NCBI GenBank assembly: GCA_036383955.1 | Contig: DASVNH010000224.1 | Span: 1,008-65,007 of the forward strand | Source: Planctomycetota bacterium | GTDB taxonomy: Bacteria; Planctomycetota; MHYJ01; JACPRB01 | DNA length: 64,000 nucleotides | Direction: 5' to 3' | In this document: positions 1-64,000 of the stretch, piece by piece | Position numbering within the stretch: the stretch's first letter is position 1 | Layout of the letters: every line of letters starts with the position of its first letter | The notes under the pieces: generated by a model | Told to the model about the DNA's origin: nothing | The model's database searches: none | The model's input: the letters and a program-made list of their open reading frames with translations, nothing else | Position numbers and translations under genes: made by a program

Positions 1-138
1 GTCGCGGACCGCCGCCCGGCCCGCGTAGAGCGCGGCCGCGCCGGGAAAGTCCCGGATCGCCTGGTCGTAGGCGTCCCGGGCGCCCGCGACGTCCCCCGCC
101 CACAGAAGCTTCCGGGCGTGATCGCGGCGGTCCAGCAC
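1..138 (-). CDS. partial CDS (first 46 codons, runs off the window), TPR-like
   Basis: My own minus-strand translation from GTG at 138 gives VLDRRDHARKLLWAGDVAGARDAYDQAIRDFPGAAALYAGRAAVRD, open to position 1. It starts right after the larB stop (TGACGTG). Only TPR-like residue spacing supports it, and it is not in the ORF track. Confidence 0.3.
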   Translation of the reverse strand, partial: MLDRRDHARKLLWAGDVAGARDAYDQAIRDFPGAAALYAGRAAVRD

Positions 139-139
139 G

Positions 140-886
140 TCAGTCCCCGCGCGCGATCAGGGCCGCCGAGTAGCCGGCGCCAAAGCCGTTGTCGATGTTG
201 ACCGTCGTCACGCCCGAGGCGCAGGAGTTGAGCATCGCGAGCAGCGTCGCGAGCCCCTCGAAATTCGCGCCGTAGCCCACGCTCGTCGGCACGGCGATCA
301 CGGGACGTCGGACGAGCCCGCCGATCACGCTCGCGAGCGCGCCTTCCATGCCGGCCACCACGACCACGACCTTCGCGTCCGTGACCAGCCGCTGATGCGC
401 GAGCAGCCGGTGGACCCCGGCCACGCCGACGTCGTACAGCGTCTTCACGCGCGCGCCCAGCGCCTCGGCCGTCACCCGCGCCTCCTCGGCGACCGGGATG
501 TCGGCCGTGCCCGCCGACACGACCAGCGCGTAGCCGTCGTGGAGCGGAGGACGTCCGCCCACCGTCACGCAGCGCGCGGCCTCGTGCCAGGCGGCGCGGC
601 GGTCGATCTTGCGGAGGGCCCGGTGGATCTCGGGCGTGGCGCGCGTGGCCAGGAGGTCGCCGTCGCGCCGCAGGATCTCGCGGGCGATCGCGACGACCTG
701 CTTCAGCGTCTTGCCGCGGCAGTAGATCACCTCCGGGAAGCCGCAGCGCAGCGCGCGATGGTGGTCGACCTTCGCGAATTCGAGGTCGCCGAAGGGGAGG
801 TCGCGAAGCTCGCGGAGCAGCGCGTCCTGCGGGAGGCGGCCGCGGCGGTAGCGATCGAGGAGGGACTTGAGGCGGCGCTCGTTCAT
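140..886 (-). CDS. larB: nickel-pincer cofactor biosynthesis protein LarB (PurE/AIR-carboxylase-like)
   Basis: The 248-aa ORF carries LarB-typical blocks: GFPEVIYCRGKT, SAGTADIPVAEEA, DVGVAGVHRL, VAGMEGALASVIGGL, PVIAVPTSVGYGA and NSCASGVTTVNIDNGFGA. Confidence 0.85.
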   Translation of the reverse strand: MNERRLKSLLDRYRRGRLPQDALLRELRDLPFGDLEFAKVDHHRALRCGFPEVIYCRGKTLKQVVAIAREILRRDGDLLATRATPEIHRALRKIDRRAAWHEAARCVTVGGRPPLHDGYALVVSAGTADIPVAEEARVTAEALGARVKTLYDVGVAGVHRLLAHQRLVTDAKVVVVVAGMEGALASVIGGLVRRPVIAVPTSVGYGANFEGLATLLAMLNSCASGVTTVNIDNGFGAGYSAALIARGD

Positions 887-897
887 GGGGATCCGAA

Positions 898-1527
898 TTG
901 TATACTGGCGCGACCATGAGCGTCAAAGCCCCGGTTCCTCGCGCGTACTGGGTGCTCTCCGTGCTGCTCTGCCTCTGCACGCTCGTCGCCCTCTGGATCA
1001 CCGCCTGGAAGATCCGCCAGGACAAGGTCGCGGCCCGCCGCGGAGGACGTCAGGACGAGCCCTCGGAAACCGACCGCCTCCGCCGTCTGCCGCTCGCCCG
1101 GGGCAAGAGCGTGCGGGCGGGCCATTTCAAGCTGGGCTATCCCCGCGACGGCGCGCTGCAGGTGCTCGACCTCAACGCGCGGACCCTCGTCACGTTCACG
1201 GACATCGCTCCCGGAGAGCGCCGCGGCTGGCAGGAGCTGCGGCTGACCTGCGTCGCCGCCGATCCGCAGGCCTACCTGATCGAAGCCGAGTTCCGCCCCG
1301 GCTCCGCCTGCCTCGGCCCCGGCGAGTACGCGGACCTCAAGGCGGGGCTCCAGATCGAGCTCGACGAGGGGCGGCTCCTGACCGTCGTGCGCTGGGACGC
1401 GGAGAAGCCCGAGATCTATCTGGCGGGCCCCTCGGGCGAGGCCGGGCTGGCCGACGGGGGCGAGTTCAGGATCCCGCCCTACCGCGCCCGGCTGGCCGGC
1501 CGCGTGCTGCGCGTTTCCCGCGACTAG
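898..1527 (+). CDS. hypothetical membrane-anchored protein
   Basis: A 209-aa ORF with an N-terminal hydrophobic helix (YWVLSVLLCLCTLVALWITAW). I recognise no family. The start could be the internal ATG at 916. Confidence 0.45.
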   Translation: MYTGATMSVKAPVPRAYWVLSVLLCLCTLVALWITAWKIRQDKVAARRGGRQDEPSETDRLRRLPLARGKSVRAGHFKLGYPRDGALQVLDLNARTLVTFTDIAPGERRGWQELRLTCVAADPQAYLIEAEFRPGSACLGPGEYADLKAGLQIELDEGRLLTVVRWDAEKPEIYLAGPSGEAGLADGGEFRIPPYRARLAGRVLRVSRD

Positions 1528-1555
1528 CCGGCCGCCCCGGGGGTTCAAGCCCTGT

Positions 1556-2992
1556 ATGAAAAACCATAAATCGTACTGTCCAATTTATGGTGCCTTCGTC
1601 GCGCTTCTCCTCCTCCTCGGCGCGGCGCCCGACGAGAAGCTCAACGTGCTGTTCATCGCCGTCGACGACCTCAAGCCCGCCCTGGGCTGTTACGGCGACG
1701 CGCTCGCGAAGACGCCAAACCTCGACGCCCTGGCTGCGCGCGGCACCGCGTTCACGCGGGCCTACTGCCAACAGGCGGTCTGCAGCCCCTCGCGCTCATC
1801 GCTGCTCACGGGCCGCCGCCCCGACACGACCAAGGTCTGGGACCTCGAAACGCACTTCCGGACCGCCCTGCCGGACGTCGTCACCCTCCCCCAGCACTTC
1901 AAGGCCCACGGCTGGCACACGCAGGCCTTCGGCAAGATCTATCACGGCGGCTACGACGACAAGCCCTCGTGGAGCGTCCCGACGACCACCCCGAAGAAGC
2001 CCAACGTCGGGCCCGAGGGCCAGGCCCTCGTCAAGCGCCTCAAGGAGGAGCGGCCGAACGACGACAAGATCCGCGGCCTCCCGTTCGAGGCCCCGGACGT
2101 CGACGACGCCTCCCTCGCCGACGGCTCGATCGCGGACCAGGCGATCGACGCCCTGCGCGGCCTCAAGGACAAGCCGTTCTTTCTGGCCGTCGGGTTCCTC
2201 CGCCCGCACCTGCCCTTCGTCGCGCCGAAGAAGTACTGGGACCTCTGGAAGCCCGCGGACTTCGCGCTGCCCGAGGGGACGTCGATCGACGGCGCCCCGA
2301 AATGGGCCCCGCAGGCGGGGGGCGAGCTGCGGCAGTACCACGACGTCCCGAAAAGCGGCGACCTGCCGGACGCGCTGCGGCGGAACCTGCTGCACGGGTA
2401 CTACGCGGCGACGGCCTACATGGACGCGCAGCTGGGGCGGGTCATGAAGGAGCTGGACGCGCTCGGGCTGCGGGAGAAGACGGTGGTGGTCGTCTGGGGC
2501 GACCACGGCTGGCATCTCGGCGACCACGGGATGTGGTGCAAGCACACGAACTACGAGCAGGCCACGCGGGCGCCGCTGATCGTCGCGGCGCCGCGTTACA
2601 AATCAAACGGTTTGATTTGTAACAGCCTCGTCGAGTTCGTGGACGTGTACCCGACGCTGGCGGAGCTGGCGGGGCTGCCGCTGCCGGAGGGGCTCGAGGG
2701 CACGAGCTTCGCGCCGCTGCTCGACGACGCGAAGAAGCCCTGGAAGAAGGCGGCCTTCAGCCAGTACCCGCGCGGGATTCCGGGGACGGGGCGCTGCATG
2801 GGATACTCGATGCGAACCGAGCGCTGGCGCTTTGTCGCCTGGGAGGCCAAGGCGGTCGCCGAGTACGAGCTCTACGACCTCGAGAAGGATCCCGGCGAGA
2901 CCGTGAACCTGGCGAAAAAGCCCGAGCACGCCGAGCTCGTCAAGACGCTGACGGCCCAGCTCAAGGCCGGCTGGAAGGAAGCCAAACCGTGA
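1556..2992 (+). CDS. sulfatase (formylglycine-dependent, iduronate-2-sulfatase-like)
   Basis: 478 aa with a signal peptide, the CSPSR formylglycine motif in CQQAVCSPSRSSLLTGRRPD, the N-terminal metal-site block NVLFIAVDDL, and GDHGW. Confidence 0.9.
   Translation: MKNHKSYCPIYGAFVALLLLLGAAPDEKLNVLFIAVDDLKPALGCYGDALAKTPNLDALAARGTAFTRAYCQQAVCSPSRSSLLTGRRPDTTKVWDLETHFRTALPDVVTLPQHFKAHGWHTQAFGKIYHGGYDDKPSWSVPTTTPKKPNVGPEGQALVKRLKEERPNDDKIRGLPFEAPDVDDASLADGSIADQAIDALRGLKDKPFFLAVGFLRPHLPFVAPKKYWDLWKPADFALPEGTSIDGAPKWAPQAGGELRQYHDVPKSGDLPDALRRNLLHGYYAATAYMDAQLGRVMKELDALGLREKTVVVVWGDHGWHLGDHGMWCKHTNYEQATRAPLIVAAPRYKSNGLICNSLVEFVDVYPTLAELAGLPLPEGLEGTSFAPLLDDAKKPWKKAAFSQYPRGIPGTGRCMGYSMRTERWRFVAWEAKAVAEYELYDLEKDPGETVNLAKKPEHAELVKTLTAQLKAGWKEAKP
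1564..1590. repeat. AT-rich palindrome CCATAAAT-N11-ATTTATGG in the first codons of sulfatase 1
   Basis: Read directly: 8-bp perfect arms at 1564-1571 and 1583-1590, in a locally very AT-rich patch of a roughly 70% G+C gene. The AYAAATC/GATTTRT half-site is related to the palindromes at 2595 and 4365. Confidence 0.6.
2595..2623. repeat. perfect 29-bp AT-rich palindrome GTTACAAATCAAAC-G-GTTTGATTTGTAAC inside the sulfatase 1 CDS
   Basis: Read directly: 14-bp perfect arms (2595-2608 and 2610-2623). It encodes YKSNGLICN without lengthening the protein relative to the paralogous sulfatase 2 segment. Confidence 0.8.
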
Positions 2993-4362
2993 AGAAGCTC
3001 CTGTTCGCGCTCCTGCTCCTGGGCGCCGGCCGCGAGACGCGGCCCAACATCCTCGTGCTCATCGCCGACGACTGGGGCTACGGCCACGCGGGCGTCTACG
3101 GCGACAAGGTCGTGCGGACGCCCACCTTCGACCAGCTGGCCTCCGAAGGCGTGCTCTTCCAGCGCGCCTTCTGCGCCTCGCCGTCCTGCACGCCCTCGCG
3201 CGCCGCCCTGCTGACGGGCCAGCACATCCACCGCCTGCGCGACAGCGGCAACCTCTGGAGCACGCTCTCGCCGAAGATCGACGTCTACCCCGACCTCCTG
3301 GAAAAGCAGGGCTACACCGTCGGCCTCCGCGGCAAGGGCTGGGGCCCCGGGGACTTCAAGGCAGACGGCCGCGCGCGCAACCCCGCGGGGCCGAACGTGA
3401 AGGACTTCGGCGACTTCCTCAAGGGCGTGCCCGCCGACAATCCCTTCTGCTTCTGGTTCGGCTCGTCCGACCCCCACCGCGCGTACGAGAAAGGCTCGGG
3501 CGCGAAGTCCGGGTTGAAGGCGGAGGACGTCGTCGTGCCGCCCTACTTCCCGGACACCCCCGACGTCCGCAATGACATCCTCGACTACTACTTCGAGGTC
3601 CAGCGCTTCGACCGCGATTGCGCCGACCTCCTCAAGACGCTCGAGGCGTCGGGCCGCGCCGCCGACACGATCGTGGTCGTCACGAGCGACAACGGCATGC
3701 CCTTCCCGCGCTGCAAGGCGAACGTCTACGACTCCGGGACGCGCATGCCGCTGGCGATCCGGTGGACGTCGAAGATCAAGCCCCGGGTCGTCGACGCCCT
3801 GGTCAGCCATACGGACCTGGCGCCGACGTTCCTCGAGGCGGCGGGCCTGCCCGTGCCGCCGGAGATGACGGGCCGTTCGCTGCTGCCCCTGCTGAAAGGC
3901 GAGGCCCAGGAGCGGAGCCGCGTGTTCTTCGGCCGCGAGCGGCACGCGAACGTGCGGCAGGGCGACCTGAGCTATCCCTGCCGCGTGATCCGCACGGCGG
4001 ACTTCGCCTACGTCCGCAACCTGCGGCCCGACCGCTGGCCGGGCGGCGACCCCGAGCAGTACTTCGCGGTGGGCCCCTTCGGCGACTGCGACAACGGGCC
4101 GACGAAGGACGTCGTGCTCTCCGACCGCGCCTGCGCCTCCTTCCAGGGGGCGTTCGGGAAGCGGCCCGAGGAGGAGCTCTTCGACCTCGGCAAGGACCCG
4201 CACCAGCTGAAGAACCTGGCCGCCGACCCGACCTATGCCGAGGTGAAGGCGAAGCTGCGCGCCGAGCTCGACGCCTGGCTCAAGGAGACGGGCGATCCTC
4301 GCGCGCTGGATCCGGCGTCGGACGTCTTCGACAAGTACCCGTACCACGGCAAGCGAGGATAA
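2989..4362 (+). CDS. sulfatase (formylglycine-dependent)
   Basis: 457 aa with a signal peptide, the CTPSR motif in CASPSCTPSRAALLTGQ, NILVLIADDWG and SDNGMPF. The GTG start overlaps the upstream stop (GTGA). Confidence 0.9.
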   Translation: MKKLLFALLLLGAGRETRPNILVLIADDWGYGHAGVYGDKVVRTPTFDQLASEGVLFQRAFCASPSCTPSRAALLTGQHIHRLRDSGNLWSTLSPKIDVYPDLLEKQGYTVGLRGKGWGPGDFKADGRARNPAGPNVKDFGDFLKGVPADNPFCFWFGSSDPHRAYEKGSGAKSGLKAEDVVVPPYFPDTPDVRNDILDYYFEVQRFDRDCADLLKTLEASGRAADTIVVVTSDNGMPFPRCKANVYDSGTRMPLAIRWTSKIKPRVVDALVSHTDLAPTFLEAAGLPVPPEMTGRSLLPLLKGEAQERSRVFFGRERHANVRQGDLSYPCRVIRTADFAYVRNLRPDRWPGGDPEQYFAVGPFGDCDNGPTKDVVLSDRACASFQGAFGKRPEEELFDLGKDPHQLKNLAADPTYAEVKAKLRAELDAWLKETGDPRALDPASDVFDKYPYHGKRG

Positions 4363-4364
4363 GT

Positions 4365-4393
4365 GTTACAAAGCATCCAGTTTAGTTCGTAAC
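4365..4393. repeat. imperfect 29-bp palindrome GTTACAAAGCATCCAGTTTAGTTCGTAAC (intergenic)
   Basis: It has the same length and GTTACAAA...GTAAC ends as the 2595 palindrome (21 of 29 positions identical by hand alignment). It lies between the sulfatase 2 stop and the hydrolase start. Confidence 0.55.
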
Positions 4394-4401
4394 ATCGTGC
4401 C

Positions 4402-5106
4402 GTGATTCTCATCCTGGCGCTCCTGCAGGAGCTCACGATCACGGGCGAACGCTTCGCCTGGAAGGACGCGGAGCGGACGTTCGAGGGGATCTACCTCAAG
4501 CCGGCCGGCGACGGCCCCTTCCCCGCCGTGCTGATCAGCCACGGCCTGGGCGGCAACCCCGAGGGCTTCAGCCTCCCCAAGGCCAGGGAGATGGTGAAGT
4601 GGGGCCTCGTCTGCATCGGACCCGCCTACACCCACGCCGGCAAGGGCGGCGATCGCGCGACGTTCGGAGCGAGCGACGAGAATCTCAAGCGGGCGGCGAT
4701 CTGCCTCGACATCCTCGGCAAGCAGCCTTACGTCGACGCCAAGCGGATCGCGGCCTACGGCAACAGCATGGGCGCGTTCGTGACGGTCGGGCTGGCGGCC
4801 GTCGACACCCGCCTGAAGGCCGCGGCGATCACGGCCGGGGGCGTCGCGCCCAAGGACGGCCTGCCCGCCCCCTCCGAGGCCGTCGCCGCCAAGATCCGCG
4901 TGCCCATCTACACGCTGCACGGGATGTCGGACACCACCGTCCGCCCCGAGCAGTCGCAGAAGCTCAACGACATCCTCGCGACGTCCATGGTCTCGAACGG
5001 CCGCGCGACGTACGAGGGCGTCGGCCACAACCTGCACCAGGAGAAGGCGGCGGACGTCTACGCCAAGATCAAAGCCTGGTTCGAAAAGCACGGCGTGTTG
5101 CGGTAG
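4402..5106 (+). CDS. alpha/beta hydrolase (dienelactone hydrolase / S9-like)
   Basis: 234 aa with the nucleophile elbow GNSMG, and a later HGMSDTTV and GVGHNL consistent with a Ser-Asp-His triad. Confidence 0.75.
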   Translation: MILILALLQELTITGERFAWKDAERTFEGIYLKPAGDGPFPAVLISHGLGGNPEGFSLPKAREMVKWGLVCIGPAYTHAGKGGDRATFGASDENLKRAAICLDILGKQPYVDAKRIAAYGNSMGAFVTVGLAAVDTRLKAAAITAGGVAPKDGLPAPSEAVAAKIRVPIYTLHGMSDTTVRPEQSQKLNDILATSMVSNGRATYEGVGHNLHQEKAADVYAKIKAWFEKHGVLR

Positions 5107-5237
5107 CAGGTTCAGGTTCAGGTTCAGGTTCAGGTTCAGGTTCAGAAAATCCCCCCCTTCCCCCCCCCGGGGGGGGATACTGATCCACAAGGTCATCAGG
5201 AGCATCGGGGGGAGCGTCCTGTACCTGTACCTGAACC
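5107..5237. repeat. hexamer-periodic inverted-repeat element: (CAGGTT)x6.5, C9G8 palindrome, (CCTGTA)2CCTGAACC
   Basis: Read directly. The CAGGTT tandem array is at 5107-5145, the C9/G8 palindrome at 5160-5176, and 5218-5237 is the near reverse complement (18/20) of the left array. It fills the gap between two convergent stop codons (5106 and 5243). Confidence 0.85.
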
Positions 5238-5242
5238 GGTCG

Positions 5243-6253
5243 TCAGGCGTGGTGTTTGGTGGCCGTCGCGTCGAGCCACAAGTCGCTCGCGCGGCCGGCC
5301 TTCAGCAGGTGCCAGCCCAGGCCGGCGATCATCGCGGCGTTGTCGCCGCAGTAGGCCGGCGGCGGAAAATAGGTCTGACATCCGTCGCGCGCGGCCGCCT
5401 TCTCCAGCTTCTCCCGCAGGCGCGTGTTGCAGGCCACGCCCCCGCCCACCGCGATCCTCGACGTCCGCGCCGCGCGGCAGGCCTTCAACGTCTGCTCGAC
5501 GAGCATGTCGACGACCGCCTCCTGGAAGCCGGCGGCGACGTCCTTCCGCTCCTCCTCGGACAGCGTCATCGGCTTCTTCGCGTCCTGCCCGCGCACCCGG
5601 TAGAGCACGGCCGTCTTGATCCCGCTGAAGCTGAAGTCGAGGTTCTCCGGCACCGTCCGCTTGAAGACGATCTTGCCCGGATCGCGGCCCTTCGACAGGG
5701 CGTCGATGATCGGCCCGCCCGGAAACCCGAGCTGCAGCATCTTCGCCACCTTGTCGAACGACTCGCCCGCGGCGTCGTCGGTCGTCGCCCCCAGCGGCGC
5801 GTGGTCCATCTCGCTCGTCGAGCGGTAGAGGCTCGTGTGGCCGCCGGAGACGACGAGGCTCACGCAGGGGAAGGCCAGGTCCGGATGCGCCAGCTTCACG
5901 CCGTAGATGTGGCCGTGGATGTGGTCGACGCCCACCAGCGGCTTCCCCGTCGCGAGCGCGAGCGACTTCGCGAAGGACACCCCCACGAGGAGCGCGCCGA
6001 CCAGGCCCGGGGTGTTCGTGACGGCGAAGCCGTCGACGTCCTTCAACGCCACGCCGGCGTCGGCGAGGGCCTTTTCGACGACCGGCTGGACGCTCTCGAT
6101 GTGGGCGCGGCAGGCGATCTCGGGGACGACGCCGCCGTAGACGCGATGGATGTCGATCTGCGACCGCACCACGTTCGAGCGGACGTCGACGCCATCCGCC
6201 ACGACGGCCGCGGCCGTCTCGTCACAGCTCGATTCGATCCCGAGGATGAGCAC
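5243..6253 (-). CDS. tsaD: tRNA N6-adenosine threonylcarbamoyltransferase TsaD
   Basis: This is the C-terminal 336 aa of track ORF 5243..7588: LILGIESSCDETAAAV, HIHGHIY, VSGGHTSL, GGGVACN. The GTG start at 6253 overlaps the upstream TAG (TAGTG). The rest of the 781-aa ORF is an off-frame artefact. Confidence 0.9.
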   Translation of the reverse strand: MLILGIESSCDETAAAVVADGVDVRSNVVRSQIDIHRVYGGVVPEIACRAHIESVQPVVEKALADAGVALKDVDGFAVTNTPGLVGALLVGVSFAKSLALATGKPLVGVDHIHGHIYGVKLAHPDLAFPCVSLVVSGGHTSLYRSTSEMDHAPLGATTDDAAGESFDKVAKMLQLGFPGGPIIDALSKGRDPGKIVFKRTVPENLDFSFSGIKTAVLYRVRGQDAKKPMTLSEEERKDVAAGFQEAVVDMLVEQTLKACRAARTSRIAVGGGVACNTRLREKLEKAAARDGCQTYFPPPAYCGDNAAMIAGLGWHLLKAGRASDLWLDATATKHHA

Positions 6254-7560
6254 TAGTTCTCGGAGGGCTTGTCTTTCTTGAGGACGCGGGCTTCGACCTT
6301 GGGGTCGCGGTTCTGCATCTTGGCCTTCAGCACTTCGAGGCCGGCCTCGAGCTGGTGGTCCTTGAAGCCCTCGGGGATCGGGGGGCGCTCGCCCTTGACG
6401 ATGCGCTCGTCGTTCCAGGTCCGCATGAGGGCGGACTCCTCTTCCTGGCTCATTTCGATGAGGAAGTCGGGGTCGAGGCCGTAGTCCTTCTTCCCTTCCT
6501 CCTTGTGGACGCTGGTGCCCTTCGGCGTGAAGTAGCGGGCCGTGGTGAGCTTGAGGTGGGAGCCGTCGGACAGCGTGAAGGGGGTCTGGACCGAGCCCTT
6601 CCCGAACGTGCGGGTGCCGACGAGCGTCCCGCGGCCGTGGTCCTTCATGGCGCCCGCGAAGATCTCGCTGGCGCTCGCGGTGGACTGGTTCACGAGCACG
6701 ACGAGCGGCATCGGCGGCAGGGTGTCGCCCTTCTTGGCGGACGCCTCGCGCAGGTCTTCCGGCGTCTTGCCCCGCGTGGTCACGATCACGCCCGCGTCGA
6801 GGAAGCGGTCGGACAAGGCGATGCACTCGGTCAGCAGGCCGCCGCCGTTGAAGCGGAGGTCGATGACCATCGACGTCATGCCCTTGGCCTGGAGATCCTT
6901 CACGGCCGCGTCGAACTGCTCCATCATCTCCGTGAAGTCGCTGATGCGGATGTAGCCCACGCCGTCGTTCAGCATCTTCGGCTTCACGGCCTTCACCACG
7001 ATGATCTTCCGGGTCAGGGTCACTTTGAAGAGCTGCTCGCGGCCCTTGCGCGACATCGTGAGCGTGACGGGCGTGCCGGGCTCGCCTTTGATCTTGCGGA
7101 CGACGTCCTGCAGAGGCTGGCCCTTGATGGAGGCGCCGTCGACTTCCCGGATCTGGTCGCCGGGAAGGATGTCGGCCGCGAACGCCGGCGAGTCCTCGAT
7201 GGGGGTTTCGACGGTCATGAAGCCGGTCTTGGGATCGGAGCCGACGATGATGCCGACGCCGCCGAACTGGCCGCGCATGTGCTGGTCTTCGAAGTCCTTG
7301 TACTCCTGGGCGGTGTAATACTCGCAATAGGGGTCGAGCTTGGAGGCCATGCCCTCGACGGCGGCGTCGAGGAGGGCTCCGGGGGCGACCTCGCCGTACC
7401 AGCGCTTCTGGATGCGGTCGAGGGCGTCGCCGACCTTGGCGGCGCCGTCGCCGGCGGAGCGCTTGCCGATCTGGATGCCGGTGCCGAGGCCCAGGAGGCC
7501 GAAGACGACGGCATAGAGGGGCAGGAGGGCGGCGACCAGGGACGGCTTCCGGGGGAACAT
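6253..7560 (-). CDS. carboxy-terminal processing protease (peptidase S41) with PDZ domain
   Basis: 435 aa with an N-terminal anchor, a PDZ-like segment (GDQIREVDG...PGTPVTL), S41 blocks (DLRFNGGG, VLVNQSTASASEIFAGA, TFGKGSVQ) and an AAGGAG RBS before the ATG. Confidence 0.9.
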   Translation of the reverse strand: MFPRKPSLVAALLPLYAVVFGLLGLGTGIQIGKRSAGDGAAKVGDALDRIQKRWYGEVAPGALLDAAVEGMASKLDPYCEYYTAQEYKDFEDQHMRGQFGGVGIIVGSDPKTGFMTVETPIEDSPAFAADILPGDQIREVDGASIKGQPLQDVVRKIKGEPGTPVTLTMSRKGREQLFKVTLTRKIIVVKAVKPKMLNDGVGYIRISDFTEMMEQFDAAVKDLQAKGMTSMVIDLRFNGGGLLTECIALSDRFLDAGVIVTTRGKTPEDLREASAKKGDTLPPMPLVVLVNQSTASASEIFAGAMKDHGRGTLVGTRTFGKGSVQTPFTLSDGSHLKLTTARYFTPKGTSVHKEEGKKDYGLDPDFLIEMSQEEESALMRTWNDERIVKGERPPIPEGFKDHQLEAGLEVLKAKMQNRDPKVEARVLKKDKPSEN

Positions 7561-7586
7561 GGAAGACTCCTTGTTTGGGCGGTCGC

Positions 7587-7610
7587 ATTATACCATCGGC
7601 GGGGTATAAT
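7587..7610. promoter_or_regulatory. palindromic pair of TATAAT boxes in a divergent intergenic region
   Basis: ATTATACC (7587-7594) and GGTATAAT (7603-7610) form an 8-bp inverted repeat. This gives a TATAAT on each strand, facing the S41 protease gene (minus) and the 7672 gene (plus). No clear -35 boxes. Confidence 0.3.
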
Positions 7611-7671
7611 TCGGAGAGCCATAGGGAGCCCCCCGGGGGCTGGGGATTGATAGGGTAAAGGCGAACGCAGC

Positions 7672-8601
7672 ATGGAGTCTCACCAGACCGAGACCCGGCG
7701 TATCGACAAGTTCACCATGCAGGCGGCCCTGGCGGGCGCCGGCAAGACCATGGACTTCCCCAAGCTGCTCGAGGAGCTGAAGGCGCTCAAGCAGCGCTCG
7801 TACACGCTCGACCTCCAGCGCCTGGAGGATTCGCAGCGCCAGGAGCTCGACGCGGCCATGAAGGCGGCCGAGAAGCGGGTGAAGGGCGGGGGCGTCGAGC
7901 TGCTGAAGGCGCAGGCGGAAGAGCGCCGGATCGCGGAGTCGAAGCACCTGCGCGACAAGGAGCTCCTGAACGCCAAGTTCCAGAAGCTCGACCAGACCCT
8001 GTCCGGCCTGGGCCTCTTCCTCGGGCAGCTCGGCCCGGTGAAGGACCTGGAGCTGAAGATCCGGGAGCAGGAGGCGGCGCTCAAGAAGCAGGAAGAGGAG
8101 CTCAACGTCCAGCGCAAGGTGTTCGCGCGCGAGAAGGACGACCTGGAAGTCGAGCGCAACCTCCTGCGCGAGTCCGAGGCCAAGCTGGTCGAACGCGAGA
8201 AGATCCTCGAGGACGGCCTGAAGAACCTGGACGTGGTGGCGCGCTCGAAGGAGCTGGAGCAGCTGCGCGAGGATCTCGACGCCAAGCTCAAGGCCTACAT
8301 GGACGGCGAGGCCCTGCTCGAGAAGCAGCGCGAAGAGCTCAACAGCGACGCCGACAAGCTGGGCGAGGCGCGGGCGGAAGTCGACCGCGTGGTCGAGCAG
8401 CTCGAGGCGGAGCGCGACGGCCTCCGCAAGCAGAAGGCGGACATGGCCGACGCGGTGGCGAAGGACATGGCGCGGACGTTCGAAGGGCTGATCCGCGACC
8501 TCCTCAAGGAGCGCGAAGCCGAGGAAGCGGCGAAGCCGAAGCCCAAAGCCGCGCCTCCCCCCTCCAAGCAGCCCAACATCTGGGGCGACATTCCCGAGTA
8601 G
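7672..8601 (+). CDS. coiled-coil protein, function unknown
   Basis: 309 aa, strongly E/K/L/R/Q-rich with heptad-like character throughout. No catalytic motif. Confidence 0.6.
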   Translation: MESHQTETRRIDKFTMQAALAGAGKTMDFPKLLEELKALKQRSYTLDLQRLEDSQRQELDAAMKAAEKRVKGGGVELLKAQAEERRIAESKHLRDKELLNAKFQKLDQTLSGLGLFLGQLGPVKDLELKIREQEAALKKQEEELNVQRKVFAREKDDLEVERNLLRESEAKLVEREKILEDGLKNLDVVARSKELEQLREDLDAKLKAYMDGEALLEKQREELNSDADKLGEARAEVDRVVEQLEAERDGLRKQKADMADAVAKDMARTFEGLIRDLLKEREAEEAAKPKPKAAPPPSKQPNIWGDIPE

Positions 8602-8639
8602 CGTTCCCCCCACCGGCCACGTTCACCGTCTCGACCCGG

Positions 8640-9242
8640 ATGGCACATGAGTTGCGTCATCGGATCGTGAACATGGAACCGTGGAAGCGCGTGGAAGGCC
8701 TGGCGCTTTGGAGCCTGGAGAACGCCAACCAGCTGCCTCCCCGCGAGGTGACGCGCGGCATGGCGATCCTGCTTCGCCACTGGCGCTACCCCCGGTCCGG
8801 CGATCACGTCTCGTGGAGCCTCATCCTTCCGGCGCGCGACTACCGGACCCGGAGGGCGCTCCTGCGCGAAGTGGCGTGGGATCGGCTGGCCGACTGGAAG
8901 CGGATGAACGCGCCGCTGGAGGCGCTCAAGCGCCGGCAGGGGCAGGAGCCGTCCCTGCGCGTGCGCGACGCGGAGCTGGGCTGGGAGGAAATCGAGCCCT
9001 CGCTGCGCCGGCTGGGGGGCGTCAGCGGGACGATCCCGCCTTCGCGGGCGGGGGAAGCGTCCAAACTCGACGCCTTCGGCCTGCAAGGGTTCCGCTCGCT
9101 GGCGCATGTTACCCTCCGCTGGACCGGGAAGGGTCCGCGGTCCTGGTCGGACGCGCTCTCCGGCATCGGCAAGCTCCGGTCGGTCTTCGTCAAAGCCATG
9201 CGGGAGCGCGACCGGACCGGCCACGACGAGATATCAAAATGA
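8640..9242 (+). CDS. hypothetical protein (start uncertain: 8640 or 8673)
   Basis: A 200-aa ORF with G+C-rich third positions and no recognised family. Confidence 0.5.
   Translation: MAHELRHRIVNMEPWKRVEGLALWSLENANQLPPREVTRGMAILLRHWRYPRSGDHVSWSLILPARDYRTRRALLREVAWDRLADWKRMNAPLEALKRRQGQEPSLRVRDAELGWEEIEPSLRRLGGVSGTIPPSRAGEASKLDAFGLQGFRSLAHVTLRWTGKGPRSWSDALSGIGKLRSVFVKAMRERDRTGHDEISK
8641..8655 (+). promoter_or_regulatory. sigma-54 promoter-like element TGGCAC-ATGAG-TTGC
   Basis: Exact match to the -24/-12 core. It overlaps the first codons of track ORF 8640, and if functional the CDS would start at ATG 8673 with a very short leader. Confidence 0.35.
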
Positions 9243-9296
9243 GCTCCCGCCCGACCATCTTGATCGACCCCGCCGCCTCCGTCCCGAGGGAACGCG

Positions 9297-9311
9297 TGGC
9301 ACGCGCCTTGC
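9297..9311 (+). promoter_or_regulatory. sigma-54 promoter TGGCAC-GCGCC-TTGC
   Basis: Exact -24/-12 core with extended TGGCACG and TTGCG, as at 14449. It lies in the intergenic region about 210 nt upstream of the RRM protein gene. Confidence 0.6.
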
Positions 9312-9523
9312 GTTTGTGACCCGATGAGCGTCCGCATGGCGAAGAAGCGACACACGTCTAGGAAGAACGCGAAGCATCCCGGCGGCTTCTGGGATCGCAG
9401 CGAGGCGAGCCCGGCGATCATCTCCGTGCGGAACAACTCCTCCCGCCTGTCCCGCGCCTCGGCTTTCCTGCTCCGGCTCCTGGGGCTGGGACGTCGCGCG
9501 AAAAAGGATTGAAAGGGCATCCG

Positions 9524-9790
9524 ATGAATCTGCACGTAGGCAACCTGGCGGCCGGCATGACGGTGAAAGCGCTCCGCGAAGCCTTCGAGCCGCACGGGAA
9601 GGTCGGCGCCGTGACGATTCCCTCCACCGGCATGCACGAGGGGGAGGCGACCGGCACCCATCGCGGCTACGGCTTCGTCAGGATGCCGGACAAGGCCCAG
9701 GCCGTGGCGGCGGTCGCGGCGCTCCACCAGCGCCCCCTCGGCGGACAGGCCGTCACGGTTCAGCTGGCGCGGGCGCCTCGGCGCGGATGA
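9524..9790 (+). CDS. RNA-binding protein (RRM domain)
   Basis: RNP2 is LHVGNL and RNP1 is RGYGFVRM. 88 aa from ATG 9524; the track ORF starts at an upstream TTG at 9509. Confidence 0.85.
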   Translation: MNLHVGNLAAGMTVKALREAFEPHGKVGAVTIPSTGMHEGEATGTHRGYGFVRMPDKAQAVAAVAALHQRPLGGQAVTVQLARAPRRG

Positions 9791-10068
9791 TGAGCGAGAA
9801 ACTGCGCATGAGCACGCGCCGGCAATTCGGCGCGTCGTCCAACCGGGCCCGGCTGAATCGCGAGCTGGTGGACGCCGTCTCCGCCGCGGCGAAGATCTGC
9901 GACACCTGCCGCGAGATCCACGCGGATCTGGAGACGGATCCGGAGGGCGGGAATTTCGTGGAGGCCGCGAGCTTCCCCGGAGCGACCATCGACAAGCTCG
10001 ACGCCCACTTCCGGGCGCACTGGAAGGACGCGTACGAGCTCGTCACCGGCTCCGCGGCCAGGACTTGA
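9787..10068 (+). CDS. hypothetical protein
   Basis: A 93-aa ORF whose ATG overlaps the RRM gene stop (ATGATGA), suggesting coupling. No family recognised. Confidence 0.45.
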   Translation: MMSEKLRMSTRRQFGASSNRARLNRELVDAVSAAAKICDTCREIHADLETDPEGGNFVEAASFPGATIDKLDAHFRAHWKDAYELVTGSAART

Positions 10069-10071
10069 TTC

Positions 10072-10419
10072 CTACGGCTGGCGGGAGGGCCGCCGCTTCG
10101 CTTCCCTGACGGACTCCCGCGCGATCCGGGCGTAGTCTTCCAGGCGCTGGTCGGCGGCGTCGAACGCCTCGCGGATGGCCATGGGGATGTCTTCCCCGCT
10201 CTGGTGATTGATGACGATCCGCGACTCGGGGACGGCGAGGTAGACGCGGATCCGGAACCGGCCCGGCAGCGGATGCTGCCCGGGCCCGTCCACGACGACC
10301 CGGCACTGCTGCAGCTTCCCGAAGAAGTGCGCCAGCTTGTCCGCCCTCTCCCGCACGTGCCCGGCGAGATGCTCCGACAGCAGCTTCCCCGGATCCTCCA
10401 GCTTCAGGTCGACGCGCAT
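10072..10419 (-). CDS. hpf: ribosome hibernation promoting factor / sigma-54 modulation protein family (short HPF/RaiA)
   Basis: 115 aa with a beta-alpha-beta-beta-beta-alpha-type pattern (LSEHLAGHVRERADKL ... RIRVYLAVPE ... DIPMAIREAFDAADQRL). It sits directly downstream of groEL. Confidence 0.75.
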   Translation of the reverse strand: MRVDLKLEDPGKLLSEHLAGHVRERADKLAHFFGKLQQCRVVVDGPGQHPLPGRFRIRVYLAVPESRIVINHQSGEDIPMAIREAFDAADQRLEDYARIARESVREAKRRPSRQP

Positions 10420-10422
10420 GGC

Positions 10423-12060
10423 CTACATCCCTTCTTCCATCTGGCCCATTCCGCCCGCCGCGGCGGGAGCCTTCTCGGGGATCTCGGCAATGATCGCCCC
10501 GGTCGTCAGCAGCAGCGAGCTCACGCTCGCCGCGTTCTCGAGCGCGCAGCGCACGACTTTCGTCGGGTCGATGACGCCCGCCTTGAACATGTCGCCGTAT
10601 TCGAGGGTCTCGGCGTCGAAGCCGAAACTCGCGTCCTTCGATTCCATCACCTTGCTCACCACCACCCCGCCGTCCACCCCGGAATTCAGGGCGATCTGCT
10701 TGATCGGCGCCTCGACGGCCCGGCGGACGATGTCGATGCCGGTCTTTTCGTCGTCGTCGACGGCCTTGAGGCGGTCGAGCGCCTTCGCCGCCCGCAGGAG
10801 AGCCACGCCGCCTCCGGGCAGGATGCCCTCCTCGACGGCCGCCCGGGTCGCGTGAAGCGCGTCCTCGACGCGGAGCTTTTTCTGCTTCATCTCGACTTCC
10901 GTGGCCGCGCAGACCTTGAGCTGCGCGACGCCGCCGGCGAGCTTGGCCAGGCGTTCCTGGAGCTTCTCCTTGTCGTAGTCGGACGTCGTGGTTTCCATTT
11001 CCTTCTTGATCTGGGCGATGCGGCCCTGGATGGCCTTCGTCTCGCCGGCGCCCTCGATGATCGTGGTGTTCTCCTTCTCGACCACGACCTTCTTGGCGCG
11101 GCCCAGGAGGGTGAGGTCGACCTTCTGGAGGTCGATGCCCAGGTCCTCGAAGACGGCCCGGCCGCCGGTGAGGACGGCGATGTCCTCCATCAGGGCCTTG
11201 CGGCGGTCGCCGTAGCCCGGCGCCTTGACGGCGCAGATGTTGAGGGTGCCGCGGAGCTTGTTGACGACGAGGGTGGACAGCGCGTCGCCCTCGACGTCCT
11301 CGCTGAGGATGAGGAGAGGCTTGCCGGTCTTGGCGATCGCTTCGAGGAGCGGGATGAGGTCCTTCACCGCGGAGATCTTCTTCTCGTGCAGGAGGATGTA
11401 GCAGTCCTTCATCGTCACCTTCATTTCCTCGGGCTCGGTGACGAAGTACGGGGACAGGTAGCCCTTGTCGAACTGCATGCCTTCGACCCACTCGACGTAG
11501 GTCTCCAGGCCTTTGCCTTCCTCGACCGTGATGACGCCGTCCTTGCCGACCTTCAGCATGGCCTCGGCGAGCATCTTGCCGACGCTCTCGTCCCCGCCCG
11601 CGGCGATGGTGCCGACGTTGCGGACCTCCGAGATGTCGTCGAGCCGGACGGGCTTCGAGAGGCGCTTGAGCTCGGCCACGATCGCCTCGACGGCCTTGTC
11701 GACGCCCCGCTTGAGGGCGATCGGGTTGGCGCCCGCCGCGACGTTCTTGAGGCCTTCCTCGAAGAGAGCCTCGGCCAGCACGGTGGCGGTGGTGGTGCCG
11801 TCGCCGGCCACGTCGTTGGTCTTCGACGCGACCTCCTTCACCATCTGGGCGCCCATGTTCTCGAAGGGATCCTTGAGATCGATCTCTTTCGCGACGGTGA
11901 CGCCGTCGACCGAGACGACCGGGGCCCCCCACTTCTTCTCGAGGAGCACCGCGCGGCCGCGCGGCCCGAGCGTCACCTTGACGGCGCGGGCGAGCTGCTT
12001 CACGCCGCGGCGGACGGCCTCGCGGGCCTCCTGGTCGAACAGAATGCGTTTGGCGGTCAT
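10423..12060 (-). CDS. groEL: chaperonin GroEL (Cpn60)
   Basis: 545 aa with [27 protein letters not shown] and a C-terminal GGMG-type tail. Confidence 0.97.
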
Positions 12061-12070
12061 AGGGTCTCCG

Positions 12071-12364
12071 TTAGTTTCCGATCACGGCCAGGATTTCGCT
12101 CTCGTTCACGATCAGGTATTCCTTGCCGTCCAGCTTGACCTCGCTTCCGGCGTAGCCGCCGAAGAGGATCTTGTCGCCCTTCTTCACGTCGAGGGTCTTC
12201 ACCTCGCCGTTCGGGAGGACGCGGCCCGGCCCCACCGCGATGACGGTGCCCCGCATGGGCTTCTCCTTCGCGCTGTCCGGGATGACGATGCCGCCGGCGC
12301 TCTTGGTCTCGGCCGCTTCGCGCTCGACGACGACTTTTTCGTGCAGGGGTTTCAACGCAGACAC
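12071..12364 (-). CDS. groES: co-chaperonin GroES (Cpn10)
   Basis: [12 protein letters not shown]...[24 protein letters not shown]...[14 protein letters not shown] start at 12364, preceded by AAGGAGG. The longer 119-aa track ORF over-extends. Confidence 0.92.
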
Positions 12365-12436
12365 GGGATGGCCTCCTTGCTCAACGGTGACGACCGGGAT
12401 CGCGGCCGAGGGCCGCGATCCCGGTGTCACGAACGC

Positions 12437-12595
12437 CTACTTCTTGTCGCTCTCGACGGCCGGAGCGGGAACCGGCGTCACGGCCGGCGCCGCGCCCGGC
12501 AGGACGACCGGCGCGACCGTCGTCGCGGCCGGAATCTGGGTCACGGGAGCGCCGGCGGCCGCGGCCGTCAGGGTCACGGGCTTGGTCTCTTCCAT
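12437..12595 (-). CDS. possible 52-aa Ala/Pro/Val/Thr-rich small protein upstream of groES
   Basis: MEETKPVTLTAAAAGAPVTQIPAATTVAPVVLPGAAPAVTPVPAPAVESDKK, taken from the tail of the spurious ORF 12437..14476. Low-complexity, so it may be non-coding leader. Confidence 0.2.
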   Translation of the reverse strand: MEETKPVTLTAAAAGAPVTQIPAATTVAPVVLPGAAPAVTPVPAPAVESDKK

Positions 12596-12652
12596 GGGGG
12601 GGGCTCCGATCAAAAGCGGATCCCGTCGAACGACGGGACCTTCTGGAGTAGA

Positions 12653-12667
12653 GCAATCGGCGGGCCA
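12653..12667 (-). promoter_or_regulatory. near-consensus sigma-54 element TGGCCC-GCCGA-TTGC upstream of groES
   Basis: The plus strand reads GCAA-TCGGC-GGGCCA. GG and GC are at the correct spacing, with one deviation in the -24 box. It is divergent from the sigma-54 activator gene. Confidence 0.25.
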
Positions 12668-12808
12668 CGCCCGCGCGAGGGCCGCGAAGCGGGCCGGGCT
12701 CCGGCGACGTCCAAAATGATCTATTCGGCGGCTCACTTTGATCGCTCCGGCCGGGATTAGGCTTAGGCGCCGCCGACGCGGACTGCTACAGTGAGCCCAT
12801 GGTGACGT

Positions 12809-14434
12809 ATGCGCGTTGACGCCCTCGATCAGAAAGAGCTGCTCGAACTGGATCCGGCGGGAGGCCTCATCCACTTCGCGGGCCAGCGCGCGCTCATCAT
12901 CGACGCCGTGGCGCAAGGACTGCTGCGGAAGGAGCTCATCGACACCCTCGGCGTCCGGGTGGCCCAGGGCATCCTGAGCCGCTTCGGCTACGTCCATGGG
13001 CGGCGCATGGCGGAAGCCATGCGGACCCAGTTCAAGTGGGACAGCGAAGACGACTGGCGCCGCGCGGGCGCCCGGATCTACGCCCTGCAGGGGCTCTTCA
13101 TGCTGGAGCCCGGGGAGCCCGAAGGGGGGACGTGGCGCGTCTCCTACGAGGCCGAGCAGCACATCCTCCACCTGGGCCTCGCCGACTATCCCGTCTGCTG
13201 GACGCTCAGCGGCCTGGTCAGCGGCTACCTGAGCTTCGCCACGGGGAGCGAAGTCTACGCGCTGGAAGACCGCTGCATGGGAAAGGGCGACACGGCGTGC
13301 CACGTCACCATCAAGCCGATCGACCAGTGGGGGAAGGACGTCGGCGACCGCCTGTCCGTGTTCAAACGCGAAGGCCTCGATTCCGCGCTGGAGGACGTCG
13401 CCCGGGCCCTCAAGCGGACCGAACGCATGCTTCTCGAGCGGACGCGCAAGCTGGCGCAGGTGGCCGCGGTCGAGGAGGATCCCGCGGGCATCGTGGCGCG
13501 GAGCCCGGAGATGCGCCGGGTCATGACGCTGGCCGCCACGATCGCGAAAGTCGACTCGACGGTGCTCGTCACGGGCGAGAGCGGCACCGGGAAGGAGCGC
13601 GTCGCGCGCTTCGTCCACGACCACTCGGCGCGGGCGGACGGCCCGTTCGTGGCGGTCAATTGCGGCGCGATCAGCGAGACGCTCCTGGAGAGCGAGCTGT
13701 TCGGGCACGCCCGGGGGGCCTTCACCGGCGCGACCTCCGACCGGCCCGGCCTGTTCGAGGCGGCCAACGGCGGGACCCTCTTCCTGGACGAGGTCGGCGA
13801 GATCTCCCCGGCCATGCAGGTCAAGCTCCTGCGGGCGCTGCAGGAACGGGAAGTGCGCCGGGTGGGAGAGAACAAGAGCCGCCCGTTCAACGCCCGCATC
13901 CTCACGGCGACGAACAAGGATCTGCTCGCCGAAGTGGCCGGGAAGCGGTTCCGGGATGATCTCTACTACAGACTGAAAGTGATGGAGCTGGCGGTGCCCC
14001 CGCTCCGCGACCGGAAGGAAGACCTGCTTCCGCTGGCGAGGATCCTCCTCGCCGAAGCGACGCTGCGGATGAAGCGCGCGGTCGCGGGCCTCACGGGCCC
14101 GGTCGCCGACCGGCTCCTGGGATATCGCTGGCCGGGCAACGTGCGCGAGCTGGCGAACGTCATGGAGCGCGCCGCCGCGGTGGCGACGGGCGACCGCGTG
14201 GACCTGGAGGATCTTCCGCCCGAGGTGAGGTCGGCGGCCCCGGCCGCCCCGCCGGGCACCGTCCGCCCGCTCAGCGCCATCGAAAGGGACTACATCCTGT
14301 CCATTCTGGAGGCCAAGGGCGGAAATCGCAAGCAGGCGGCGAAGTCGCTCAAGATCGGCATCGCCACGCTCCAGCGCAAACTGAAGTCCTACGCCGCTCC
14401 CCCCTCCTCCCCTTCCCGCCCCACCCCGGAATAG
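12809..14434 (+). CDS. sigma-54-dependent transcriptional activator (XylR-N/V4R sensor + AAA+ + Fis-type HTH)
   Basis: 541 aa with Walker A GESGTGKE, the GAFTGA loop, ELFGHARGAFTGA, a RWPGNVRELANV block and a C-terminal HTH (GGNRKQAAKSLKIGIATLQRKL). The N-terminal 200 aa resemble the XylR/DmpR-type effector domain. Confidence 0.9.
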   Translation: MRVDALDQKELLELDPAGGLIHFAGQRALIIDAVAQGLLRKELIDTLGVRVAQGILSRFGYVHGRRMAEAMRTQFKWDSEDDWRRAGARIYALQGLFMLEPGEPEGGTWRVSYEAEQHILHLGLADYPVCWTLSGLVSGYLSFATGSEVYALEDRCMGKGDTACHVTIKPIDQWGKDVGDRLSVFKREGLDSALEDVARALKRTERMLLERTRKLAQVAAVEEDPAGIVARSPEMRRVMTLAATIAKVDSTVLVTGESGTGKERVARFVHDHSARADGPFVAVNCGAISETLLESELFGHARGAFTGATSDRPGLFEAANGGTLFLDEVGEISPAMQVKLLRALQEREVRRVGENKSRPFNARILTATNKDLLAEVAGKRFRDDLYYRLKVMELAVPPLRDRKEDLLPLARILLAEATLRMKRAVAGLTGPVADRLLGYRWPGNVRELANVMERAAAVATGDRVDLEDLPPEVRSAAPAAPPGTVRPLSAIERDYILSILEAKGGNRKQAAKSLKIGIATLQRKLKSYAAPPSSPSRPTPE

Positions 14435-14448
14435 CGGCGGAAAGCCGG

Positions 14449-14463
14449 TGGCACGCGGCTTGC
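14449..14463 (+). promoter_or_regulatory. sigma-54 promoter TGGCAC-GCGGC-TTGC
   Basis: Exact -24/-12 core 15 nt after the activator stop. It is followed by an AGGAGG RBS (14483-14488) and the ATG at 14494. Confidence 0.7.
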
Positions 14464-14493
14464 GAACATCCTCCACAGGCGACAGGAGGATTC

Positions 14494-14781
14494 ATGTTGG
14501 ATCGCGCCAAGGCGAAGATCACGACGCGGCGAGTCCCGTTTCAGGTGAAGGCGCCCGGAGCCCAGGACGTCCGCGTGACGGGCGACTTCATCCGCTGGGG
14601 CGTGGAAGGCATCCCGCTGGGCCATGATGGCACGGGGCTCTGGCGCACCATGCTCCCCCTGGAGCCCGGAGAGTACCAGTACCGCCTCCTCGTCGACGGG
14701 GTGTGGAGCGACCACGCGGAAGCGACCGAGCATGTGCCGAACCCCTTCGGCTCCAGGAACGGGCTCCTGAAGGTCGTCTAG
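14494..14781 (+). CDS. CBM48 / E-set (AMPK-beta / isoamylase N-terminal-like) glycogen-binding-domain protein
   Basis: 95 aa with VPFQVKAPGAQDVRVTGDF..W....L...GTGLWRTMLPLEPGEYQYRLLVDGVW..D, the typical single-domain CBM48 pattern. Confidence 0.7.
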   Translation: MLDRAKAKITTRRVPFQVKAPGAQDVRVTGDFIRWGVEGIPLGHDGTGLWRTMLPLEPGEYQYRLLVDGVWSDHAEATEHVPNPFGSRNGLLKVV

Positions 14782-14787
14782 CCGGCC

Positions 14788-15408
14788 ATGATGGAAATGA
14801 GCGTCCAGAGGGTCGACGTGCTGAAGCGCTATCCCAAGGCCTTCGCGGCCGGGCTGGTCGTCCGCCCGATGGAGGCCTCGGACGAACCGGCGCTACTGGC
14901 CTTCTTCAAGCGGGTTCCGGTCGACGAGCGCCAGCTCTTCCAGGAAGATGTGACCCAGCCCGCCGTCATCCGGGGATGGATCCGCGACCCCGATCACGGC
15001 CGCGTCCTCCATCTCCTGGCGCTCCGAGGCGCGCGGATCGTCGCCCACGCCACGCTCCGTCGCGACGTCGGCGGATGGGCCCGCCACCTGGGCCGGATGA
15101 GGCTGACGATCGACCCCGACTGCCGCCGCCAGGGCCTGGCCCGCCGGCTGGCGCTGGAATTCATGGCCCTGGCCGAACCCCTGGGGCTGGCCGTCCTGGA
15201 GGCCGAAGTCCTCGACGTCCAGAAGCCCGCGATGCTTTTCTTCGAGGCCATGGGGTTTCAGGGCGTGGCGACGCTTCCGCAGCACGCCATCGACCTCGGC
15301 GGGCGCGTCCACGACATGCGCGTCTACGCCCAGACGCTCAACCTTCCTGAAGGCCTGGCGCCGGAAGCCCGGTTGAAGGAAGCGGACGCGGACATCGGCG
15401 GCGGATAG
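14788..15408 (+). CDS. GNAT family N-acetyltransferase
   Basis: 206 aa. The acetyl-CoA motif A is RRQGLARRL, followed by LEAEVL....A..FFEAMGF. Confidence 0.7.
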   Translation: MMEMSVQRVDVLKRYPKAFAAGLVVRPMEASDEPALLAFFKRVPVDERQLFQEDVTQPAVIRGWIRDPDHGRVLHLLALRGARIVAHATLRRDVGGWARHLGRMRLTIDPDCRRQGLARRLALEFMALAEPLGLAVLEAEVLDVQKPAMLFFEAMGFQGVATLPQHAIDLGGRVHDMRVYAQTLNLPEGLAPEARLKEADADIGGG

Positions 15409-15419
15409 GCGCCGAAGAG

Positions 15420-16106
15420 ATGATCGTCCTGCGAAGGTCCGAAGAGCGCCGGCATGTCAGGAGTCGAGTCCACGACACCTGGATGTCGTTCGACCCGGAC
15501 CGGTCCGCCGACCCCTTTCGACGCGGCTTTCACGCGCTCGAAACGCTCAATGAGGACCTTCTCTCGCCGGAGATGTCCCTTTACTCGACCCCGCGGCCGG
15601 GCGTCGACGTCGTGACCTACGTCCAGGAAGGCACGTGGATCCGTCCGATCGCGGGTCACCTGGAGGCCGGAGAATTCGAGCGCGCGAGCGACCCTCGCGG
15701 AGGACGGCACCCCGCTCCCTCCGGAGCGTCCGCCGCGACCGCTCGCGTATTCCAGAGTTGCATTACGGCGACGGGCGTCGCCTCCGGGCCGGCCCTCGAG
15801 CGGCGGCGCTTTCCGAGGGCGGACCGAGAGGGCATCCTTCGGATCGTCGTCTCCCCGGACGGCCGGGAGAACTCGCTCCGCCTCCGTCAGGACGTCCGTC
15901 TGTATTCCTCGGTCCTGCTGCCGGGCCACCATCTGATCCACGAGCTGACCGAAGGCCGAGGGGCCTGGCTGCAGGTGATCACGGGAAGCGTCCGTCTCCA
16001 TGATCACCACCTCCGCGCCGGAGACGGCGCGGCTCTGGAGGTCGAGCCGGCGGTGGCCCTGACCGCCTGCGAGGCGTCCGAGATCCTTCTATTCGACCTC
16101 GCTTGA
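15420..16106 (+). CDS. pirin-family (bicupin) protein, possibly lacking canonical metal ligands
   Basis: 228 aa with a pirin-like N-terminus (RRSEERRHV....W.SF...) and LNEDLL..E. Where pirins have HPH..-E.VTYV, this protein reads TPRPGVDVVTYV. Confidence 0.65.
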   Translation: MIVLRRSEERRHVRSRVHDTWMSFDPDRSADPFRRGFHALETLNEDLLSPEMSLYSTPRPGVDVVTYVQEGTWIRPIAGHLEAGEFERASDPRGGRHPAPSGASAATARVFQSCITATGVASGPALERRRFPRADREGILRIVVSPDGRENSLRLRQDVRLYSSVLLPGHHLIHELTEGRGAWLQVITGSVRLHDHHLRAGDGAALEVEPAVALTACEASEILLFDLA

Positions 16107-16113
16107 GGGGGCC

Positions 16114-18090
16114 TTAAGGCCGAGACCGATACTCGACCCAGGCCGTTTCGACCCCGGAGCCGGTGGGGATCGACCAGGAAGCGTCCTCTTCCGTTCCCGC
16201 CGCGTAGGTCCGGCTGGCGGTCTTGAGCGCCCCGCCTTTCCCTTCCCGCCAGGCAAAGGTCACCTCGGTGGAGGAGGCCGAGGCCGTGCGATAGGCCAGG
16301 TGCATCTCGGCGCGGAGATACGGCCGCTTTCCGTCGTTGCGAAACCGGACCCGGACCGGCCCTGAAACCGCGGCGATCGGCGCGTCCGCGGAGCACAACG
16401 CCTGGCTCCAGAAGTCCGCCGGCTCCTCTCCGCGCCGCGCGATCCGCCAGTCCTTCACCACGGGCGACCAGCTTTTCCCGCCGTCCGTCGAAGACTCGAT
16501 CTGATAGGCGCAGTCCGCCGGAGGATTCCCCGAGACTACGTGGGCCGCCGCGTACACGTGGACCGCGGTCCGGCCGCCGGGCGCCGCCAGCTCCATCGTC
16601 ACCGTCGGACTCTGGAAGGCCCCCTCCACGATCCGCGCCTTGGCCAGCGGCATCGTCGGCCCCGCCGACACGTTCGCCAGCCCGCTCGCCGCGAACGTCA
16701 CCTTCGTCCCGCCGTCCTTCAAATGCGGGACCAGGGTGGGACTGGTCTGACAGACCGTCCTCATCGACAGCCCCGCGCCGGCCAGCGCCGAAGCCGGCGC
16801 GCCCAGCTTCAGGAAGTACTGCGCGTGCCCCTTCACCGCGTCCGTGAGATCCAGGCCGTCGCGCGCCTCGCGCGGGGCCGTCCAGGTCGCCCCCCGGTCC
16901 ACGCTGACTTGCGCCGGACACGTCATCGACCCCCTCAGCACCAGCCCGTTCGTCGCTCCGTCCTCGTAGATGCTCCATGGCGCGGGCTTGCCGTCCTTCT
17001 CCACGAAACGCGGGGGCGTGCAGCCTATGATGTAGGGCGTCGAGAACTCGAACGTCACGTGCGCGTCGGACTCGTCGACGACCCCCGCCTTGTAGGAGCC
17101 GTCCTTGAAGTCCGGGACGTAGGTGTAGGCCGCGTTGCCGTACCGGAAGTAGCCCAGCCGGGTGCCCGTATCGGACGTCGAGCCATGCATCTTGTCCGGC
17201 TGCAGCGCCCACGTGCGGTCGCGCGCCGGCCCGGGGATGGGCTCCGGATCCGACGCGGCTTTCGACATGTAGTTCATGCCCCAGTAGACCCAGGTCTTGC
17301 CGTCCTCGAGGCCCGGCTTCAGATAGCGGCGGAGCGACTCCCCCGGCCGCGGGTTCAGGCGTGGCGGCGGGCCGGCGTACCCGAACTGGTGGGCGCTGCC
17401 GTGGTGACTCACGTAGACCTTGGGGTCGTCGCGGTGGAGGCCGCCGACGAACCAGCCTCTCTGCCGCTCGGGCTTGAATCTCCCGTCCGCGTACTTCTTG
17501 AGGTCCTGGCTGATCTCCTTGATCGACAGCAGACGGCTGCCGTCCTCGTGGAAGACCACCGTGGAGGTGTCGTGGTCGAGCAGCGCCCAGCGGCCGGCCC
17601 CGTACGCGCCGCCCGTGAGGAAGACCTCGAAGCTCGTATGGCCAGGCACGAAGGCGGCCCGGGCGCGGCCGTGGCCCAGCAGCTTCTCCATCTCGCCCAC
17701 CCACTGCGCATGCGTGGTGAAGCAGAGCCCCTGGCCGAACGCGTGGAGGCCGGTCCAGTACTCGCGGTTGACGTCCGACTCCTTCATCCCCTTGCCCCAG
17801 CAGTCCTGATTTCCCTCGGTCGTATGCGCGTAATTGAGGTTCCGCCAGTACCAGCTCGCCAGGGCCTTGTCTTCGTCGCTCTCCACGCTTCGGCCGGTGA
17901 CCCGCTTGTAAAGGGCCGCCTGGGTCTTAAAGAGCCGCTCGAAGGTCGACGCCGAAAGCTCGCCGGGAAACCAGGGATGGTCGGTGGCGACCTGGGGATC
18001 GCCGCCTTGGGCCAGCATCAGGAACGCCGTCAGGGTGATCACGCGAATCCTCCTCGGTAGCTGGACGCCGCCCGTCTCTCCGGCTTCCAT
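16114..18090 (-). CDS. hypothetical secreted protein (658 aa)
   Basis: ATG at 18090 preceded by GGGGGAG, then a signal-like RRIRVITLTAFLMLAQG. The track ORF starts at an upstream TTG (18132). No family recognised. Confidence 0.6.
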   Translation of the reverse strand: MEAGETGGVQLPRRIRVITLTAFLMLAQGGDPQVATDHPWFPGELSASTFERLFKTQAALYKRVTGRSVESDEDKALASWYWRNLNYAHTTEGNQDCWGKGMKESDVNREYWTGLHAFGQGLCFTTHAQWVGEMEKLLGHGRARAAFVPGHTSFEVFLTGGAYGAGRWALLDHDTSTVVFHEDGSRLLSIKEISQDLKKYADGRFKPERQRGWFVGGLHRDDPKVYVSHHGSAHQFGYAGPPPRLNPRPGESLRRYLKPGLEDGKTWVYWGMNYMSKAASDPEPIPGPARDRTWALQPDKMHGSTSDTGTRLGYFRYGNAAYTYVPDFKDGSYKAGVVDESDAHVTFEFSTPYIIGCTPPRFVEKDGKPAPWSIYEDGATNGLVLRGSMTCPAQVSVDRGATWTAPREARDGLDLTDAVKGHAQYFLKLGAPASALAGAGLSMRTVCQTSPTLVPHLKDGGTKVTFAASGLANVSAGPTMPLAKARIVEGAFQSPTVTMELAAPGGRTAVHVYAAAHVVSGNPPADCAYQIESSTDGGKSWSPVVKDWRIARRGEEPADFWSQALCSADAPIAAVSGPVRVRFRNDGKRPYLRAEMHLAYRTASASSTEVTFAWREGKGGALKTASRTYAAGTEEDASWSIPTGSGVETAWVEYRSRP

Positions 18091-18221
18091 AACGCTCCCC
18101 CGAGGATCCGTGTCTTGCCTCGCGAAAGACAAGTGGGTTGTCTAATTGTAAAATGGCCGGCTTCGGCGAGGATGCCCCGCGCGACCCGCGAGAAGCCCCA
18201 GCACCGCCCGGAAGCGCGGCA

Positions 18222-20585
18222 TCAGCGGAGGTCGCGCAATTCGACGTCCCCCGTGGCGCCCTCGATCTTCCGGAGGAGCTCCCGCGCCTGCTCGATCAGC
18301 GGCTTGAGGTTCTTGGCCTCGCGGTGGGCCAGAAGGTCCTTCTCGAGCTGGCGGAGCCGGGGCAGCATCGGCTTGGCCGCCGCGCCGTAGGCCTCCAGAG
18401 ACTTGAGGGCCCCCTTGATCCGGTCCTGCTTCCCCCAGCGATCGATCTCCAGGATGTCGAGGCAGAGCGGAATTCCCTCGCGGATGCGGTGCTTGGACAG
18501 GACGTCGAGCCCCGCCAGCCGCACTCCGTCGGCGAACATCTCCCCGCTCGGCGCCGGCTCCACGATGGCCTGATGGATGGCCGGCAGGAGCGGCTTGATT
18601 TCCTCGAAGCTCAGGCGGCTGAACAGGACGCCCAAGCTGCCTCGCGCCCGGCCGTCCTCGTTCTGAAGCCCCGCCCGCACCGCCTCGCGGAGGAGGTCGC
18701 GGTCGACCCCCTCCATCGCCCCCTTGAGCAGGCCACCCCGGCGGTCGAAGAGCGCGAAGCAGAGAAAGCGCTGCTCCATGCCGCGGGGATCCTCCGGAGT
18801 CGGGGCCCGGGCGATCTTTCGCAGCAGGTCCGGCAGCGCCGCCATCGCCGCCGGGCCGATCGCGGCCAGCGCCTCGGCGGCCTGGACCCGCAACCAGAGG
18901 TCCGGGTGGTTCAGCGACTCCCGAAGCGCCGGCACGGCGGCAGCGGCGGCGGCCTTGAACTCCGCCAGGGCCGCGCAGGCCCCGAGGCCGGACTCGACGC
19001 GGGAGGATCGCAGCATCTCGATCAGGGCCGGGAGGACGTCGCTCTTGCGCCGCGCCAGCGCCATCGCGGCCCGCTCCCGCACGATCGGTGACCAGCTCCC
19101 CAGCCGATGGAGAAGCTCCTTCTCCTCGAGGCGGTCGTAGGCGCCGTGGCGGTCCTTGTTGCTCCAGCCGCGGCCGTCGGCGATCAGGGCGTCGACGGCC
19201 GACGTTTCCAGGGCGGGCAGCAGGCCCGGGCGTTTGCCCGTCAGGACGGTCTTCTTGAGCGGCTGCGCGTAGGCCAGTAGGAAGGCCCCGGTCGCGTCCC
19301 AGCCGGCATAGCTGTCCCGGTCCGGTTCGGGCGGGCCCTGGTGGACGAAGGTCCCGTCCCAGCGCCGCGCCAGGTCGAAGGACCATGCGCCGAACTCCTC
19401 CATCCACGCCCCGGAGGCCCGCGGGCCCTGGAGCGCCAGGGCCGGCATCGCCCAGAGCATGTTGAAGAAATTCCCCGTGTGGCCGCCGTCGCGTTCCGCC
19501 CCGTGCGAAGCGAGGCTCATGCGGGCGAAGAACGCGGCGGGCCCGGCCTCCCCGACGAGATTGAAGAGGACGGCGCCCATCCCGCACTTGCCGTTGTCCT
19601 CGTGCGTCTCCGTCCAGGGCGCGTGGTCGCCGTAGGGAATCGCCCCCTTCCCCATGTAGAAGCGCAGGAGCCGCAGGCTCCGCTCGACCGCCCGCTGAAC
19701 TTCCGGGTCCTTCACGCCGGCGTTGCGCGCCATCACCAGACCGATCGTGAGCGGCAGCCCCGGGGCGTTCATCATGCCGTAGCCGTTGAGCCGTCCGTCC
19801 GGGCGCGCGAAGGTATGCCCCCAGGAGCCGACCGCGCTCTGGCCCTCCGCCGATTCCCGGGCGAGGCGGCGCAGCCCCGGCCGCGCCGATTCGTCTCCGG
19901 TCGCCTCCGCGTACTCGGCGATCAGCATCATCACGTAGCCGTAGGACCAGGTCTTGAAATCGGCGGTCGAGAACTCCGCCGCCCATCGCGCCTCCCGCTG
20001 GACGAGGGGCAGGTGGGCGGGATCGCCGCCCGCCAGCAGCGCCAGCGCGTTCAGCGAGCGAGGGATGGGGTGGGGCTTGTAGGAGGGCTCGGACATCCTC
20101 CGCGCCAGCGCGCGGCAGCCTTGCTCGAGGATGCGGCGGGACTTCGGGCAGTCGTAGGGCGCGACGGCCCCGTACGCGCCGAGAACGGGCAGCGTCAGGA
20201 CGACCTCCTCCGTCCGCCCGGCGCGCCATCGGGACAGGAGGAGCCTGCCGCCCTCCGCCTCCGCCCGGGTCAGCGCCCGGCCCAGCTCGGTGCGTGGATC
20301 GAAGGCGAAAGGCTTGCCGCCGACGCCGAGAAGCACGTCGCCCGGCGCGAGGATCCCTTCGGCCGGGGACCCCTGGTCCACCTTGGTGACGGCGATCTGG
20401 CGGGCGTCGGTCGTGCAGAGCTTGTCGCTGTGCATCCACCCGCGGGCCCCGGTGGCGCCGAGATTCCAGTCGTGGTCCGCCCCCTCGGGGATCCGGCCGC
20501 CCTTCGTGAAGTCGGGATTGGGCAGCGCCTTTCCCTGGGCGGCGGCCAGGGACGCGAGGAACAGCAGGACGACCGTGGCGCTCAT
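18222..20585 (-). CDS. secreted PDZ-domain / alpha-toroid / HEAT-repeat protein
   Basis: Start ATG 20585 (MSATVVLLFLASLAAAQG) overlaps the upstream stop as ATGA. It has a PDZ-like block (VTKVDQGSPAEGILAPGDVLLGVGG) and C-terminal HEAT-like repeats (ALAEFKAAAAAAVPALRESLNHPDLWLRVQAAEALAAIG). Confidence 0.7.
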   Translation of the reverse strand: MSATVVLLFLASLAAAQGKALPNPDFTKGGRIPEGADHDWNLGATGARGWMHSDKLCTTDARQIAVTKVDQGSPAEGILAPGDVLLGVGGKPFAFDPRTELGRALTRAEAEGGRLLLSRWRAGRTEEVVLTLPVLGAYGAVAPYDCPKSRRILEQGCRALARRMSEPSYKPHPIPRSLNALALLAGGDPAHLPLVQREARWAAEFSTADFKTWSYGYVMMLIAEYAEATGDESARPGLRRLARESAEGQSAVGSWGHTFARPDGRLNGYGMMNAPGLPLTIGLVMARNAGVKDPEVQRAVERSLRLLRFYMGKGAIPYGDHAPWTETHEDNGKCGMGAVLFNLVGEAGPAAFFARMSLASHGAERDGGHTGNFFNMLWAMPALALQGPRASGAWMEEFGAWSFDLARRWDGTFVHQGPPEPDRDSYAGWDATGAFLLAYAQPLKKTVLTGKRPGLLPALETSAVDALIADGRGWSNKDRHGAYDRLEEKELLHRLGSWSPIVRERAAMALARRKSDVLPALIEMLRSSRVESGLGACAALAEFKAAAAAAVPALRESLNHPDLWLRVQAAEALAAIGPAAMAALPDLLRKIARAPTPEDPRGMEQRFLCFALFDRRGGLLKGAMEGVDRDLLREAVRAGLQNEDGRARGSLGVLFSRLSFEEIKPLLPAIHQAIVEPAPSGEMFADGVRLAGLDVLSKHRIREGIPLCLDILEIDRWGKQDRIKGALKSLEAYGAAAKPMLPRLRQLEKDLLAHREAKNLKPLIEQARELLRKIEGATGDVELRDLR

Positions 20586-22495
20586 CGACCTTCCTCCGCC
20601 AAAGCTGATGCCTTCCGCTTCTCCCAAGCCGCCTTCTCGGCCGCGAGCTTCGGCTGGAGTTCCGCCAGCGTCGCTTCGGCTTCCCTGACCCGGCGCTCCA
20701 GGTCGATGAGCTCCAGCTCCTTCATGAGCAGGCCGCGCAGACGTCGGTCGTCGCCGCCCGGAAAGCGGGTCGGCGTCTCCTCCAGCACCCAGTCGTCGCT
20801 CCGCTGGGCAGGCAGCGGGATCTGGCGCGGGCTCACGAGGTTGGCCATCGGGTTGCGCGCCCAGGCGTAGCGATAGTGGACGGGCTGGGGAACCCGCGGG
20901 CTCGACAGCACGAGCACGTTCTTCTTCAAGATCGGTTGCTTCTTGGCGTCGACCCCGTCGCTGTGGTAGCGGACGACCGCCGGGTGGAAGCGGCGGTCCT
21001 CGCCCGCGATCGCGAAACCGCGCATTTCATCGTCGGAATCGTCCTTCATCCGGATCTCCGTGCTCATCGTCAGCCGGAGCGTGCCGTCGACCCGCTTCAC
21101 GTCGCGGATCATCGGGGGCAGCCAATGCTCCTCCTTCAGGAGGCCGTACTGCGTGGCGAGGGCCCACTTCGCGGCCCGCTCCCCCGCGGGGATCTTGATC
21201 TGCGGGTGATAGAAGCTCTTCCGGAGGTCGAAGGAGCTCACGTAACCGACGGCAGCGTCCCCGGCGTCGCGGAGGTCCCGGAAGGTCCGGTGATGCGCCT
21301 CCCGGATGAAGGTGCCGGCGTCGTACATCGGCTTCGCGAAGTTCTCCCAGGTCTGCGGCTCGCCGGCCGTGCAGAGGGAGATGATGCAGAAGGGCATCTT
21401 GGGGTCGCCGAACGCGGCCCGCCAGGCGGCGATCGTCTTCGCGAAGACCTGGTAGTACATCCGGGCCCCGGCGGAGCCGTCGAAGCAGTTGTTGAAGCCC
21501 TGGTGCCACACCGCTCCCTTGATCGCGAGTCCCTCCAGGGGCCGGATCACCCCGGCGTAGCAGAAGCCGGGACGGTTCCGGTCGGCCGCGGGGCCCGGGA
21601 GAAGCTCGCTTGGAGGCTTGCTGTCCTTCCCCTGCTTGGCCCGGTCCTGCTCGTATTTCGCGATCCGACGCTTCAGGTCTTCCTGAGGATCGTAGGCGGC
21701 GATCTTCTCGTCCCAGGCCTTGACCTTGTCCTTCGTCTCGCGTCCTTCGATCCGGCGGATCACCTCCTCCGGCGTCCAGGTCTCCACCGTCGTCCCGCCG
21801 ATCGACCCGTCGATCAGGCCGATGGGAACCTGGGTCGCCATGTGGAGGCGACGGCCGAAGACGTAGCCGATCGCGGAGAACTCCTGGACGGTCCGCGGCG
21901 TGCAGGCCTCCCAGTCTCCCTTGCGGAAATGCCGGTTCGACCAGTCGCTCCACTCCTGGAGCCGCTCGAAGCTCCGGACCGAGGCGAAGCCCTTGCCCTG
22001 AGGCAGCGTCAGCAGGCGGATCTCCGGGAAGTTCGCCGACGCGATCTCCAGCGGCCCCTCGTCCGTGTTGGCGATGGGCCACTCCATGTTGCTCTGCCCG
22101 CCCAGCAGCCAGACGTCGCCGACCAGGACATCCTCCAGGACCAGCGTCCGGCTCCCTCCCTTGATCTCCATCGCGCGCGGCATCCGCTCGGCCGGCAGGG
22201 GCTCCAGGACCGCCTTCCAAGCCCGGTCGGGGCCGGCGACGGCGGTCGACGTCCGCCCGCCGAACGACACGCTCACCCGCTCTCCCGGATCGGCCCAGCC
22301 CCAGACGGCCGCGGGCTTGTCCCGCTGCAGGACCATGTGGCTCTGGAAGAGGTTGCTGACCGAGAGGCCGTCGCCGATCGCGGGGACGTCGACGACGTCC
22401 TCCGGCGGCAGCTTCTTCTTCCCGTCCTGGGCGTCGAGGGGGCCGTGGCAGAGCAGCCCCAGAAGGAGCCCCGCCGTCATCCATTCGCGCATCAT
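20582..22495 (-). CDS. sialate O-acetylesterase-like (SASA/DUF303, SGNH) protein
   Basis: 637 aa with a signal peptide and the GGQSNMEW catalytic-serine block typical of the SASA family. The tail is a C-terminal coiled coil. Confidence 0.8.
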   Translation of the reverse strand: MMREWMTAGLLLGLLCHGPLDAQDGKKKLPPEDVVDVPAIGDGLSVSNLFQSHMVLQRDKPAAVWGWADPGERVSVSFGGRTSTAVAGPDRAWKAVLEPLPAERMPRAMEIKGGSRTLVLEDVLVGDVWLLGGQSNMEWPIANTDEGPLEIASANFPEIRLLTLPQGKGFASVRSFERLQEWSDWSNRHFRKGDWEACTPRTVQEFSAIGYVFGRRLHMATQVPIGLIDGSIGGTTVETWTPEEVIRRIEGRETKDKVKAWDEKIAAYDPQEDLKRRIAKYEQDRAKQGKDSKPPSELLPGPAADRNRPGFCYAGVIRPLEGLAIKGAVWHQGFNNCFDGSAGARMYYQVFAKTIAAWRAAFGDPKMPFCIISLCTAGEPQTWENFAKPMYDAGTFIREAHHRTFRDLRDAGDAAVGYVSSFDLRKSFYHPQIKIPAGERAAKWALATQYGLLKEEHWLPPMIRDVKRVDGTLRLTMSTEIRMKDDSDDEMRGFAIAGEDRRFHPAVVRYHSDGVDAKKQPILKKNVLVLSSPRVPQPVHYRYAWARNPMANLVSPRQIPLPAQRSDDWVLEETPTRFPGGDDRRLRGLLMKELELIDLERRVREAEATLAELQPKLAAEKAAWEKRKASALAEEGR

Positions 22496-22640
22496 TTCGA
22501 TTCCTTCCCGTCGCCTCTAAGTGTAATCGCCACCTCTCTAACACCGGCCCTCCTTGCGCGAAAACGCCAGAGTCTTCGCGTTTTGCGCCGGGCCTCCCCG
22601 GGGGAGGCTCGGGCGGTGTCTCACCCTATGGAGGCCAACC

Positions 22641-23753
22641 ATGCGGATCCTCGCGACCTTGCTGCTCCTCGTCCCCCCCGCCGACCCGCGGCCCCGCCTG
22701 CAGATCCTCAACGGCTCCCGGCAGGCCGTCGACGTCTTCTGGCTCAAGTCCGAGACCGAGCGCGTCCCGAACGGGTCCGTCGCGCCCGGCAAGGACCTGA
22801 TCCTGACCACGACGATCGGCCACCGCTTCGCGGTCGTGGGCCGCGACGACGGAGCGGAGGCGAGGGTCGAGAGCAGCGTTCTCGTGCAGGGATTCCGTTT
22901 CGACCCGGCCGGGAAGGACGGCGTGCCGGTTTTCTATGCGCAGCGCCTCGACGCCGGAGGCTTTCCGATCGTCGCCTCGAGGAAAGTGAACCCCTACGCC
23001 CTCAAGGAGGCCGCCCATCTCCTCGATCTCATGTTCGCCCATCGTCCCGACCTCCGGGCGGCCATGATCCGGAGCGGGGCCCGGCTCTGCCTGATCGGGC
23101 ACGACGAGTTCACCACCGATCTCCCCGAGTTTGCCCGGCTCGCGGAGGGCAAAGTCCCCGATAGCGCCGTGAAGGAGGTGTCCGCCCGGGACTACTGGGA
23201 TGCGCGGGCCCGCGGCACGGGCGGCAGCGAGACCGACCCCTACATCACCTGCGCCGAGGAGAACGTCCTGGGCTACCCCGGGGATCCCTATGCCGCCGAA
23301 TGCATCCTCATCCACGAGTTCGCCCACGGCATCCATCTCCGCGGGCTGGTGAACGTCGACCCCGGCTTCGACGCCCGCCTCAAGGCCGCGTACGAGGCCG
23401 CCCTGAAGGCGGGCCTGTGGAAGGGGAAGTACGCGTCGGTCAACCACCACGAGTACTTCGCCGAGGGAGTGCAATCCTGGTTCGACGACAACCGCGAGAA
23501 CGATCACGACCACAACCACGTGAACACGCGGAAGGAGCTCGTCGAGTACGACCCGGGCCTGGCCGCCCTCTGCCGGGAGGTCTTCGGGGACACCGTCCTC
23601 GTCTACACCAAGCCCGCCAAGCGGCTGGCCGGCCACCTGGCGGGCTACGACCCTGCCCGGGCGCCGACCTTCCGCTGGCCCGACCGCCTCCAGGGCGCCC
23701 GCGAGAAGATTCGCGAGGCGGCGCGGCGCCGGTCGGACGGGGCGTCGAAATGA
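22641..23753 (+). CDS. putative secreted zinc metallopeptidase (HExxH)
   Basis: ATG 22641 after a GGAGG, with signal peptide MRILATLLLLVPP. HEFAHGIH plus a downstream EYFAEGVQSWF resembles gluzincin/M90-like spacing. The family is not firmly assigned. Confidence 0.6.
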   Translation: MRILATLLLLVPPADPRPRLQILNGSRQAVDVFWLKSETERVPNGSVAPGKDLILTTTIGHRFAVVGRDDGAEARVESSVLVQGFRFDPAGKDGVPVFYAQRLDAGGFPIVASRKVNPYALKEAAHLLDLMFAHRPDLRAAMIRSGARLCLIGHDEFTTDLPEFARLAEGKVPDSAVKEVSARDYWDARARGTGGSETDPYITCAEENVLGYPGDPYAAECILIHEFAHGIHLRGLVNVDPGFDARLKAAYEAALKAGLWKGKYASVNHHEYFAEGVQSWFDDNRENDHDHNHVNTRKELVEYDPGLAALCREVFGDTVLVYTKPAKRLAGHLAGYDPARAPTFRWPDRLQGAREKIREAARRRSDGASK

Positions 23754-23760
23754 CTCCCGC

Positions 23761-24861
23761 TCAGTTCCCCGAGGCCAGGAGCTTCGCCATGGCCCGTCCC
23801 ATCGCCTCGCCGACGTCCATGTAGGTCTCGGCGTTCCCGTTGTAGTGGCTGTTGCCGCTGCCGCCGCGGGAGAGGGGGTTGGAATAGACGGTGGCCACGT
23901 TGCCCTTGAACTCCGGGTGCTTGCCGGCGATCCCGTCGACGGCCAGCTGGGCCTCGAGCACCCGGCCCCCGCTGCCTCCGACCCCTTTCTTCGCTTCGCC
24001 CAGGGTGGCGAGCACGAACTTGGCTTTCGGCGCGTTGAAGTCCTTGCGCAGCTGCGGAATCAGGCGCGCGAGGTTGCGCTCGTAGTTGTCCGCGTGGGCG
24101 GACCCGAAGAGCTTGTCGTTGTAGGTGTCCTTCTCTCCCTGCCACCAGAAGAAGCCCGCGACCTCGAAGGTCTTGGCCCCCGGGTAGTATTTGCCGAGCT
24201 CCGCGAGCACCTTCTTCGCGTTCTCCACGTCGTCGTCGTACTGCTTGCCGGCATACCAGGCGCCCTCCGGCTTTCGCCCGTCGCCTTTGGGATTCTCGGG
24301 GGTCCCGCGGTAGCCGGGCACCGTCTTTCCCTGGTGCTCATAGGGTTCGCTGCCCGGGGGCAGCAGGTCCCAGCCGAGACTGCGATTGCCGATGCAGCTC
24401 TTGAGAAGGAGCACCGGCGCCTCGACGGCCTGCCCCAGGACGTGGCCGATCCCGTGTTCGGGGCCGAGATGCTTGCCCGTGACCGTCATCCACTCGTTGT
24501 TGAAGAGCTGCATCCCTCCCTTGCCCACCATCACGCGGACGTTCCGGACGTCCTTGCGCTCGGTCCACTTGCCCGCGTCGTCGATCAGATAGGGGTACAG
24601 GCCCTTCGTCCGGACGGCGTGCTCCAGCGTGCCGTCCTTGCCGTCCGGGCCGACGTTGCCGAGCCCCACCATGTTCGACTGGCCCATCAGGATGAAGACC
24701 TGGACGGGCCGGCTCAGGTCGGCGTCCTTGCCGTCCGGGCGTGGAAGCTTGTCCGGGACCTCCTGGGCTCCGCCCCCCTGAGAGGCGGCGGAGAAGAGCA
24801 GGACGGCGGCGACGACGCGCGAAAGCGGGAAGACGGGCGACATGGCGGTCTCCTGAGGCAA
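23761..24861 (-). CDS. SASA/DUF303-type carbohydrate esterase
   Basis: 366 aa with a signal peptide, the GQSNMVG block, and WWQGEKD similar to the WHQGE block of SASA esterases. Confidence 0.7.
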   Translation of the reverse strand: MPQETAMSPVFPLSRVVAAVLLFSAASQGGGAQEVPDKLPRPDGKDADLSRPVQVFILMGQSNMVGLGNVGPDGKDGTLEHAVRTKGLYPYLIDDAGKWTERKDVRNVRVMVGKGGMQLFNNEWMTVTGKHLGPEHGIGHVLGQAVEAPVLLLKSCIGNRSLGWDLLPPGSEPYEHQGKTVPGYRGTPENPKGDGRKPEGAWYAGKQYDDDVENAKKVLAELGKYYPGAKTFEVAGFFWWQGEKDTYNDKLFGSAHADNYERNLARLIPQLRKDFNAPKAKFVLATLGEAKKGVGGSGGRVLEAQLAVDGIAGKHPEFKGNVATVYSNPLSRGGSGNSHYNGNAETYMDVGEAMGRAMAKLLASGN

Positions 24862-24927
24862 CCCGCCCGTTATACGGGGAGCACCTCGCCATTTCGCGCC
24901 AATCAGCTTCCCTTTCGCGCCACTCCT

Positions 24928-26850
24928 TCAGCGGAGCCAGCGCTTGAGCCAGGCCAGCACTTCGCCGTACCAGTGGACGGAGTTGCGCGGCTTGAGGATC
25001 CAGTGGTTCTCGTCGGGGTAGCAGACCAGCCGGGCCGGCAGGCCCATCGCCCGATGGACGTTGTACATCTGGAGACCCTGGTCGTAGGGCACCCGGTAGT
25101 CCTGTTCGCCGTGGATCACGAGCATCGGCGTCCGGAAGCCCTTCGCGTGGCGCATCGGATTCCAGCGGTCCATCCCGGCGAGGTTCTTCCACGGCTCCCC
25201 GCCCAGCGCCCGCGACCAGCCCTCCGTCACGTCGCTCGCCCACTCCATCTGGAGGTCGCCCACCCCGGCGTGGTTGACGATGCAGCGGAAGCGGTCCGTC
25301 TGCGAGGCGATCCAGCTCACGAGGTAGCCCCCGTAGGAACCCCCCGCCGCCGCCATCCTCTTCGGGTCGGCGATCCCCCGGCGGATCAGGCGGTCGGTGG
25401 CCGCCAGGATGTCGCGGTACGGTTGGTCGCCCCAGCGGCCCTGGATGCATCGCGCGAAGGTCTGCCCCCAGGACGTCGAGCCGTGAAAGTTCACGAGGGC
25501 CGCGACGTAGCCGCGCGCGGCGACGCAGTGCGGGTTCCAGCGCCAGTGCCAGGAGTCCCCGAAGATCCCGTGAGGCCCGCCGTGGACAAGGTGGACGAGC
25601 GGCCGGGGGCGAGGTCCCCCGCCCCCCGGAGGATGGACGAGGTACATCTGGACCGGGTCGCCGTCGGCGCCGACGACGACGTCCTCCTCGACCCGGCCGA
25701 GCTCCACGTCCCGCAGGGCCTCCTCGGTGAAGCGGGTCCGACGCCGCTCCGGGAGGAGCGAGCAGATCTCGGGCGGGCGGCGGAGGGAATCCACGGTGGC
25801 GAAGAGACGGCCGCCGGAGATTCGGAGATTCGAGTAGGTGCCGCCCCGGGCGAGCCGGCGCGGGGCGCCGCGGGCCAGCTTGAAGAGGCCCGTGCGGCCC
25901 TCGTCTTCCGCGACGACGAAGAGCCCGCCGGGGCCGAACTCCCACTCCTCGGCCGAGCGGTCCCAGTCCTCGGTGAGCAGCTCCTGCGTCCGACGCCGCC
26001 GGTCGTAGCGGACGAGGCGGACGCGGTCGGCGTAGAACTCCGGGTCCCGCTGGATGCCGTAGACGATGAAGCGCCCGTCGGGGGAGTAGACCGGCCGCTC
26101 GGCTTGGGCCGCTCCCGGCAGCGTGAGAGGGACGACCTTCCGCTCCGCGACGGAGAGCCGGAAGACGCCCCAGCGCAGCCGCCGGTGGGGCGGCCGGCTG
26201 CGGCAGGCCGCGAAGGCGATTTCCCGGCCGTCGGGGGAGATGCGGTACTGGCCCGTCGGGTCCATCAGGTCGAACCAGCGCTTCATCCGCAGCGTGAGGT
26301 CCGTCAGGGTCCGCGTCTCCAGGTCGAACGCGAAGAGGTGGTGAAAGCGGCCGTCGGTCAGCCAGCGGTCCCAGTGGCGGTAGACCCGGTCCTCGGTGAC
26401 CCGCGCCTTGACGGGCTCGTCGGCCCGCGCCTTGGCGAGCTTGCGGGTGCCTTCGACCGTGGGCGCGTCCCCCAGCAGGGGCACTAGGATGGCGAGGCGG
26501 CGGCCGTCGGGGAACCAGCGCGGATCCGCGCAGCCGAGGGGGAGGTCGGTCAGGCGCTCCGGCTCGCCGCCGTCGAGGGGCATCACGTGGAGCTGCGGCT
26601 GTTCCCCGTGCTTGCGGATGAACGCGAGGCGGCCGCCGTCGGGGCTGACGGCCGGCTGGCCGCTGTCCTGGTCGGCGGTCGTCAGGGCCCGGTGCTCCGG
26701 CTCCAGCCAGAGCCGCGTCGTCCCCTCGTTCGTCTCCATCGAGTAGGTGGTCACGGGCACGACGAAGCGCGCGCCGTCCGGTGCGGGACAGGGCGCGCCT
26801 ACTCGTGGAATCGCCCAGAGGTCCAGCGATGTCAGCGGGTGTTTCTTCAT
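24928..26850 (-). CDS. S9 family serine peptidase (prolyl oligopeptidase / acylaminoacyl-peptidase-like)
   Basis: It has an N-terminal beta-propeller-type region (repeated SPDG motifs) and a C-terminal GGSYGG nucleophile elbow, plus IHGEQDYRVP and ENHW. The likely start is ATG 26850 (MKKHPLTSL); the track ORF extends to 27090. Confidence 0.85.
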   Translation of the reverse strand: MKKHPLTSLDLWAIPRVGAPCPAPDGARFVVPVTTYSMETNEGTTRLWLEPEHRALTTADQDSGQPAVSPDGGRLAFIRKHGEQPQLHVMPLDGGEPERLTDLPLGCADPRWFPDGRRLAILVPLLGDAPTVEGTRKLAKARADEPVKARVTEDRVYRHWDRWLTDGRFHHLFAFDLETRTLTDLTLRMKRWFDLMDPTGQYRISPDGREIAFAACRSRPPHRRLRWGVFRLSVAERKVVPLTLPGAAQAERPVYSPDGRFIVYGIQRDPEFYADRVRLVRYDRRRRTQELLTEDWDRSAEEWEFGPGGLFVVAEDEGRTGLFKLARGAPRRLARGGTYSNLRISGGRLFATVDSLRRPPEICSLLPERRRTRFTEEALRDVELGRVEEDVVVGADGDPVQMYLVHPPGGGGPRPRPLVHLVHGGPHGIFGDSWHWRWNPHCVAARGYVAALVNFHGSTSWGQTFARCIQGRWGDQPYRDILAATDRLIRRGIADPKRMAAAGGSYGGYLVSWIASQTDRFRCIVNHAGVGDLQMEWASDVTEGWSRALGGEPWKNLAGMDRWNPMRHAKGFRTPMLVIHGEQDYRVPYDQGLQMYNVHRAMGLPARLVCYPDENHWILKPRNSVHWYGEVLAWLKRWLR

Positions 26851-27077
26851 CGGCGTTCGGAGGTCCCCTTGGAGCCGGTGGGTCCGTCGGGCTTCGACGA
26901 CGCGGCGCCCCGTCGCCGCCTCCTGGTCGAACCCCGACCGCGCCTCCGACATCCTCCCCGTATCTTCTCCTCCTCGACTTGCTTTTTCGCGCCAAAGCGA
27001 TGTCGATCCCCCCGGGGCGGGCCGCGCGCCATCGACGCCTCGCGACGGTTTGCGCATCGGATCCCGGTCCCTGCTGA

Positions 27078-27106
27078 TTGACAAGCCCAAGCCCCTGGGC
27101 TAAAGT
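27078..27106 (+). promoter_or_regulatory. sigma-70-type promoter TTGACA-17-TAAAGT (now driving only a tRNA fragment)
   Basis: TTGACA at 27078-27083 and TAAAGT at 27101-27106, with a 17-nt spacer, 24 nt upstream of the tRNA 5' end. Confidence 0.55.
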
Positions 27107-27130
27107 GCCCTACCCTCGTACCAGCAGTTT

Positions 27131-27168
27131 GGACAGGTAGCTCAGCTGGTAGAGCACTGCACTGAAAA
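27131..27168 (+). pseudogene. truncated tRNA-Phe (positions 1-38 only: acceptor 5' strand, D-arm, anticodon stem 5' strand and loop)
   Basis: GGACAGGTAGCTCAGCTGGTAGAGCACTGCACTGAAAA, then sequence unrelated to the tRNA. Confidence 0.85.
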
Positions 27169-27237
27169 GATTCTAAACGCGAAAAACAATGCGCAAATAG
27201 CGTTTGAAACGCCCAAAAGCGATGATTTCGCCCAGAA

Positions 27238-27257
27238 ATTAGGACAAATTAGGACAA
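27238..27257 (+). repeat. tandem ATTAGGACAA x2 just inside the left island end
   Basis: Read directly. A related ATTAGGACAA-AATAGGCCAA lies at 53656-53675 in the same orientation. TGCGCAAAT also occurs at both ends (27190-27198 and 53503-53511). Confidence 0.6.
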
Positions 27258-27345
27258 GGCGGTACCTCAGGATCCCGGCTGTTTTGGCCTTAGGTTCCCC
27301 TACCCCCCCAAAAAAATGCCCCCAGTGAAACCCAAAAGCATTAAA

Positions 27346-28566
27346 CTACGTGGTGCCAAGAACCCTGGGGTTACGAGTCGGCTTGAGGTTCTTCCGACTC
27401 AATTTCTTTCCATCCAACTCCCATTCCGGAGGTTTCACGGCAACTTCCTCGATTTGAATCTCTGCCTTATCCATGTCCTTGAATAACTCGGTGAAGTTAT
27501 CAATTACGGATTTCCGCATCATGACTTCCCCAAACTGCAAGGTCGCTCTTTGCACCATTGCAGGGTCTTCAAACTTTGCGTAGGGATCGGTGGTTTCAGC
27601 CCATCGATAAATTGGGTACGAAGGCGGGCATTCTTGGGGGCCGCAAGGAGGCTGCCACCTGCCGGGGCTTGTGCTCCTAAGCTTACCCTCGCGCACTCCT
27701 GGCGAGAAAAGTCGATTGTACTTAGCCTCGTGGTAATACCTCCCTGCCATAGGTAGTCCGGAATCAACAAATCTGGGAGGACTAAGCCGGTAAGTCTTTG
27801 TATCCGGATAATCCATATCCGCCAACTCGCCCTTGTAGATTGGATCCAACTCCCTTGCAATCTTGAAGATGTCGCGAAAGAGCTGAACATTCTGCTGATG
27901 AAACGGCTCATCCCAGACCGTATGCTGCACGTCTCCACGAACTCTTTGAACCATGGTGAATGTCTGAGTCCACAAAGCAATACCGGCCCCAGTGTTAAAG
28001 GCTCCTGCGACAAGTCCATTCGAGAATCCCTGTGCTTGCCGAATGAAATCCTGCAATTCATCCATTTGGTTGATTACCCGAGGTAAGTCTCTTCTGAATG
28101 TCTCTTCGTTCACCATCAATGGGCGTAGGATATTGCTTTTGGTGCCGATGGAAATCATTGCCGACTTGACCCGATCGTAGCTCAACTGCCCTTTTATTCT
28201 CGCCTCAAGAAGGTCAATAGCCTTAAACAGCTCACCGATTTGAGTAAGAATTGCAGTTACTCGCTGTTCGACGGCCTCAAGAGCACCTAAGGCCTTACTA
28301 AGAGCGGTGGGGATAGCATCGTTAGGACGACCAACGAGGTTATATCCCATGACCACAATCTGAGCGATAGCAATGATCTCAGCAAAGAAGTTCACGGACG
28401 GCGGGCTATTACCGTCACTAAGCCGAGCAAGGCTTTGCTGCGCCTCGGACATTTCTGGAATTACCCGACCTTCTTGATGATGCTTGTGACTCACCTTGCC
28501 GCGGGCTTTAACGCTCACGTTATCTCCATAAAAAGATATTACGACCGTACCAACTATTATGAACAA
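27346..28566 (-). CDS. hypothetical protein (orphan, low G+C); start 28566 or 28452
   Basis: A 406-aa ORF at about 50% G+C with no motif I can assign. The alternative ATG at 28452 gives MSEAQQSLARL. Confidence 0.5.
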   Translation of the reverse strand: MFIIVGTVVISFYGDNVSVKARGKVSHKHHQEGRVIPEMSEAQQSLARLSDGNSPPSVNFFAEIIAIAQIVVMGYNLVGRPNDAIPTALSKALGALEAVEQRVTAILTQIGELFKAIDLLEARIKGQLSYDRVKSAMISIGTKSNILRPLMVNEETFRRDLPRVINQMDELQDFIRQAQGFSNGLVAGAFNTGAGIALWTQTFTMVQRVRGDVQHTVWDEPFHQQNVQLFRDIFKIARELDPIYKGELADMDYPDTKTYRLSPPRFVDSGLPMAGRYYHEAKYNRLFSPGVREGKLRSTSPGRWQPPCGPQECPPSYPIYRWAETTDPYAKFEDPAMVQRATLQFGEVMMRKSVIDNFTELFKDMDKAEIQIEEVAVKPPEWELDGKKLSRKNLKPTRNPRVLGTT

Positions 28567-29005
28567 TCAAGAGTTTCCACGTCTAAGTCAAGCAATTACA
28601 CTCTTCCGCTTCAGTACACCCGGTAAGGATTTCGACGAGACGGCCCCCGACGCGATGACGGAGAAAATCTCCACCTACTTCGGAAAAGGCAAGCCGACCC
28701 GCTGCCTTTACCAGTACGACTTCGGCGGCGGCTGGGAACTCGACCCCATCTTGGAGGACGTCGTATCTCGGCCCGACAAACTCGGCCGACAGCTCCTGGA
28801 AGGGGCCCGGGCTTTTCCCCCTGACGACTGAGGCGGCATCGGCGGCTACGAGGAGTGCATCGACGTCGCTCTGGGGCACCGCAAGGACCCGGAATGCCTT
28901 AAGTGGCTCGACGGCTGGGAGCTGTCGTTCAATCTTCGGCAAGTCGAGAGGCTCTATTATCAGGCTAAGCTCTTCCTACAAGCGCATTACGAAGAGTATC
29001 TTTGA
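28559..29005 (+). pseudogene. PRiA4_ORF3-like (plasmid pRiA4b ORF-3 family) gene remnant, N-terminally truncated with an in-frame TGA
   Basis: YQYDFGGGWELDP matches the family YxYDFGDxWxH block. PPDD-TGA-GGIGGYEE matches the CPPEDCGGxxGYEE block, with TGA (28829-28831) at the Cys position. The frame stays open to TGA 29003-29005. The family consensus is recalled from memory. Confidence 0.6.
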
Positions 29006-29259
29006 GCTCGCTGACGGGGGCGTGCGGCCGCTCGACTCCCAGCACCTTCGGATATCGACATTTCCGACAATTAACGCTGCAGCTCCCTCCCGAAAGCCAA
29101 ACTTAGGTCCGGAAGGTGAGCGCGGTCCCCTTGGGTGGGCGCGGCTTGCCCTGAGACGCCCACCGGCGAGATCCCCGAGGGCGTAGACAAACACCGCGAC
29201 GGGGAGATGATTTCGCATGGCGACTTCGTCGGCGCTGCGGAAGTCTGTATAATGCTGCT

Positions 29260-30372
29260 GTGACCATCGCCAGCTTGTTCGTTCACACTATGCTTCTGGC
29301 GTGCTCGCTCCAGGCGGTGGATCTGGAAGCCGCAGAGGCTTTTCGGCCGTTCTGGAAGCCACTCAAGTTAGAAGCGAAGGAGCTGTCGGCGCGGGATATC
29401 CTGGCAAAGATTCAGCAGGAGAGCGGGGAAACTATCGACTTGCCTGACAAAGGATGGGCTCCCAAATCCATTTCCTTGAATCTGCGGGAGGCTACATTCT
29501 GGCAGGCAGTGGACGAAGTCTGTCGCTTGGATGGCAACTTGCGCCACCCTTTGAGTTCCGAGTCCTCGGGCATGGTTGCCGCCCCTTGGCGAGCAAATCC
29601 AACCTTCTTTCTCGGGCCGTTTCGCTTCACGATAGAGGACGTGGCTCGCGTACGTGAATTCCGATATCCAGACCGCTCGGACTATACGGAAGTAACGCTT
29701 CTTGTTCAGTGGACTAGCAGCTTCACCCCCGCACTTGATCCGTGGCCCAACCCTGGCCGTATCGAAGTTGTCAGCGCGGTAGACGAAGGTGGACGTTCCT
29801 TGCTCCCACAGGTGGACGCTGGAGGCACCTTCCTCCGGTCGCCGGACGGGACGTCCCAGAGGTCTTCCCGGTGGATCCTCCGGCTCCAACCTGTCGGCAA
29901 AACCGTAAAGGCTATTGGCCGACTCGATCTCACATGGAAAACTGTGCGACCCGATTCGATCACCCCAATCAACTTCGATAACCCGATGGGCTCAGAAGGT
30001 ATGACGCGTCGAGTGGGACCTTTTACGCTAACCCTTGAGAGGTGCGCGCGGGACCCCAGAGGAGGCGCAGGACTTGAGACCACACTCGTTCTTCGAATTG
30101 ATAAGTCCGAAGTGACACCAGAGCTCGGCCGTGACTTGCTGGAGGTGCCACTTGACCGCCGCGTTCTGAACTGGGTCAAGGTGGACGGAGTGTCCCGCCA
30201 TAGGCCGTTCAGATCCGTCGTGGATCCTAAAGATCCAAACAAGGCCATTTTCAAAACCTACCTTTCCGAACAAGTACCGCGCACAATCAGTATTCACGTG
30301 GCTACAGGGATATCCTCCCTTTCGGTTCCCCTCCGATTTAACGGGATCCGCTTGCCCGAGGACGGCCGATGA
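29260..30372 (+). CDS. hypothetical secreted protein, paralog A
   Basis: 370 aa with an N-terminal signal-like segment. It shares blocks with the next gene: FWQAVDEVCRLDG vs VWRFLDQLCEAHGG, GPFRFTIEDV vs GPFRIWIDKL, VTLLVQWTSSF vs MVLAVAWQPNV. Confidence 0.65.
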   Translation: MTIASLFVHTMLLACSLQAVDLEAAEAFRPFWKPLKLEAKELSARDILAKIQQESGETIDLPDKGWAPKSISLNLREATFWQAVDEVCRLDGNLRHPLSSESSGMVAAPWRANPTFFLGPFRFTIEDVARVREFRYPDRSDYTEVTLLVQWTSSFTPALDPWPNPGRIEVVSAVDEGGRSLLPQVDAGGTFLRSPDGTSQRSSRWILRLQPVGKTVKAIGRLDLTWKTVRPDSITPINFDNPMGSEGMTRRVGPFTLTLERCARDPRGGAGLETTLVLRIDKSEVTPELGRDLLEVPLDRRVLNWVKVDGVSRHRPFRSVVDPKDPNKAIFKTYLSEQVPRTISIHVATGISSLSVPLRFNGIRLPEDGR

Positions 30373-31634
30373 GCCTGCTGCTGTCCGTATTGGTAGCGGT
30401 TTCGTTTCCCCAGGAGGTCAATGTAGACCTCTTGGTTGAGCGCCTCGGTCACGAGGATCCCGATGCTCGCGATAAGGCAGAGAAGCGGTTACTCGAGATC
30501 GGGGAGACTGCGCGCCAAGGAGTCTTGCTGGCTTCATATTCGTCGAATGTCGAACTTCGCACTCGTGCAAGTCGGATTCTCGCCGCATGGGACCTCGTCG
30601 CGGTCCGTGAACGTTCCTTGGGGCCCGCTTGGAAGGTTACTTTGGCCGAAGGGGAATATGGTTTGGGAGACCTCCAGCGTGTGCTCACGGCTTTTGTCCC
30701 AGTTCCATTGGAGATGCCCGCAACTCTCGTTAACTCCCGCGTTCGGCTCGGTAAGGCAGATGGGACTCCTGTCTGGCGCTTTCTCGATCAGCTTTGCGAA
30801 GCACATGGAGGCCTAGCCATCCCGCTGGACCGACCCCAAAGTGCCTTTTCGCTTGTGGCCGGCAAGCCTTCCCGCGCACCGACCTGCTACGCGGGCCCCT
30901 TCCGCATATGGATCGATAAACTCACATTGGAAGCACGGCATCCTTACGGACAGGAGTGGAAAGGCGCCCGGATGGTACTCGCTGTCGCTTGGCAGCCAAA
31001 CGTCCACCCCATTGGGCGCGACTACCTGAGCGATGACTTCGATTTCAAGATCACGGAAATCACCGACGAAAAGGGCGCTTTGATCAAGGACCAACCCACG
31101 AGCGACCCGGAAGGTGAGGGATTCACGCATGATCGCACGTGGGAGAGCTGCTGGAGAAGGTCACAGGACTTTGCCTATCCCAAGGCAGAGGTGCGCCGAT
31201 TGGGCCGGATTAAGGGTAATATAAAGCTGGCTTTCCCCTCCACAGTCCGAATGGTGGAATTCTCGAATCCGTCGATAGCGGTTGGCAAGAAGAAAACCTT
31301 TGGCTCTAGTACGGTCGCATTGTCGTCCTACCAAAGGACGGAAGCAGGCGTTCTAGTAGAGCTACAATTCTCTCGCTCAGAGGATAAGGAGAAAGGGATC
31401 GGTCTGCTTTCTCGGTGGTCCAACTCTTCCATCAAGCTGCGAGGAAAGGACGGCTCTGCGGCCGTCCTCGAAGTTCGATCGAGATTTACCTCATCCGGAT
31501 CCGGCAACGAAGGTGCGCGGGTATCAGGTTTTTTCCCGCTCAAAGCTGAAGTGGAAAGTCTGAGCTTCCCATTTGTTGAAGATCATTTTGAACATGAGAT
31601 TCCATTTGAGTTTACTGACGTGGAACTGCCCTGA
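30369..31634 (+). CDS. hypothetical secreted protein, paralog B (N-terminal HEAT-like motif)
   Basis: 421 aa. Its ATG overlaps the upstream stop (ATGA). LGHEDPDARDKAEKRLLEIGETA is HEAT/PBS-lyase-like. It is paralogous to 29260..30372. Confidence 0.65.
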   Translation: MSLLLSVLVAVSFPQEVNVDLLVERLGHEDPDARDKAEKRLLEIGETARQGVLLASYSSNVELRTRASRILAAWDLVAVRERSLGPAWKVTLAEGEYGLGDLQRVLTAFVPVPLEMPATLVNSRVRLGKADGTPVWRFLDQLCEAHGGLAIPLDRPQSAFSLVAGKPSRAPTCYAGPFRIWIDKLTLEARHPYGQEWKGARMVLAVAWQPNVHPIGRDYLSDDFDFKITEITDEKGALIKDQPTSDPEGEGFTHDRTWESCWRRSQDFAYPKAEVRRLGRIKGNIKLAFPSTVRMVEFSNPSIAVGKKKTFGSSTVALSSYQRTEAGVLVELQFSRSEDKEKGIGLLSRWSNSSIKLRGKDGSAAVLEVRSRFTSSGSGNEGARVSGFFPLKAEVESLSFPFVEDHFEHEIPFEFTDVELP

Positions 31635-31871
31635 ACTGCGCTGCGTGCCGACCTAACGCTTTGGATTATTAGGCCATCGCCCCTCCAGCCGCAGTGGTAT
31701 TAACATTCTGTCGCTCTCCGGGGGCGCCGCTGCCGCTACCTCCGGCCCTTATGCCCTGCGGGCACCAGCAGGCCCGGAGGCTCACCTCACCGCTCCCCTC
31801 ACAAGGCGTGGAAGCGACACTGAAATCAAGTGAGTTCCTGTCGCACCTTGCGGGTTTCAAGCTGCGCCCCT

Positions 31872-34800
31872 CTAAGGACTGGTATAGGTGCCGTTCGCTT
31901 CGTGACCACATACACCCCCATTTGAATCCTTGCCTCCAATTCCAACACTTACCTGGATCAGTGGCGGACCAAGGGGGGCCTGGGCTCGTGGAGCCCAAGT
32001 GGAGCCACGTTCTGTGGGAAGACTAGCCTTCAACGGTTGTTTCTGAGCTTGTTGGCGGACATTCTCCTCAGCCGATTTCATTGTATCATTATTCTTTAGC
32101 GGGTCATAATACCCAGTCACCACTGGGCTTGGGAACATCGTCCTCCATTCCGGGTCCTCGAATGTCTCCCTCATTATTGGGAGTTTCCCAATCTTTCCCA
32201 AACCGTCAATTGGTTCGCGTAACTGGCTAATGTCCTGCTTTCCAGGGCGTTTGGCTCCTGGCTTCCCATCCAACCACCGCTTATACTCGGCCTCCGAGTA
32301 TGCTGGATCGGCCTGGTCGGGAACCAGAGTTGTAATTTCGATCTTGAACGTTACGACAAGATCCATATATGCCTCACCGGTGATTTCGGTTGTGCAGCGA
32401 TACTTGATCTTAAACCGGACGCCGGCGCTGAATCCAACCTGAGGCCACTTCTCCGCTCCGTCCAGATGCCATCCAAACGTTACGGCAGGCGACCCCTGCG
32501 GAGGCATTACAATTTCAACCTCGCACAGGCCCTCAGGATCAAGACTGCCGGTAGGCCTTGCCCCGACATACTCATAGAGATTATAGCCATCATGATAACC
32601 AATCGGATCCCTCTGAAGCCAACGTCCGAGCGTCGGGTGGTACTCGCGATTTCGTACCTGATAAGTCTTGGTAGCCCCCTGCCTATACCCCCCCATGAAC
32701 AGCTCGTTACCCGTATTATCCTTAGTAGCAACTGCCCACGCCGAAGTCCAGCGAGAGAATTGGCCATAGGCGTCGTACAGGTAGCGTATGTAAGTTGTGC
32801 CGCTAGTTTCCACAAGGCTGGTTACATTGTAATTAGCATCCTGCGTGTAGTAAATCCTTCGGTCGGTACCGTCGACGCAGTCTCCATCGCCGTCTTTGTT
32901 TTCGTCTCGCAGTACGACAGCATCAATATAACGTAGATCCCAAATGTACTGACACTTTGGAACGGTAGCCACAGTCGTCGTTGACGATGTATTGAGCAGC
33001 TCCCGCTCCTCAACCACCTGCCACTCACTCGTGTAGTAGTAATCCACCCGATTCACGGGAGATCCGCCAGCACTGGTAACTTCCCTTAGCTTTACAATGC
33101 GGCGGTGGAGGCCGTCGTACTTGTACCACTCTGTAATTGATGTACCTAAAGGAGAGGTGTCATTCTGAACCATGCGATTCCAGGCATCATACACGTAAAG
33201 CCGCAAATCGGAGGATACCGCGGCGCCTGGGGGAGCGGCCGCGATTACGTTACCGTTTTGATCCAATTGGCAATCGGCTCCGCCTGATCCGGCAGTTAAG
33301 TTAATTACAGTTGTCTCATTTGCTTTTGTATGATCGCGCGTCTCATCACGGGTGGTTGTTCCGGCGGTAGTTTGCACCAGTTGCTTCCAGTTGCCTGACC
33401 CTTCTAGGGTCCACGTTTCCTGAAAGCCAGGGGTACCGCTTATATCCGTTCGCCCAGCGTTTAGATCTCCACGCTTGTCCGTTGTTAGGCGATCCAGACC
33501 GTCCATTACGAAGTACTGATCCTTACCTAGCCCGTTCGCGGTCAGGTTGTCTCGAAAGGTACGGTTGGACGTGCGATCATAGCCATACTGATACTGGTCC
33601 TTAATAGCCGCAGAATCGGTTTGCCACTTGTGGTCGATGATTCTGCCGAACCTGTCCCAGCCAGTGGGGCTCCCCGTCCCTGTTCCATAGTCCAGGTTGA
33701 GCCCTCCCGTTACTTGAGGATGGGCGACTTTAACGATTCTTCCTAAGCCAAGGTAGGTGTACTGGGCGAACTTAGTTGTACCGGAGGCGTCATGAGCAAG
33801 GTTGTCGGGGCGTGAAAGCCTATCTCCTACTGTCCCAGAGGAAGGGTAATTCATGTACACCACGCGTCCGTTCGGGTACGACATCGAGGTTAACCGGATG
33901 TACTTTGCCTCTCCGCTTACGGCCCCGTCTGAAAAACTCTTGGTGTAGCCGGGGGCGCCCGTCGCAGTTCCCTCGTGCCCCTCAGTACGCCCGGTTTCCT
34001 GTCTCCACCCATCGTAGCTGAATCGAATCTCATTGAGAAGCGTACCGCCTGAAGTAGCACTGTAACTTCCAACTGTCACTCTTCGGGAGAGATCATCGTA
34101 GCCATACTCAATGCGCCTAATTGCCCCGTCAATGCCGGAGCCAAGCGTGCTGGCTTGGTCGGTCGAGAAGCGGCCAACAGTGTCATACGTGTAGGTGTGC
34201 GTCGTCGTATCCTGCTGCTTCTTCGTCAGCTTACGGCTAGCGTACTCGTAGGTGTATTCAATACGGTCATACGTTGCATCTGTGCCATTAGCAAACTTCG
34301 CGCCGGCAGAGCCGCCCGCATTGAACGTGTCGTCACTGTCGGGATAGATTTCTCCAACCAAGATATCGTTGCGCCAGACCGCCGGAGAGGCAAGATTCGC
34401 GTCCGTACCGTACCCGTACGTCGTAATCTGATCCTCTACGGTGCCCCCCTTTGGATTCTTCACCTTGATCTGAGAAAGCCTACCCGCGCTATCGTAGACG
34501 TGTTCGGTCGTACGATCCGAATCATACTCGGCGTTTCCCACGCTGCCATCAACGTAGTTACCGACGCTCTTCGTTGCCCTGGCAAGCATGTCAAAGGTGA
34601 CTTCTGTAACCCGAGCCTTGTTGTCTAATCTGCGATATGGTCGGCCTGCTGAGTCAAACTGAGTCTTTGCTACAAGGATGTTGTCGCTACTGTTCGGTTC
34701 AGGAGGTGTACTTGGCCTGGTAAACGTGGTATCCCCATTGTTGCCGTAATTGGCCTGATAAGTTTGGCGCCCCGCAATATCGAACCATGCCGCATAAAAC

Positions 34801-37697
34801 GTCCTGCGTGAATCCCCCACCGCCCAGCTTACCGAGAGATCTCCGGTCTTGGAGCTCAAGTCAGTCCTCTCGTAGGTGGTTTCTTGGATAAGATTCCCCG
34901 CTCCGTCATAGTTTTTTACGACCTGCGCAATCACCGTGTCGCCTGCTACGTCATCTGCGTCCGGATAGGCTGATTCACCATCGTCGTATGAAACAAAAGT
35001 CGCACTCGTCCCCCCAGCCCCATCGTAGGCAACCTTATTGAATTCTCCGTTGGGTCCTTTCGTCTTGATCCGCGCACCTCGCGCATTCGCCCAATAGTGT
35101 GTCGTCAATCTGTTACCAACCGCGCCCGTACTTGGATGCACATGGTGCATGATCGTTTGGTAAACCCGCCCTTTTTCGTCGAACTTGGTTTCGCTCTTTC
35201 CGCGTAGCTCGGTTGAGTCTATAACGAAATTGACGTTTGTATCCGCGTAGGTTTCGCTGACGGTCGACTGATTCAGATTATCATAAGTCGTCCTCAGGGC
35301 CACCTTATCGGGACCGCGCATGTCGAGTTGGCGACCGCGAAAATCATACTGATAACTCGTGTCCAGGCTCGTCGCCGCCGCGGTGAAGAACTTACTCGTC
35401 GTCAGGTTTCCATTTCCGACCCCACCGGCATCGTAAATGTACTCGTTCGTCTTGATCGTATTCGTCCCCGAAAGATTGGAAGGCGACCACGCCCCGGAGG
35501 TAGGTGTGTCGTCGGTTCCGATCCATTCGCTAACTACACGACCGAGGCCGTCGTGTACCGTACGCAGGATAGTCAGGGTCCAATCGACATCCCGATCGGG
35601 GCGACCGTTCAGGTCATAACCACTGCTGCGTCGGTAGAAATGTGTTCCCAATGTACCCAAGCTTGTCGAGGTTGAGTACGTCAGGCCACTGAAGGAGTTG
35701 TAAGCGTCGACCTGAGTAACTCGACCGTTCGCGTCACGCGTTGAGCGTTCGAGCCTGTGAATGAGCGAGGATCCCGTCAACGTCTCTGTACCCGTCGGCT
35801 TGCCGCCCGAGGATGTAGGAGTCACGGACGTGGTAAAGTTGTCCGTGTAGCTCCCGGCCTTGTCCTTTCTGGTCACCCTAGTAGGGCCTGTCGTCGCTGT
35901 CCCCGTCCAGCCTGGATAGACTCTTGTCTCCCAATCCGCGTCCTTGTATACCGTGTAAGTATCGCGAAGGTCTGGATCTTGATCGCGCGTACTGCGGGAG
36001 AGGAGGTCGAACTCGTAATTCCAGACTAAGTGCAGCCCCCCACTCGAAGGTGTCACCCAGCCGGAAGGCTCGTCGGAAACACTGCTGGTTTGGACGTCTC
36101 GAATACGCTGGGTCAGAGCACCCGTACCACGATCGTAGCGGCTGACTTGGAGGAAGCCATCCGCATCCTTGAACCACGTGGGCCGGCTCCATTTATCGAA
36201 GTACTGGATGTCGGAGGTCGCGGAATTTGAGCCATTTTGGGCCGTGGTCACAATCGGGTAGGTGGTTGTTTTCGCCTCGATCTTGTTGGATTCGCTAGAG
36301 GACGGCGGAACGAACCAAGTATATGCGAACGACGTCGTCTGGCCGCCCGTTCCATCCGTGTTGCGGTACCTCGCCCGGTTCGCGATTGGGTATACGGTGT
36401 GTGAATAGGCAAATGCAACCGAGGATGCGTGAGCGAAATACTGGGTTTGCTCCTGCTTCACAAGAGATCCGCTCTTCCCATTCTTGATATTGCGTGTCTT
36501 AACGAAGCCAAGCACATCTCCAGGAGTGCCGGAAGTCGCCGTAGTCGAGCTTCCATACTCTGTCACCTGAATCAGGCCCGTGTTATTGAGATATGTGTAG
36601 GTACCGCCTACAAGGTTGGGCTGCGCTTCCATGGTGGCAAGCGACACCACAGTCGCATCCGCAACAGCGGCTGGACTGGCCTCCATCGTCACCCGCCCCT
36701 TTGAATCGCGCTCGTACCACGTGCGCCACTCAAGAGTGCCTGACTTGAACACTTTCATGACGACTTGCGCGCGAGAGTTCGTGTATACGATGTTCTGGTC
36801 CCCATTGGGAAGCGTTTCAACGACTTTCCGCGTCCAGTTGTTCACGCCGTTGGCGTGGGCACTGTCCGTGGCGGATGATAACGTAACCGTGCCTACGCCC
36901 TGCACCACCTCGGAGGTCACGCGCAGGTTTGTGTCGAACGTCAACTTCAGATTCGCGTAGGTCTGCACAGTCGTGTCCGAAGCTAAATCGACGTTTCCGT
37001 CCGTGCCCCCAACAAACGCTTTCAATCTCTCGTAGGATTCCCCCTCCACGATCAACTTCGGGGTCACTTGGCTTTGAACGTCAACGTTGTAGCGATAATA
37101 TGTCACCTCAATCGTGTTGTTGGAGGCATCCTTGACCCGAGCGCGTTGCAACGCTCCAATTGCCCCACTGGAATAGTACTCGTACGTCACGCTCCTTATC
37201 GTCTGTTGGGAGCTCGAGACGATCCGCGAAAGGGTTACCGCACTCACTTGCCAATTCGATCCGATCTGGGTGTACGCATAATCCAAACGAGTTTCGGTGG
37301 TCGTATCGATCACTCCCGCTGTCTGTTCGAACTGACGCCGCTGCGAAATCCGATAGGGGCCGGATCCGCCTGGCTGGGTGAAGCTGTGCAGCGTTGCCGT
37401 CCCCGTCAGGGCCGTGGTGAAATATGCGTTCGTCGTCGAATAGAGGCACCCCCTCAGCTCCGAGATCGAGTAGGTGAAGCTGTAGAACTCAAGGTTGTTC
37501 CCATCCTCGTCTTTGAGATTAATCTTCGTCCCGTCACCCGACGTGACCAACGTCTCTTTGTATGAGTAGTCCGGATCTGGATCATAGGCTCCACCGTTCT
37601 TCACCCACGAGCGGGCGTGGCGCGAGCCGATAACGAGAACGACCTTGGTTCCCTTGTCGACAAGTCGGGCGAAACCGTTGCGCCAGCCCGGCCCCAT
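31872..37697 (-). CDS. Rhs/YD-repeat polymorphic toxin (shell + RHS core + 217-aa unassigned C-terminal domain)
   Basis: 1941 aa with dozens of YD-type repeats (YxYDxxGR/N). The RHS-repeat-associated core ends in YHPTLGRWLQRDPIGYHDGYNLYEYVGARPTGSLDPEGL. The C-terminal domain lies at 31875-32525. The frame is open upstream to the TGA at 37923-37925. Confidence 0.9.
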   Translation of the reverse strand: MGPGWRNGFARLVDKGTKVVLVIGSRHARSWVKNGGAYDPDPDYSYKETLVTSGDGTKINLKDEDGNNLEFYSFTYSISELRGCLYSTTNAYFTTALTGTATLHSFTQPGGSGPYRISQRRQFEQTAGVIDTTTETRLDYAYTQIGSNWQVSAVTLSRIVSSSQQTIRSVTYEYYSSGAIGALQRARVKDASNNTIEVTYYRYNVDVQSQVTPKLIVEGESYERLKAFVGGTDGNVDLASDTTVQTYANLKLTFDTNLRVTSEVVQGVGTVTLSSATDSAHANGVNNWTRKVVETLPNGDQNIVYTNSRAQVVMKVFKSGTLEWRTWYERDSKGRVTMEASPAAVADATVVSLATMEAQPNLVGGTYTYLNNTGLIQVTEYGSSTTATSGTPGDVLGFVKTRNIKNGKSGSLVKQEQTQYFAHASSVAFAYSHTVYPIANRARYRNTDGTGGQTTSFAYTWFVPPSSSESNKIEAKTTTYPIVTTAQNGSNSATSDIQYFDKWSRPTWFKDADGFLQVSRYDRGTGALTQRIRDVQTSSVSDEPSGWVTPSSGGLHLVWNYEFDLLSRSTRDQDPDLRDTYTVYKDADWETRVYPGWTGTATTGPTRVTRKDKAGSYTDNFTTSVTPTSSGGKPTGTETLTGSSLIHRLERSTRDANGRVTQVDAYNSFSGLTYSTSTSLGTLGTHFYRRSSGYDLNGRPDRDVDWTLTILRTVHDGLGRVVSEWIGTDDTPTSGAWSPSNLSGTNTIKTNEYIYDAGGVGNGNLTTSKFFTAAATSLDTSYQYDFRGRQLDMRGPDKVALRTTYDNLNQSTVSETYADTNVNFVIDSTELRGKSETKFDEKGRVYQTIMHHVHPSTGAVGNRLTTHYWANARGARIKTKGPNGEFNKVAYDGAGGTSATFVSYDDGESAYPDADDVAGDTVIAQVVKNYDGAGNLIQETTYERTDLSSKTGDLSVSWAVGDSRRTFYAAWFDIAGRQTYQANYGNNGDTTFTRPSTPPEPNSSDNILVAKTQFDSAGRPYRRLDNKARVTEVTFDMLARATKSVGNYVDGSVGNAEYDSDRTTEHVYDSAGRLSQIKVKNPKGGTVEDQITTYGYGTDANLASPAVWRNDILVGEIYPDSDDTFNAGGSAGAKFANGTDATYDRIEYTYEYASRKLTKKQQDTTTHTYTYDTVGRFSTDQASTLGSGIDGAIRRIEYGYDDLSRRVTVGSYSATSGGTLLNEIRFSYDGWRQETGRTEGHEGTATGAPGYTKSFSDGAVSGEAKYIRLTSMSYPNGRVVYMNYPSSGTVGDRLSRPDNLAHDASGTTKFAQYTYLGLGRIVKVAHPQVTGGLNLDYGTGTGSPTGWDRFGRIIDHKWQTDSAAIKDQYQYGYDRTSNRTFRDNLTANGLGKDQYFVMDGLDRLTTDKRGDLNAGRTDISGTPGFQETWTLEGSGNWKQLVQTTAGTTTRDETRDHTKANETTVINLTAGSGGADCQLDQNGNVIAAAPPGAAVSSDLRLYVYDAWNRMVQNDTSPLGTSITEWYKYDGLHRRIVKLREVTSAGGSPVNRVDYYYTSEWQVVEERELLNTSSTTTVATVPKCQYIWDLRYIDAVVLRDENKDGDGDCVDGTDRRIYYTQDANYNVTSLVETSGTTYIRYLYDAYGQFSRWTSAWAVATKDNTGNELFMGGYRQGATKTYQVRNREYHPTLGRWLQRDPIGYHDGYNLYEYVGARPTGSLDPEGLCEVEIVMPPQGSPAVTFGWHLDGAEKWPQVGFSAGVRFKIKYRCTTEITGEAYMDLVVTFKIEITTLVPDQADPAYSEAEYKRWLDGKPGAKRPGKQDISQLREPIDGLGKIGKLPIMRETFEDPEWRTMFPSPVVTGYYDPLKNNDTMKSAEENVRQQAQKQPLKASLPTERGSTWAPRAQAPLGPPLIQVSVGIGGKDSNGGVCGHEANGTYTSP

Positions 37698-37922
37698 CGT
37701 CCCGTCGGAGTAAGCGGGGTCCGTCGCCCAATGCCGAGTCTGACTGATTCCTTCGAAACCCTGCGCAGCGAGGTCCGCACTGGAGAGGATCTTTTCGCCG
37801 GTGTAGAAGTTGGTCGGAAAAGAGCTTAGCGCGCAGAAGTTATCGCCGTCCGCGGTCGCGCTGCCGCCGCCGGTGATCGAGGCGCTTACCCCACCGGACT
37901 CCGTCCGGTCGCAGCAGAGTTT

Positions 37923-38075
37923 TCAGCCGGCCGTTGACGAGGCGTAGTCGGTGAAGGTCGCCAGCGTAGTACGTACCACCTCTTCCCACTTGGGAGTGCT
38001 TAGCAGGGAAAGGAAGCCGGCCGCGGCGAAGACCGCCGCCGGTAGGGCCCACGCCAGGATGTTCTTCGCCTTCAT
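37923..38075 (-). CDS. signal-anchor fragment in frame with the Rhs ORF (separated only by TGA)
   Basis: ATG 38075 follows GAGGG and gives MKAKNILAWALPAAVFAAAGFLSLLSTPKWEE.... The TGA at 37925-37923 is followed by 75 sense codons in the same frame, leading into the Rhs ATG at 37697. Confidence 0.5.
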   Translation of the reverse strand: MKAKNILAWALPAAVFAAAGFLSLLSTPKWEEVVRTTLATFTDYASSTAG

Positions 38076-38124
38076 CGTTTCGCCCTCGTCTTCCGTTCGA
38101 ATCTTCTCGTGTCGCTTAGCCCAG

Positions 38125-39489
38125 CTATCGGGACAGCTGCTTTTCAATCTCGATAATCCGCCGTTCCAGGTTCGCGGTTACCTGCGGGTCCAGCTTTCCA
38201 GACGGCGCGCTTCCGAGCTGACTCTTGAGCCAGTCGAGTTCACCGCGCAGGGGCGCGTCGCGGCGATCCAGCTCCGCCTTTGCCTGTAGCTGCTCGAGTT
38301 CTCGCTCCCGCTGAAGCACCGCCGGCTCCACCGCCGCGAAAGCCCGGGCCGCTTCGGCCTCACCCACGATGGGTTTCCACGTCTCCATTGCCTTCCGCGA
38401 TAACTTGGGGTCAAAAGGCGTGAGTTCCGCCAGCAGTTTCCTGAATGCGGCCTCTCGGACGGCCAGGTCGGACGTCGCCCGAATCACTCTCCCCCAACAG
38501 GACGCGCGCCAGGACGCCTCGGGAAAAGTATTTCCGGGGGTCTGAGCCTGCACCTTCTCCCAGAAGGCGGCCTCGTACGACTTCCCGGCAACCAGCGCCG
38601 AAAGAGTGCCTTCCTCCATCACAATCCCGCAGCCCGTCTCCTTCGCGACTCCCCAAGCGACGGCTTCCCAGAATTTCCCAGCTATTGAGAGGTCCTTTGT
38701 ATGCTCCATCCCCCGCTCGGTGAGATTCCAGTCCTTGGCTTCACGTCCCGAACGGGCTACGCGTACGGCCACCTTTTCCGCTATGTAGGCGATCTCCGCG
38801 TTCACGGGCGCTTCGGCCCACGCCGCGATCAGCTTCGGGAAATCAGGCGAGGCCTTTTCCGCCAGGCCAAGGACGTGTTCGATCCTTGGGGCCGGAGCCT
38901 TGGCGTCTTCAGTCGTCCCTTCGACCCAGTAAGCGCGCCGAATCATCCGAAGCGCCCGATTGAAGTCGTCCGCCTCGATCGAGACTGAGACGGCTGCCTC
39001 AAGGCTGCTTCCCCGATAGACGGAAATCGGCGTCTTTACGAGCCGATCCAATCCCCGTTCGATCTGCGGCTTCCAATACTCGTTCGCGTTCGCGGAACGA
39101 ATCAGAGCCGCGAGTTGCTCCTTTGAACTCCAGCGCGCGAAGCGCGCGAGAAGCTCCTCTGCGATAGGCTCGATACCCGGCTGTGCTCCGGGCACGCGTT
39201 TGATTCGTTCCCAGCCGGTAAACGCCGCATTCTGCACTGGTGCCCACTCGTCCGCCGTGAGACGGTCATGCAGTGTCACCAACAGCCGGGCACCCAGATC
39301 CACGTCCGACGGTGTAGGCTGGTACTTCAACAGCTGCGCCGCGCTTTCCACGAGCACCACCTTTTCCGCGGTGTAGACCGGAAGATGGAGCGTCGTTTCA
39401 TGACCTCGGGGAGCTGATCCTGGACCGAACAGAAACCAAGCCACGACGAGTAGCACGACAGAAGCCAGAAGAAGAGCGAACCATTTCAT
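38125..39489 (-). CDS. hypothetical membrane-anchored protein with C-terminal coiled coil
   Basis: 454 aa with N-terminal TM MKWFALLLASVVLLVVAWFLF and a C-terminal RERELEQLQAKAELDRRD...IIEIEKQL. It ends 49 nt upstream of the Rhs signal-anchor ATG. Confidence 0.6.
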   Translation of the reverse strand: MKWFALLLASVVLLVVAWFLFGPGSAPRGHETTLHLPVYTAEKVVLVESAAQLLKYQPTPSDVDLGARLLVTLHDRLTADEWAPVQNAAFTGWERIKRVPGAQPGIEPIAEELLARFARWSSKEQLAALIRSANANEYWKPQIERGLDRLVKTPISVYRGSSLEAAVSVSIEADDFNRALRMIRRAYWVEGTTEDAKAPAPRIEHVLGLAEKASPDFPKLIAAWAEAPVNAEIAYIAEKVAVRVARSGREAKDWNLTERGMEHTKDLSIAGKFWEAVAWGVAKETGCGIVMEEGTLSALVAGKSYEAAFWEKVQAQTPGNTFPEASWRASCWGRVIRATSDLAVREAAFRKLLAELTPFDPKLSRKAMETWKPIVGEAEAARAFAAVEPAVLQRERELEQLQAKAELDRRDAPLRGELDWLKSQLGSAPSGKLDPQVTANLERRIIEIEKQLSR

Positions 39490-39956
39490 GAGAGGATCAG
39501 TTCCCGGATAGAGATGAGAGGATAGCTTTGGATGGGAATCGAGGTGACGACCGGGTTCCGCGACTCCATATTCCCTCCCCTGGGAGTCCGAGACTTTCCT
39601 ATCTCGAACTCCTCCCGTCGTCCGCCACCCCGGTCAGAAGGGGGACAACGGCCCATGCCCGCGGCGTTCCAACTGCTCTGCACCGCTGACTAGCGTGGTT
39701 CTACACTGCCCTATCCAGGTCCGTCAACAAAATTGCGATCCGTTCACGCATTCTTTTCAGGTTTCTCCTGAGGCCGAAAGATGGTCGGCGGATGATCAGG
39801 AGCTCAATCAGTGCCCGGACAACTTCCCATGGGACGTGGACCTGGGAACCGCGGAGACCGTCACCGCCTCGGCCAACAACCCGCGCCGTCACGCGTAGAG
39901 CGGGGCGCCGGCTGCTTCATTGAGCGGTCCAAACATGCACGCCTGAGTTGGCGTCT

Positions 39957-41642
39957 TCAGCGCTTGACGCCGAAGAGCCGCTCTCCGCATCGTTCGAGCA
40001 GCTCACGTCCGACCGCGTCCTCGATCAGGGGATCCGAACGAGGATTGACCTTCGAGCAGTAGACGTAGCGCGCCCCTGTCTCTTCGATAGACTTCCTCAA
40101 GTCCTCGATCGTCCGACCGCGGAAGTAGAAGACGGGGCGGGTGTAGTCCGGTCTGTAGATGAGATAGGACTCTCCGCGCGAATGGACAGCCTCGACGATG
40201 TGGAAAAGCACAGGCTCGACGCCAGGCGGCTGGGATTCGAGGATGGAGCCGACCGAACGTTCCCGCCAGCTCATTTTCGCCAACCGGATAGCGTTTTCAA
40301 GACGGTGATCGACCGGGAAAAACGTCGCGGCGAACTGGAACGCCGCCCCCGCCGTAACGAGCCCCAGGACGGGCCTCATCCGCTCCGCCGCCCAGACGGC
40401 CGCGACCGCGAGGACGGACGGGAAGAACAGGACAAAGCGCAGGCACCAGTCATCATGATTCACGAGGAAAAGGACCGACACCAGAGAAACGGACATCCCC
40501 AGCAACACCCGGCCCGCCCTAGGGGTTTCGCGCACCCAGCCCCACAGCGCCAGCGAACCGCACGCGAACGCCACCGCTCCCCAGCCCGAGATGTGGCTCA
40601 ATAGCGCCCCATAGCCCACTTGATCGTCATAGACGCGCACATTGAACAACGCCCGGATGTTCCTCCAACCCGAGCTCAGGCTCGGCCCGAACTGGATCTT
40701 CAGGGTTCCCTCGCCACCGATCAGTCCACGACTCCCCACGGGATGCATCGGATTCCCGAACCAGAGCGCATTGCGCGCGTACCAGAACAGCCCCGGCACC
40801 AGAGCCACCACGCCGACCGGCAGGCCCGTCCCCGCGCTCTTCGCGACTAGCACAAGGAAGCCCGGCAGCGCGTAGCCGTACGTCGGCTTGATCCCGACCC
40901 CCAAAAGCGCGATCGCTGCGACCCACGGCCACGGTGCCTTTGCCAGCAGCAGCGCGAACGTTGATAGGACCAGCGCCGCGATCGGCACGTCGTTCAGGCA
41001 GGACGTCGCGCTCACCTGCAGCCCCGGCGTCAGCGCGTACAGCAGCGCGGCCCAAGCCGAGGCTTTCTCCGACATCCCAAGCTCCCGCGCCAACGCGAAG
41101 CAGGCCGCCGACGCCAGCAGCAGGAACTCCACGCCGGCCAACTCGATTAGGACGTCGTGACGCAAGAACACCACCCACCAGGCTTCAATGAGTTCGAAGC
41201 CCGCGGGAAACGTCGCGTGAGTATCGACGCCCATCTCGCGCGTAAAGCCGCCCGCTCGGATCCATTCCGGGATCTTCGTCAGATGGTAGGACAGCGCGTC
41301 GTGGTTGTGCGGCGCGAAGAACCAGACCTGCAGGAGCAGCCGCAGCAGGACAATCGCCGCCGCGCAGGTCCAAATATAGCCCCAAAACGGAACCCTCGGT
41401 TTCGACACCCGTGGTCGCAGGATCGCCAGGGCCACGACCCCCGCCGCACTCAGCCAGAAACCGTTAAAAGTCCCTGTGGTGCCCGCCGCGATCACCACGA
41501 GCGAAATAAGAAGAAAGCGGGCGACGAAGAAGAGAAGGACGTCGAGATGCCCTTGCCTCGTCCCCCAGCGGCGAACCGCCTCGCGCGCGCACGCGAGAAC
41601 TGCCGCGTTGGCTACAAGCATACCCGCGAGGCCTAGGATCAT
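39957..41642 (-). CDS. polytopic GT-C-fold glycosyltransferase (family 39/83-like, PMT/ArnT-type)
   Basis: 561 aa with more than 10 predicted TM helices, an early loop motif NHDALSYH resembling the GT-C D/E-x-x-x-Y loop, and a C-terminal soluble domain. It is adjacent to a GT2 polyprenyl-phosphate glycosyltransferase-like gene. Confidence 0.55.
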   Translation of the reverse strand: MILGLAGMLVANAAVLACAREAVRRWGTRQGHLDVLLFFVARFLLISLVVIAAGTTGTFNGFWLSAAGVVALAILRPRVSKPRVPFWGYIWTCAAAIVLLRLLLQVWFFAPHNHDALSYHLTKIPEWIRAGGFTREMGVDTHATFPAGFELIEAWWVVFLRHDVLIELAGVEFLLLASAACFALARELGMSEKASAWAALLYALTPGLQVSATSCLNDVPIAALVLSTFALLLAKAPWPWVAAIALLGVGIKPTYGYALPGFLVLVAKSAGTGLPVGVVALVPGLFWYARNALWFGNPMHPVGSRGLIGGEGTLKIQFGPSLSSGWRNIRALFNVRVYDDQVGYGALLSHISGWGAVAFACGSLALWGWVRETPRAGRVLLGMSVSLVSVLFLVNHDDWCLRFVLFFPSVLAVAAVWAAERMRPVLGLVTAGAAFQFAATFFPVDHRLENAIRLAKMSWRERSVGSILESQPPGVEPVLFHIVEAVHSRGESYLIYRPDYTRPVFYFRGRTIEDLRKSIEETGARYVYCSKVNPRSDPLIEDAVGRELLERCGERLFGVKR

Positions 41643-41680
41643 GGACAGAGTGAAGCAGCCGCGCTATAAGTCGTCAACGG

Positions 41681-41923
41681 ATGTCGAAAACGCTCTGGCC
41701 CGAATTCGTGGTGGCCCTCGGCCTCGTGCTCGTCCGAATCCTCTCCGTCGCGCCCGGCGGCCTCTGGCGCGACTGGCTTTTCTTCCTCGGCCTCTTCGGT
41801 CTCGCCCACGCCCTGGGCGCGCGATCCACGCCCGTCGCGACGACCGCCATGGCCTACCTACTGGCGATCCACGTCGTGGGCCAGCTCCCACACATACTCA
41901 CCGTCTGGGGCATGAGGTTTTAG
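41681..41923 (+). CDS. small membrane protein (80 aa)
   Basis: Two to three hydrophobic helices and strongly G+C-rich third positions. It is on the opposite strand to both neighbours. Confidence 0.4.
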   Translation: MSKTLWPEFVVALGLVLVRILSVAPGGLWRDWLFFLGLFGLAHALGARSTPVATTAMAYLLAIHVVGQLPHILTVWGMRF

Positions 41924-42606
41924 CGGAAGATCGCGCGGTCGAGCATCACCGCGACGGCTCGCACCGCGTCCTTCCAGCCGATCTTCTTGCCTTCCGCGTA
42001 GCCGCGGCGTTCATACGAGATCGGCCGCTCCGCGAATCGCAGGCCCCGCCGGGCCAGCAGCGCCGTCACCTCGGGTTCGAAGCTGAAGCCGTCCGAGCGA
42101 AGCGGAAGCACCCGGGCGATCCGCGCGGGGATCAACTTGTAGCAGGTTACCATGTCCGTGAGATGCCGCGCCGTCAAAAGGTTCGAGAGCCACGTCAGGC
42201 TCCGATTGCCCAGCGTATGCCACCACTCCGCGCGCGAACGCGTCAGATATCGAGACCCATAGACGACATCCGCCCGACCGGCCCGCAGAACCTCGAGCAA
42301 TGCCTCGATATCCGCGGGATCGTATTCGAGGTCCGCGTCCTGCACCACGATGAACGTCCCGGTCGCCCGCTTGAATCCTTCGCGGATCGCCGCGCCTTTC
42401 CCCTGGTTTCGAGATTGCCGCACGACTTTGATGATCGGTGTCCGGCCAGCCAGCAAGTCGAGTTTCTCACGCGTGTGGTCAGTTGAACCGTCATCCACGA
42501 CAACCACCTCGCGGAGCGAGGGCATCGCGAGCACCCGGTTCAGAATCGCTTCGATCGTCGAAGCCTCATTGAAGACCGGCATGATCACGGAGAGGTCCGG
42601 CTGCAT
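41920..42606 (-). CDS. GT2 glycosyltransferase (dolichyl/polyprenyl-phosphate mannosyl/glucosyl-transferase-like)
   Basis: 228 aa with SVIMPVFNE, VVVDDGSTDHT and VQDADLEYDP (DxD-type), typical of the DPM1/ArnC-like GT2 family. Confidence 0.85.
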   Translation of the reverse strand: MQPDLSVIMPVFNEASTIEAILNRVLAMPSLREVVVVDDGSTDHTREKLDLLAGRTPIIKVVRQSRNQGKGAAIREGFKRATGTFIVVQDADLEYDPADIEALLEVLRAGRADVVYGSRYLTRSRAEWWHTLGNRSLTWLSNLLTARHLTDMVTCYKLIPARIARVLPLRSDGFSFEPEVTALLARRGLRFAERPISYERRGYAEGKKIGWKDAVRAVAVMLDRAIFR

Positions 42607-42677
42607 GCGCGAAGATCATAAGGAATTCGCGGCATACGCGGCTCGCAAAACCATCGGTGTGCTACACTCCCCGCCGT

Positions 42678-43196
42678 ATGCGACGCGCCGCTGCCCTGCT
42701 CGCGCTGCTCGCCGCCGGATGCGCGGGCCAGAGCGCCCAGAACTGGCTCGAAGAGGGGAACCGCTTCTTCGACACCGGAGATCCCCAGGGCGCCGTACGG
42801 GCCTACTCCTCCGCGATCGACGTAGACCCTGGGTTCTCGCAAGCATGGAATAACCGGGGGCTCGCGAAAGCCCAGCTCGGAGACCTCGTGGGCGCGCACG
42901 CGGATTACGCCGAGGCTATCCGGCTCGGCCCGTCCGCCGCCGAGGCTCACTACAATCGCGGCGTCGTCTACCTCCAGACCCAAGACGCGTATCGGGCCAT
43001 CGCGGATTTCTCCGACGCCCTCCGCCTGCAGCCCGAGTATCCGCGCGCGCTGGCCGGGCGAGGCTTGGCGCGGGCGAAGGTCGGGGACAAAACTGGTGCG
43101 GCCGACGACTTCAAGAAGGCCCTCGAGCTGTCTTCCCCGGACTGGCCCGAGCGGACCCGCGTCGAAGCCGAGTTGGCTAGGCTCAGCGGGAAATGA
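42678..43196 (+). CDS. TPR-repeat lipoprotein
   Basis: MRRAAALLALLAAGC lipobox, then four TPR units (AWNNRGLA, AHYNRGVVY, ALAGRGLA ...). Confidence 0.8.
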   Translation: MRRAAALLALLAAGCAGQSAQNWLEEGNRFFDTGDPQGAVRAYSSAIDVDPGFSQAWNNRGLAKAQLGDLVGAHADYAEAIRLGPSAAEAHYNRGVVYLQTQDAYRAIADFSDALRLQPEYPRALAGRGLARAKVGDKTGAADDFKKALELSSPDWPERTRVEAELARLSGK

Positions 43197-43659
43197 CGAT
43201 GGACTCCGCCGGCTCGGCGAGCGTCAGCCGCAGGGCTTTCGCGGCGCCCCGGATTTCGCGCGTCCAAGCCTGACCCGTCCACGCTTCCAGGATCACCGGC
43301 TCGTCAAGCAGGGGCATGATCCGCCCGCCCTCCCGCCGCGAGAGCCCGCGGTCGGAAGCGATCCAGCGGATGTCGGAGCCCGCCCGCGCGCCCGTGGCGA
43401 ACGCGTCCGACGTGGTGGCCAGGGCGAGGACCGACGTCCCCGCAGGCGGCCGTTCCGCCGGCACGATCAGCCGCGTCCGGCCCCGCCAGTCTTGCGCGAT
43501 CAGTTCCGCAGCGCGCGACCGCCGCTCTTCCCTCCGCGCGTGCTCCCGGCTATCCTCGGCGGAGCGCGTCAGCCCCAGGGTCGCCGCCGACACCCCGAGC
43601 GTCAGGATCGCCGTGATTGCCACGGCCACCATGACCTCGATCAGCGTAAAGCCTTTCAT
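43183..43659 (-). CDS. T2SS minor pseudopilin (GspJ-like)
   Basis: MKGFTLIEVMVAVAITAIL prepilin-type N-terminus. The ATG at 43659 overlaps the upstream stop (ATGA). It is the last gene of the operon. Confidence 0.6.
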   Translation of the reverse strand: MKGFTLIEVMVAVAITAILTLGVSAATLGLTRSAEDSREHARREERRSRAAELIAQDWRGRTRLIVPAERPPAGTSVLALATTSDAFATGARAGSDIRWIASDRGLSRREGGRIMPLLDEPVILEAWTGQAWTREIRGAAKALRLTLAEPAESIVISR

Positions 43660-44012
43660 CGCGGCCCCGGCGGCCCGTGAAGCAGCTCCGAGCGCTCCAG
43701 AACCTTCGCTCCGCCCGGCCCGTATACCGCCAGAGTCACGCGCTTCAGCCGACTCAGGACGCCGGGCTCCGGCGACGTCCTCAGTTCCCAACGATGTCCG
43801 TCGAAGCCCGCCAGCGCGCCCTCGCGCTGAGCTTCGAGGCCGGACGTCCATTCGGCCAGCCTCGACTCCGCCGCGCGCTCGAGGCGAGCGTCGACCTCCG
43901 CCCCCGCGCTGCGCTTGAGGCTGCCCGCGACGGCCGCCGTCACGAGGACCAGCGAGCCCGCCGCGATGGCGAGCGCCACTAGGATCTCGAGGAGGGTGAA
44001 GCCTTTATTCAT
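43656..44012 (-). CDS. T2SS minor pseudopilin (GspI-like)
   Basis: MNKGFTLLEILVALAIAAG N-terminus, 118 aa. Confidence 0.65.
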   Translation of the reverse strand: MNKGFTLLEILVALAIAAGSLVLVTAAVAGSLKRSAGAEVDARLERAAESRLAEWTSGLEAQREGALAGFDGHRWELRTSPEPGVLSRLKRVTLAVYGPGGAKVLERSELLHGPPGPR

Positions 44013-44418
44013 ACTTCACTCCGCTTAGGAGGGCATCGACAACTACCGCGACGCGGTCGCCGCTCTTGTGGCGGAGCCCGATGGCGCGCGGGTCCGCTAC
44101 GCCCCGGCGGTCGAAGACGAGTTCTCCCGCTTCCTCGAACGTCTGCCCAAAGCCGAGGGTCCCGCCGGACACGCGTTCGTCGGCGGAGGAGGTCACGCTC
44201 CACGCGCGCTCCTTCCAGGCGACGCGGTAGGTCGTCTCGTCGAAGCGCGCGCGCTCGCGCCAGACGCCGAGGGCGCCGCCGAACGCGCGGGCGGAGGCGT
44301 TCAGGGACTGCCGGGGGGTCCAGCCGGACACGCGGAGGACGAGAAAGCCCGAGAGCACGACCACCACCGCCAGGACGACGGTGAGCTCGATCAGGGTGAA
44401 GCCCGCGCGGCGCTTCAT
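44005..44418 (-). CDS. T2SS minor pseudopilin (GspH-like)
   Basis: MKRRAGFTLIELTVVLAVVVVL N-terminus, 137 aa. ATGA overlap with gspG. Confidence 0.65.
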   Translation of the reverse strand: MKRRAGFTLIELTVVLAVVVVLSGFLVLRVSGWTPRQSLNASARAFGGALGVWRERARFDETTYRVAWKERAWSVTSSADERVSGGTLGFGQTFEEAGELVFDRRGVADPRAIGLRHKSGDRVAVVVDALLSGVKYE

Positions 44419-44813
44419 TCATTCGAGAGGTCGGCGTCGAGGCCGGCTCCCCCTTCTTTGCCGTCGGCGCCCAGCGACGTGAGCGTGAACTTGCGGCCCT
44501 GCGCCGCGTAGCGGAAGTCGTTGCCCCACGGATCCTTGGGCACGGCCTTGCCCTTCAGGTAGCCGCCTTCCTGCCAGTTCGCGACGCCGCTGGGCTTCTC
44601 GATCAGCTCCCGCAGCTCCTTCGGCATGCGGCCGGCGTGGGTGTAGAAGGAGACGATCGCCGACTCGATCTGCGCGATCTGCGACTTCGCCGCCGCGACC
44701 TTCGCTTCGTCGGTCTTGCCCGTGTAGCGCACGACGACGAGCGTCGCCAGGATCCCGATGATCGCAACCACGACGATCATCTCGAGGAGCGTAAAGCCGG
44801 CGACGCGTCTCAT
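44415..44813 (-). CDS. gspG: T2SS major pseudopilin GspG
   Basis: MRRVAGFTLLEMIVVVAIIGILA ... PKDPWGN.F.Y ... LGADG.EGG, 132 aa from ATG 44813. Confidence 0.9.
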   Translation of the reverse strand: MRRVAGFTLLEMIVVVAIIGILATLVVVRYTGKTDEAKVAAAKSQIAQIESAIVSFYTHAGRMPKELRELIEKPSGVANWQEGGYLKGKAVPKDPWGNDFRYAAQGRKFTLTSLGADGKEGGAGLDADLSNE

Positions 44814-44821
44814 GTCGTTCC

Positions 44822-46024
44822 CTACTGAAGGTTCGAAAAGTCCGTGATCGGCAGCAGGATCGCCGCCACGATGAAGCCCACCACCAGGCCGAGCAGCACG
44901 ATGATCACGGGGTTGAGCAGGTCCGTCAACCGCGTCGAGGCGACCTCCACCTCGTCGTCGTAGGTCTCGGCGACCTCGCGGAAGACTTCGGCGAGCTCGC
45001 CCGACTCCTCGCCGACGCCGGCGATGAGGCCCACGCTCGACGGCAGCACCCGGCTCCGCTTGAGCGCCTCCGAGAGCGAGGCCCCCTCGAGGACCTCCTT
45101 CTCGAGGCGCGCGACGTCCTCCTCCAGCGCCGCGTTGCCCGCCGCGCCGCGCACGACGGCCAGCGCCTGCGCCACCGGGATGCCGGAGCGCAGCAGCGTC
45201 GACATCGTCCCCGCCCAGCGGGCCGTCGCCTGCTTCCGGAGCAAGTTCCCGAGCACCGGCACGCGCAACAGCAGGCGGTCGCGGGTCTTGCGTCCCACGC
45301 TCTTCGCGCCGATCCATGCCGCGGCGGCGACCCCCGGCACGAGCCACCACCAGGACGTCGAGAGCGCCCCGCTCACGCTGAGCAAAACCTCCGTCGGCCA
45401 CGGCAGCGCGCGCTCCTGCTCGAGGAGGATGGCGGTGACCTTGGGGACGACGAACGTCAGCAGGAACACCAGCACGAGCGCCCCCACAGCGCACATGAGC
45501 GCGGGGTACGTCAGCGCGGAAACGACGCGGTCGCGGATCTTCTTCTGTTTCGTGTAGTAGACGCCGAGCTCGACGAGGACTTTCGCGAGCTCACCCGCCT
45601 GGATGCCGGCCCGCACGATGTGGACGAAGAGATCGGGAAACCAGCGCGGCTGGGCGGCGAGCGCGTCGGCGACGTCGACGCCCTCCCGCACCTTTGCGCG
45701 GACTTCCTCCAGGACGAGCCGGAAGCGCTCGTCCTCGACCTGGGGCCCGAGCGCGGCGAGCGCGTCCGCCATCGGCAGCCCCGTGCGCAGCAGGAGCGCC
45801 CAGTGTCGCGTCATGCGGGCGAGCAGGTCGAGCCGGTGCCCCGAGAGGCTCATCCACGAGGCGCCCCGCGCCCGCGGCTTGGCGGCGGCCTCGACTTCCT
45901 CCAGGTCCACGGGCAAGAGCCCACGCCCACGAAGCTGCGCCCGCGCGTCGGCCAGCGACGGCGCCTCCGCGGTGCCCGTGGCCGTCTTGCCGGCTTCGTC
46001 GATGGCTTCGTACTTGTAGATCAC
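44822..46024 (-). CDS. gspF: T2SS inner-membrane platform protein GspF
   Basis: 400 aa with a duplicated T2SSF domain pattern and three TM segments. Confidence 0.9.
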   Translation of the reverse strand: MIYKYEAIDEAGKTATGTAEAPSLADARAQLRGRGLLPVDLEEVEAAAKPRARGASWMSLSGHRLDLLARMTRHWALLLRTGLPMADALAALGPQVEDERFRLVLEEVRAKVREGVDVADALAAQPRWFPDLFVHIVRAGIQAGELAKVLVELGVYYTKQKKIRDRVVSALTYPALMCAVGALVLVFLLTFVVPKVTAILLEQERALPWPTEVLLSVSGALSTSWWWLVPGVAAAAWIGAKSVGRKTRDRLLLRVPVLGNLLRKQATARWAGTMSTLLRSGIPVAQALAVVRGAAGNAALEEDVARLEKEVLEGASLSEALKRSRVLPSSVGLIAGVGEESGELAEVFREVAETYDDEVEVASTRLTDLLNPVIIVLLGLVVGFIVAAILLPITDFSNLQ

Positions 46025-47595
46025 TCGAGATCCATCTGGGTCACGGCCCAGACCTCCTCGAGCGTGGTCACTCCCTGGGCCACCTTGCGCAGGCCGTCCT
46101 TGCGCAGGGTGACGAAGCCCTTGGCGAGGGCGGCGCGCTTGAGATCGGCGACCGATTCGCGGCGGACGACGCGCTCTCGCAGCTCCTCGGTGACGACGAG
46201 CAGCTCGAAGAGGGCGGCACGGCCCCAGAAGCCCGTCTTGAAGCAGGCGTCGCAGCCGCGGCCGCGAGCTGTTTCACGGCAGCCGAGGGACTCGAGGTAC
46301 GCGACGTCCTCGTCCGACCAGCCGCGCACGCGCATGGCGGCTGGATCGATGGGCGAAATCTCCTTGCAGGACTCGCAGACCCGGCGCGCGAGGCGCTGGG
46401 CGAGGATCGCGTTCACCGAACTCGCGACGAGATAGGGCTCCACGCCAAGGTCGAGCAGGCGAGTGACCGACGAGGGCGCGTCGTTCGTGTGCAGCGTCGA
46501 AAAGACGAGGTGGCCCGTCAGCGAGGACTGGATCGCGATCGTCGCGGTCTCCAGGTCGCGGATTTCGCCGACCATGAGGATGTCGGGGTCCTGCCGGACG
46601 ATCGAGCGCAGGCCCTTGGCAAACGTCATCCCCTTCTTCGAAGAGACCTGCGTCTGCGTCACGCCGGGCAGCTGGTACTCGATCGGGTCCTCAAGCGTGA
46701 GGATGTTGAGCTCCGCCGAGTTGAGCGTCGTCAGCATCGCGTAGAGGGTCGTCGTCTTGCCGCTGCCCGTGGGGCCCGTCACCAGCACGATGCCGTGCAG
46801 CAACTCCAGGACCCGCTTGATTCGGCCCAAGTCGTCGGGCGCGAAGCCCAGGCCGTCGAGCGACATCAGCCCCGACGTCTTGTCTAGCAGTCGCAGCACC
46901 ACGCGCTCGCCGTGCTGGCAGGGCAGCGTCGCCGCGCGCAGGTCCACCCGGCGCTCGCCCACCCTGATCGTCACGCCGCCGTCCTGCGGCAGGCGCCGCT
47001 CGGCGATGTCCATTCGCGCCATCACCTTCACGCGGCTCACCACGCCGTCGAGCGCCTCTCGACGCAGCAGCGCTCGGTCGTAGAGGACGCCGTCGATGCG
47101 GAAGCGCACACGCAGGCCGTCCTCGCCCGGCTCGAGGTGGATGTCGCTCGCCCGCTGCCGGATCGCCTGCAGGATCGTCGCGTGCACCAGCTTGACCGCT
47201 GGGGCCTTGTCGTCGAGGTCGAGGACGTCCTCCGCCAGCACGACCTCGGGCGCGTCATCGTCGGGCGCGATTTCCTTAGCGAGCTGGTCGACCTCCTTCG
47301 CGTGGCCGTGGTAGGCCCGCGCGAGGAGGGCCTGGATCTCCGTCTCGGGCGCGGACACGAGGCGGCACTCGCGGTCGAGCAGGTAGGCGATCTGGTCGGC
47401 GGCGGCCCAGCGCTCGATCTTCCCGAGGGCGAGGCGCTGCTTGCCGTCCTCGCCCGGCCCGATCGCGACGACGGCGTGCTCGCGCGCCATCTTGAGCGGG
47501 ACCTTGTCCAGGAACTCCCGCGGCACGGTCGCGCCGGCGAGATCGACGGCCGGCAAGCCCGCCCGGAGCGACGGCGGCAGGGTTAACGGGTTCAT
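46021..47595 (-). CDS. gspE: T2SS ATPase GspE
   Basis: The C-terminal 524 aa of track ORF 46021..49653: Walker A GPTGSGKTTT, Asp box, Walker B ILMVGEIRD, His box TGHLVFSTLHTN, and a tetracysteine motif CESC...CDAC. The ATG at 47595 overlaps the gspD stop (ATGA). Confidence 0.93.
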   Translation of the reverse strand: MNPLTLPPSLRAGLPAVDLAGATVPREFLDKVPLKMAREHAVVAIGPGEDGKQRLALGKIERWAAADQIAYLLDRECRLVSAPETEIQALLARAYHGHAKEVDQLAKEIAPDDDAPEVVLAEDVLDLDDKAPAVKLVHATILQAIRQRASDIHLEPGEDGLRVRFRIDGVLYDRALLRREALDGVVSRVKVMARMDIAERRLPQDGGVTIRVGERRVDLRAATLPCQHGERVVLRLLDKTSGLMSLDGLGFAPDDLGRIKRVLELLHGIVLVTGPTGSGKTTTLYAMLTTLNSAELNILTLEDPIEYQLPGVTQTQVSSKKGMTFAKGLRSIVRQDPDILMVGEIRDLETATIAIQSSLTGHLVFSTLHTNDAPSSVTRLLDLGVEPYLVASSVNAILAQRLARRVCESCKEISPIDPAAMRVRGWSDEDVAYLESLGCRETARGRGCDACFKTGFWGRAALFELLVVTEELRERVVRRESVADLKRAALAKGFVTLRKDGLRKVAQGVTTLEEVWAVTQMDLE

Positions 47596-49664
47596 TTGGG
47601 GAGCGGCGCCTCGCGGACCGAGGGATCCTTGGGACGGCCGCCCTCGACCTCCAGCCGCATCGCCGGATCCCGCATCATCTGATTCGCGCCACCGGCCTTC
47701 TCGCGCGAGACACTCTTGAGGTCGTCGAAGCCCTCGGCCGAGAGGATGCGCGGCCGCACGAAGAGATAGAGGCGGCTTTTGGTGCGGCGGGCGGACGTCG
47801 AGCCCGCCAGCCAGCCGACCAGCGGGATGTCCATGAGCACCGGGATGCCCGTTCGGGTGTCGGTGACCGAGTCGCGGGTGAAGCCGCCGAGGATGGCGGT
47901 GTGGCGGTCGGGCACGGTAATGAGGGTCTGCACGTTGTTGGAGACCTTGGCGGGCGGCACGCCGGCGGCCTGCGACTCGCCACTGAACTCCTCGAAGCTC
48001 TGGGTGATCCGGAGATTCAGGTAGCCGTCGGGCGAGAGCGTGGGAGTGATCGAGAGCTCGGTGACGGCCTCCGCGAAGCCGGCGAAGGAGGTCACGTTGC
48101 CGACGGTGCCCTGGGAAGTCGCGATTGTCGGCTCGCTGACTTTGGTGGTGAAGGTCGCGGGTTCGTTGTCGTTCACGAGAAGCAGCGGCTGGGAGAGGAT
48201 GTTGACGCCCGCCTTGGTGGAAACCAGCCGGATGAGCGCGCTGATGTCGTCGGGCTTCACGTAGCGGAAGGCTCCGCCTTTGAAGCTGCTGAGGTTGGCC
48301 GTCGTGGGAAAGCCGACGCCACCCGGGTCGGCCTGGGTCGCTCCGCCCGCGATGCCGGCGTTCACCTGGGCGCCGTCCTTCCGGGTGTCCTGGAACAGGA
48401 CGTCGATGCCCGTCTCGAGTGAATCGTCGCCCGTGACCTGCAGGATGGCGACCTCGATGAGCACCTGGCCCTTGCGCTTGTCGAGGTTCTCCAGGATCTT
48501 CTTCACCTCCTCGTGCACCGCGGCGTTCGCGATGACCACGAGCGTGTTCTGGCTTTCGAGCGCGACGACCTCGATGTCGCCGCCGGACGCGGGCGCGACG
48601 GCCTTCTTCTCCGCCGACGGCGCGGGCGGCTCCTGCGGCTCTTCCACGATCGGACGTCCGGCAGGGGCCGGCGGCGTCACCGTAGGCGGCATGACCGGGC
48701 CGCCCGCGAGATCGCGCCGGGGCGCGCCGGAGAGTCCGGCGGGTTTTTTCGACGTCCCCCGCTTCCCGCCCTCGCCCGTCGGCTGAAGGCCGAGGAACTG
48801 GCGGACGCTGTCGGCGATCTCTCCCACCGCCACGTTCTTGAGCTTGTAGTAGCCGATCGTCCGCTGCACGGACGGAAGCTGGCGGTCGATTTGGGTGAGA
48901 TACTCCAGCACGCGCTTGACTTCGACGTCCCGGCCGATCAGGGTCAGCTGGTTGAGCCGTTCGTCGGCGAGCGCCTCGATGCGGGCGCGGCCCACCTCGC
49001 CGGTCTGGATCTTCTCGAGGGCCTGAACGAACTCGCCGACCTGCGTCTTCGCCTGCGAAGCCGCGAGACTCTGGAGGAGCACCGAGGTCACGACGATGGG
49101 CTCGCCGGGCACGTCGACAAGGCCCAGGAGCTTTTCCGCGCGCTGGACGGCCGTCGACGCGTCGATGAGGAGCAGCAAGTCGGAGTTTGGCACGGGCACC
49201 ATCAGGCCGGCGGGAGAAAGCGCGGGCTGGACGACGGCCGCCGCGCGCTGGCCGCTGACGTGCTTGGGGGTGAGGACGTAAAAGATCACGCCTTCGCCCT
49301 GGGGAAGCTTTTCGCCTCGCGCGAGGACGGGCTGGGCGCCGGGTTCCTTGGCGGCCTGCGGGGCGGGCACGATCTTGACGAGGTTGATGTTCTCCTCCGG
49401 GGCGGGCACAAGCGCGAAGCCGTGCAGCAGCGCGACAGACTGAAAGACGCGGTAGAACTCGTCGGGCGTGATGGGCTTCTCGGATCGCAGGGTGACTTTC
49501 TTGCCCTTGAGCAGGGCTTCCTGGAACACGAACGACTTCTTCGTGACCCGCTCGACCTGCTGCGCGAGCGCTTCGAGCTCGATCTCCTCGAACTCGACTT
49601 TGACCTTGTCGTCCTGAACCGGCGGAACCGCCAGCAGAACGAAGAGACTCCATCCCAGCTTCAC
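47592..49664 (-). CDS. gspD: T2SS outer-membrane secretin GspD
   Basis: 690 aa with an N0-like start (VEFEEIELEALAQQVERVTKKSFVF) and a C-terminal secretin block (GIPVLMDIPLVGWL...LYLFVRPRI). Confidence 0.9.
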   Translation of the reverse strand: MKLGWSLFVLLAVPPVQDDKVKVEFEEIELEALAQQVERVTKKSFVFQEALLKGKKVTLRSEKPITPDEFYRVFQSVALLHGFALVPAPEENINLVKIVPAPQAAKEPGAQPVLARGEKLPQGEGVIFYVLTPKHVSGQRAAAVVQPALSPAGLMVPVPNSDLLLLIDASTAVQRAEKLLGLVDVPGEPIVVTSVLLQSLAASQAKTQVGEFVQALEKIQTGEVGRARIEALADERLNQLTLIGRDVEVKRVLEYLTQIDRQLPSVQRTIGYYKLKNVAVGEIADSVRQFLGLQPTGEGGKRGTSKKPAGLSGAPRRDLAGGPVMPPTVTPPAPAGRPIVEEPQEPPAPSAEKKAVAPASGGDIEVVALESQNTLVVIANAAVHEEVKKILENLDKRKGQVLIEVAILQVTGDDSLETGIDVLFQDTRKDGAQVNAGIAGGATQADPGGVGFPTTANLSSFKGGAFRYVKPDDISALIRLVSTKAGVNILSQPLLLVNDNEPATFTTKVSEPTIATSQGTVGNVTSFAGFAEAVTELSITPTLSPDGYLNLRITQSFEEFSGESQAAGVPPAKVSNNVQTLITVPDRHTAILGGFTRDSVTDTRTGIPVLMDIPLVGWLAGSTSARRTKSRLYLFVRPRILSAEGFDDLKSVSREKAGGANQMMRDPAMRLEVEGGRPKDPSVREAPLPK

Positions 49665-49692
49665 GACCCTTCCTCCCTGTTCGATCGAACGG

Positions 49693-50211
49693 CTATCGGT
49701 TGTCGCCCACAGTGGCGGGGAGTTCCTGAGCTCCCTTGTACGTCAGTTTCCATCGGCGGCGTTCGTACTCCACGACCACCGTCTCCCCCACCTCCCGGAG
49801 AACGGCGCCCGTGCCTCCGATCTTGTCGCCGGCCTGGAACGACATCGTCTTCCGCTCCGCGGGCAACTCGAATACGGCGACCGCCGGCTTTGACGCGCCA
49901 TAATCCAAGATCCCCTTGAGTCGGATGAGGGAGTCGATCGGCGCCGGACCGGCCGCGGCCTTTGACGCTTCACGGGGGAGCTCGGCGATGCCCTTTGACA
50001 TCCTCCTGCCGGCCAAGGCTTCGACGGTCGGATTCACGCGGTAACCGGCCCCGACCGGCGTGAGCACGAGGTCGGTCGGCACGCTCGGCAGCGGGTGCCG
50101 AGGTCGACTCGAGAACAGCGCCCAGGCGAGCAGCCCGAGCCCCGCGATGCCGAGCACGGCGAACGAGGCCCAAAGGGTCCGCACGAGACGGTGCTCGCCT
50201 CGGTGGGTCAC
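49693..50211 (-). CDS. GspC-like protein (TM anchor + HR/PilP-like domain)
   Basis: 172 aa with TM WASFAVLGIAGLGLLAWALF and a C-terminal LRLKGILDYG...AVFEL...FQAGDKIGGTGAVLREVGETVVVEY, typical of the secretin-binding HR domain. Confidence 0.5.
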   Translation of the reverse strand: MTHRGEHRLVRTLWASFAVLGIAGLGLLAWALFSSRPRHPLPSVPTDLVLTPVGAGYRVNPTVEALAGRRMSKGIAELPREASKAAAGPAPIDSLIRLKGILDYGASKPAVAVFELPAERKTMSFQAGDKIGGTGAVLREVGETVVVEYERRRWKLTYKGAQELPATVGDNR

Positions 50212-51128
50212 GGAACGATCTCCTCGACAGCCAGGCGCGTGGTGTCGGGCTTGAGGAAAACCCAGGTGTCACGGCTCCGGCCGCGCACATCGCAGGTCAC
50301 CCGGGCCGAGAACGCGGAGGACGTCACGGACAGGAACCCCTGAACCCGTTCGAACAGATTCCGGACGACGCGGAACTCGCCGTTCTCGAAGGTCCGAATC
50401 ACGATTCCGTCGATCAGCATGAGATCCTTGGGCTCCTCGAAGGCTTTGTAGGATCCTTTCTCGCCTTCCCCCTTCCCACGGAAAGCCGCGACGCGTTCGA
50501 CTACGGCTTCGTCGAACCCCTCGTCGAGAGCGAAGATCACGGCCCGTGGAGCGGTGTTGAGGTTGAGGCGGCCATCGCCGAAGCAGGTGACCCAGCGGTG
50601 CAGACCCTGGATTCCGAAGACGTCCTCCGTCGAGAGCCCGGACTCGCGAAGGCCATCGAGGGTCACGAGAGGCTCGTGCGCGGCCAGCCGCTTGAGCAGT
50701 TTCTCCTCGATCTCTTTCAACGCGCGGAGACGCTGTGGTTCGCGGCGTTTGAGGTACTCCAAGAGACGGACAGCTCGCGCGCGGACGGTGCCGCGTTCCT
50801 CGGGCTTTCTCCAGGCCAGCGCGAGGTTGATCTTTCCGCTCTCGTCGGCAAGGACGACCTCGGCGCGCTCGTCGTCGGCGAGGCGGAAATTGGTAGCCCG
50901 GTTCCAAGTGTCTCCCCAGAACACGAACTCGCGGGGCTCCCTCTCGAGGAGGAGACCGCGGGCAACTTCGGCGCCCGAATCGGCGAGCCGGCGAAAGGCG
51001 GCGTCGCGCGCGGCGCGGCCGGTCCTGAGGGTGTCGGCGCTCGCTCGGCTCGCGAGTTCCACCGCTAGGACGGTGAGGATGGAAACGGCTCCCAACACGA
51101 GGACCAGGGCGGCTCCGCGGCGCTTCAC
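50208..51128 (-). CDS. gspK: T2SS minor pseudopilin GspK
   Basis: 306 aa with GAALVLVLGAVSILTVLA, DESGKINL and GRLNLNTAPRAVIFAL, the hallmark GspK blocks. Confidence 0.75.
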   Translation of the reverse strand: MKRRGAALVLVLGAVSILTVLAVELASRASADTLRTGRAARDAAFRRLADSGAEVARGLLLEREPREFVFWGDTWNRATNFRLADDERAEVVLADESGKINLALAWRKPEERGTVRARAVRLLEYLKRREPQRLRALKEIEEKLLKRLAAHEPLVTLDGLRESGLSTEDVFGIQGLHRWVTCFGDGRLNLNTAPRAVIFALDEGFDEAVVERVAAFRGKGEGEKGSYKAFEEPKDLMLIDGIVIRTFENGEFRVVRNLFERVQGFLSVTSSAFSARVTCDVRGRSRDTWVFLKPDTTRLAVEEIVP

Positions 51129-51613
51129 GGCTTCAGCATCGTCGTCACGCGCGCGACGACGACCTCCGCTTCTTCATAGTGATCCGCCCGGGTGGTCGAG
51201 GGCCGGACGTGGATTTCCTTGATCTTGGCGCCGCCACCCTGGGCTTCCAGGTCGCCGAGGAAGCGGACCAGGCTGCCGTGGGCCGGGTGGACGAGGCGAA
51301 CGATGACTTGGCGTTCCTGACGGCCGCGCTCGGCCTCGCGTTCGCTTTCGGAAAGGAAGCCGATGGAGAGGCCGCGTTGGGTGGCCATGTCTTGCGCGAG
51401 CGCCTTGAGAGCGGATTCCCCCGGCGCCAAGCCGGCCGCCCCGAAGGCGCCTGGATGCTTCGCCGCTAGTTTGAGCGCTTCGGCGAGCTCGGTGACGGCC
51501 GCCGAGCGAGCTGCCCGGGTGGTCGAGTGCGCGAGCCCACGCTCGATCGCGAAGCCGGCACCCGCCACGAGCAGAAGGCAGGACGTCGAAAGGTAGACGG
51601 CCGTCTTCCTCAC
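51125..51613 (-). CDS. GspM/PilO-like bitopic protein
   Basis: 162 aa with a single N-terminal TM, and its position between the L-like and K genes. Assigned by architecture and context only. Confidence 0.4.
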   Translation of the reverse strand: MRKTAVYLSTSCLLLVAGAGFAIERGLAHSTTRAARSAAVTELAEALKLAAKHPGAFGAAGLAPGESALKALAQDMATQRGLSIGFLSESEREAERGRQERQVIVRLVHPAHGSLVRFLGDLEAQGGGAKIKEIHVRPSTTRADHYEEAEVVVARVTTMLKP

Positions 51614-52581
51614 GGCTTGAACTCCATGCGGAGCCGCACCTGGACTTGGCCGTCGCGAACCTCATAGTCGCCCCGGGCGCGGAGCTTGTCGGACTGGTTG
51701 AGGTGTCCTTCGAGGGCGGCGGCGTTCTTGAGGGGATCCTCCTTGCCGGCCGGCACGCGGGCGCTTAGCCGTCCGCCTTCCGGCGATAGATCCAGAGACT
51801 CGACGCTCAGGCCGAGCGGTTCGGGATCGGGCAAGTGCTTCCCGATCTCGCCCCAGAAGGCGAGCGCGCTGGGCCCGCTTTCTTCGCCGCCTTCTCCAAG
51901 GCGCGCCTGCAGGGCCCTGGGCAGGCCCGACTCCTTCGGAGGATCGGCGGGCAGCAAGCGCGTCCACAAGTCCAACGTCGCCCGCCTCGTTATCTCCAGG
52001 TCTGCCTCTTCGCGGGCCGTCTCGCGATGGAACCAGACGCCCAGAGCACTCAGCACCAGCGTCGCGGCGGCGGCTACGTTCAGGATGGGCTCGCGTAGCC
52101 TTTCCAGCAGCGCCCTCGTGGCACCCACCATCTTCGACGCCGAATTGGGGACTTGGTCAGGGTCGCACACGGCCACCGCGAACGCCGCAGCGTATTGAAT
52201 CGGAATCGGTCGACCATTCCAGTCCAGCGCCCCTTCGTCGTCAGGGCCATCCGCCGGATACGAGCGTCCCCGCGGAGCGCCCGAGGCGTCGCGCCAAACC
52301 TCGTAGTGTTCCCCGGCCGCGGTAAAGGCACATTCGCCGAAGACATTCGCCAATGCCGCGGTCGAGGAGGTCAGGCAACGTAGTGGAAGCGATCCGATCA
52401 ATTTCATCGGGGCGACGGTCTCGGGAAACGCGGAACTGATCGCGACCGAAATGGGGGCCCCGGACTCCGGGATCGGGGTTCCGGGGGTGAGGATGTCGAA
52501 AGTCGGCGATCCCGAGACGTCGACGATCGCCCGTGAAACGGTCTTCCTTCCGACCGAGACGCCGACCCGGATGGAGCTCAC
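51610..52581 (-). CDS. GspL/PilM-N-like assembly protein
   Basis: GTG 52581 follows AGGAG. VSSIRVGVSVGRKT resembles the actin-like N-terminus. It has a central TM (LNVAAAATLVLSALGVWF) and a periplasmic C-terminus. First gene of the operon. Assigned by architecture and context. Confidence 0.4.
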   Translation of the reverse strand: MSSIRVGVSVGRKTVSRAIVDVSGSPTFDILTPGTPIPESGAPISVAISSAFPETVAPMKLIGSLPLRCLTSSTAALANVFGECAFTAAGEHYEVWRDASGAPRGRSYPADGPDDEGALDWNGRPIPIQYAAAFAVAVCDPDQVPNSASKMVGATRALLERLREPILNVAAAATLVLSALGVWFHRETAREEADLEITRRATLDLWTRLLPADPPKESGLPRALQARLGEGGEESGPSALAFWGEIGKHLPDPEPLGLSVESLDLSPEGGRLSARVPAGKEDPLKNAAALEGHLNQSDKLRARGDYEVRDGQVQVRLRMEFKP

Positions 52582-52815
52582 GGACTGTCTCCTGGTTTCA
52601 ACAAAGTCCGACAATCCCCCGGGAGGCCGATTGTAGCGGGTGTAAACCACGAATCCACATCGAATCGTAGAACCCCTCGGACTCTGCACCTCAAGGGCGA
52701 AACGGCATCGTCACTGGATTCCTTCGGATCGCGGTTGCCGCGCTGGGTCGGGGCACGGACATGACCGAGGCAGAAGATCCGCCAGGAGTCCTGCTTTAGC
52801 CGGGGGCACAAAGTT

Positions 52816-53274
52816 CTACTTGGCCAGCCAAGACAGCGGCAGAATCCCAGTTCGCAGCGCGTAGCGCACCAGCCCGGGGACATCCCGAATCCCGAGCTTA
52901 TTAATGATGAGGAGTCGGTGCGTGTCCACGGTCTTTCTCGAGAGATTGAGCATTCGGGCGATCTGAGCTCCTCGTGTTCCGAGGACAATTTCGCGAAGAA
53001 CCTCGACTTGGCGGCGGGAGAGCGCGGGGTTCTTAGGAGCTTGTTCGGCGGAATCGACCCGCGCGCGATCCGGTAGGGTGCCAATTGCCTCAACAGTAAC
53101 ACCACCCGCCAGCCTGGCTCGGCTCGCGATCAGCGAGAGGGCCTGGGCTTTGCTCAGGGGAGCAGTGACCAACAGCACCCGCGCTTTCGGCTCCGTCGAG
53201 TCGGATTCCCCGGAAAAGGAATGGCGCGCGACTAAGCGCGTCGTTCGGCCTCTCGGTTCTTCCCGCTTGCTCAC
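52816..53274 (-). CDS. LuxR/GerE-type HTH transcriptional regulator (short, non-canonical N-terminus)
   Basis: The C-terminal LSRRQVEVLREIVLGTRGAQIARMLNLSRKTVDTHRLLIINKLGI is a classical GerE HTH. The N-terminal roughly 80 aa are too short for a full receiver domain. Confidence 0.75.
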   Translation of the reverse strand: MSKREEPRGRTTRLVARHSFSGESDSTEPKARVLLVTAPLSKAQALSLIASRARLAGGVTVEAIGTLPDRARVDSAEQAPKNPALSRRQVEVLREIVLGTRGAQIARMLNLSRKTVDTHRLLIINKLGIRDVPGLVRYALRTGILPLSWLAK

Positions 53275-53599
53275 CGTGCGGAAGCGTATGGGACTTGGGA
53301 AGGTTGAGCAAGAGATTGTAGCTCGGAGATCAGCGGCGTCCTTCCAAACGGACCGTCAGTTCCTCGACAGAACGGGATACCTCAGTAAATCGACTCCTGC
53401 TTTGCGGGGCCATTGGTGGTCATTCCAGCGACGGCAAGGCGTCTATCGTGGGATTCACACCGCCCTGATGCCCAGGCCCATCGCCCCTGGTCAACGCGTA
53501 TTTGCGCAAATCCCAATTAGCGACTGTATCCACCTGAGCGCGCGAGTGACGCCCGGCTGCTCGCCTTTCGGGCTCGCCGATCTGAGCACCGCAGCGTTC

Positions 53600-53631
53600 G
53601 TGCAGTGCTCAGGCTGTTTAGTGCAGTGCTC
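53600..53631. repeat. two copies (21-nt period) of GTGCAGTGCTC, the reverse complement of tRNA-Phe positions 22-32
   Basis: 53600-53610 and 53621-53631. Each extends to TTC-GTGCAGTGCTC or TTTA-GTGCAGTGCTC, resembling the inverted anticodon-loop/stem junction where the island crossover lies. Confidence 0.6.
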
Positions 53632-53655
53632 CCCCTCGGGGCGTAACGGTTCTGG

Positions 53656-53675
53656 ATTAGGACAAAATAGGCCAA
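53656..53675 (+). repeat. ATTAGGACAA-AATAGGCCAA, counterpart of the left-end tandem motif
   Basis: Read directly. Same orientation as 27238-27257, 48 nt before the right direct repeat. Confidence 0.55.
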
Positions 53676-53722
53676 TGAGCCGAATGGAAGCTGCGAGCGA
53701 CCTGTTACGATCTCGGCTCCGC

Positions 53723-53820
53723 GCTGATTGACAAGCCCAAGTCCCTGGGCTAAAGTGCCCTACCCTCGATCCAGCCCCTCGGGGACAGGTAGCTCAGCTG
53801 GTAGAGCACTGCACTGAAAA
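53723..53820 (+). repeat. right direct repeat (promoter block + tRNA-Phe 5' half)
   Basis: See 27073-27168. The leader here is 14 nt (ATCCAGCCCCTCGG). Confidence 0.9.
53728..53756 (+). promoter_or_regulatory. sigma-70-type promoter TTGACA-17-TAAAGT of tRNA-Phe
   Basis: TTGACA at 53728-53733 and TAAAGT at 53751-53756, 26 nt upstream of the mature tRNA 5' end. Confidence 0.6.
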
Positions 53821-53858
53821 TGCAGGGGTCACCGGTTCAACTCCGGTCCTGTCCACCA
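53783..53858 (+). tRNA. tRNA-Phe (anticodon GAA), CCA encoded
   Basis: Hand fold: acceptor GGACAGG/CCTGTCC, D-stem GCTC/GAGC, anticodon stem CTGCA/TGCAG with loop CTGAAAA, T-stem ACCGG/CCGGT, discriminator A, then CCA. Confidence 0.95.
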
Positions 53859-53873
53859 CTTCGACCCGCGGCC

Positions 53874-54080
53874 TTACGGATCGGATCCCAAGGCCTTCGC
53901 GAGCAGGTACCCCAGGACGATGATGCCGGCCGTCCCGATCGTCCCCAGGCCGATCAAGCCAAGACTCAAAATCCCCCAGCTGATCTTGGTCGTGACGCAG
54001 TCGCAGAGCCCGTGACCCTGGCCGCACCTGGCGCATCCCACCGCCCGATTGTATCCCGATCCGCGCTTGGCTCCCCGCAT
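53874..54080 (-). CDS. possible small Cys-rich membrane protein
   Basis: 68 aa with CARCGQGHGLCDC followed by a Gly/Ile/Leu-rich TM segment. It overlaps the start region of the next ORF. Confidence 0.3.
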   Translation of the reverse strand: MRGAKRGSGYNRAVGCARCGQGHGLCDCVTTKISWGILSLGLIGLGTIGTAGIIVLGYLLAKALGSDP

Positions 54081-55356
54081 TGAGTGCCCGTCGTCGATCC
54101 CGCGCGCTATCCTTCACTTCGTGGGACGTCCGGCCAAGCGTCTGGCGCTGATTCTGCTCGCCGTCATCGCGGCCGCAGTATCGGCGACATGGCTCTGGGT
54201 CGGGGCGGTCGAGCGGCGACTGCGGGCGCGAGCCGACGACCGCGTCCGTGAGCTGGAAGCGGAGCTCCTGAAGCGGGATCCACGACGTCCCGCGCTTCGC
54301 GGCGACGCGCTTCCGGGCGACGCCTGGGAAGACTACGCGCCGGCCCTGTCCGCCGTCCATGCTTTGCCTCACGACCTCCAGCGAACCCTGGCGGACCGGT
54401 CCTATTCCAGGGACGGCAGTCCCGAGCAGGTCGCCGCGCTGGGCGCGATCCTGAAGGGATTGCGCCAAGGCTCACGCCGCGCGGAGGCTCGGATCTTCCT
54501 GGAGCACCATTCGACCATCGACAACAGCGTCCCGATGGGAACCCTCTACTCAACGGCCAACTACCTGGGAAACGCGGCCGCCATGGCGGGGGCTCGCCTC
54601 CTGGACGACGGTTTGGCGGAGGAAGGCGTCGACCTCCTCCTGTCCGCCGCGCAGTTCGGCCGTGACGTCGCGGCCCACCCCGACTTCATGGGATGGAGAC
54701 ACGGCATCGCCGTGGTGCACTTGGTTCTGGAGCAGGTGGACGCGCGTCTCCAGGTCGGCCGCGTCCCGGAAAGACAGGCCCGAGCGATCGGGGCCGCGTT
54801 GGCCATCCTCGACGACACCGCGAACTCCTACTCCGACGACGTCAGCCGGGATCTGCTGCACTGGGGTCGGCGAGCGTTGAGCGGGCTCCCCGGCGAAGAG
54901 CGGACCCGAGGCGGCCCCTCCCCCACCTGGAGGCAGGCCTATTCGCGTTCCATCATGGAGCTGACGGCCTTCTTGGACTTCGACCAGGCCGCGAAGAGCC
55001 GCGCCGCGCACCTCGCGCTTCCCCATCTCCAGGCCAATGAAGCGTGGAAAGACCTCCTCGAGGAGGTCGCCTCTCGCCGCAATCCAGCGGCCACGTTCAT
55101 GAATTCCGGCGTGTGCTCCCACCGGGTCATCCGCGAGAGCCTGGTGAGGCTGAGGCTCCTCCGCGTCGCGCTCCATTATGCGGCGACGGGCGAAATCCTC
55201 GACCTGGCGGACCCCATGGGCGAACGCTTGCGCACGTCGCTCCGGAAAGAAGAGCTCCTGATCTGGAGCGCCTGGAGGGACGGCGAAGACGACGGAGGCG
55301 CTGAACGCGGAGACAAGGACCGGGTCCTGCGCGTCCCTCGCTTCGGAAAACGCTGA
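54049..55356 (+). CDS. hypothetical protein (N-terminal anchor; start uncertain)
   Basis: A 435-aa ORF with TM LALILLAVIAAAVSATWLW, an alpha-helical composition and no family recognised. Confidence 0.55.
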   Translation: MYPDPRLAPRIECPSSIPRAILHFVGRPAKRLALILLAVIAAAVSATWLWVGAVERRLRARADDRVRELEAELLKRDPRRPALRGDALPGDAWEDYAPALSAVHALPHDLQRTLADRSYSRDGSPEQVAALGAILKGLRQGSRRAEARIFLEHHSTIDNSVPMGTLYSTANYLGNAAAMAGARLLDDGLAEEGVDLLLSAAQFGRDVAAHPDFMGWRHGIAVVHLVLEQVDARLQVGRVPERQARAIGAALAILDDTANSYSDDVSRDLLHWGRRALSGLPGEERTRGGPSPTWRQAYSRSIMELTAFLDFDQAAKSRAAHLALPHLQANEAWKDLLEEVASRRNPAATFMNSGVCSHRVIRESLVRLRLLRVALHYAATGEILDLADPMGERLRTSLRKEELLIWSAWRDGEDDGGAERGDKDRVLRVPRFGKR

Positions 55357-55405
55357 GCACCCCTGCCGCCCTCCACCCCGGCCGTTCGGTGCTATCCTTA
55401 ATTCC

Positions 55406-56860
55406 GTGAGCGCCGATCGGGTCCTCTTCTCGGACGACGAGACGCAGGTCGTGCGGGCCGACCGCGGCCGCGCCGCCATCCTCCGCTTCACCGGCGCCTG
55501 CTCCCCCGCCCTCTTCAAGTGGCTGCCCAGCGCCTTCGACGGCGTCCGCCACGTCGCCGCCGTCAGCCTCCGCGGGCTCTCCGGCATCGAGGCGCCCTTC
55601 GTCCGCAAGATCCTCGACCTCGCCGGCCGCAAGGTCCCGCTCGCCTTCGTCAAGCCGCCGGCGATCGTCGTCGACCTCCTGGGCACGCTCGCCGCCCGCG
55701 ACCGCGTCGCGCTGCTCAGCGCCGAGGCGGCCGTCGCCGAATCGGGCAGCCTCCCGGATTCGGTCGCGAACGAGCTCAAGGCCCTCGAGGAGCTGGCCTC
55801 GCGCTTCCGCGTCAACCCCCTCTGGCGCCGCGTCGACCAGGACGGCGTCTGGCTCTGCGCGTGCTGCGGGAAGGAAGTCGACGACGTCCGCGTGAAGGAC
55901 GTCCAGGCCCCGGACGAGCCGGCCCTCCGCAACATCCGCGGCCATCTCCTCCAGGATTGCCAGGCCTGGCGCGCCGGACGTCAGGCCCCCCTCCCCGCCT
56001 GCGTCCTCGACGCCTTCCTCGCCGAGATCAATCAGCGCAAGCGCGGCGAGAACGCCGAGCGCCGCCGCCTCGTCGCCGAGGAGCTCCACACCCTCCAGAC
56101 CCGCGTCGAGTCCATGCAGGAGCTGGAGCACAGCGTCGACCAGGCCAAGCGCCGCCAGCTCCACCTCATCCCCATCGATCCCCCGCCCGACGACGTGGCC
56201 GACATCGCCGTCCACTACCGGCCGCTGCAGTCCGTCAGCGGCGATTTCCTCGACTTCTACCATCTCGCCGACAATCGCTTCGGCGTCTCCGTCGGCGACG
56301 TCAGCGGCCACGGCATCGAGACCGCCATCGTCATGGGCATGGCCAAGATGGCCCTCCGCGTCCGCTCCCAGGCGCTCGGATCCGTGCACGACGTCGTCCG
56401 CTACGCCAACCGCGACCTCTTCTCGGAGCTCCGCAAGACCGCCTTCGTCACCGGCGTCTTCCTGTCGATCGACCGCGCCACCCGCCGCATGGCCTACGTG
56501 CGCGCGGGACATCCCAAGCCGATCCTCGTGCGCGCGAACGGGGTCGTCGAGGAGCTCGAGGGCAACGGTCTCCCCCTCGGCATCGACGGCGGCAAGCTCT
56601 TCGACGCGGCCCTCCAGGAGCGCGAGGTCCAGCTCGCCCCGGGCGATCTCGTGTTCGTGTATTCCGACGGCCTGCTCGAGGCCGCGGCGGGCGGAGAGCA
56701 GTTCGGCGTGGAGCGGATCCTCGCGGCGCTGCGGTCGATCCCGCCCGACCTGCCGGCCCAGGGCGCGCTGGCGGCGGTCGTCGCCTCGCTCGACCGCTTC
56801 CTCGCGGGCACGCTCCTGGGCGACGACCTCACGGCCGTCTGCCTGAGGATCAAAGGCTAG
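55406..56860 (+). CDS. PP2C-type serine phosphatase (SpoIIE/RsbU family) with N-terminal STAS-like and Cys-containing linker
   Basis: 484 aa. PP2C blocks SGDFLDFY, VSVGDVSGHGIETAIVMG, TGVFLSID, GHPKPIL, VFVYSDGLLEA and GDDLTAVCLRI. Confidence 0.85.
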   Translation: MSADRVLFSDDETQVVRADRGRAAILRFTGACSPALFKWLPSAFDGVRHVAAVSLRGLSGIEAPFVRKILDLAGRKVPLAFVKPPAIVVDLLGTLAARDRVALLSAEAAVAESGSLPDSVANELKALEELASRFRVNPLWRRVDQDGVWLCACCGKEVDDVRVKDVQAPDEPALRNIRGHLLQDCQAWRAGRQAPLPACVLDAFLAEINQRKRGENAERRRLVAEELHTLQTRVESMQELEHSVDQAKRRQLHLIPIDPPPDDVADIAVHYRPLQSVSGDFLDFYHLADNRFGVSVGDVSGHGIETAIVMGMAKMALRVRSQALGSVHDVVRYANRDLFSELRKTAFVTGVFLSIDRATRRMAYVRAGHPKPILVRANGVVEELEGNGLPLGIDGGKLFDAALQEREVQLAPGDLVFVYSDGLLEAAAGGEQFGVERILAALRSIPPDLPAQGALAAVVASLDRFLAGTLLGDDLTAVCLRIKG

Positions 56861-56961
56861 CAGCCGGCCTCGTCCACGCTGATCTCCTCTTTCTCTTCCT
56901 TCGCCCGGGTCTGTCCCTTCCGCTTCTTGGCGGGCGCTTTCCGCTTCTTCGTGCGGGCCAT
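56857..56961 (-). CDS. possible 34-aa Lys/Arg-rich peptide
   Basis: MARTKKRKAPAKKRKGQTRAKEEKEEISVDEAGC, with G+C-rich third positions, taken from the tail of a spurious long ORF. Speculative. Confidence 0.2.
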   Translation of the reverse strand: MARTKKRKAPAKKRKGQTRAKEEKEEISVDEAGC

Positions 56962-57053
56962 GTCCGGCCTCCTTTCCAGGAGGTCGATCCTGCCCGCGAC
57001 GGACCCGTGACGCGTAACGCCTTGGTCCTTGGTCTTTGGCGTTTGGCCCTTCC

Positions 57054-58091
57054 CTAGGCGAGCCGCTCCCCCAGGACGTCCTCCACGTAGAGCCGGCGCA
57101 CGAGGAGGACGGCGCAGGCCGTGAGGGGCGTCGCGAGGAAGAGCCCGAGGACGCCGAAGAAGAAGCCGGCGACGACCTGGGCGATGATCGTGAGGGCGGG
57201 CGGGAGATGGACGGCTTTCTGCTCGATGAGCGGGGTGACGATGTTGTTGTCGAGAGCCTCGACCAGCACGTAGAGGCCGACGACGAGGGCGACCTGGGTG
57301 CCGCCCTGGGTCATGGCGAGGAGGACCCCGGGCGCGGCGCCGAGGAGGGGTCCGAGATTGGGAATGAACGAGCAGAGGGCGGCGATCAGCCCCAGGCTGA
57401 GCGCGAGCGGCGCCTTCAGGATCCAGAGTCCCACGGTGACGGCCAGGCCGATGAACGCCATCCCGATCAGCCGCCCGAAGAGCCAGCGGCGCAGGCGGCC
57501 GCCCAGCTCGACGAGGATCTCCTTGACCCGGTCCCGGCGGTCCCGCGGCACGAGGCGCGTCAGGCCGTCGCGGTAGACCTCGGGGTTGATCGCGACGAAG
57601 ACCCCCACGAAGACGAAGATGGTGAAGCCGACGAGCACTCCGACCGCGCTCGACAGGATGCCCGCGGCCTGGCCCAGCATGGAGTCCCACTGAATCGGGG
57701 GGAAGCCGTTTCGCAGCAGCCGCCCGATCCACGTGTTCTTCACCTGGTCGCGGGCGTGCTCGATCGACTTCGGAATCTCCACCCGGACCTTCTCGATCTG
57801 ACCCTCCAGGCTCGGCGCCATCAGCCAGGCCGCCGCCCCGAGCGCGGCCAGCATGCCGAGGACGACGAGGACGACGGCCAGCCCGACCGGAATCTTCAGG
57901 GTCCGGTTCAACCACTCGGCCGGCGCGCGGAGGAAGATCGCGAAGAGGATGCCCGCGAACGTCAGGAGCAGGATGAAGGCGCCGAACCAGGCGCAGAGGG
58001 CCAGCGCGACGGCCAGCAGCACGGCCCACGTGGCGATGAACGCCCGCCGCGCGAGGGAGTCGGCCTGCCGGGGGGCCGCGTCCATCTCCAC
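57054..58091 (-). CDS. AI-2E family transporter (PerM/UPF0118)
   Basis: 345 aa with about 8 TM helices and a conserved C-terminal pattern (IPNLGPLLGAAP ... VVGLYVLVEALDNNIVTPLI). Confidence 0.85.
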   Translation of the reverse strand: MEMDAAPRQADSLARRAFIATWAVLLAVALALCAWFGAFILLLTFAGILFAIFLRAPAEWLNRTLKIPVGLAVVLVVLGMLAALGAAAWLMAPSLEGQIEKVRVEIPKSIEHARDQVKNTWIGRLLRNGFPPIQWDSMLGQAAGILSSAVGVLVGFTIFVFVGVFVAINPEVYRDGLTRLVPRDRRDRVKEILVELGGRLRRWLFGRLIGMAFIGLAVTVGLWILKAPLALSLGLIAALCSFIPNLGPLLGAAPGVLLAMTQGGTQVALVVGLYVLVEALDNNIVTPLIEQKAVHLPPALTIIAQVVAGFFFGVLGLFLATPLTACAVLLVRRLYVEDVLGERLA

Positions 58092-58094
58092 CGG

Positions 58095-58628
58095 TTATTC
58101 CTTCCGGAGCGCCCCGCACGCGATCCGGCCTCCCGCGTTGCCCGCCGGATCCGTCATGCCGTCGTCCGGCCCCGCGTGGATCATCAGGCAGGTGCCGAAG
58201 ACCGAGTTCGGCCCCGGCTCCAGCGAGAGGTACGGCGCGTGGAAGGAGCCCCGGGACGTCCCGTCGCCGGCCACCAGGATGTTGGGGAGATCGCCCGCGT
58301 GCGGGCCTTCCGGATTGAGCAGCCCGTGCTTGCGTCCCGTCGGATTGAAATGATCCCCCGAGCTCTTGAACTCGGGGCGGTCGCAGACGCCCTTCTCGTG
58401 CAGGTGCAGCGCGTGCGTGCCCGGCGGCAGCCCCCGCAGATCCAGCGTGACCCGCAGGCCCCGCCCGTCCGGGGCGAATCGCGCGGTCCCGACCGGCCGG
58501 CCCTGGGTGTCGACGAGCTCCGCCCGCGCCGCCGGGGCGGCCTTCGACATCCGCGGCCCCTCCCCGTTCCCCTCCCGTTCGCATCCGACCAGCGCGAGCG
58601 CGGACAGGATCGCGAAAGATCTCTTCAT
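58095..58628 (-). CDS. sodC: Cu,Zn superoxide dismutase (lipoprotein)
   Basis: Lipobox LALVGC, plus HALHLHEKGVC, GDHFNP, GPHAGDLPN and HAGPDD...GNAGGRIACG. Confidence 0.9.
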   Translation of the reverse strand: MKRSFAILSALALVGCEREGNGEGPRMSKAAPAARAELVDTQGRPVGTARFAPDGRGLRVTLDLRGLPPGTHALHLHEKGVCDRPEFKSSGDHFNPTGRKHGLLNPEGPHAGDLPNILVAGDGTSRGSFHAPYLSLEPGPNSVFGTCLMIHAGPDDGMTDPAGNAGGRIACGALRKE

Positions 58629-58669
58629 GGGAGGCGGATCCCCGCGCGCGAATCCCGTTACGCCCCCTC

Positions 58670-58797
58670 CCGGAACCGGAACCGGACCCGGACCCGGAAC
58701 CAGATCCGGAACTGGATCTGAACCTCGTTCCGTCCCCGTTCCGGTTCGCGTCCCCGCCCGGTTCCCGTTCCGGTTCCGGGTCCGGGTCCGGGTCCGG
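58670..58797. repeat. hexamer-periodic inverted-repeat element (CCGGAA/CCGGAC arrays vs GGTTCC/GGGTCC arrays)
   Basis: The left arm from 58670 (CCGGAACCGGAACCGGACCCGGACCCGGAACC) is complementary over at least 20 nt to the right arm ending 58797 (GGTTCCGGGTCCGGGTCCGGGTCCGG). An inner palindrome AGATCC-GGAACT-GGATCT lies at 58702-58719. It fills the gap between the large-protein stop and the sodC start. Confidence 0.85.
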
Positions 58798-61700
58798 TTA
58801 CCTCTTGGGCACCTCCGCCTCCCGCACCGTCGCCCCGTGCTCGTCGCTCATGACCAGCAGCGCGAAGCGGTCGACGCGGTCCAGGTCGTCCGTGCTCAGC
58901 GACGAGTAGTCGAAGCGGCCCCGCGGATCCGTGTAGCCGTCCTTGAAGAACGCGACCGTCCCGTCCTTGCTCCGCGCGTAGGCCTTCACGTAGGCCTTCG
59001 CGAGCGGCTTCTTGGTGTCGCGGCGCGACACCCGCAGCTGCCCGTAGTTCTCGACGAGCGCGACGTCCAGCTCGTGCGCGAAGCAGGGCTTCGACACCCT
59101 CCGCCCGTCCGCCACGACCTCCACGATCACGTTCGCGCCGTTGAACTCCGCCGGCAGCGCGAACGCGTGCGTCCCGCCTTTCTTCGGCAGCGTCACCTCG
59201 TCGCTCCGGTTCGGCATGATGAACCCGAAGCGGTCCGACTGCTCCTGCACGAACGGCTGCCGCGAGAAGAGCAGCTCGATGTCCATCCGGTAGTAGTTCA
59301 CCCGCGCGTCCGTCAGGTTCTGGAACGTGATCGTCACCTGCCGGTTCTCCACCGCCAGGTCGAACGACGGCGCCGTCGCCGCCAGCAGCCCCTGCCGCTG
59401 GTCCCGGTCCTCCGCGTCCGTCACCGCCGCGCCGTCCCCCTCGACCTCGTCCAGCTGCGCCAGCGCGTTCTGGAACAGCTTGCGCCAGCGGTCGACCGGG
59501 TAGTCCTTGTACTTCTCCGCGACGCCCCGCGCCGCCTTCGGCTTCTCCCGGAAGAACTCCGCGTAAACCTTGAGGTAGTCGTACTGGAGGCGGGTCTCGA
59601 CGTCCTCCCGCTTCACGCGGTCGAACATCGCCAGCCCCTCCTCGACGCGGTCCTGCAGGAAGAGGTAGTACGTCACCGCCAGCCGGTCGTCCGCGTCCAG
59701 CTCCGCTCGGTAGCGCAGCGCGGACACCAGCCGCTGGTACTGTCCCGAGAAGCGGTCGTTCAGGATGCGCCTCGACGCCCCCAGCCGGTGGGAGCGCGCG
59801 TTCACGAGCGGCGCGTACTCCAGGTGCTCGTACCAGCGGCGCTCGACCGGGTCGACGGCCAGCGTCGGCGCCTCCAGACGGGCCCCGGCCCCCTTCAACC
59901 ACTCTTCCTGATGGAGCAGATAGTCCCGCGCCCGCGCGGCGTCCTCGTGCCGCACGGAATAGGACCAGAGGACGTCGTGATAGACGTGCCGGGCCGCGAG
60001 GAGGTCGAGGGCGGGGCCGTAGAAGGCCTTGTCCTTCATCCGCCAGGCCGCCCGCTCCAGGTCGAGGCGGTCGATGTTGTTGTCCTTCAGGAACTTCAGC
60101 GTCGTCTTCGCGTCCGCGTGCTGCGAGACGTACTCCCAGGACGTCGTGTCCACCTTCGTGAGGCGGTCGACGACCTTCAGCGGCCACGGCACGGCCGAGG
60201 CGACGAGCTTCTCGTTGCGGGAGACGTGGACGGGATAGTGGTCGTAGACGCCGGCCACCGGGAAGTAGAACGCGTACTCGTGCGTCTCGGTGGCGTACGA
60301 AGACAGCTCGACGTGGATCCCTTTCGTGTAAAAGCCGTTCTTGGCGGGCAGCGCCCCCAGCGGGATCTGCAGGAGCAGGTCGAGCTTGTGCGTCGACGAC
60401 GTGGGATTCGTCAGCACGACCTGGCAGACGTAGACCGTGTGGACCAGGAACTCCTCGGTCACGTACTTGTCGAACGACTCCTCGCCCTCGTAGCGCTCGC
60501 GGTCGTCGTCGCGCAGGAAGTTCTGGCTGACGAGGACCGGCACCTTGTCGGCGGACGGCTCGGCGGGCCGGATCTGCCGGTGGAACACCGCCGTCAGGCT
60601 CTTCGCCGTGAACTTCATCCTGGCGCCGTCGTAGGAGGTCGCCGGCTTCTTCGCCTCGAACGGGAGGTCCAGCACCGCCAGGGCGCAGAGGATCTCGGTC
60701 AGGCTCCGGGACGCCTCGGCCAGATGCGGCGAGAGGAACGGCGTCGTGCCGTCGTGCCGCGCGTAGTCGCGCCAGAAGCGGTTGATCGTGACGAGCTCCG
60801 GCCCCTGCTGGTCGATCGGCAGCTTGTAATAGTTGTTCTCCGCCCACTCCTGCGTCTTGTCCAGCGCGCGGTAGAGCGCCTGGGCCGTCTTGCGGCGGTC
60901 GAGGTCCCGCGCCTGCGAGCGGCGCGCCCGGTTCTTCGGCGCTTCGTCCTTCTTCTTCTCCATGCGCGTGGCGCTGCGCTCGGCCTCCTCGTCGGCCTCC
61001 GAGAGCCTGTCCATCGCCATCTCGGCGGGAGCGGCGCAATCCGCCATGCTCATCACCGACCGCGGGCCCATCGACCCCGCCTTCGCGGCGGCCGCCGTCG
61101 CGGCGCCGAAGCCGAGCGCGTCCCCGATCTCCAGGGCCTTCCCCTTCAGCGCCGTGTCGAAGCGCGCGTTCTCGGCGTTCAGGTCGCGCGACAGGAGGTC
61201 GCAGAGATCCGCGGCATGCCGCTTCACCGGGTCGCGCTCCTCGTCGATCCGGCGGCCCAGCAGGATCCGCTCGACGACGTTCAGCCGCCCGAACTCCCAC
61301 GGCCGCCGGTAGCCCGCCAGGTCGTCGCCCAGCAGGCAGCGGTCCATGAACGTCTTGTCCTTCTTGTTCCGCAGGTACGGCTGGATCGCCGTCTTGAAGA
61401 ACGCGGGATCCTTCTTCGACAGGAAGAAATGCAGCTCGTGGCAGGCGAACTCCGAGTACTTGGCCTTCTTCTCGGCGTCGCTCAGCGACGGCCACCGCGT
61501 CACGAACTCGAACGCGTCCAGCGTCGCCAGGCCCGACAGCGTCTTGAACAGCGCGAAGGCCCGGCCCAGGGTGTCGTACGTCTCCAGCTTCGTCGTCGTC
61601 ACGTCGGCGATCTCGAGGGTGCCGCCGGCGTCGACGACCGCGACGTCCTTCTTCTCGCTGTAGTGCTTCGCGGGGTCCAGCCCCAGCAGCAGCCGCAGGT

Positions 61701-64000
61701 CGCGGTGCGGCGTGGAGCATTCGGGCAGGAGGACGTCGCGCGCCACGACGCCCGACGCGTCGACGGCGACGATCCGGACCTGGTTGGCGTGGGCGAGGGC
61801 CTTCCGCGGGATCGCCACGGCGCCGTCGGCGTCCGGCTTGAGGTTCGCGATGACGGCCGTCGGGTTCGCCAGGAAGTCGAGGCTCGAGAACGTCGCGCCC
61901 GGCGGAGGCGGAGGCGGGGGCGGCGCGGAGCGGGGCGCGGGCGCGCAGGGAGCGGGCGCTCCCGATCCCGCGTAGGCCTCGCCGGCGGCGGCGGCGGCCA
62001 CGCCGGTCTGGGTGCTCCGGACGGCCCAGGGATTGAGGAGCAGGCCCGGGCGGGTCAGCATGTTCCCCGGCCAGCGCTTCGCCCGCTTGCGCTCCAGGAT
62101 GTAGCGGTACTCGTCGCCGATGTCGCGGCCCGACACGTACGCCGAGGGGGACGCGGCCAGCCCGGTCGCCCAGGGCTCCGGGACGCCCTCGCGCGCGAGC
62201 TCGTGGAACGCGGAATGGACGGGGAGGTAGCGCGTGGCGAAAACGTGGACGCGCGTCGTCGGCGTGGCGTTCTCCACGCGGACCCGCAGCTCGTCCTTGC
62301 CGGCCTTGATCTTCGAAATCTGGAGGGCGGCGTCCCCCGACTCTTCCAGCAGCCGCGTGCCCGCGGCCAGCCAGCCGGCGGCGCGGACGCCGTCGCTGAT
62401 CCTCAGCTGGATCGCCGCGTCCTCGTCCTTGAGGACCAGCTCGTAGTCCCCCGGTCCCAGGGGGCCCAGCGTCAGGAAGCCGTCTTTCACGCCCAGGACG
62501 TCGAACCAGTCCGCCCGATACGTCCCGTTGACGCGCTCCAGCAGCGCGGCGGAGAGGCGGCTCGGGGCGTCGCCCATGAACGGCACCCGGACGGGCTCGC
62601 CCGCGCGGGCGTGGATCGTCGACGGCCGCGAGCAGAGGTCGCGGGGCGGGGTCCAGCTCTGCTCCGCGCCCGACGGCAGCGAAGCCCGGATCTGGACGAC
62701 TCCCTCGAGCGCGCCGAGCTCGACCCGGCCGCGGGCGTCGGTCTGCAGCGTCCAGCTCCGCTCGAAGCTGAACTCGCGGTGGCGCAGCGAGAGGGTCACA
62801 GGGACGGCGGCCCGCGCTTCCCCGGTCTTGCCGAGCGCGTTGATCACGTAGCCCTTCTCGGCGCGGGCGAGGTGGAGGTCCTGGGTCTGCTCGGTCGCTT
62901 CGATGCCGTTCAGCGTGAAGTCGCGCTGGTCGGCCACGTCGACCTTGCGGCCGCTGCCGAGCGCTTCCACGCGGGCGCGGACCTGGAAGGAGAGGTGGAC
63001 GACGTCCTCCGGCACCTGGAACGGCACCACGGTCTCGCGGTCGTCGCGGAGTTCCAAGCCGCGGATCTCCATCGTGGTTTCGACGCCGTGGCGGTCGCGG
63101 GAGAGGACGGAGAGGAGCGGCGTCTCCAGCAGCTTGAGGCTGATGGAGGCGCCGTGGACGCGGAGCGACGGCCGCAGCAGGACCTGGGCTTCGGCGCGCC
63201 GGAGCAGCGCCTCGCGGTCGACGTAGATCCCGGCGGTGAAGTCGTAGGTTTCGGCGCGGTGGTCGAAGGCCTCGAGGGTCGTGAGCGCGCCGTGCCGGAG
63301 CAGGATCGCCTGCCGGCCGGGCCGCTCGCTGAAGGGGATCGCGATCTCCCCTTCCTTGTCGGCGGCGTACTCGCGGCCGCCCATCCAGATCGAGGCGTCG
63401 CGCAGGGGGGTGAAGTCCTCGTCCAGGACCGTGAACACGTGGCCCGCCGCGCCGACGCGCTCGACGAAGCGCAGGCGGCCCTTGCGGATCAGGGCCCGGC
63501 TGCTGATGCCGCCGCCGATGAACTCGACGACGTACACGCCCGGCCGCGCGAGCGACGGGAAGTCGAACGTGCGCCGCACGCGGCGCGCGGGCGCCTCCTT
63601 GTACACGACGGCCCGCTCCTCGGCGGCGACCAGGCCGTCGAGGTCGAGGCTCGTGTCGACCTCCTCCCCGCGGGAGAGGAAGACGTTGAGGGTGTTGATC
63701 TCGAAGACCTTCACGACAAGGTTCTCGACGTTCTTGACGTCGACGTCGATCGACACCTTGTCGGACGCGCGATAGAGCGCGCGGTTGTGCGGCGGGAACG
63801 TGACCTCGACGCGGTCCTTGAGCGCCTGGTAGCGGCCGGGGTCGTTGAGCAGCGAGTACCACTTCTCCATGTCGCCGACGCCGTTCAGGATCTTGGTTTC
63901 GGCGAACACGATCTTCAGCCAGCCGTCCTGGATCCAGGTCTCGTAGGCCTTGTAGTCCTTGGCGTCGACGAAGAAGCGGGAGAGGTAGTCGACGACCAGG
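58798..64000 (-). CDS. very large protein (more than 1730 aa, 5' end outside the window), function unknown
   Basis: Track ORF of 1703 aa from GTG 63909. By my translation the frame stays open upstream to position 64000 (..LVVDYLSRFFVDAKDYKAYETWIQDGWLKI). The N-terminal half looks beta-rich. There is an internal Pro-rich tract (PPPPPPPPG) and an alpha-helical C-terminal half. Confidence 0.7.
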   Translation of the reverse strand, partial: LVVDYLSRFFVDAKDYKAYETWIQDGWLKIVFAETKILNGVGDMEKWYSLLNDPGRYQALKDRVEVTFPPHNRALYRASDKVSIDVDVKNVENLVVKVFEINTLNVFLSRGEEVDTSLDLDGLVAAEERAVVYKEAPARRVRRTFDFPSLARPGVYVVEFIGGGISSRALIRKGRLRFVERVGAAGHVFTVLDEDFTPLRDASIWMGGREYAADKEGEIAIPFSERPGRQAILLRHGALTTLEAFDHRAETYDFTAGIYVDREALLRRAEAQVLLRPSLRVHGASISLKLLETPLLSVLSRDRHGVETTMEIRGLELRDDRETVVPFQVPEDVVHLSFQVRARVEALGSGRKVDVADQRDFTLNGIEATEQTQDLHLARAEKGYVINALGKTGEARAAVPVTLSLRHREFSFERSWTLQTDARGRVELGALEGVVQIRASLPSGAEQSWTPPRDLCSRPSTIHARAGEPVRVPFMGDAPSRLSAALLERVNGTYRADWFDVLGVKDGFLTLGPLGPGDYELVLKDEDAAIQLRISDGVRAAGWLAAGTRLLEESGDAALQISKIKAGKDELRVRVENATPTTRVHVFATRYLPVHSAFHELAREGVPEPWATGLAASPSAYVSGRDIGDEYRYILERKRAKRWPGNMLTRPGLLLNPWAVRSTQTGVAAAAAGEAYAGSGAPAPCAPAPRSAPPPPPPPPGATFSSLDFLANPTAVIANLKPDADGAVAIPRKALAHANQVRIVAVDASGVVARDVLLPECSTPHRDLRLLLGLDPAKHYSEKKDVAVVDAGGTLEIADVTTTKLETYDTLGRAFALFKTLSGLATLDAFEFVTRWPSLSDAEKKAKYSEFACHELHFFLSKKDPAFFKTAIQPYLRNKKDKTFMDRCLLGDDLAGYRRPWEFGRLNVVERILLGRRIDEERDPVKRHAADLCDLLSRDLNAENARFDTALKGKALEIGDALGFGAATAAAAKAGSMGPRSVMSMADCAAPAEMAMDRLSEADEEAERSATRMEKKKDEAPKNRARRSQARDLDRRKTAQALYRALDKTQEWAENNYYKLPIDQQGPELVTINRFWRDYARHDGTTPFLSPHLAEASRSLTEILCALAVLDLPFEAKKPATSYDGARMKFTAKSLTAVFHRQIRPAEPSADKVPVLVSQNFLRDDDRERYEGEESFDKYVTEEFLVHTVYVCQVVLTNPTSSTHKLDLLLQIPLGALPAKNGFYTKGIHVELSSYATETHEYAFYFPVAGVYDHYPVHVSRNEKLVASAVPWPLKVVDRLTKVDTTSWEYVSQHADAKTTLKFLKDNNIDRLDLERAAWRMKDKAFYGPALDLLAARHVYHDVLWSYSVRHEDAARARDYLLHQEEWLKGAGARLEAPTLAVDPVERRWYEHLEYAPLVNARSHRLGASRRILNDRFSGQYQRLVSALRYRAELDADDRLAVTYYLFLQDRVEEGLAMFDRVKREDVETRLQYDYLKVYAEFFREKPKAARGVAEKYKDYPVDRWRKLFQNALAQLDEVEGDGAAVTDAEDRDQRQGLLAATAPSFDLAVENRQVTITFQNLTDARVNYYRMDIELLFSRQPFVQEQSDRFGFIMPNRSDEVTLPKKGGTHAFALPAEFNGANVIVEVVADGRRVSKPCFAHELDVALVENYGQLRVSRRDTKKPLAKAYVKAYARSKDGTVAFFKDGYTDPRGRFDYSSLSTDDLDRVDRFALLVMSDEHGATVREAEVPKR

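Follow-up and report, generated by a model that had tools for sequence, protein, structure and literature searches.

The 26.65-kb segment at positions 27169-53820 of the planctomycete DNA analyzed here (64 kb in total, hereafter the window) is, with a probability of roughly 0.65, a genomic island or the remnant of one that entered tRNA-Phe(GAA) site-specifically at the anticodon loop through an attachment site of the 5' type, with the tRNA gene rebuilt in the process (Table 1). In place of the usual 3' part, the attachment site of the island would have contributed tRNA positions 1-38 together with a promoter and a leader, and recombination would have occurred within the anticodon loop CTGAAAA. 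Integration through an attP of this kind would therefore strand the promoter and 5' half of the host at the left end (attL), whereas at the right end (attR) a working gene would be rebuilt from the promoter and 5' half of the island joined to the 3' half of the host.

Table 1. Features of the tRNA-Phe locus and the intervening insert, in window coordinates. L081 is a close relative and L088 a metagenome contig.
Feature	Position	Strand	Basis
Host promoter block P (TTGACA-17-TAAAGT and discriminator), attL side	27073..27118	+	Orthologous to L081 promoter upstream of intact tRNA-Phe
Host leader L (TACCAGCAGTTT)	27119..27130	+	Resembles L081 leader AGTACCAGCATTT
Displaced tRNA-Phe 5' half, positions 1-38	27131..27168	+	38/38 identical to 53783-53820
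Anticodon loop CTGAAAA, last 7 nt of displaced half; putative crossover/overlap region	27162-27168		
Left arm of insert, putative P' arm, non-coding, 47% GC	27169..27345	+	L088 homology, motif repeats
390-aa ORFan, first insert gene	27346..28518	-	Database match only to itself (P0121)
Truncated PRiA4_ORF3-like fragment	28559..28831	+	Pfam PF07929, E = 1.5e-7, profile positions 65-131 of 173 only
Two unknown genes, 370 aa and 421 aa	29260..31634	+	ORF list; N-termini hydrophobic, signal-like by eye
1941-aa Rhs/YD-repeat protein	31872..37697	-	NCBIfam TIGR03696 Rhs_assc_core, E = 6.7e-16, residues 1641-1724
Block of cargo genes	38125..43196	mixed	Pfam matches; GC3 0.70-0.82 vs 0.87-0.97 in flanking core genes
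454-aa unknown, within cargo block	within 38125..43196	-	
PMT-like membrane glycosyltransferase	39957-41642	-	Pfam
GT2	41920-42606	-	Pfam
TPR protein	42657-43196	+	Pfam
T2SS-like cluster: pseudopilins, GspG, GspF, GspE, GspD, GspK-like gene, unknowns	43183..52689	-	Pfam
GspF	44822-46024	-	
GspE	about 46021-47600	-	
Secretin GspD	47592-49664	-	
LuxR/GerE-type HTH regulator, last insert gene	52816..53274	-	Pfam GerE, E = 3.7e-13
Right arm of insert, putative P arm, non-coding	53275..53722	+	Repeat analysis
Insert-borne promoter P' (53723-53768) and leader L' (53769-53782)	53723..53782	+	Repeat comparison
Intact tRNA-Phe(GAA), putative chimera (attR): 1-38 from insert, 39-76 from host	53783..53858	+	ARAGORN, Rfam RF00005

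The direct repeats (27073-27168 and 53723-53820) each comprise a promoter block, a leader, and tRNA-Phe positions 1-38. Realignment bears out the coordinates and counts of the initial annotation throughout: the promoter blocks (27073-27118 and 53723-53768) are identical at 45 of 46 positions, with C27092 versus T53742 as the sole mismatch, and the tRNA parts (27131-27168 and 53783-53820) at 38 of 38, corresponding to positions 1-38 of tRNA-Phe(GAA); an exact 38-mer together with a 45/46 block is far beyond chance. Both blocks contain TTGACA-17-TAAAGT (27078-27106 and 53728-53756), which scores 10/12 at either place and is the only sigma-70-like site in each region scanned (on the left, 26900-27600). 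The leaders, in contrast, differ at about half of their positions (TACCAGCAGTTT, 12 nt, on the left versus ATCCAGCCCCTCGG, 14 nt, on the right), and this mosaic of near-identical promoters and leaders some 50% diverged weighs against the proposed insertion. ARAGORN finds a single tRNA in the 64-kb window, tRNA-Phe(GAA) at 53783-53858 (74.3 bits with Rfam RF00005), and neither ARAGORN nor Rfam reports anything for the left fragment (27131-27168), confirming that the right copy alone is a complete gene. A second copy of the tRNA-Phe 3' half is absent from the 64 kb, even with 3 mismatches allowed or by word-7 blastn. The identity block stops with the last base of the anticodon loop, after which the left copy continues with G and the right copy with T. 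Of the crossover in the anticodon loop that had been proposed from this arrangement, the boundary itself stands, and the exact point of exchange is presumptive. CTGCA and TGCAG border the loop of the intact gene, in agreement with an 'A'-type attachment site and its inverted-repeat stem. We also considered an intron-containing or split tRNA gene and rejected it, as the two tRNA parts lie 26.6 kb apart with protein-coding genes between them and the sequence after the left junction has no Rfam match.

The identity of the host copy comes from L081, a close relative collinear with window positions 20123-27168 at 87-90% nucleotide identity, in which the S9 peptidase gene is followed by the same promoter, a leader, and an intact tRNA-Phe whose 5' half runs directly into its 3' half. 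The L081 leader (AGTACCAGCATTT) equals the left leader of the window except for one indel and one substitution and is unlike the right leader. Since L081 combines the same promoter and a left-type leader with an intact tRNA-Phe, the left copy is the displaced copy of the host; the comparison thus also assigns the right promoter, leader, and 5' half to the insert, as the initial annotation had proposed. In the window, the S9 peptidase gene left of the fragment has its Pfam Peptidase_S9 domain at the far C-terminal end. The uninterrupted locus expected in relatives was recovered on the left side only, where L081 preserves the left flank, the promoter, and the intact tRNA-Phe; the DNA after the tRNA differs between the window (53859 onward) and L081. 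A full empty site was not found among the relatives because none of them preserves the DNA right of the tRNA: SpoIIE, located right of the window tRNA, has orthologues in relatives at 75-81%, their SpoIIE loci contain no tRNA-Phe, and in more distant relatives synteny is wholly missing. The T2SS cluster is absent from the 4 kb after the L081 tRNA-Phe.

The left boundary of the insert is sharp in composition, with GC dropping from 0.71 just left of the promoter to 0.47 just right of 27168. GC3 of the insert is 0.70-0.95 or lower, versus 0.87-0.97 in the flanking core genes, and its T2SS half is near host-like in both GC and GC3. Both non-coding arms are rich in repeated motifs. The left arm contains TGCGCAAAT (27190-27198) and tandem AAATTAGGACAA (27236-27257); the right arm contains the palindrome ATTTGCGCAAAT (53500-53511), CCCCTCGGGG (53632-53641), which recurs as part of leader L', ATTAGGACAAAATAGGCCAA (53656-53675), and two copies of GTGCAGTGCTC (53600-53610 and 53621-53631) that repeat, in inverted orientation, the tRNA sequence immediately 5' of the loop. 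Six-frame fragments of the right arm gave no protein-family match. The two ends have in common the TGCGCAAAT element and tandem pairs of the TTAGGACAA type (27239/27249 and 53657/53667). For the exact 9-mer TTAGGACAA, 3 copies were counted in the window where 0.11 would be expected, all of them at most 165 nt from a junction. Relative to the putative crossover, tandem ATTAGGACAA-type sites spaced 10 bp apart are found at a distance of approximately 70-90 nt on the right side and 145-165 nt on the left, and the virtual attP contains 11 repeats of at least 9 nt, compared with 2.3 expected and a maximum of 7 across 200 shuffles. The ends thus have the architecture of an arm-type (heterobivalent) attP, with putative arm motifs, predicted to bind protein, on both sides of the core, and their arrangement resembles the arm-site layout of the attP of tyrosine integrases. 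L081 itself carries a displaced tRNA 3' fragment (CTGAAGCTGCAGG...CCTGTCCAC) approximately 510 bp downstream of its intact tRNA; across L081, the arm-motif dimer of the window matches best (14/19) within this short insert, which is suggestive only.

The same junction recurs in other metagenome contigs. A scan for tRNA-Phe 5' halves in which the base after the half is not T, a pattern that itself demands the boundary, recovered three contigs (L088-L090) with 5' halves cut after the same base as in the window; no tRNA, 3' half, or intron RNA model (Rfam) was found in any of the three, the stretch covered for the 3' half in L088 being 1.5 kb. The L088 junction sits behind a promoter different from that of the window, and the sequence after it agrees with window positions 27169-27221 at 33 of 53 positions in register (62%; controls, 12/53; binomial p = 9e-8). 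In the run SRR10695391, both junctions of the window itself are present in independent k=31 Logan contigs, L084 joining the 5' half to the insert left end and L091 leading from the 5' half through the 3' half into the downstream core genes, in favor of the proposed island. The motifs common to the insert ends and the same-base 5' halves elsewhere point to site-specific recombination and away from a local duplication, in keeping with the initial annotation.

Among the genes carried by the insert are those for a T2SS-like cluster, glycosyltransferases, and an Rhs toxin. The 390-aa ORFan, which has a terminator-like hairpin after its stop codon, and the 370-aa and 421-aa genes are without match in Pfam, NCBIfam, and PHROG, and the truncated PRiA4_ORF3-like fragment is a sign of gene decay. 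In the Rhs protein (55% GC), YD repeats are visible in the translation, and the C-terminal tip beyond the core matches no family. The T2SS-like cluster contains the Pfam families T2SSG, T2SSF, T2SSE, Secretin, and N_methyl, with which Logan gene calls on L083 concur. Tyrosine or serine recombinase domains were not detected among the main ORFs of the insert and the window ORFs tested (Pfam, NCBIfam, PHROGs), a motif search of all six frames found no H-x-L-R-H or G-H...Y context, and six-frame fragments of the end regions (28800-29290 and 53240-53740) contained no recombinase or remnant. The island is therefore either decayed, a fossil, or dependent on mobilization in trans by an integrase encoded elsewhere.

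The missing integrase is also what an account free of any site-specific system would lead one to expect. Here, two native tRNA-Phe genes would have flanked a native T2SS/glycosyltransferase region, and low-GC DNA (27169 to roughly 38-43 kb) would have inserted illegitimately, deleting the left 3' half. The near-host GC and GC3 of the T2SS part, promoters identical at 45 of 46 positions, as might suit paralogues homogenized in one genome, and a right flank not conserved with L081 are all in keeping with it. We nevertheless regard it as improbable, given that the truncation point, exactly at tRNA position 38/39, is shared to the base with three metagenome contigs, one of which (L088) is homologous right after the junction, that each end is accompanied by the same tandem motif, which on the right shortly precedes P', and that the 4 kb beyond the L081 tRNA-Phe show no T2SS cluster. 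Somewhat less improbable, if still unlikely, is a contig merged from two molecules or strains, namely, a chromosome whose tRNA-Phe is unoccupied and a free circle or other-strain element bearing P', L', and the 5' half, with the assembly path running through the 38-nt repeat; the 5'-type geometry would hold even then. In the k=31 Logan graph of run SRR10695391, a 30-mer in the 5' half indeed branches to the 3' half and to the left end of the insert, and the contigs stop there; short-read graphs of this kind fit equally the integrated form and an empty site plus a free circle. The 67-kb source contig, however, spans both repeats, and ordinary reads would be expected to bridge a repeat of 38 nt whose leaders (12 and 14 nt) differ.

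Very improbable, in our estimate, is a non-restoring integration in which the element carries its own tRNA-Phe (53723-53858) and its true right end lies, with the host 3' half, beyond the window. Such integration is documented for actinobacteriophages, where, in tRNA-dependent lysogeny, the common core measures only approximately 10 bp and the junction does not restore the tRNA (PMC10865867). The window resembles such systems in its split host tRNA gene and element-linked tRNA of the same isotype, and a simply truncated left copy and the difference between the window and L081 right of the tRNA would suit this account. Membership was rejected on the 96-nt identity block, the intact tRNA at the junction, and the lack of a 3' fragment in the window, including the 10 kb to the right. 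Furthermore, the right-hand genes (SpoIIE, AI-2E transporter, and SodC) are core-like in GC3 (0.96), with SpoIIE orthologues at 75-81%, and the position of the arm motifs directly before P' is what would be expected of a P' that belongs to the att site.

A site-specific island with a 5'-type attachment site has precedents. The initial annotation took duplication of the tRNA 3' part to be universal among known islands, which is too strong: among the 3919 islands in Islander, 159 have a 5' tDNA fragment versus 3760 with a 3' fragment, an upstream 5' fragment is a legitimate configuration, and 2083 sites are of the 'A' type (PMC4383910). Islander looks for an intact tDNA accompanied by a matching end fragment of like orientation (5' upstream or 3' downstream), a tyrosine integrase, a size of 2-200 kb, and no overlap with conserved coding domains (PMC4383910). 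In the window, the 5' fragment (27131-27168) precedes tRNA-Phe (53783-53858) on the same + strand, the island measures 26.65 kb, and the fragment is intergenic between the S9 peptidase gene and the insert; no tyrosine integrase was found within the island, so Islander's own filter would reject it. The locus shares with the 5'-fragment islands of that database an intact tDNA with a direct 5' fragment upstream, a block ending at the anticodon loop, and foreign composition, but differs in lacking an integrase, in its uncultivated planctomycete host, and in a duplicated block that demonstrably includes a complete promoter. Replacement of the 5' end of the target by element sequence is likewise known from dusA islands and prophages, in which promoter-like -35/-10 elements lie upstream before and after integration (Farrugia et al. 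2015, PMC4482086); there, the target is protein-coding and a dedicated integrase is adjacent, unlike the tRNA target and integrase-less insert of the window. The classical 3'-type remnant in L081 uses the same tRNA-Phe and the same anticodon-loop boundary in mirror-image geometry, the 3' part being duplicated and a promoter unneeded. CIME-type elements, described in work on streptococcal integrative and conjugative elements (ICEs), are integrase-less, flanked by att sites, and mobilized in trans. The att-like repeats flanking an island without recombination genes of its own make them a candidate likeness.

A 5' geometry is thus rare among mobile DNA insertions but already catalogued and not unprecedented. 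Speculatively, and with a low probability, the window, L088, and possibly also L089, L090, and the L081 remnant might form one planctomycete element family, whose integrase would use the tRNA-Phe loop both ways, for autonomous 3'-type elements and for integrase-less 5'-type cargo mobilized in trans, with the stranded yet intact host promoter at attL co-opted to transcribe into the island. For the host, the insertion into tRNA-Phe would have kept the gene working by way of the insert's own promoter and front half.

The insert, 26.65 kb of foreign DNA occupying positions 27169–53820, interrupts a tRNA-Phe(GAA) gene and is bordered by two split direct repeats, each consisting of a promoter block (TTGACA, a 17-nt spacer, and TAAAGT), a leader, and a 38-nt stretch identical in the 2 copies, which corresponds to tRNA-Phe positions 1–38 and ends with the anticodon loop, CTGAAAA. 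Comparison of the repeats, together with ARAGORN and Rfam searches, confirmed this arrangement, which had been proposed in the initial annotation. A consensus scan placed exactly one sigma-70-like site in each promoter region. The sole tRNA found by ARAGORN in the 64 kb is the one at the right junction (74.3 bits in Rfam); the left tRNA fragment gave no Rfam match, and a second copy of the tRNA-Phe 3′ half is absent from the window. The promoters are identical at 45 of 46 positions, yet about half of the leader sequence has diverged, a combination that could be due to the promoter being under selection or to gene conversion that ended at the leader.

The 2 copies can be assigned by comparison with a close relative. 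Searching for homologues of the S9 peptidase yielded a 93%-identical protein on the 11.4-kb contig L081 (GCA_034680565.1), with which window positions 20123–27168 are collinear at 87% to 90% nucleotide identity. At the site matching position 27168, L081 continues directly as the tRNA 3′ half, so that the peptidase gene is followed by the same promoter as in the window, the leader AGTACCAGCATTT, and an intact tRNA-Phe gene. This leader differs from the left leader of the window by one indel and one substitution and is unlike the right one, indicating that the chromosome originally carried the left promoter, leader, and 5′ half, whereas their right counterparts came in with the insert. L081 further contains a displaced tRNA-Phe 3′ fragment (3508–3552, minus strand; 87% identical), which begins at the anticodon loop and lies approximately 510 bp downstream of the intact gene (L081 4062–4137), with a 78-aa ORF in between. 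The fragment looks like the remnant of a classical 3′-type island at the same site, in which case this lineage shows both geometries at one and the same anticodon loop.

The empty site expected in relatives was thus recovered in L081 for the left flank, promoter, and intact tRNA-Phe, but the right flank from 53859 onward remained unmatched. This flank, encoding a 435-aa unknown protein, a SpoIIE phosphatase, an AI-2E transporter, and SodC, differs from the L081 sequence following either the tRNA or its displaced fragment, and the L081 genes downstream of the tRNA are absent elsewhere in the window (blastn and tblastx). A search of GTDB genomes with the S9 peptidase recovered only distant relatives, none with tRNA-Phe synteny; peptidase homologues at 82%, 70%, and 68% identity were likewise without the tRNA. 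Relatives of the SpoIIE protein (75% to 81%) reside on short contigs with other upstream genes, and this, combined with the dissimilarity to L081, is why a complete empty site is missing. Farther right, dense GC-rich inverted repeats built of CCGGAACCGG/CCGGGTCCGG units (55-nt arms, 76% to 89% complementary) separate the SodC gene from the start of a 1703-aa ORF without a Pfam match.

Pfam, NCBIfam, and PHROGs searches of the main ORFs of the insert and right flank revealed neither an integrase or other recombinase nor a transposase; a regular-expression search for tyrosine-recombinase motifs in all 6 frames was negative, and X-joined six-frame fragments of 28800–29290 and 53240–53740 matched no family. 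The island would therefore be either a fossil or mobilised in trans. Its noncoding ends (arms) carry putative protein-binding motifs, taken here as signs of a recombination site. A virtual attP, mimicking the excised junction by joining the right end (53400–53820) to the left end (27169–27450), contains 11 internal repeats of at least 9 nt; 2.3 would be expected, and none of 200 shuffles exceeded 7. The window has 3 exact copies of the 9-mer TTAGGACAA (0.11 expected), all of them within 2 tandem sites that are phased at 10 bp and lie about 70–90 nt from CTGAAAA on one side and about 145–165 nt from it on the other, a layout resembling that of lambda-type integrase arm sites. The best match to the arm-motif dimer across L081, 14/19 inside its short insert, is only suggestive. 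In the right arm, GTGCAGTGCTC is present twice (0.02 expected per strand) and is an inverted copy of the tRNA segment GAGCACTGCAC, just 5′ of the anticodon loop; CCCCTCGGGG, which follows the GTGCAGTGCTC copies, also makes up most of the right leader, and no simple rearrangement explains how direct and inverted copies came to be mixed. Finally, the sequence upstream of the LuxR-type gene includes a perfect palindrome, ATTTGCGCAAAT, whose half-site, TGCGCAAAT, recurs in the left arm, 22 nt from the crossover; these may serve the regulator encoded by the island as an operator or play an accessory part in recombination.

Scanning JGI metagenome contigs for the tRNA-Phe 5′ half with a base other than T after it, a pattern that imposes the break point and so biases any statistic on its exact position, yielded 3 contigs, L088–L090, none of which contains a tRNA, the 3′ half, or any Rfam family. 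L088 shares the same 38 nt under a different promoter (TTGAAA-17-TAAGAT) and continues after CTGAAAA with AGTTCTGGACTTGAAAAATAGAGCGCAATCAGCGCC, where the window has GATTCTAAACGCGAAAAACAATGCGCAAATAGCGTT. Compared in register and without gaps, on which the signal depends, the 2 post-junction sequences are identical at 33 of 53 positions (binomial p = 9e-8), versus 12/53 in 2 unrelated comparisons; gapped local alignment of the arms under harsh scoring was not significant. The conserved block includes the TGCGCAAAT half-site. This element-side homology, which is independent of the imposed break point, argues for a shared attachment site and, by extension, a putatively related recombinase. L089 and L090, orthologues of one another, represent a second lineage with this type of junction: downstream of an Hsp20 gene, a promoter precedes a 5′ half that has the acceptor GGCTAGG and breaks off after CTGAAAA, the next bases being ACCAA(G/A)CA(G/A)GGGGG, a continuation common to both contigs and different from that in L088. 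The L089 arm contains four 2-mismatch matches to TTAGGACAA (0.6 expected). One junction pattern is tRNA-Phe positions 1–38 followed by NNTTCTNNACNNGAAAAA, and the L089-type junction is ACCAAGCAGGGGG. Viral contigs scanned for junction patterns gave 0 matches. A group I intron or split tRNA was rejected, given that no Rfam family lies past the cut in the window or in L088–L090 and that L088 has no 3′ half over the next 1.5 kb.

The composition of the insert is uneven. GC content drops from 0.71 over the 470 nt preceding the promoter to 0.47 over the 177 nt that follow 27168, is approximately 0.55 as far as the end of the Rhs gene, climbs to 0.64 and later 0.69 over the glycosyltransferase and type II secretion system (T2SS) genes, and is 0.59 in the final 450 nt before the right promoter, whereas GC3 is 0.70–0.95 in recognisable insert genes and 0.87–0.97 in flanking core genes. 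With its host-like composition, the T2SS half points to a mosaic or to a donor near the host. Megablast matched neither the low-GC left part (27169–40000) to phage records nor the right part (38000–53820) to plasmid records. The truncated PRiA4_ORF3 gene suggests decay close to the left end. The Rhs protein matched nothing in Pfam; its C-terminal tip (roughly 215 residues) matched no family, and calling it a toxin is only a guess, with no obvious immunity gene identified downstream. A mechanically called 1210-aa ORF does not correspond to a single gene: GspE accounts for no more than the C-terminal part, with MshEN and T2SSE domains from residue 699, and the secretin GspD is encoded in a different frame. 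The stranded host promoter points into the island, antisense to the leftmost gene, with no terminator-like site after it on the plus strand (27078–27345), making read-through transcription possible.

Features of the insert, its flanks, and related junctions (window positions unless a contig is named)
Feature	Coordinates	Strand	Remarks
Promoter block, 46 nt	27073–27118; 53723–53768		One mismatch, C27092/T53742
Sigma-70-like site	27078–27106; 53728–53756		Each 10/12
Left leader, TACCAGCAGTTT			12 nt
Right leader, ATCCAGCCCCTCGG			14 nt
tRNA-Phe positions 1–38	27131–27168; 53783–53820
Complete tRNA-Phe	53783–53858
Half-site TGCGCAAAT	27188–27202		Left arm
AAATTAGGACAA, two tandem copies	27236–27257
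390-aa protein			Leftmost insert gene; ORFan, zero homologues among 5.8 billion proteins
PRiA4_ORF3 fragment	28559–28831	+	90-aa ORF; Pfam match to profile middle only (plasmid pRiA4b ORF-3-like)
Two unknown proteins			Right of PRiA4_ORF3 fragment; N-termini signal-like, judged by eye
Rhs/YD-repeat protein, 1941 aa	31872–37697	−	NCBIfam Rhs-associated core, residues 1641–1724
Unknown protein, 454 aa			Between Rhs gene and glycosyltransferases
PMT-like, then GT2 glycosyltransferase			Insert
TPR protein			After glycosyltransferases
T2SS-like cluster			Pseudopilins, GspG, GspF, GspE, secretin, GspK-like gene
1210-aa ORF	46021–49653	−
Secretin GspD	47592–49664
LuxR-type regulator			Rightmost insert gene
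Palindrome ATTTGCGCAAAT	53500–53511		Right arm
GTGCAGTGCTC, two copies	Within 53600–53641		21 nt apart
ATTAGGACAAA then ATAGGCCAA	53656–53675
CCCCTCGGGG in right leader	53775–53784
GC-rich inverted repeats	58669–58799
1703-aa ORF	58798–63909	−
L089 tRNA-Phe 5′ half	291–324	−	Peat or bog metagenome
L090 tRNA-Phe 5′ half	21–54	−	Peat or bog metagenome

We interpret the locus, with a probability of roughly 0.65, as a 5′-type tRNA-Phe island without an integrase gene, which rebuilt the target gene from a promoter and 5′ half that it had brought along; the promoter, leader, and 5′ half supplied by the insert would yield a working tRNA-Phe at the right junction. Mis-assembly, a concern of the initial annotation, was addressed with Logan (k=31) contigs of run SRR10695391, which match the window at 100% identity over 27139–32694 (L084), 38545–46576 (L083), and 53791–57703 (L091). 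L084 ends and L091 starts with the same 30-mer within the 5′ half; the reads thus hold continuations from the 5′ half both into the insert and into the 3′ half with its downstream genes, excluding an invented junction. Contigs of this k are, however, compatible with the integrated form as well as with an empty site plus a free circle. That the assembly conflates the latter 2 is unlikely and would leave the geometry unchanged, as the attachment site of the element carries the promoter and 5′ half in either form.

Illegitimate insertion into a native tRNA-Phe paralogue, which would fit the missing integrase, the host-like T2SS half, and the near-identical promoters, has a slim chance of being correct: homology to L088 begins right after the junction, and the tandem motif lies beside both ends of the insert. 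Even more doubtful is a non-restoring integration with an element-borne tRNA (as defined in PMC10865867), considering that no further tRNA-Phe 3′ half turned up in the window.

The premise that known tRNA islands duplicate the 3′ portion of the gene proved too absolute. Integration leaves a tDNA and a fragment, and Islander, which accepts upstream 5′ fragments, lists 3760 islands with a 3′ fragment and 159 with a 5′ fragment, as well as 2083 anticodon-centred sites (PMC4383910); islands at dusA swap the 5′ end of the gene, with promoter-like elements upstream before and after integration (PMC4482086). The mirror-image geometry is accordingly rare (about 4%) but catalogued, and the window adds a member to a known minority kind without overturning current understanding. 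It provides a clean, fully resolved case in which the element must bring a promoter and 5′ half and the leaders distinguish host from element versions, and extends the 5′-type configuration to uncultivated Planctomycetota. Conservation of the element-side junction sequence in a second metagenome suggests a small tRNA-Phe-targeting family, and island finders that require an integrase would miss the island described here. Unlike 3′ fragments, the displaced 5′ fragment keeps an intact and presumably active promoter aimed into the island, which could affect expression of the cargo, including the T2SS-like system and the Rhs toxin, if such it is.

Follow-up and report, generated by a model that had tools for sequence, protein, structure and literature searches.

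The Rhs gene described here raises the question of what its C-terminal domain is, and of whether the lack of an adjacent immunity gene marks it out as something new. A sequence-only reading of 64,000 nucleotides of DNA from a member of the Planctomycetota (the whole stretch that was analysed, called the window below) had drawn attention to a 217-residue domain that it could match to no toxin family and that was followed by no same-strand immunity gene, and had implied that both features were exceptional. The parts of the gene are the following, the C-terminal (CT) cassette being referred to throughout as the tip.

37697..31872, minus strand: Rhs open reading frame (ORF), 1941 aa as called from the first canonical start
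32526..37697, minus strand: Rhs / YD-repeat body, aa 1-1724
32526..32777, minus strand: Rhs-associated core TIGR03696, terminating in RDPIGYHDGYNLYEYVGARPTGSLDPEGL, the predicted aspartyl autoproteolysis site that abuts the CT
31875..32525, minus strand: CT cassette (tip), aa 1725-1941, 217 aa (CEVEIVMPP...GTYTSP), with the stop codon at 31872-31874

Residues 1641-1724 match TIGR03696 (Rhs_assc_core) with 58.6 bits against a cut-off of 32.5 bits, and the match ends exactly at ...YEYVGARPTGSLDPEGL. A PxxxxDPxGL autoproteolysis motif is present at the end of the core (...GRWLQRDPIGYHDGYNLYEYVGARPTGSLDPEGL, with cleavage predicted before the following C), and in the RD and DPxG motifs of the core the residues R, D, D and G are invariant across 13 relatives. 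The Pfam RHS_repeat model matches the body faintly (E 0.04). Planctomycetal proteins named RHS repeat-associated align with the body at 42-55% identity and cover 89-90% of the query length; the part of the query that they leave uncovered is the tip, and all else is covered. The translation and the TIGR03696 match together bear out the presence of a Rhs C-terminal domain of 217 aa after the DPEGL core end, and in this polymorphic Rhs protein the tip is the variable C-terminal domain. Among public sequencing runs the Rhs body was found in the source run alone, in which the core-tip joint lies near a unitig break (32683-32694), so that the joint is known from the assembly alone.

The tip has the properties of a coding sequence, with a codon log-likelihood of +0.15 in its own frame as against -0.48 and -0.34 off-frame, and its open frame of 217 codons greatly exceeds the chance expectation at the local composition. 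The final ∼60 residues have a low-complexity look. No match to the tip was found in Pfam, NCBIfam, PADLOC, PDB sequences or plasmids, among 181 tips of related Rhs genes, or among the Pfam models derived from the polymorphic-toxin catalogue of Zhang et al. (2012; PMC3482391), and two very large protein collections gave no accepted match. The word-index protein search has a blind spot here, in that the window's own protein was likewise not returned, and a representative library built at 50% identity hides the tips of non-representative Rhs proteins. The earlier statement that the domain could be matched to no toxin family thus holds across all of the libraries and protein searches used. Several apparent similarities were rejected. 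The sole matches in the PDB sequence search, designer pentatricopeptide repeat proteins, contained 0 significant stretches and arose from short motifs multiplied by repeats; the three phmmer matches among 1.84 billion representatives were all highly repetitive surface proteins, inflated by a motif of ∼15 residues (QGSPVT..GW.LDGA) that was matched 6-11 times. For two proteins (P0063 and P0088) that appeared to be covered past the core when core and tip were used together as the query, the extension was a drift of the alignment over tip sequences that are not truly similar. The β-strand motifs 'FKIKYRC' and 'TGEAYM', apparently common to the P0006, P0010 and P0012 tips, were supported by neither phmmer nor jackhmmer. 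Structure prediction on the residues after DPEGL, which had been proposed as a check, was run with AlphaFold2 on the core end plus tip as a single sequence (no alignment), and the resulting model was unusable (mean pLDDT 39); no toxic activity was assigned to the tip, nor a fold or a catalytic motif.

On the downstream side, the tip is followed by a spacer and then by two genes that converge on the Rhs gene.

31635..31871, no strand: spacer, 237 nt between convergent stop codons
30369..31634, plus strand: p421, 421 aa, with a signal peptide and one HEAT-like motif; convergent with Rhs
29260..30372, plus strand: p370, 370 aa, with a signal peptide; convergent with Rhs

The spacer contains an inverted repeat of 11 nt (31739-31749 / 31770-31780); no T-run terminator was found in it, and it folds no better than shuffled sequence (z -0.9). 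Its sole ORF, a 63-codon frame on the Rhs strand that opens with TTG (31860..31669), has no coding signature (log-likelihood -0.04, with second codon positions more G+C-rich than first) and no match in related loci. Moreover, a tblastn search of the window with the downstream ORFs of relatives found no remnant of an immunity gene. In place of the small same-strand immunity gene expected directly downstream of a Rhs gene there are thus the spacer and the convergent genes, and the ORF and coding-signature analysis agrees with the first reading on all three counts, namely that the 237 nt are non-coding, that the neighbours (p370 and p421 on the plus strand, Rhs on the minus strand) converge from the other strand, and that no same-strand immunity gene follows.

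The implied exceptionality of these features finds no such support. In Planctomycetota, 182 distinct tips of signal-peptide Rhs proteins (median length 206 aa) fall into 155 clusters, with 138 of the 182 being singletons, and none of the tips of the nine nearest relatives (0/9) reaches the Pfam cut-off. Close relatives have the whole body in common and a different tip of ∼200 aa in each, and no tip-to-tip similarity was found. A single-protein scan of genome contigs gave no match, and its alignment-based repeat gave taxonomy only. As to the proposed search for small ORFs beside homologues, a tight same-strand downstream ORF is present in 63 of 80 relatives, a count that is an upper bound on real genes and compares with 48% at random control positions, and ∼20% of relatives have no close same-strand downstream ORF. 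With about one-fifth of relatives in the same situation, an orphan tip with no adjacent immunity gene is ordinary for the planctomycetal signal-peptide Rhs family. The tip is new in sequence, the kind of system (planctomycetal polymorphic Rhs) is already known, and the missing immunity gene is no pointer to a new principle. Exported character, in the form of a signal or lipoprotein leader, is found in 38 of the 63 downstream ORFs, and because most of these ORFs carry such leaders our guess is that the tips of the family, that of the window included, act in the cell envelope and not in the cytoplasm.

We consider it rather likely that the tip is a C-terminal effector cassette open to exchange, on a planctomycetal Rhs protein that is exported by Sec and is not associated with a T6SS. 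By analogy with established Rhs and Tc proteins, the YD shell would enclose the tip, the aspartyl protease of the core would cut between Leu1724 and Cys1725, and the freed domain of 217 aa would be the payload for a target cell. Recombination in the core-coding region is the usual route of Rhs tip swapping, and the family context suggests that the cassette may have been joined to the body in this way, its cognate immunity gene having been left behind or lost during rearrangement of the low-GC island in which the locus lies; an immunity gene may also lie elsewhere, as had been proposed at the outset. The producer might then tolerate the tip because it would be sealed in the shell until export. 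Such a tip is one more sequence-orphan effector domain in a very large, almost unexplored pool; three-quarters of the sampled family tips are singletons, and new enzymatic or pore-forming activities can be drawn from this pool.

A missing immunity gene could also mean that none is needed, as would be the case for an effector aimed at soil eukaryotes (amoebae, nematodes or fungi) or for a tip with a non-toxic extracellular role. In the TcB-TcC cocoon (e.g. Photorhabdus TccC) a YD-repeat shell carries a hypervariable C-terminal effector that is freed by an aspartyl-protease cut, and Tc toxins have eukaryotic targets and hence need no immunity gene. The window protein may well share with them the YD-repeat shell around a variable C-terminal effector and the aspartyl-protease release. 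Consistent with a non-bacterial target, several relatives likewise have no same-strand immunity gene, including one whose tip is an Aspzincin M35-like peptidase, several metallopeptidase toxin families are listed with no immunity protein (Zhang et al., 2012; PMC3482391), and the source organism is a soil dweller. However, the idea is built on absence of evidence, and the tight downstream ORFs seen in most relatives are as expected for inter-bacterial toxins; unlike Tc toxins, the relatives of the window Rhs are mostly followed by immunity-like ORFs. Furthermore, no TcA partner, TcB N-terminal propeller or SpvB domain was found in the Rhs protein or its neighbours, nor any eukaryote-like domain. 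A non-bacterial target or non-toxic role is therefore unlikely.

The convergent genes themselves could in principle encode the immunity proteins of an envelope-acting toxin, in a new tail-to-tail arrangement; a new toxin/immunity arrangement had been raised at the outset. p421 and p370 are paralogues (26% identity, E 2e-9) in an operon with p370 upstream and a 4-nt overlap, and no family match was found for p421. In keeping with an immunity role, a signal peptide is found on both, and on 60% of the downstream ORFs of relatives, and the third-position G+C of the two genes is foreign and close to that of the Rhs gene; some related Rhs genes are followed by large exported HEAT-type proteins, and HEAT repeats are among the immunity types listed for planctomycetes (PMC3482391). 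Against this, the HEAT likeness is limited to one short N-terminal motif, the genes are large, duplicated and oriented opposite to the family norm, and both are absent from all 131 related loci.

The occurrence of the tip in other soils also bears on this. Short contigs that match the tip at 95-97% identity were found in four other soil datasets (X2-X5), of which two are metatranscriptomes, and the Rhs body and the window neighbours were absent from all four. Pieces of p370 at 98-100% identity were found in three further runs (X9, X10 and X11). Pieces of the tip and of p370/p421 can therefore both be found in other soils apart from the Rhs body, which speaks for an immunity role, but no run holds the two together, and X2 and X5, the two-fragment tip runs, contain 0 p370/p421 fragments where ∼7 would be expected under linkage. 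Joint travel of the tip with p370/p421 is weakened by these counts. One contig (L132) that appeared to be an independent instance of the same gene order was rejected, since it originates from the source run and matches the window at 100% identity. The finding of the tip elsewhere without its neighbours makes the convergent genes unlikely as obligate immunity partners and, together with their absence from related loci, disfavours the new arrangement; we judge it very improbable that p421 and p370 are immunity proteins for the tip. The preferred reading, in which the tip is an exchangeable cassette, fits its occurrence in other soils without the Rhs body or neighbours, which indicates that the tip behaves as a mobile cassette. 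Its presence in several soils, metatranscriptomes included, also gives fair reason to include it in an expression screen.

WapA of Bacillus subtilis, a Sec-dependent Rhs/YD-repeat toxin of contact-dependent inhibition with WapI as its immunity protein, offers one comparison for a cassette of this kind. Like WapA, the window protein has a candidate N-terminal Sec signal, no T6SS adaptor, a long YD-repeat body, a Rhs core and a variable C-terminal domain (the WapA toxin is strain-variable and ∼150-250 aa in length). Unlike WapA, which has tRNase tips with a small wapI gene behind them on the same strand, it has no adjacent immunity gene, and whereas WapA sits on a Gram-positive cell wall, the protein here is from a planctomycete and has a candidate selenocysteine in its N-terminus. 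The T6SS Rhs effectors (e.g. PAAR-Rhs plus RhsI; bioRxiv 10.64898/2026.07.13.738213) share the TIGR03696 core ending in DPxGL, and they have an encapsulated polymorphic tip that is autoproteolytically released and cassettes that recombine, as may also apply here. They differ from the window protein in that the N-terminus of the latter is a candidate signal peptide followed by DUF6531, and in that no rhsI-like gene is found downstream. Pfam scans of ∼55 window ORFs revealed no PAAR, VgrG, Hcp or other T6SS domain, in agreement with the first reading, and neither the Rhs protein nor those ORFs gave a Pfam or NCBIfam match to the features of T6SS Rhs effectors (N-terminal PAAR, VgrG/EagR-type adaptor). 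Finally, planctomycetes are listed, with many toxin and immunity families, in the survey of Zhang, de Souza, Anantharaman, Iyer and Aravind (2012; PMC3482391). The Sec/'T2SS'-class polymorphic toxins of that survey resemble the window protein in the signal peptide (a candidate here), the RHS repeats and the position of the variable toxin, and differ from it in that the immunity slot is empty here.

Sec-dependent export of the Rhs protein hinges on how its 5' end is read.

37926..38075, minus strand: probable true gene start, ATG plus 50 codons that encode an N-terminus of signal-peptide or membrane-anchor type (MKAKNILAWALPAAVFAAAGFLSLL...)
37923..37925, minus strand: in-frame TGA, candidate selenocysteine codon, in the motif G-U-K-L-C-C
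37893..37909, minus strand: SECIS-like hairpin ACCGGAC-GGA-GUCCGGU, with its loop 20 nt past the TGA
37698..37922, minus strand: 75 sense codons upstream of the called ATG, with a CC motif and a conserved FPTNFYTGEK, and with no ATG, GTG or TTG

The signal-like N-terminus upstream of the TGA is conserved in relatives, and in those with a Cys form (P0006, P0009, P0011-14 and P0016) it is contiguous with the body. In the window it is in frame and parted from the body by the TGA, so that the two belong to the same protein only if TGA 37925-37923 is read through. Judged from these alignments, the called Rhs start is probably wrong, and the gene probably begins upstream, across the in-frame TGA. 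Besides the window, three related loci (L001, L002 and L004) have this in-frame TGA; P0006 and P0016 have Cys at the aligned position, and relatives further removed (L005-L008, L055, L086 and P0011-14) have CxxC-type motifs. The published bacterial SECIS model (PMC13188914) has a loop of 3-5 nt with a G among its first two bases and a hairpin 16-37 nt past the UGA with a free energy of -7.5 kcal/mol or lower. Hairpins that fit this model were found at 4/4 TGA sites, compared with 4.2% for control codons and 1/7 for the sites of Cys homologues; the four have stems of 6-7 bp, loops of GGA, CGGGU, CGGGA and CGUGA, spacings of 20-26 nt and free energies of -8.3 to -9.9 kcal/mol. Full selenocysteine gene sets have been reported for the planctomycetes Gemmata obscuriglobus and Isosphaera pallida (PMC4807772). 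Within the 64-kb window no selA, selB, selD or tRNA-Sec was found.

We consider it reasonably likely that the Rhs protein is a Sec-exported selenoprotein in which UGA is decoded within a conserved G-U-x-x-C-C motif ∼20 residues past the signal peptide. In common with bacterial selenoproteins it would have an in-frame UGA aligned with Cys, a U-x-x-C-type motif and a SECIS-model hairpin directly downstream; it would differ from the known ones in that its host is a 2,000-aa exported Rhs toxin carrier and no redox enzyme. Reviews and a database paper in the literature contain no Rhs selenoprotein. If the assignment is correct, this would be the first Rhs/YD-repeat toxin carrier known to contain selenocysteine and would constitute a new family of bacterial selenoproteins, with at least four planctomycetal loci and Cys-form homologues. 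The gene calls of the clade would then be N-terminally truncated, with their secretion signals hidden, and the gene models would have to be corrected. The candidate selenocysteine would also give a testable handle on the role of the Cys-rich N-terminal motif, be it redox chemistry, metal binding or tethering, and would matter more than the orphan tip.

Alternatively, the locus could be decaying, in which case the tip would be an inactive or drifting leftover with its immunity gene gone, and the missing relatives and partner would be functionally meaningless. In favour of this, the gene would be left without a signal peptide if the TGA at 37925 were an ordinary stop. The soil variants of the tip are compatible with drift, in that they differ from the window by 11 non-synonymous and 4 synonymous codon changes (sites 439:132), a roughly neutral ratio by which purifying selection on the tip is not demonstrated. 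The low-complexity C-terminal 60 residues of the tip, and the presence in the island of a truncated PRiA4_ORF3 (PRiA4-like) gene and a truncated tRNA-Phe copy, also point in this direction. On the other hand, apart from the conserved TGA nothing interrupts the Rhs frame over 6.2 kb, the tip frame is open both here and in every variant fragment, none of which has an indel or a stop, and tip fragments are present in two metatranscriptome libraries. Conservation of the TGA and its hairpin in four diverged relatives likewise argues against a null mutation. Decay of the locus therefore appears improbable, and an exported carrier with an exchangeable tip continues to be the preferred reading.

The surroundings of the gene include the following features.

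27068..27168, plus strand: left island edge, a copy of the promoter region and of tRNA-Phe up to a break in the anticodon loop (5' half)
38125..39489, minus strand: p454, conserved upstream partner of the Rhs clade
39957..41642, minus strand: p561, PMT/GT-C-like membrane protein, member of a conserved cassette

The segment at 27068-27168 is a direct repeat of 53718-53820, where the intact tRNA-Phe lies at 53783-53858, and the G+C content falls at ∼27.1 kb. The whole Rhs locus lies inside the low-GC island, which is foreign in character and bounded by this tRNA-Phe half-copy. An Rfam scan of 26.5-44 kb found no known RNA family. A type II secretion gene cluster is located at ∼43.2-51.1 kb on the same strand as Rhs. 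In L001, L002, L004 and L007 the Rhs gene has a p454 homologue immediately upstream. The PMT and AZOBR_p60025 matches of p561 are both sub-threshold, and the gene that occupies the corresponding place shares 52% identity with p561 in L002 and 41% in L086.

The Rhs gene of the window and its downstream surroundings, in which p421 and p370 are two genes convergent on it, have the following layout.

37697..31872, minus strand: Rhs ORF, 1941 aa
32525..31875, minus strand: tip, the last 217 residues of the Rhs protein
31635-31871: spacer 3' of the Rhs stop, 237 nt
30369..31634, plus strand: p421, 421 aa
29260..30372, plus strand: p370, 370 aa

The Rhs core is matched by NCBIfam TIGR03696 at aa 1641-1724 (58.6 bits against a cut-off of 32.5), and the match stops at ...NLYEYVGARPTGSLDPEGL of the Rhs protein. 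The tip beyond it reads as a real coding region, its codon signature (+0.15 in frame against -0.48 and -0.34 off-frame) being comparable to that of other island genes. The sequence-only reading had described the next 237 nt as non-coding, with neighbours converging from the other strand. Indeed, a 63-codon TTG ORF in the spacer, on the Rhs strand, shows no coding signature, and both p421 and p370 face the Rhs gene. Within the spacer lies an 11-nt inverted repeat; a T-run terminator was not found.

The tip had been called unassigned, and this holds for every search made. No match was found in Pfam (E up to 1), PADLOC or plasmids, in the whole-protein search against NCBIfam the core alone was matched, and the tip has no similarity to the tips of 53 homologous proteins and 131 related loci. 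A word-indexed search of 5.8 billion proteins returned no match; as it missed even the window's own Rhs protein, it is not exhaustive for the tip region. Sequence matches in the PDB were rejected as repeat artefacts, as were three repeat-inflated matches from an exhaustive phmmer search of 1.84 billion representatives, a library clustered at 50% identity, to which tips of non-representative Rhs proteins are therefore invisible. With the core end plus tip as query, matches were confined to the core, and so gave no tip relative. A single-sequence AlphaFold model of the core end plus tip (pLDDT 39) was unusable. The tip is a sequence-orphan Rhs C-terminal cassette, one more of a known class.

The full-length Rhs protein has 53 strong homologues, the nearest 42-55% identical, all spanning 89-90% of the query, which is the whole protein minus the tip. 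The named homologues are all Planctomycetota (Gemmataceae, Zavarzinella, Humisphaera, Isosphaera and Phycisphaerae); the source of the window is a soil metagenome. The 182 distinct tips of homologous proteins and loci (median length 206 aa) form 155 clusters, 138 of them singletons, and none of the tips of the nine nearest relatives reaches the Pfam cut-off, so an unassigned 217-aa tip is the norm for the planctomycetal Rhs family. Two of these nine gave sub-threshold Pfam hints (Prok-JAB and DUF922), and the tip of one further relative matched Aspzincin M35 weakly.

The immunity slot was judged in two ways. According to gene-caller tables, which covered five relatives, a small gene on the same strand (125 and 136 aa) begins 20-110 nt past the Rhs stop in two, gaps of 640-780 nt follow in two others, and the fifth has a convergent neighbour. 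In an ORF scan of 80 distinct relatives, 63 have an ORF of 90 aa or more on the same strand whose start lies between -30 and +120 nt from the Rhs stop, an upper bound given that random positions score 48% in the same scan; about one locus in five thus resembles the window. The lack of a same-strand immunity gene therefore stands for this locus but not as an exception, and is within the normal variation of the family. Judging from context, such a gene may have been lost or unlinked. A hydrophobic or lipoprotein-like leader is present on 38 of the 63 downstream ORFs, which points to the cell envelope as the site of action of many tips in the family. In the closest relative, two short copies of the last 35 Rhs-core residues (L001 13340-13444 and 14868-14972, the same as L085) lie downstream of the main Rhs gene, beside genes for an integrase, a primase and toxin-antitoxin pairs. 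The copies probably represent orphan tip cassettes, a type of element that provides new tips through recombination.

Public-run indexing found the 5.2-kb Rhs body in no run beyond its source, X1. The tip was present as whole 151-254-nt contigs (95-97% identity, all within 31877-32484) in four further soil datasets belonging to different studies, two of DNA (X2, X4) and two metatranscriptomic (X3, X5). Pieces of p370 and p421 (95-100% identity) occurred in four other runs (X6, X9, X10 and X11), and no run held both. Moreover, X2 and X5 each yielded two tip fragments but no p370/p421 fragment; linkage would predict about seven from the 2.4 kb of these genes. With the body absent elsewhere and no run containing both pieces, we conclude that the tip circulates on other backbones, untied to the convergent genes, a cassette-like distribution. 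Judging from its context, the tip may have been gained by recombination in the core region. The metatranscriptomic matches are a weak sign of transcription, and DNA carry-over could also account for them. Relative to the window tip, the soil variants carry 11 non-synonymous and four synonymous codon changes and contain neither indels nor stops. With 439 non-synonymous and 132 synonymous sites, this is near the neutral ratio, so constraint on the tip is unproven, and the pattern would fit either a fast-evolving toxin or relaxed selection. The X2-X5 variant lineage has five substitutions within 19 nt at 32099-32117 (tip residues 137-143), comprising T137S, Y139H, D141E and one silent change, a local hypervariable patch in VVTGYYDPL.

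The same distribution bears on whether p370 and p421 are the immunity proteins for the tip, which would be one form of the new toxin/immunity arrangement that the sequence-only reading had offered. The two are paralogous (26% identity, E 2e-9), both carry signal peptides, and family and structure searches with them gave no match. The N-terminus of p421 is a signal peptide with one HEAT-like motif. Some related Rhs genes are followed by large exported proteins of HEAT type that begin in the same manner, and in planctomycetes HEAT repeats have been recorded as an immunity type (PMC3482391). However, the likeness is confined to that one short motif, both genes are absent from all 131 related loci, and the tip is found in other soils apart from them; convergent immunity is thus very unlikely.

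The Rhs locus sits in a low-GC island (third-position G+C 0.53-0.70, against at least 0.9 in flanking housekeeping genes). The island and its surroundings have these features.

27068-27168: left island edge, copy of the tRNA-Phe promoter and 5' half, truncated in the anticodon loop
53718-53858: intact tRNA-Phe with the same upstream sequence
27346-28566, minus strand: 406-aa gene, third-position G+C 0.53
28559-28831, plus strand: truncated PRiA4_ORF3-like gene, 90 aa, model positions 65-131 of 173
38125-42606, minus strand: upstream cassette of the Rhs clade (also L002 4340-7667, L003 3557-5620, L086 5195-8637)

The two tRNA-Phe copies form a direct repeat of about 100 nt (promoter region 91% identical, first 38 nt of the tRNA 100%), and the left copy ends in the anticodon loop exactly at the G+C drop. 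The 26.6 kb between them carries the Rhs island together with a type II secretion (T2SS) cluster; no integrase was found. It is unusual for tRNA-targeted integration to duplicate the 5' half and not the 3' half. The PRiA4_ORF3-like gene adjoins the 406-aa gene, which lacks a homologue in all related loci; the two look like relics of mobile DNA. The upstream cassette comprises p561, a GT-C/PMT-like membrane protein, and p454, of about 450 aa without a known domain; both share the strand of the Rhs gene and are kept as partners in relatives. A GT2 glycosyltransferase lies further upstream, and L003 has Pyr4-TMTC-type genes. The cassette hints at periplasmic glycosylation of the Thr/Ser-rich Rhs protein, but this is pure speculation.

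As the sequence-only reading had it, no T6SS component was found among about 55 window ORFs. The T2SS cluster shares the strand of the Rhs cassette and is located about 6 kb upstream of it.

43183-51128, minus strand: T2SS cluster
43183-44418, minus strand: pseudopilins
44415-45494, minus strand: GspG-like gene
44822-46024, minus strand: GspF
46021-47589, minus strand: GspE ATPase
47592-49664, minus strand: GspD secretin
50208-51128, minus strand: weak GspK-like gene

Its third-position G+C is the core-genome value, so the adjacency may be coincidental. A 1703-aa ORF (58798-63909, minus strand) with core-genome codon bias (third-position G+C 0.97) had no Pfam match at E ≤0.01.

The most novel item is a candidate selenocysteine at the Rhs N-terminus. 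The called ATG (37697) falls inside a conserved segment and is preceded by 75 in-frame sense codons, none of them ATG, GTG or TTG, and then by an in-frame TGA.

37925-37923, minus strand: in-frame TGA
37893-38075, minus strand: TGA region (L001 1281-1487, L002 7683-7886, L004 1714-1914)

Upstream of the TGA, 50 codons from ATG 38075 encode a signal-peptide-like N-terminus. The same layout of signal peptide, ...G-TGA-x-x-C-C... and PVNYFTGEN segment recurs in L001, L002 and L004 (about 45-55% protein identity). In two of the four loci, the stretch from the TGA to the conserved segment contains no canonical start. The called start is probably wrong, and gene callers would then be truncating the N-termini of such proteins. 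Cysteine occupies the TGA-aligned position in P0006 (...TVG-C-GICCC) and P0016 (...SVG-C-ELC), and more distant homologues have CxxC-type motifs. Behind the TGA, all four loci have a perfect hairpin with a 6-7 bp stem (-8.3 to -9.9 kcal/mol) and a loop (GGA, CGGGU, CGGGA or CGUGA) starting 20-26 nt past the TGA; stem sequences vary from locus to locus. All four satisfy the bacterial SECIS model quoted by PMC13188914; in the same test, 298 of 7080 in-frame codons from these genes (4.2%) and one of seven Cys-homologue sites passed. Gemmata and Isosphaera are reported to have the full Sec machinery (PMC4807772); no mention of an Rhs selenoprotein was found in the reviews and database paper checked. 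We lean towards decoding of the TGA as selenocysteine (G-U-x-x-C-C). Chief among the alternatives is a small upstream ORF that is conserved and followed by non-canonical re-initiation. Under selenocysteine decoding or re-initiation alike, delivery is of the Sec type and not T6SS, on condition that the N-terminus belongs to the protein. The Rhs protein would then be exported through Sec, as its context suggests. From Rhs and Tc structural biology, the YD shell would enclose the tip and the core aspartates would cut after Leu1724.

Follow-up and report, generated by a model that had tools for sequence, protein, structure and literature searches.

Layout and components of the gsp operon

The window, i.e., the whole 64,000-nt stretch of DNA that was analyzed, contains an operon of 11 Gsp-type genes on the minus strand (43183-52581), arranged in the order L-M-K-C-D-E-F-G-H-I-J. 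Its host is an uncultured soil planctomycete. Eight of the ten gene junctions are overlaps of 4-8 nt, with GTGA at L/M, M/K, K/C, and E/F, ATGA at D/E, G/H, and I/J, and 8 nt at H/I; gaps of 28 and 8 nt separate C/D and F/G, respectively. The genes are translationally coupled. The first-pass annotation had described 11 co-directional genes in this order with mostly 1-8-nt overlaps and a LuxR-type regulator upstream, all of which is borne out. The regulator gene (52816-53274, minus strand) lies upstream of gspL and encodes a 152-aa GerE/LuxR HTH protein (Pfam GerE, 3.7e-13). Its GC3 is 0.68, and it is not kept in relatives, as tblastn revealed no homologue in the related loci L001-L021. The system had also been called complete and its order noncanonical. 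All 11 Gsp-type genes are present, but no prepilin peptidase was found within the window. The order is real and kept across the clade, but variation of this kind is commonplace, since gene order often differs among T2SS loci.

The D-K proteins match Gsp families directly. The secretin GspD (690 aa, 47592-49664) carries Pfam N0, Secretin_N (three stretches), and Secretin domains, and scores 3.4e-82 with NCBIfam GspD versus 5.9e-34 with PilQ. The ATPase GspE (524 aa, 46021-47595) contains T2SSE (Pfam, 1.5e-133) and MshEN, with 582.7 bits for NCBIfam GspE versus 522.4 bits for PilB. For the platform protein GspF (400 aa, 44822-46024), the corresponding NCBIfam values are 2.9e-105 for GspF and 9e-78 for PilC. 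The major pseudopilin GspG (132 aa, 44415-44813) exceeds its NCBIfam cut-off (113.6 versus 88.85 bits) and matches Pfam T2SSG at 3.4e-27. The minor pseudopilins GspH (44005-44418), GspI (43656-44012), and GspJ (43183-43659) each have an N_methyl motif and find their best family in GspH (1.6e-11), GspI (1.9e-8), and GspJ (3.4e-6), respectively. A fourth, GspK (306 aa, 50208-51128), matches NCBIfam GspK over its full length at 2.7e-16, below the cut-off, and Pfam T2SSK at 0.002.

The C- and M-like genes were assigned via orthologues. The window copy of the gspM-like gene (162 aa, 51125-51613) reaches 0.017 with Pfam T2SSM, a family matched by 5 of 11 orthologues (best 1.7e-4); two match T2SSM_b. 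PilP_fam (0.02) is the sole match of the window copy of the gspC-like gene (172 aa, 49693-50211), and six of eight orthologues match Pfam T2SSC (best 1e-6). Its length fits a TM segment plus an HR domain and is too short for a PDZ domain. The gspL-like assembly-platform protein (323 aa, 51610-52581) has no match in Pfam or NCBIfam, and it was matched to L by its architecture and by weak transitive homology. Its cytoplasmic domain is ASKHA/actin-like and its periplasmic domain ferredoxin-like, and it also has a TM/coiled-coil helix (AF2 pLDDT 85.6 for the full length and 91 for the N-domain). Like GspL, it is a PilM-PilN-like fusion. Foldseek returned weak matches to PilO and actin-like kinases and nothing stronger, and the most remote profile matches carry PilM_2, T2SSL, or GspL_C. 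Together, these features tentatively point to GspL.

A TPR lipoprotein gene (42657-43196, plus strand; lipobox LLAAGC) is convergent with gspJ, overlapping it by 14 nt. Its best NCBIfam match is PilW (4.8e-15, below the cut-off), followed by Tgl (1.2e-7), and homologues adjoin the operon in L003, L004, L005, L010, L011, L012, and L013. Judging from these matches, it is probably a PilW/PilF/Tgl-type secretin pilotin.

On sequence grounds, we consider the locus (43183-52581) a bona fide Gsp-type T2SS, with an L-M-C platform, GspE, GspF, a GspG pseudopilus with an H-I-J-K tip, and GspD. It is extremely improbable that it encodes a type IV pilus, Tad, or another type IV filament machine instead of a secretion system. 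Such a machine would fit the scores of D, E, F, H, I, J, and K below the NCBIfam equivalog cut-offs, the PilO and PilM-like folds matched by L, and the resemblance of the pilotin-like lipoprotein to T4P PilW/Tgl. However, every shared component scores higher with Gsp than with Pil models, GspG passes its own cut-off, the set includes GspK and GspC-type proteins, L is fused as in GspL, and PilT and separate PilMNOP genes are absent.

The Gsp/Pul/Eps/Xcp systems of proteobacteria share with this locus the component set C-M, the translationally coupled operon, the secretin N0 domain, the MshEN-type N-domain of GspE, and the pseudopilin N-methylation motif. In contrast to them, the present operon comes from a planctomycete and runs L-M-K-C-D-E-F-G-H-I-J, most of its products score below the equivalog cut-offs, its GspC has no room for a PDZ domain, and its GspL is unrecognizable to sequence models. 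Furthermore, gspO, gspN, and gspS are missing here, and the PilW/Tgl-like TPR lipoprotein occupies the pilotin position.

The operon had been placed in a tRNA-bounded insert, a description that the sequence does not support. The window has a single tRNA by ARAGORN and Rfam, a tRNA-Phe(GAA) at 53783-53858 on the plus strand (Rfam 74.3 bits), with the T2SS on its 5' side. A repeat search found no second copy of its 3' end anywhere in the window, which also yielded no integrase or att repeat. The GC3 of gspD/E/F (0.90-0.95) equals that of flanking host genes, and the clearly foreign low-GC block is confined to ~27.1-39.5 kb.

The Rhs gene, its neighbors, and the in-frame UGA

The annotated Rhs toxin near the T2SS was confirmed 5.5 kb downstream of the operon (31872-38075, minus strand). 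It comprises 2067 codons if TGA 37923-37925 is decoded, and its Rhs_assc_core match (6.7e-16) is above the cut-off. The gene encodes, in order, a signal-like N-terminus (38075-37926), a U/CxxC motif, DUF6531 (found on P0027, the database copy), a YD shell, an Rhs core ending in DPEGL, and a variable C-terminal domain (~31875-32525). Homologues are 42-55% identical and differ in their C-terminal domains, whereas the N-terminal hydrophobic leader is conserved. This leader could be a membrane anchor instead of a cleaved signal. Pfam and NCBIfam report DUF6531 and the Rhs core alone, and therefore no other delivery-marker domain (PAAR, VgrG, TPS, or LXG). As the first-pass annotation had stated for T6SS, T7SS, and CdiB partners, no T6SS, T5SS, T7SS, or T4P component was present among the ~45 window ORFs scanned.

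Three minus-strand genes lie between the operon and Rhs. A GT2 polyprenyl-phosphate-sugar synthase-like gene (41920-42606; Pfam Glycos_transf_2, 8e-37; NCBIfam AglJ, PpgS, and ArnC) and a PMT/GT-C-like multi-TM glycosyltransferase gene (39957-41642; Pfam PMT, 7.7e-4) look like a periplasmic glycosylation pair, and the two recur together in L012. The third (38125-39489) encodes a 454-aa protein with an N-terminal TM segment and a C-terminal coiled coil, for which Pfam, NCBIfam, and PDB gave no match. By tblastn synteny, it stands directly upstream of Rhs in the window, L018, L019, and L020, and near the T2SS in L007 and L012 as well. It is preceded by the GT-C gene in L018 and by PMT-type genes in L007 and L021.

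The Sec-type N-terminus previously attributed to Rhs exists as a signal-like leader, but it lies in a separate 50-codon ORF (37923-38075), joined in frame solely by readthrough of the TGA. One explanation is that the gene is dead, the TGA being a nonsense mutation that cuts the signal peptide from the body and leaves no signal-bearing Rhs protein. The gene caller did split Rhs, with P0027 beginning after the TGA, the window shows no selenocysteine machinery gene, and Rfam gave no SECIS match. We regard this explanation as very unlikely, because TGA, never TAA or TAG, occupies the homologous site in three further Rhs homologues (L018, L019, and L020; 46-53% identity) from other samples, and uninterrupted homologues (P0029, P0039, and the L001 paralogues) have a Cys of a CxxC motif there. 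In addition, a candidate bacterial SECIS, a 7-bp hairpin (37893-37909, minus strand), starts 13 nt downstream of the UGA. Hairpins of at least 6 bp occur 13-20 nt past the UGA in all four UGA-bearing genes, against a background of 5-8% per codon position (p ~1.6e-5), with compensatory changes at five of six stem positions and a CG[G/U][G/A]N loop. The window sequence at the UGA is identical in an independent assembly of ~10x depth, and full selenocysteine machinery is known in some planctomycetes (PMC4807772).

The recurring UGA, its alignment with the CxxC Cys, and the covarying downstream hairpin thus indicate that the UGA probably encodes selenocysteine. The arrangement resembles that of bacterial Sec/Cys redox selenoproteins, in which a UxxC motif is combined with a coding-region SECIS shortly 3' of the UGA. 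Unlike those oxidoreductases, the carrier is a ~2000-aa Rhs toxin with putative export. A literature search found no paper connecting Rhs with selenocysteine.

Rhs linkage across related loci

Across a narrow clade (loci L003, L004, L005, L010, L012, P0011, P0014, and P0017), the operon, the TPR gene, and the gene order are all retained. At 50% identity, the L family falls into 65 clusters among 1.84 billion proteins; of 185,579 species genomes, just 3 contain it, each a 'Planctomycetales' MAG. The close Rhs family (~13 members) is likewise lineage-restricted and shares some samples and one MAG with it.

Related loci from uncultured soil Planctomycetales include 12 that are informative for linkage. 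At most of them the operon does have an adjacent Rhs, which makes the link to Rhs stronger than the first-pass annotation could tell: at 8 of the 12, one to three Rhs genes of ~2000 aa each lie within 10 kb of the T2SS. These loci are the window, L001/L002 (two copies), L003, L004, L008, P0017, whose Rhs has a Tox-WTIP C-terminal domain, P0011, where two of three ~2000-aa genes are confirmed family members (P0037 and P0038), and L019, which belongs to the same MAG as L006. A ninth is probable at L012, where an ORF with an Rhs-type N-terminus begins 0.3 kb after the TPR gene. No Rhs was seen at L005, L007, and P0014, where flanks are short. L007 resembles an 'empty site' version of L001, and L019 carries orphan Rhs C-terminal fragments, a sign of recombination activity.

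The tally amounts to ~12 Rhs genes in ~136 kb of T2SS flank. Such a density genome-wide would imply hundreds of copies, and the enrichment near the T2SS therefore appears large. Conversely, of six further Rhs-family contigs, five (P0031, P0033, P0034/35, P0039, and P0040) have no T2SS in the available flanks of up to ~10 kb per side. Conjugative-element genes are found on two or three of these five: P0031 and P0039 lie beside integrase and/or Tra genes, and P0040 beside a DnaG-type primase. Linkage is thus frequent, not obligatory in cis, and Rhs modules appear to be mobile cargo, so that some linkage could reflect insertion into a permissive region.

Possible export of Rhs by the T2SS

The co-localization suggests that the T2SS may export Rhs. 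In the model that we propose, Rhs would enter the periplasm via Sec by its conserved hydrophobic leader and fold into a YD cocoon, which the gsp T2SS would then carry across the outer membrane, with the TPR lipoprotein serving as secretin pilotin. The T2SS would act in cis on linked Rhs and in trans on mobile-element copies. The GT2/GT-C pair and the 454-aa protein would be accessory factors, for modification or handling, that travel with the Rhs gene. The window Rhs would be intact because the UGA would be read as selenocysteine in a UxxC motif just past the leader. We give this model as a whole an even chance (about 0.5). A folded Rhs cocoon of ~220 kDa is very large for a T2SS substrate, which counts against it.

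Alternatively, the operon may be an ordinary general-purpose T2SS, e.g., for hydrolases, and Rhs an independent mobile cargo that often inserts into, or recombines around, the same flexible region and has no secretion relationship with it, leaving the cell by lysis, vesicles, surface anchoring, or an unknown partner. We consider this a tentative but real possibility. Rhs homologues do occur with integrase, TraG, TraU, TraI_2, primase, and TA genes and no T2SS nearby, and at a GC3 of 0.62 the window Rhs block is strongly foreign compared with host genes (0.90-0.97), whereas gspD/E/F look native. The apparent empty site of L007 and the orphan fragments of L019 fit such mobility. However, the insertion positions vary from genome to genome (upstream of L, directly after gspK, after J/TPR, or convergent), which one att hot spot does not account for. 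The window has neither integrase nor att repeat, and for a family of few copies the enrichment near a single operon of ~10 kb is very large.

T2SS-dependent export of an Rhs toxin had been put forward as an undescribed delivery route, which overstates its novelty: the extracellular activity of the Xanthomonas perforans bacteriocin Bcn-A, a teneurin-like Rhs/YD protein of 1398 aa, needs the Xps T2SS secretin and disappears when xpsD is mutated (PMC7259588). Bcn-A is the sole experimental precedent that we found in the literature. Both are large YD/Rhs-type proteins, but T2SS dependence is experimental for Bcn-A and proposed from gene neighborhoods here. Bcn-A is not reported to be linked to the xps operon, in contrast to the conserved neighborhood of Rhs and gsp, and the present Rhs is longer (~2000 aa), with DUF6531 and the CxxC/UxxC motif.

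The 'T2SS/Sec-dependent' class of polymorphic toxins, with planctomycetes among its listed hosts, is defined by the signal peptide alone, its 'signature genes in neighbourhood' being given as '-' (Zhang et al. 2012, PMC3482391). The window Rhs follows its architecture of signal peptide, RHS repeats, and polymorphic C-terminal toxin; unlike in that class, a specific Gsp operon is a recurrent neighbor. In contrast to T6SS-linked Rhs, the present protein has an N-terminal hydrophobic leader, and neither the window nor the related loci yielded PAAR, VgrG, Hcp, or any other T6SS gene. The YD-repeat shell, the Rhs core with its DPxGL end, the variable C-terminal toxin, and the orphan C-terminal cassettes are shared with PAAR/VgrG-linked Rhs, WapA, and the TcB/TcC cocoons of Tc toxins.

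Composition of the gsp operon

The eleven gsp genes of the window run on the minus strand from 52581 to 43183 in the order L-M-K-C-D-E-F-G-H-I-J, which is preserved in all related loci long enough to show it. The genes are tightly packed. A GTGA overlap is common to the L/M, M/K, K/C and E/F junctions and an ATGA overlap to D/E, G/H and I/J; H and I overlap by 8 nt, and C/D and F/G are separated by 28 and 8 nt. Upstream of the operon come a GerE/LuxR HTH gene (52816-53274) and, farther out, tRNA-Phe (53783-53858, plus strand). The gene run, its junctions and the upstream regulator are real, as the first-pass annotation had described them. A promoter and terminator scan gave nothing informative within the operon.

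The core components are assigned by family scores. GspD matches the Pfam families N0 (1.6e-13), Secretin_N (1e-21) and Secretin (9e-32), and its top NCBIfam match, which is below the equivalog cut-off, reaches 3.4e-82 versus 5.9e-34 for PilQ. GspE matches T2SSE (Pfam, 1.5e-133) and scores higher with the NCBIfam GspE model (582.7 bits) than with PilB (522.4 bits); an exact-protein look-up of GspE returned no match. Similarly, GspF favors the NCBIfam GspF model (2.9e-105, 352.8 bits) over PilC (about 1e-77, 262 bits), and GspG exceeds its curated NCBIfam cut-off (113.6 against 88.85 bits). The minor pseudopilins GspH (1.6e-11), GspI (1.9e-8), GspJ (3.4e-6) and GspK (2.7e-16) each match the corresponding Gsp model best, all below the cut-offs. 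Neither PilT nor separate PilMNOP genes were found among the approximately 45 window ORFs scanned. A type IV pilus or Tad identity of the operon was dismissed on the family scores and the gene content.

The three uncertain genes, C, M and L, were assessed through their orthologues. The window's own C and M copies alone are weak or negative with Pfam and NCBIfam. Among orthologues, six of eight C-like proteins match Pfam T2SSC (best 1e-6) and five of eleven M-like proteins match T2SSM (best 1.7e-4). L has no match in sequence models or PDB sequences, and profile searches against PDB sequences with L, M, C and a nearby 454-aa protein returned noise alone (globins, coiled coils). The AlphaFold2 model of L (pLDDT 85.6 for the whole protein, 91.0 for the N-domain alone) predicts a cytoplasmic alpha/beta domain that is small and two-lobed, a single long transmembrane/coiled-coil helix and a C-terminal ferredoxin-like domain. 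Foldseek retrieved only ASKHA/actin-like folds for the N-domain and only PilO for the C-domain, all at E >= 5.6e-3. The L-family profile collects just 65 clusters among 1.84 billion representatives. Since L has no direct model match and its remotest family members match PilM_2 (5.8e-11), T2SSL (5.4e-3) or GspL_C (0.015), we regard it as a putative GspL-like protein, on the basis of position, architecture and weak transitive homology, rather than as a demonstrated member of that family.

The window therefore holds a real and essentially complete T2SS, with L as its inferred component. The earlier description of the system as complete holds for D to K by family scores and for C and M via orthologues, but not for the prepilin peptidase: Peptidase_A24 (GspO/PilD) has no match among the same roughly 45 ORFs. 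The prepilin peptidase gene is often located elsewhere than the T2SS operon. Convergent with the operon lies a TPR lipoprotein gene (42657-43196; lipobox LLAAGC), whose nearest named families are PilW (4.8e-15) and Tgl. This gene is preserved beside the operon in relatives, and its product is probably the secretin pilotin.

Genomic setting of the operon

The operon had been placed within a tRNA-bounded insert, and this placement is rejected. The tRNA-Phe is the only tRNA in the window, with the operon on its 5' side, and neither a direct repeat of its 3' end nor an integrase was found in the window. The GC3 of gspD, gspE and gspF (0.90-0.95) equals that of the flanking housekeeping genes (0.90-0.97). 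Values are lower in L (0.76) and the LuxR gene (0.68); a clearly foreign composition is confined to Rhs and the genes on its left (0.62-0.70). In the related locus L004, dnaN and gyrB adjoin the same operon.

The G+C content of the window is about 69%, and a low-GC block lies at about 26-40 kb, of which about 27-39.5 kb is the sole strongly deviant stretch. Proteins without family assignment (406, 370 and 421 aa) are encoded in the left part of this block (27.1-31.9 kb, GC 0.53-0.57); one gene of the block lies at 27346-28566 (minus strand), and a peptidase S9 gene (24928-27090) directly borders the block on its left. A mobility gene accounting for the acquisition of the block was not found. 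A large 1703-aa ORF (58798-63909, minus strand), with no function assigned, has a GC3 of 0.97 and host-like codon bias; it has no Pfam match at E <= 0.001 and is unrelated to Rhs by the tests run.

The Rhs gene and its in-frame UGA

The annotated Rhs ORF (31872-37697, minus strand) begins MGPGWRNGF and has no leader. Its frame remains open further upstream, without a start codon, up to the TGA at 37923-37925, which ends a 50-codon ORF (MKAKNILAWALPAAVFAAAGFLSLLS...). Thus, of the signal-bearing Rhs of the first-pass annotation, the leader ORF is present, but it is joined to Rhs only if this TGA is decoded.

Three homologues from other samples, in the loci L018, L019 and L020 (46-53% identity), carry an in-frame TGA at the homologous site. 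The contexts are ..STAG-U-KLCC in the window (37893-37925, minus strand, including a hairpin), ..ITVG-U-DCCK in L018 (9827-9829), ..LTLG-U-VICV in L019 (~1428-1430) and ..STVG-U-EFGCC in L020 (~1855-1857). Uninterrupted homologues have the Cys of a CxxC motif at this site, as in P0029 (..TVG-C-GIC), P0039 (..SVG-C-ELC), L001a and L001b (CWRC, CVRC), P0036 and P0038. The position separates the signal peptide of Rhs from its body. In all four UGA-containing genes a 6-7-bp hairpin with the loop CG[G/U][G/A]N starts 13-20 nt 3' of the UGA, and compensatory changes occur at five of six stem positions. A direct scan compared this with the background rate: comparable hairpins are found at just 5-8% of codon positions in the same genes, so that four of four by chance has a probability of ~1.6e-5. 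Around the UGA, an Rfam search in e-value mode matched no SECIS family. The window derives from a soil metagenome, whose contigs confirm the TGA region at about 10x depth. The genes selA, selB, selC and selD are absent from the 64-kb window; Sec machinery is present in other planctomycetes (PMC4807772).

Selenocysteine, in a UxxC motif directly after the leader, is the most likely reading of the UGA, because this codon is conserved and aligned with the CxxC cysteine, is followed by a hairpin with compensatory changes, and stands in a window where TGA is elsewhere an ordinary stop codon, with Sec machinery known from other planctomycetes. We consider this probable Rhs selenocysteine a well-supported, though unexpected, side finding. 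Under such a reading, gene callers would split these genes, and they do divide Rhs into a 47-50-aa ORF and a "leaderless" Rhs; Rhs genes of this kind would be split routinely and their signal peptides hidden. Were an exported polymorphic toxin to contain selenocysteine, the use of Sec would reach further than oxidoreductases; our literature search found no paper linking Rhs and selenocysteine.

The Rhs core scores 58.6 bits with TIGR03696, above the 32.5 cut-off, and contains the DPxGL end (...SLDPEGL); Pfam RHS_repeat gives no score on the window protein. The C-terminal domains vary: the L003 copy has Aspzincin_M35, the copy of the P0017 locus has Tox-WTIP, and L001a, L001b and the window Rhs end in tails unrelated to one another. 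A homologue search with the N-terminal 525 aa returned none, probably because too few 5-residue words are shared at such divergence. In L001, L003, L018, L019 and L021, Rhs is followed by small or HEAT-type genes. The genes after the window Rhs are convergent (29260-31634, plus strand), and no same-strand ORF of at least 70 aa clear of them was found as an immunity gene. Proteins at the immunity position have signal-like N-termini in the window (29260-31634, plus strand), L001 (19113-21194), L003 (6603-9356) and L021 (16166-17176), the last three being HEAT-repeat proteins. The 421-aa protein of the window has only the N-terminal motif LVERLG..D...A...L..LG in common with the HEAT proteins of L001 and L003.

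Rhs genes near the operon and their proposed export

The L family serves as a marker of this T2SS subtype. Of 185,579 species genomes, only 3 carry it, each a MAG labelled "uncultured Planctomycetales"; a few contigs from soil metagenomes have it as well. Among the 12 loci with informative flanks, eight have one to three Rhs-family genes (~2000 aa) within 10 kb. In the window, Rhs lies 5.5 kb downstream on the same strand. In L001/L002, one Rhs is immediately upstream and another directly after gspK; Rhs is upstream in L003, L008 and the P0017 locus, and convergent, 0.8 kb past gspJ, in L004. The P0011 locus has three ~2000-aa genes, two of them confirmed Rhs-family members. In L019, which belongs to the same MAG as L006, Rhs is ~9.7 kb away, with an integrase/primase/TA segment in between. 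L012 is probably also Rhs-linked, an ORF with an Rhs-type N-terminus beginning just past its TPR gene. No Rhs was found near the T2SS in L005, L007 and P0014, where flanks extend only 1-9 kb. What had been a single co-localisation is now a conserved, non-obligatory neighbourhood. In L001 (11682-19013), part of a 360-kb JGI contig, a 2044-aa Rhs gene directly after gspK and then a HEAT-repeat gene stand where gspC is expected; the locus sequence ends before the point at which C-J genes could show.

From this neighbourhood we propose, with a probability of about 0.5, that the T2SS exports Rhs. The main rival is that the linkage is coincidental and Rhs is mobile cargo, which we hold to be possible at clearly below even odds. 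Of six further contigs with close Rhs homologues inspected for T2SS, only P0028/L019 is near the operon. Rhs is found with an integrase and a TraG-type gene at P0031, with TraU, TraI_2 and TraG at P0039, and with a DnaG-type primase at P0040; P0033 and P0034/35 have no T2SS in the available flank. Rhs modules thus move and often lie apart from the T2SS, which, if it is the exporter, must act in trans too. Coincidence would have to accommodate about 12 Rhs genes in about 136 kb of T2SS flank, a density that, we infer, no genome-wide Rhs load could equal, so that the enrichment appears large. Moreover, Rhs positions vary among loci, which argues against a single integration hot spot. Tra genes lie close by in two contexts; a conjugative T4SS as the exporter is unlikely because Rhs has an N-terminal Sec-type leader.

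Genes between the T2SS and Rhs may contribute to handling of the toxin. A GT2 polyprenyl-phosphate-sugar synthase-like gene and a PMT/GT-C-like gene for a 561-aa membrane glycosyltransferase (39957-42606, minus strand) recur together near the T2SS in L012. In L018, L007 and L021 the 454-aa gene has a PMT/GT-C-like gene before it, which in L018 and L021 also precedes Rhs. The pair may add sugars in the periplasm to an exported protein, for example the S/T-rich Rhs N-region or the pseudopilins. The 454-aa protein (38125-39489, minus strand) has an N-terminal transmembrane segment, a C-terminal coiled coil and no match in Pfam, NCBIfam or PDB. Its gene is directly upstream of Rhs in four loci (window, L018, L019, L020), and homologues adjoin the T2SS operon in L007 and L012. 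The protein may serve Rhs as an accessory factor or adaptor.

A more specific and rather unlikely proposal is a dedicated T2SS-Rhs delivery system in this narrow planctomycete lineage. The Gsp operon, together with a TPR pilotin of its own, would export a family of ~2000-aa Rhs toxins that share a conserved leader and, after it, either a redox-active CxxC motif or a UxxC motif with selenocysteine. This motif would serve in recognition, tethering or quality control, e.g., by forming a transient selenenyl-sulfide bond with the machinery, and the GT2/GT-C pair and the 454-aa protein would travel with the toxins and handle them. If true, these would be the first selenoprotein toxins linked to a secretion system, and Rhs would gain a T2SS route that is defined genomically.

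Rhs toxins are usually ascribed to T6SS, T5SS-like, T7SS or Tc routes. As a T2SS substrate, Rhs would push the known size limit of T2SS cargo. The suggestion that such a route is undescribed goes too far: a Xanthomonas mutant in xpsD loses the activity of the Rhs/YD-type bacteriocin Bcn-A, which is 1398 aa long (Marutani-Hert et al. 2020, PMC7259588), an experimental precedent for T2SS-dependent Rhs-type export. "T2SS" was reported as the commonest polymorphic-toxin route, defined by the signal peptide alone, and this class lists no signature neighbour genes (Zhang et al. 2012, PMC3482391). The class has so far comprised that criterion and the single genetic hint of Bcn-A, whereas a specific gsp operon and one Rhs family as recurrent neighbours form a concrete, testable substrate-machine pair. 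We found no report that combines a leader-proximal CxxC/UxxC motif with recurrent genomic coupling to one particular, divergent gsp operon of Planctomycetes. Our search for papers on T2SS and GspL yielded none naming Planctomycetes, where T2SS biology appears little studied.

Rhs modules accompany integrase, DnaG-type primase, TraG/TraU/TraI_2 and toxin-antitoxin genes in an ICE-like context, seen in L018 (3866-4792, 16624-17862), L019 (8398-13042, 13340-13444, 14868-14978) and the P0039 locus. L019 also carries two orphan Rhs core-end fragments, typical of C-terminal domain displacement.
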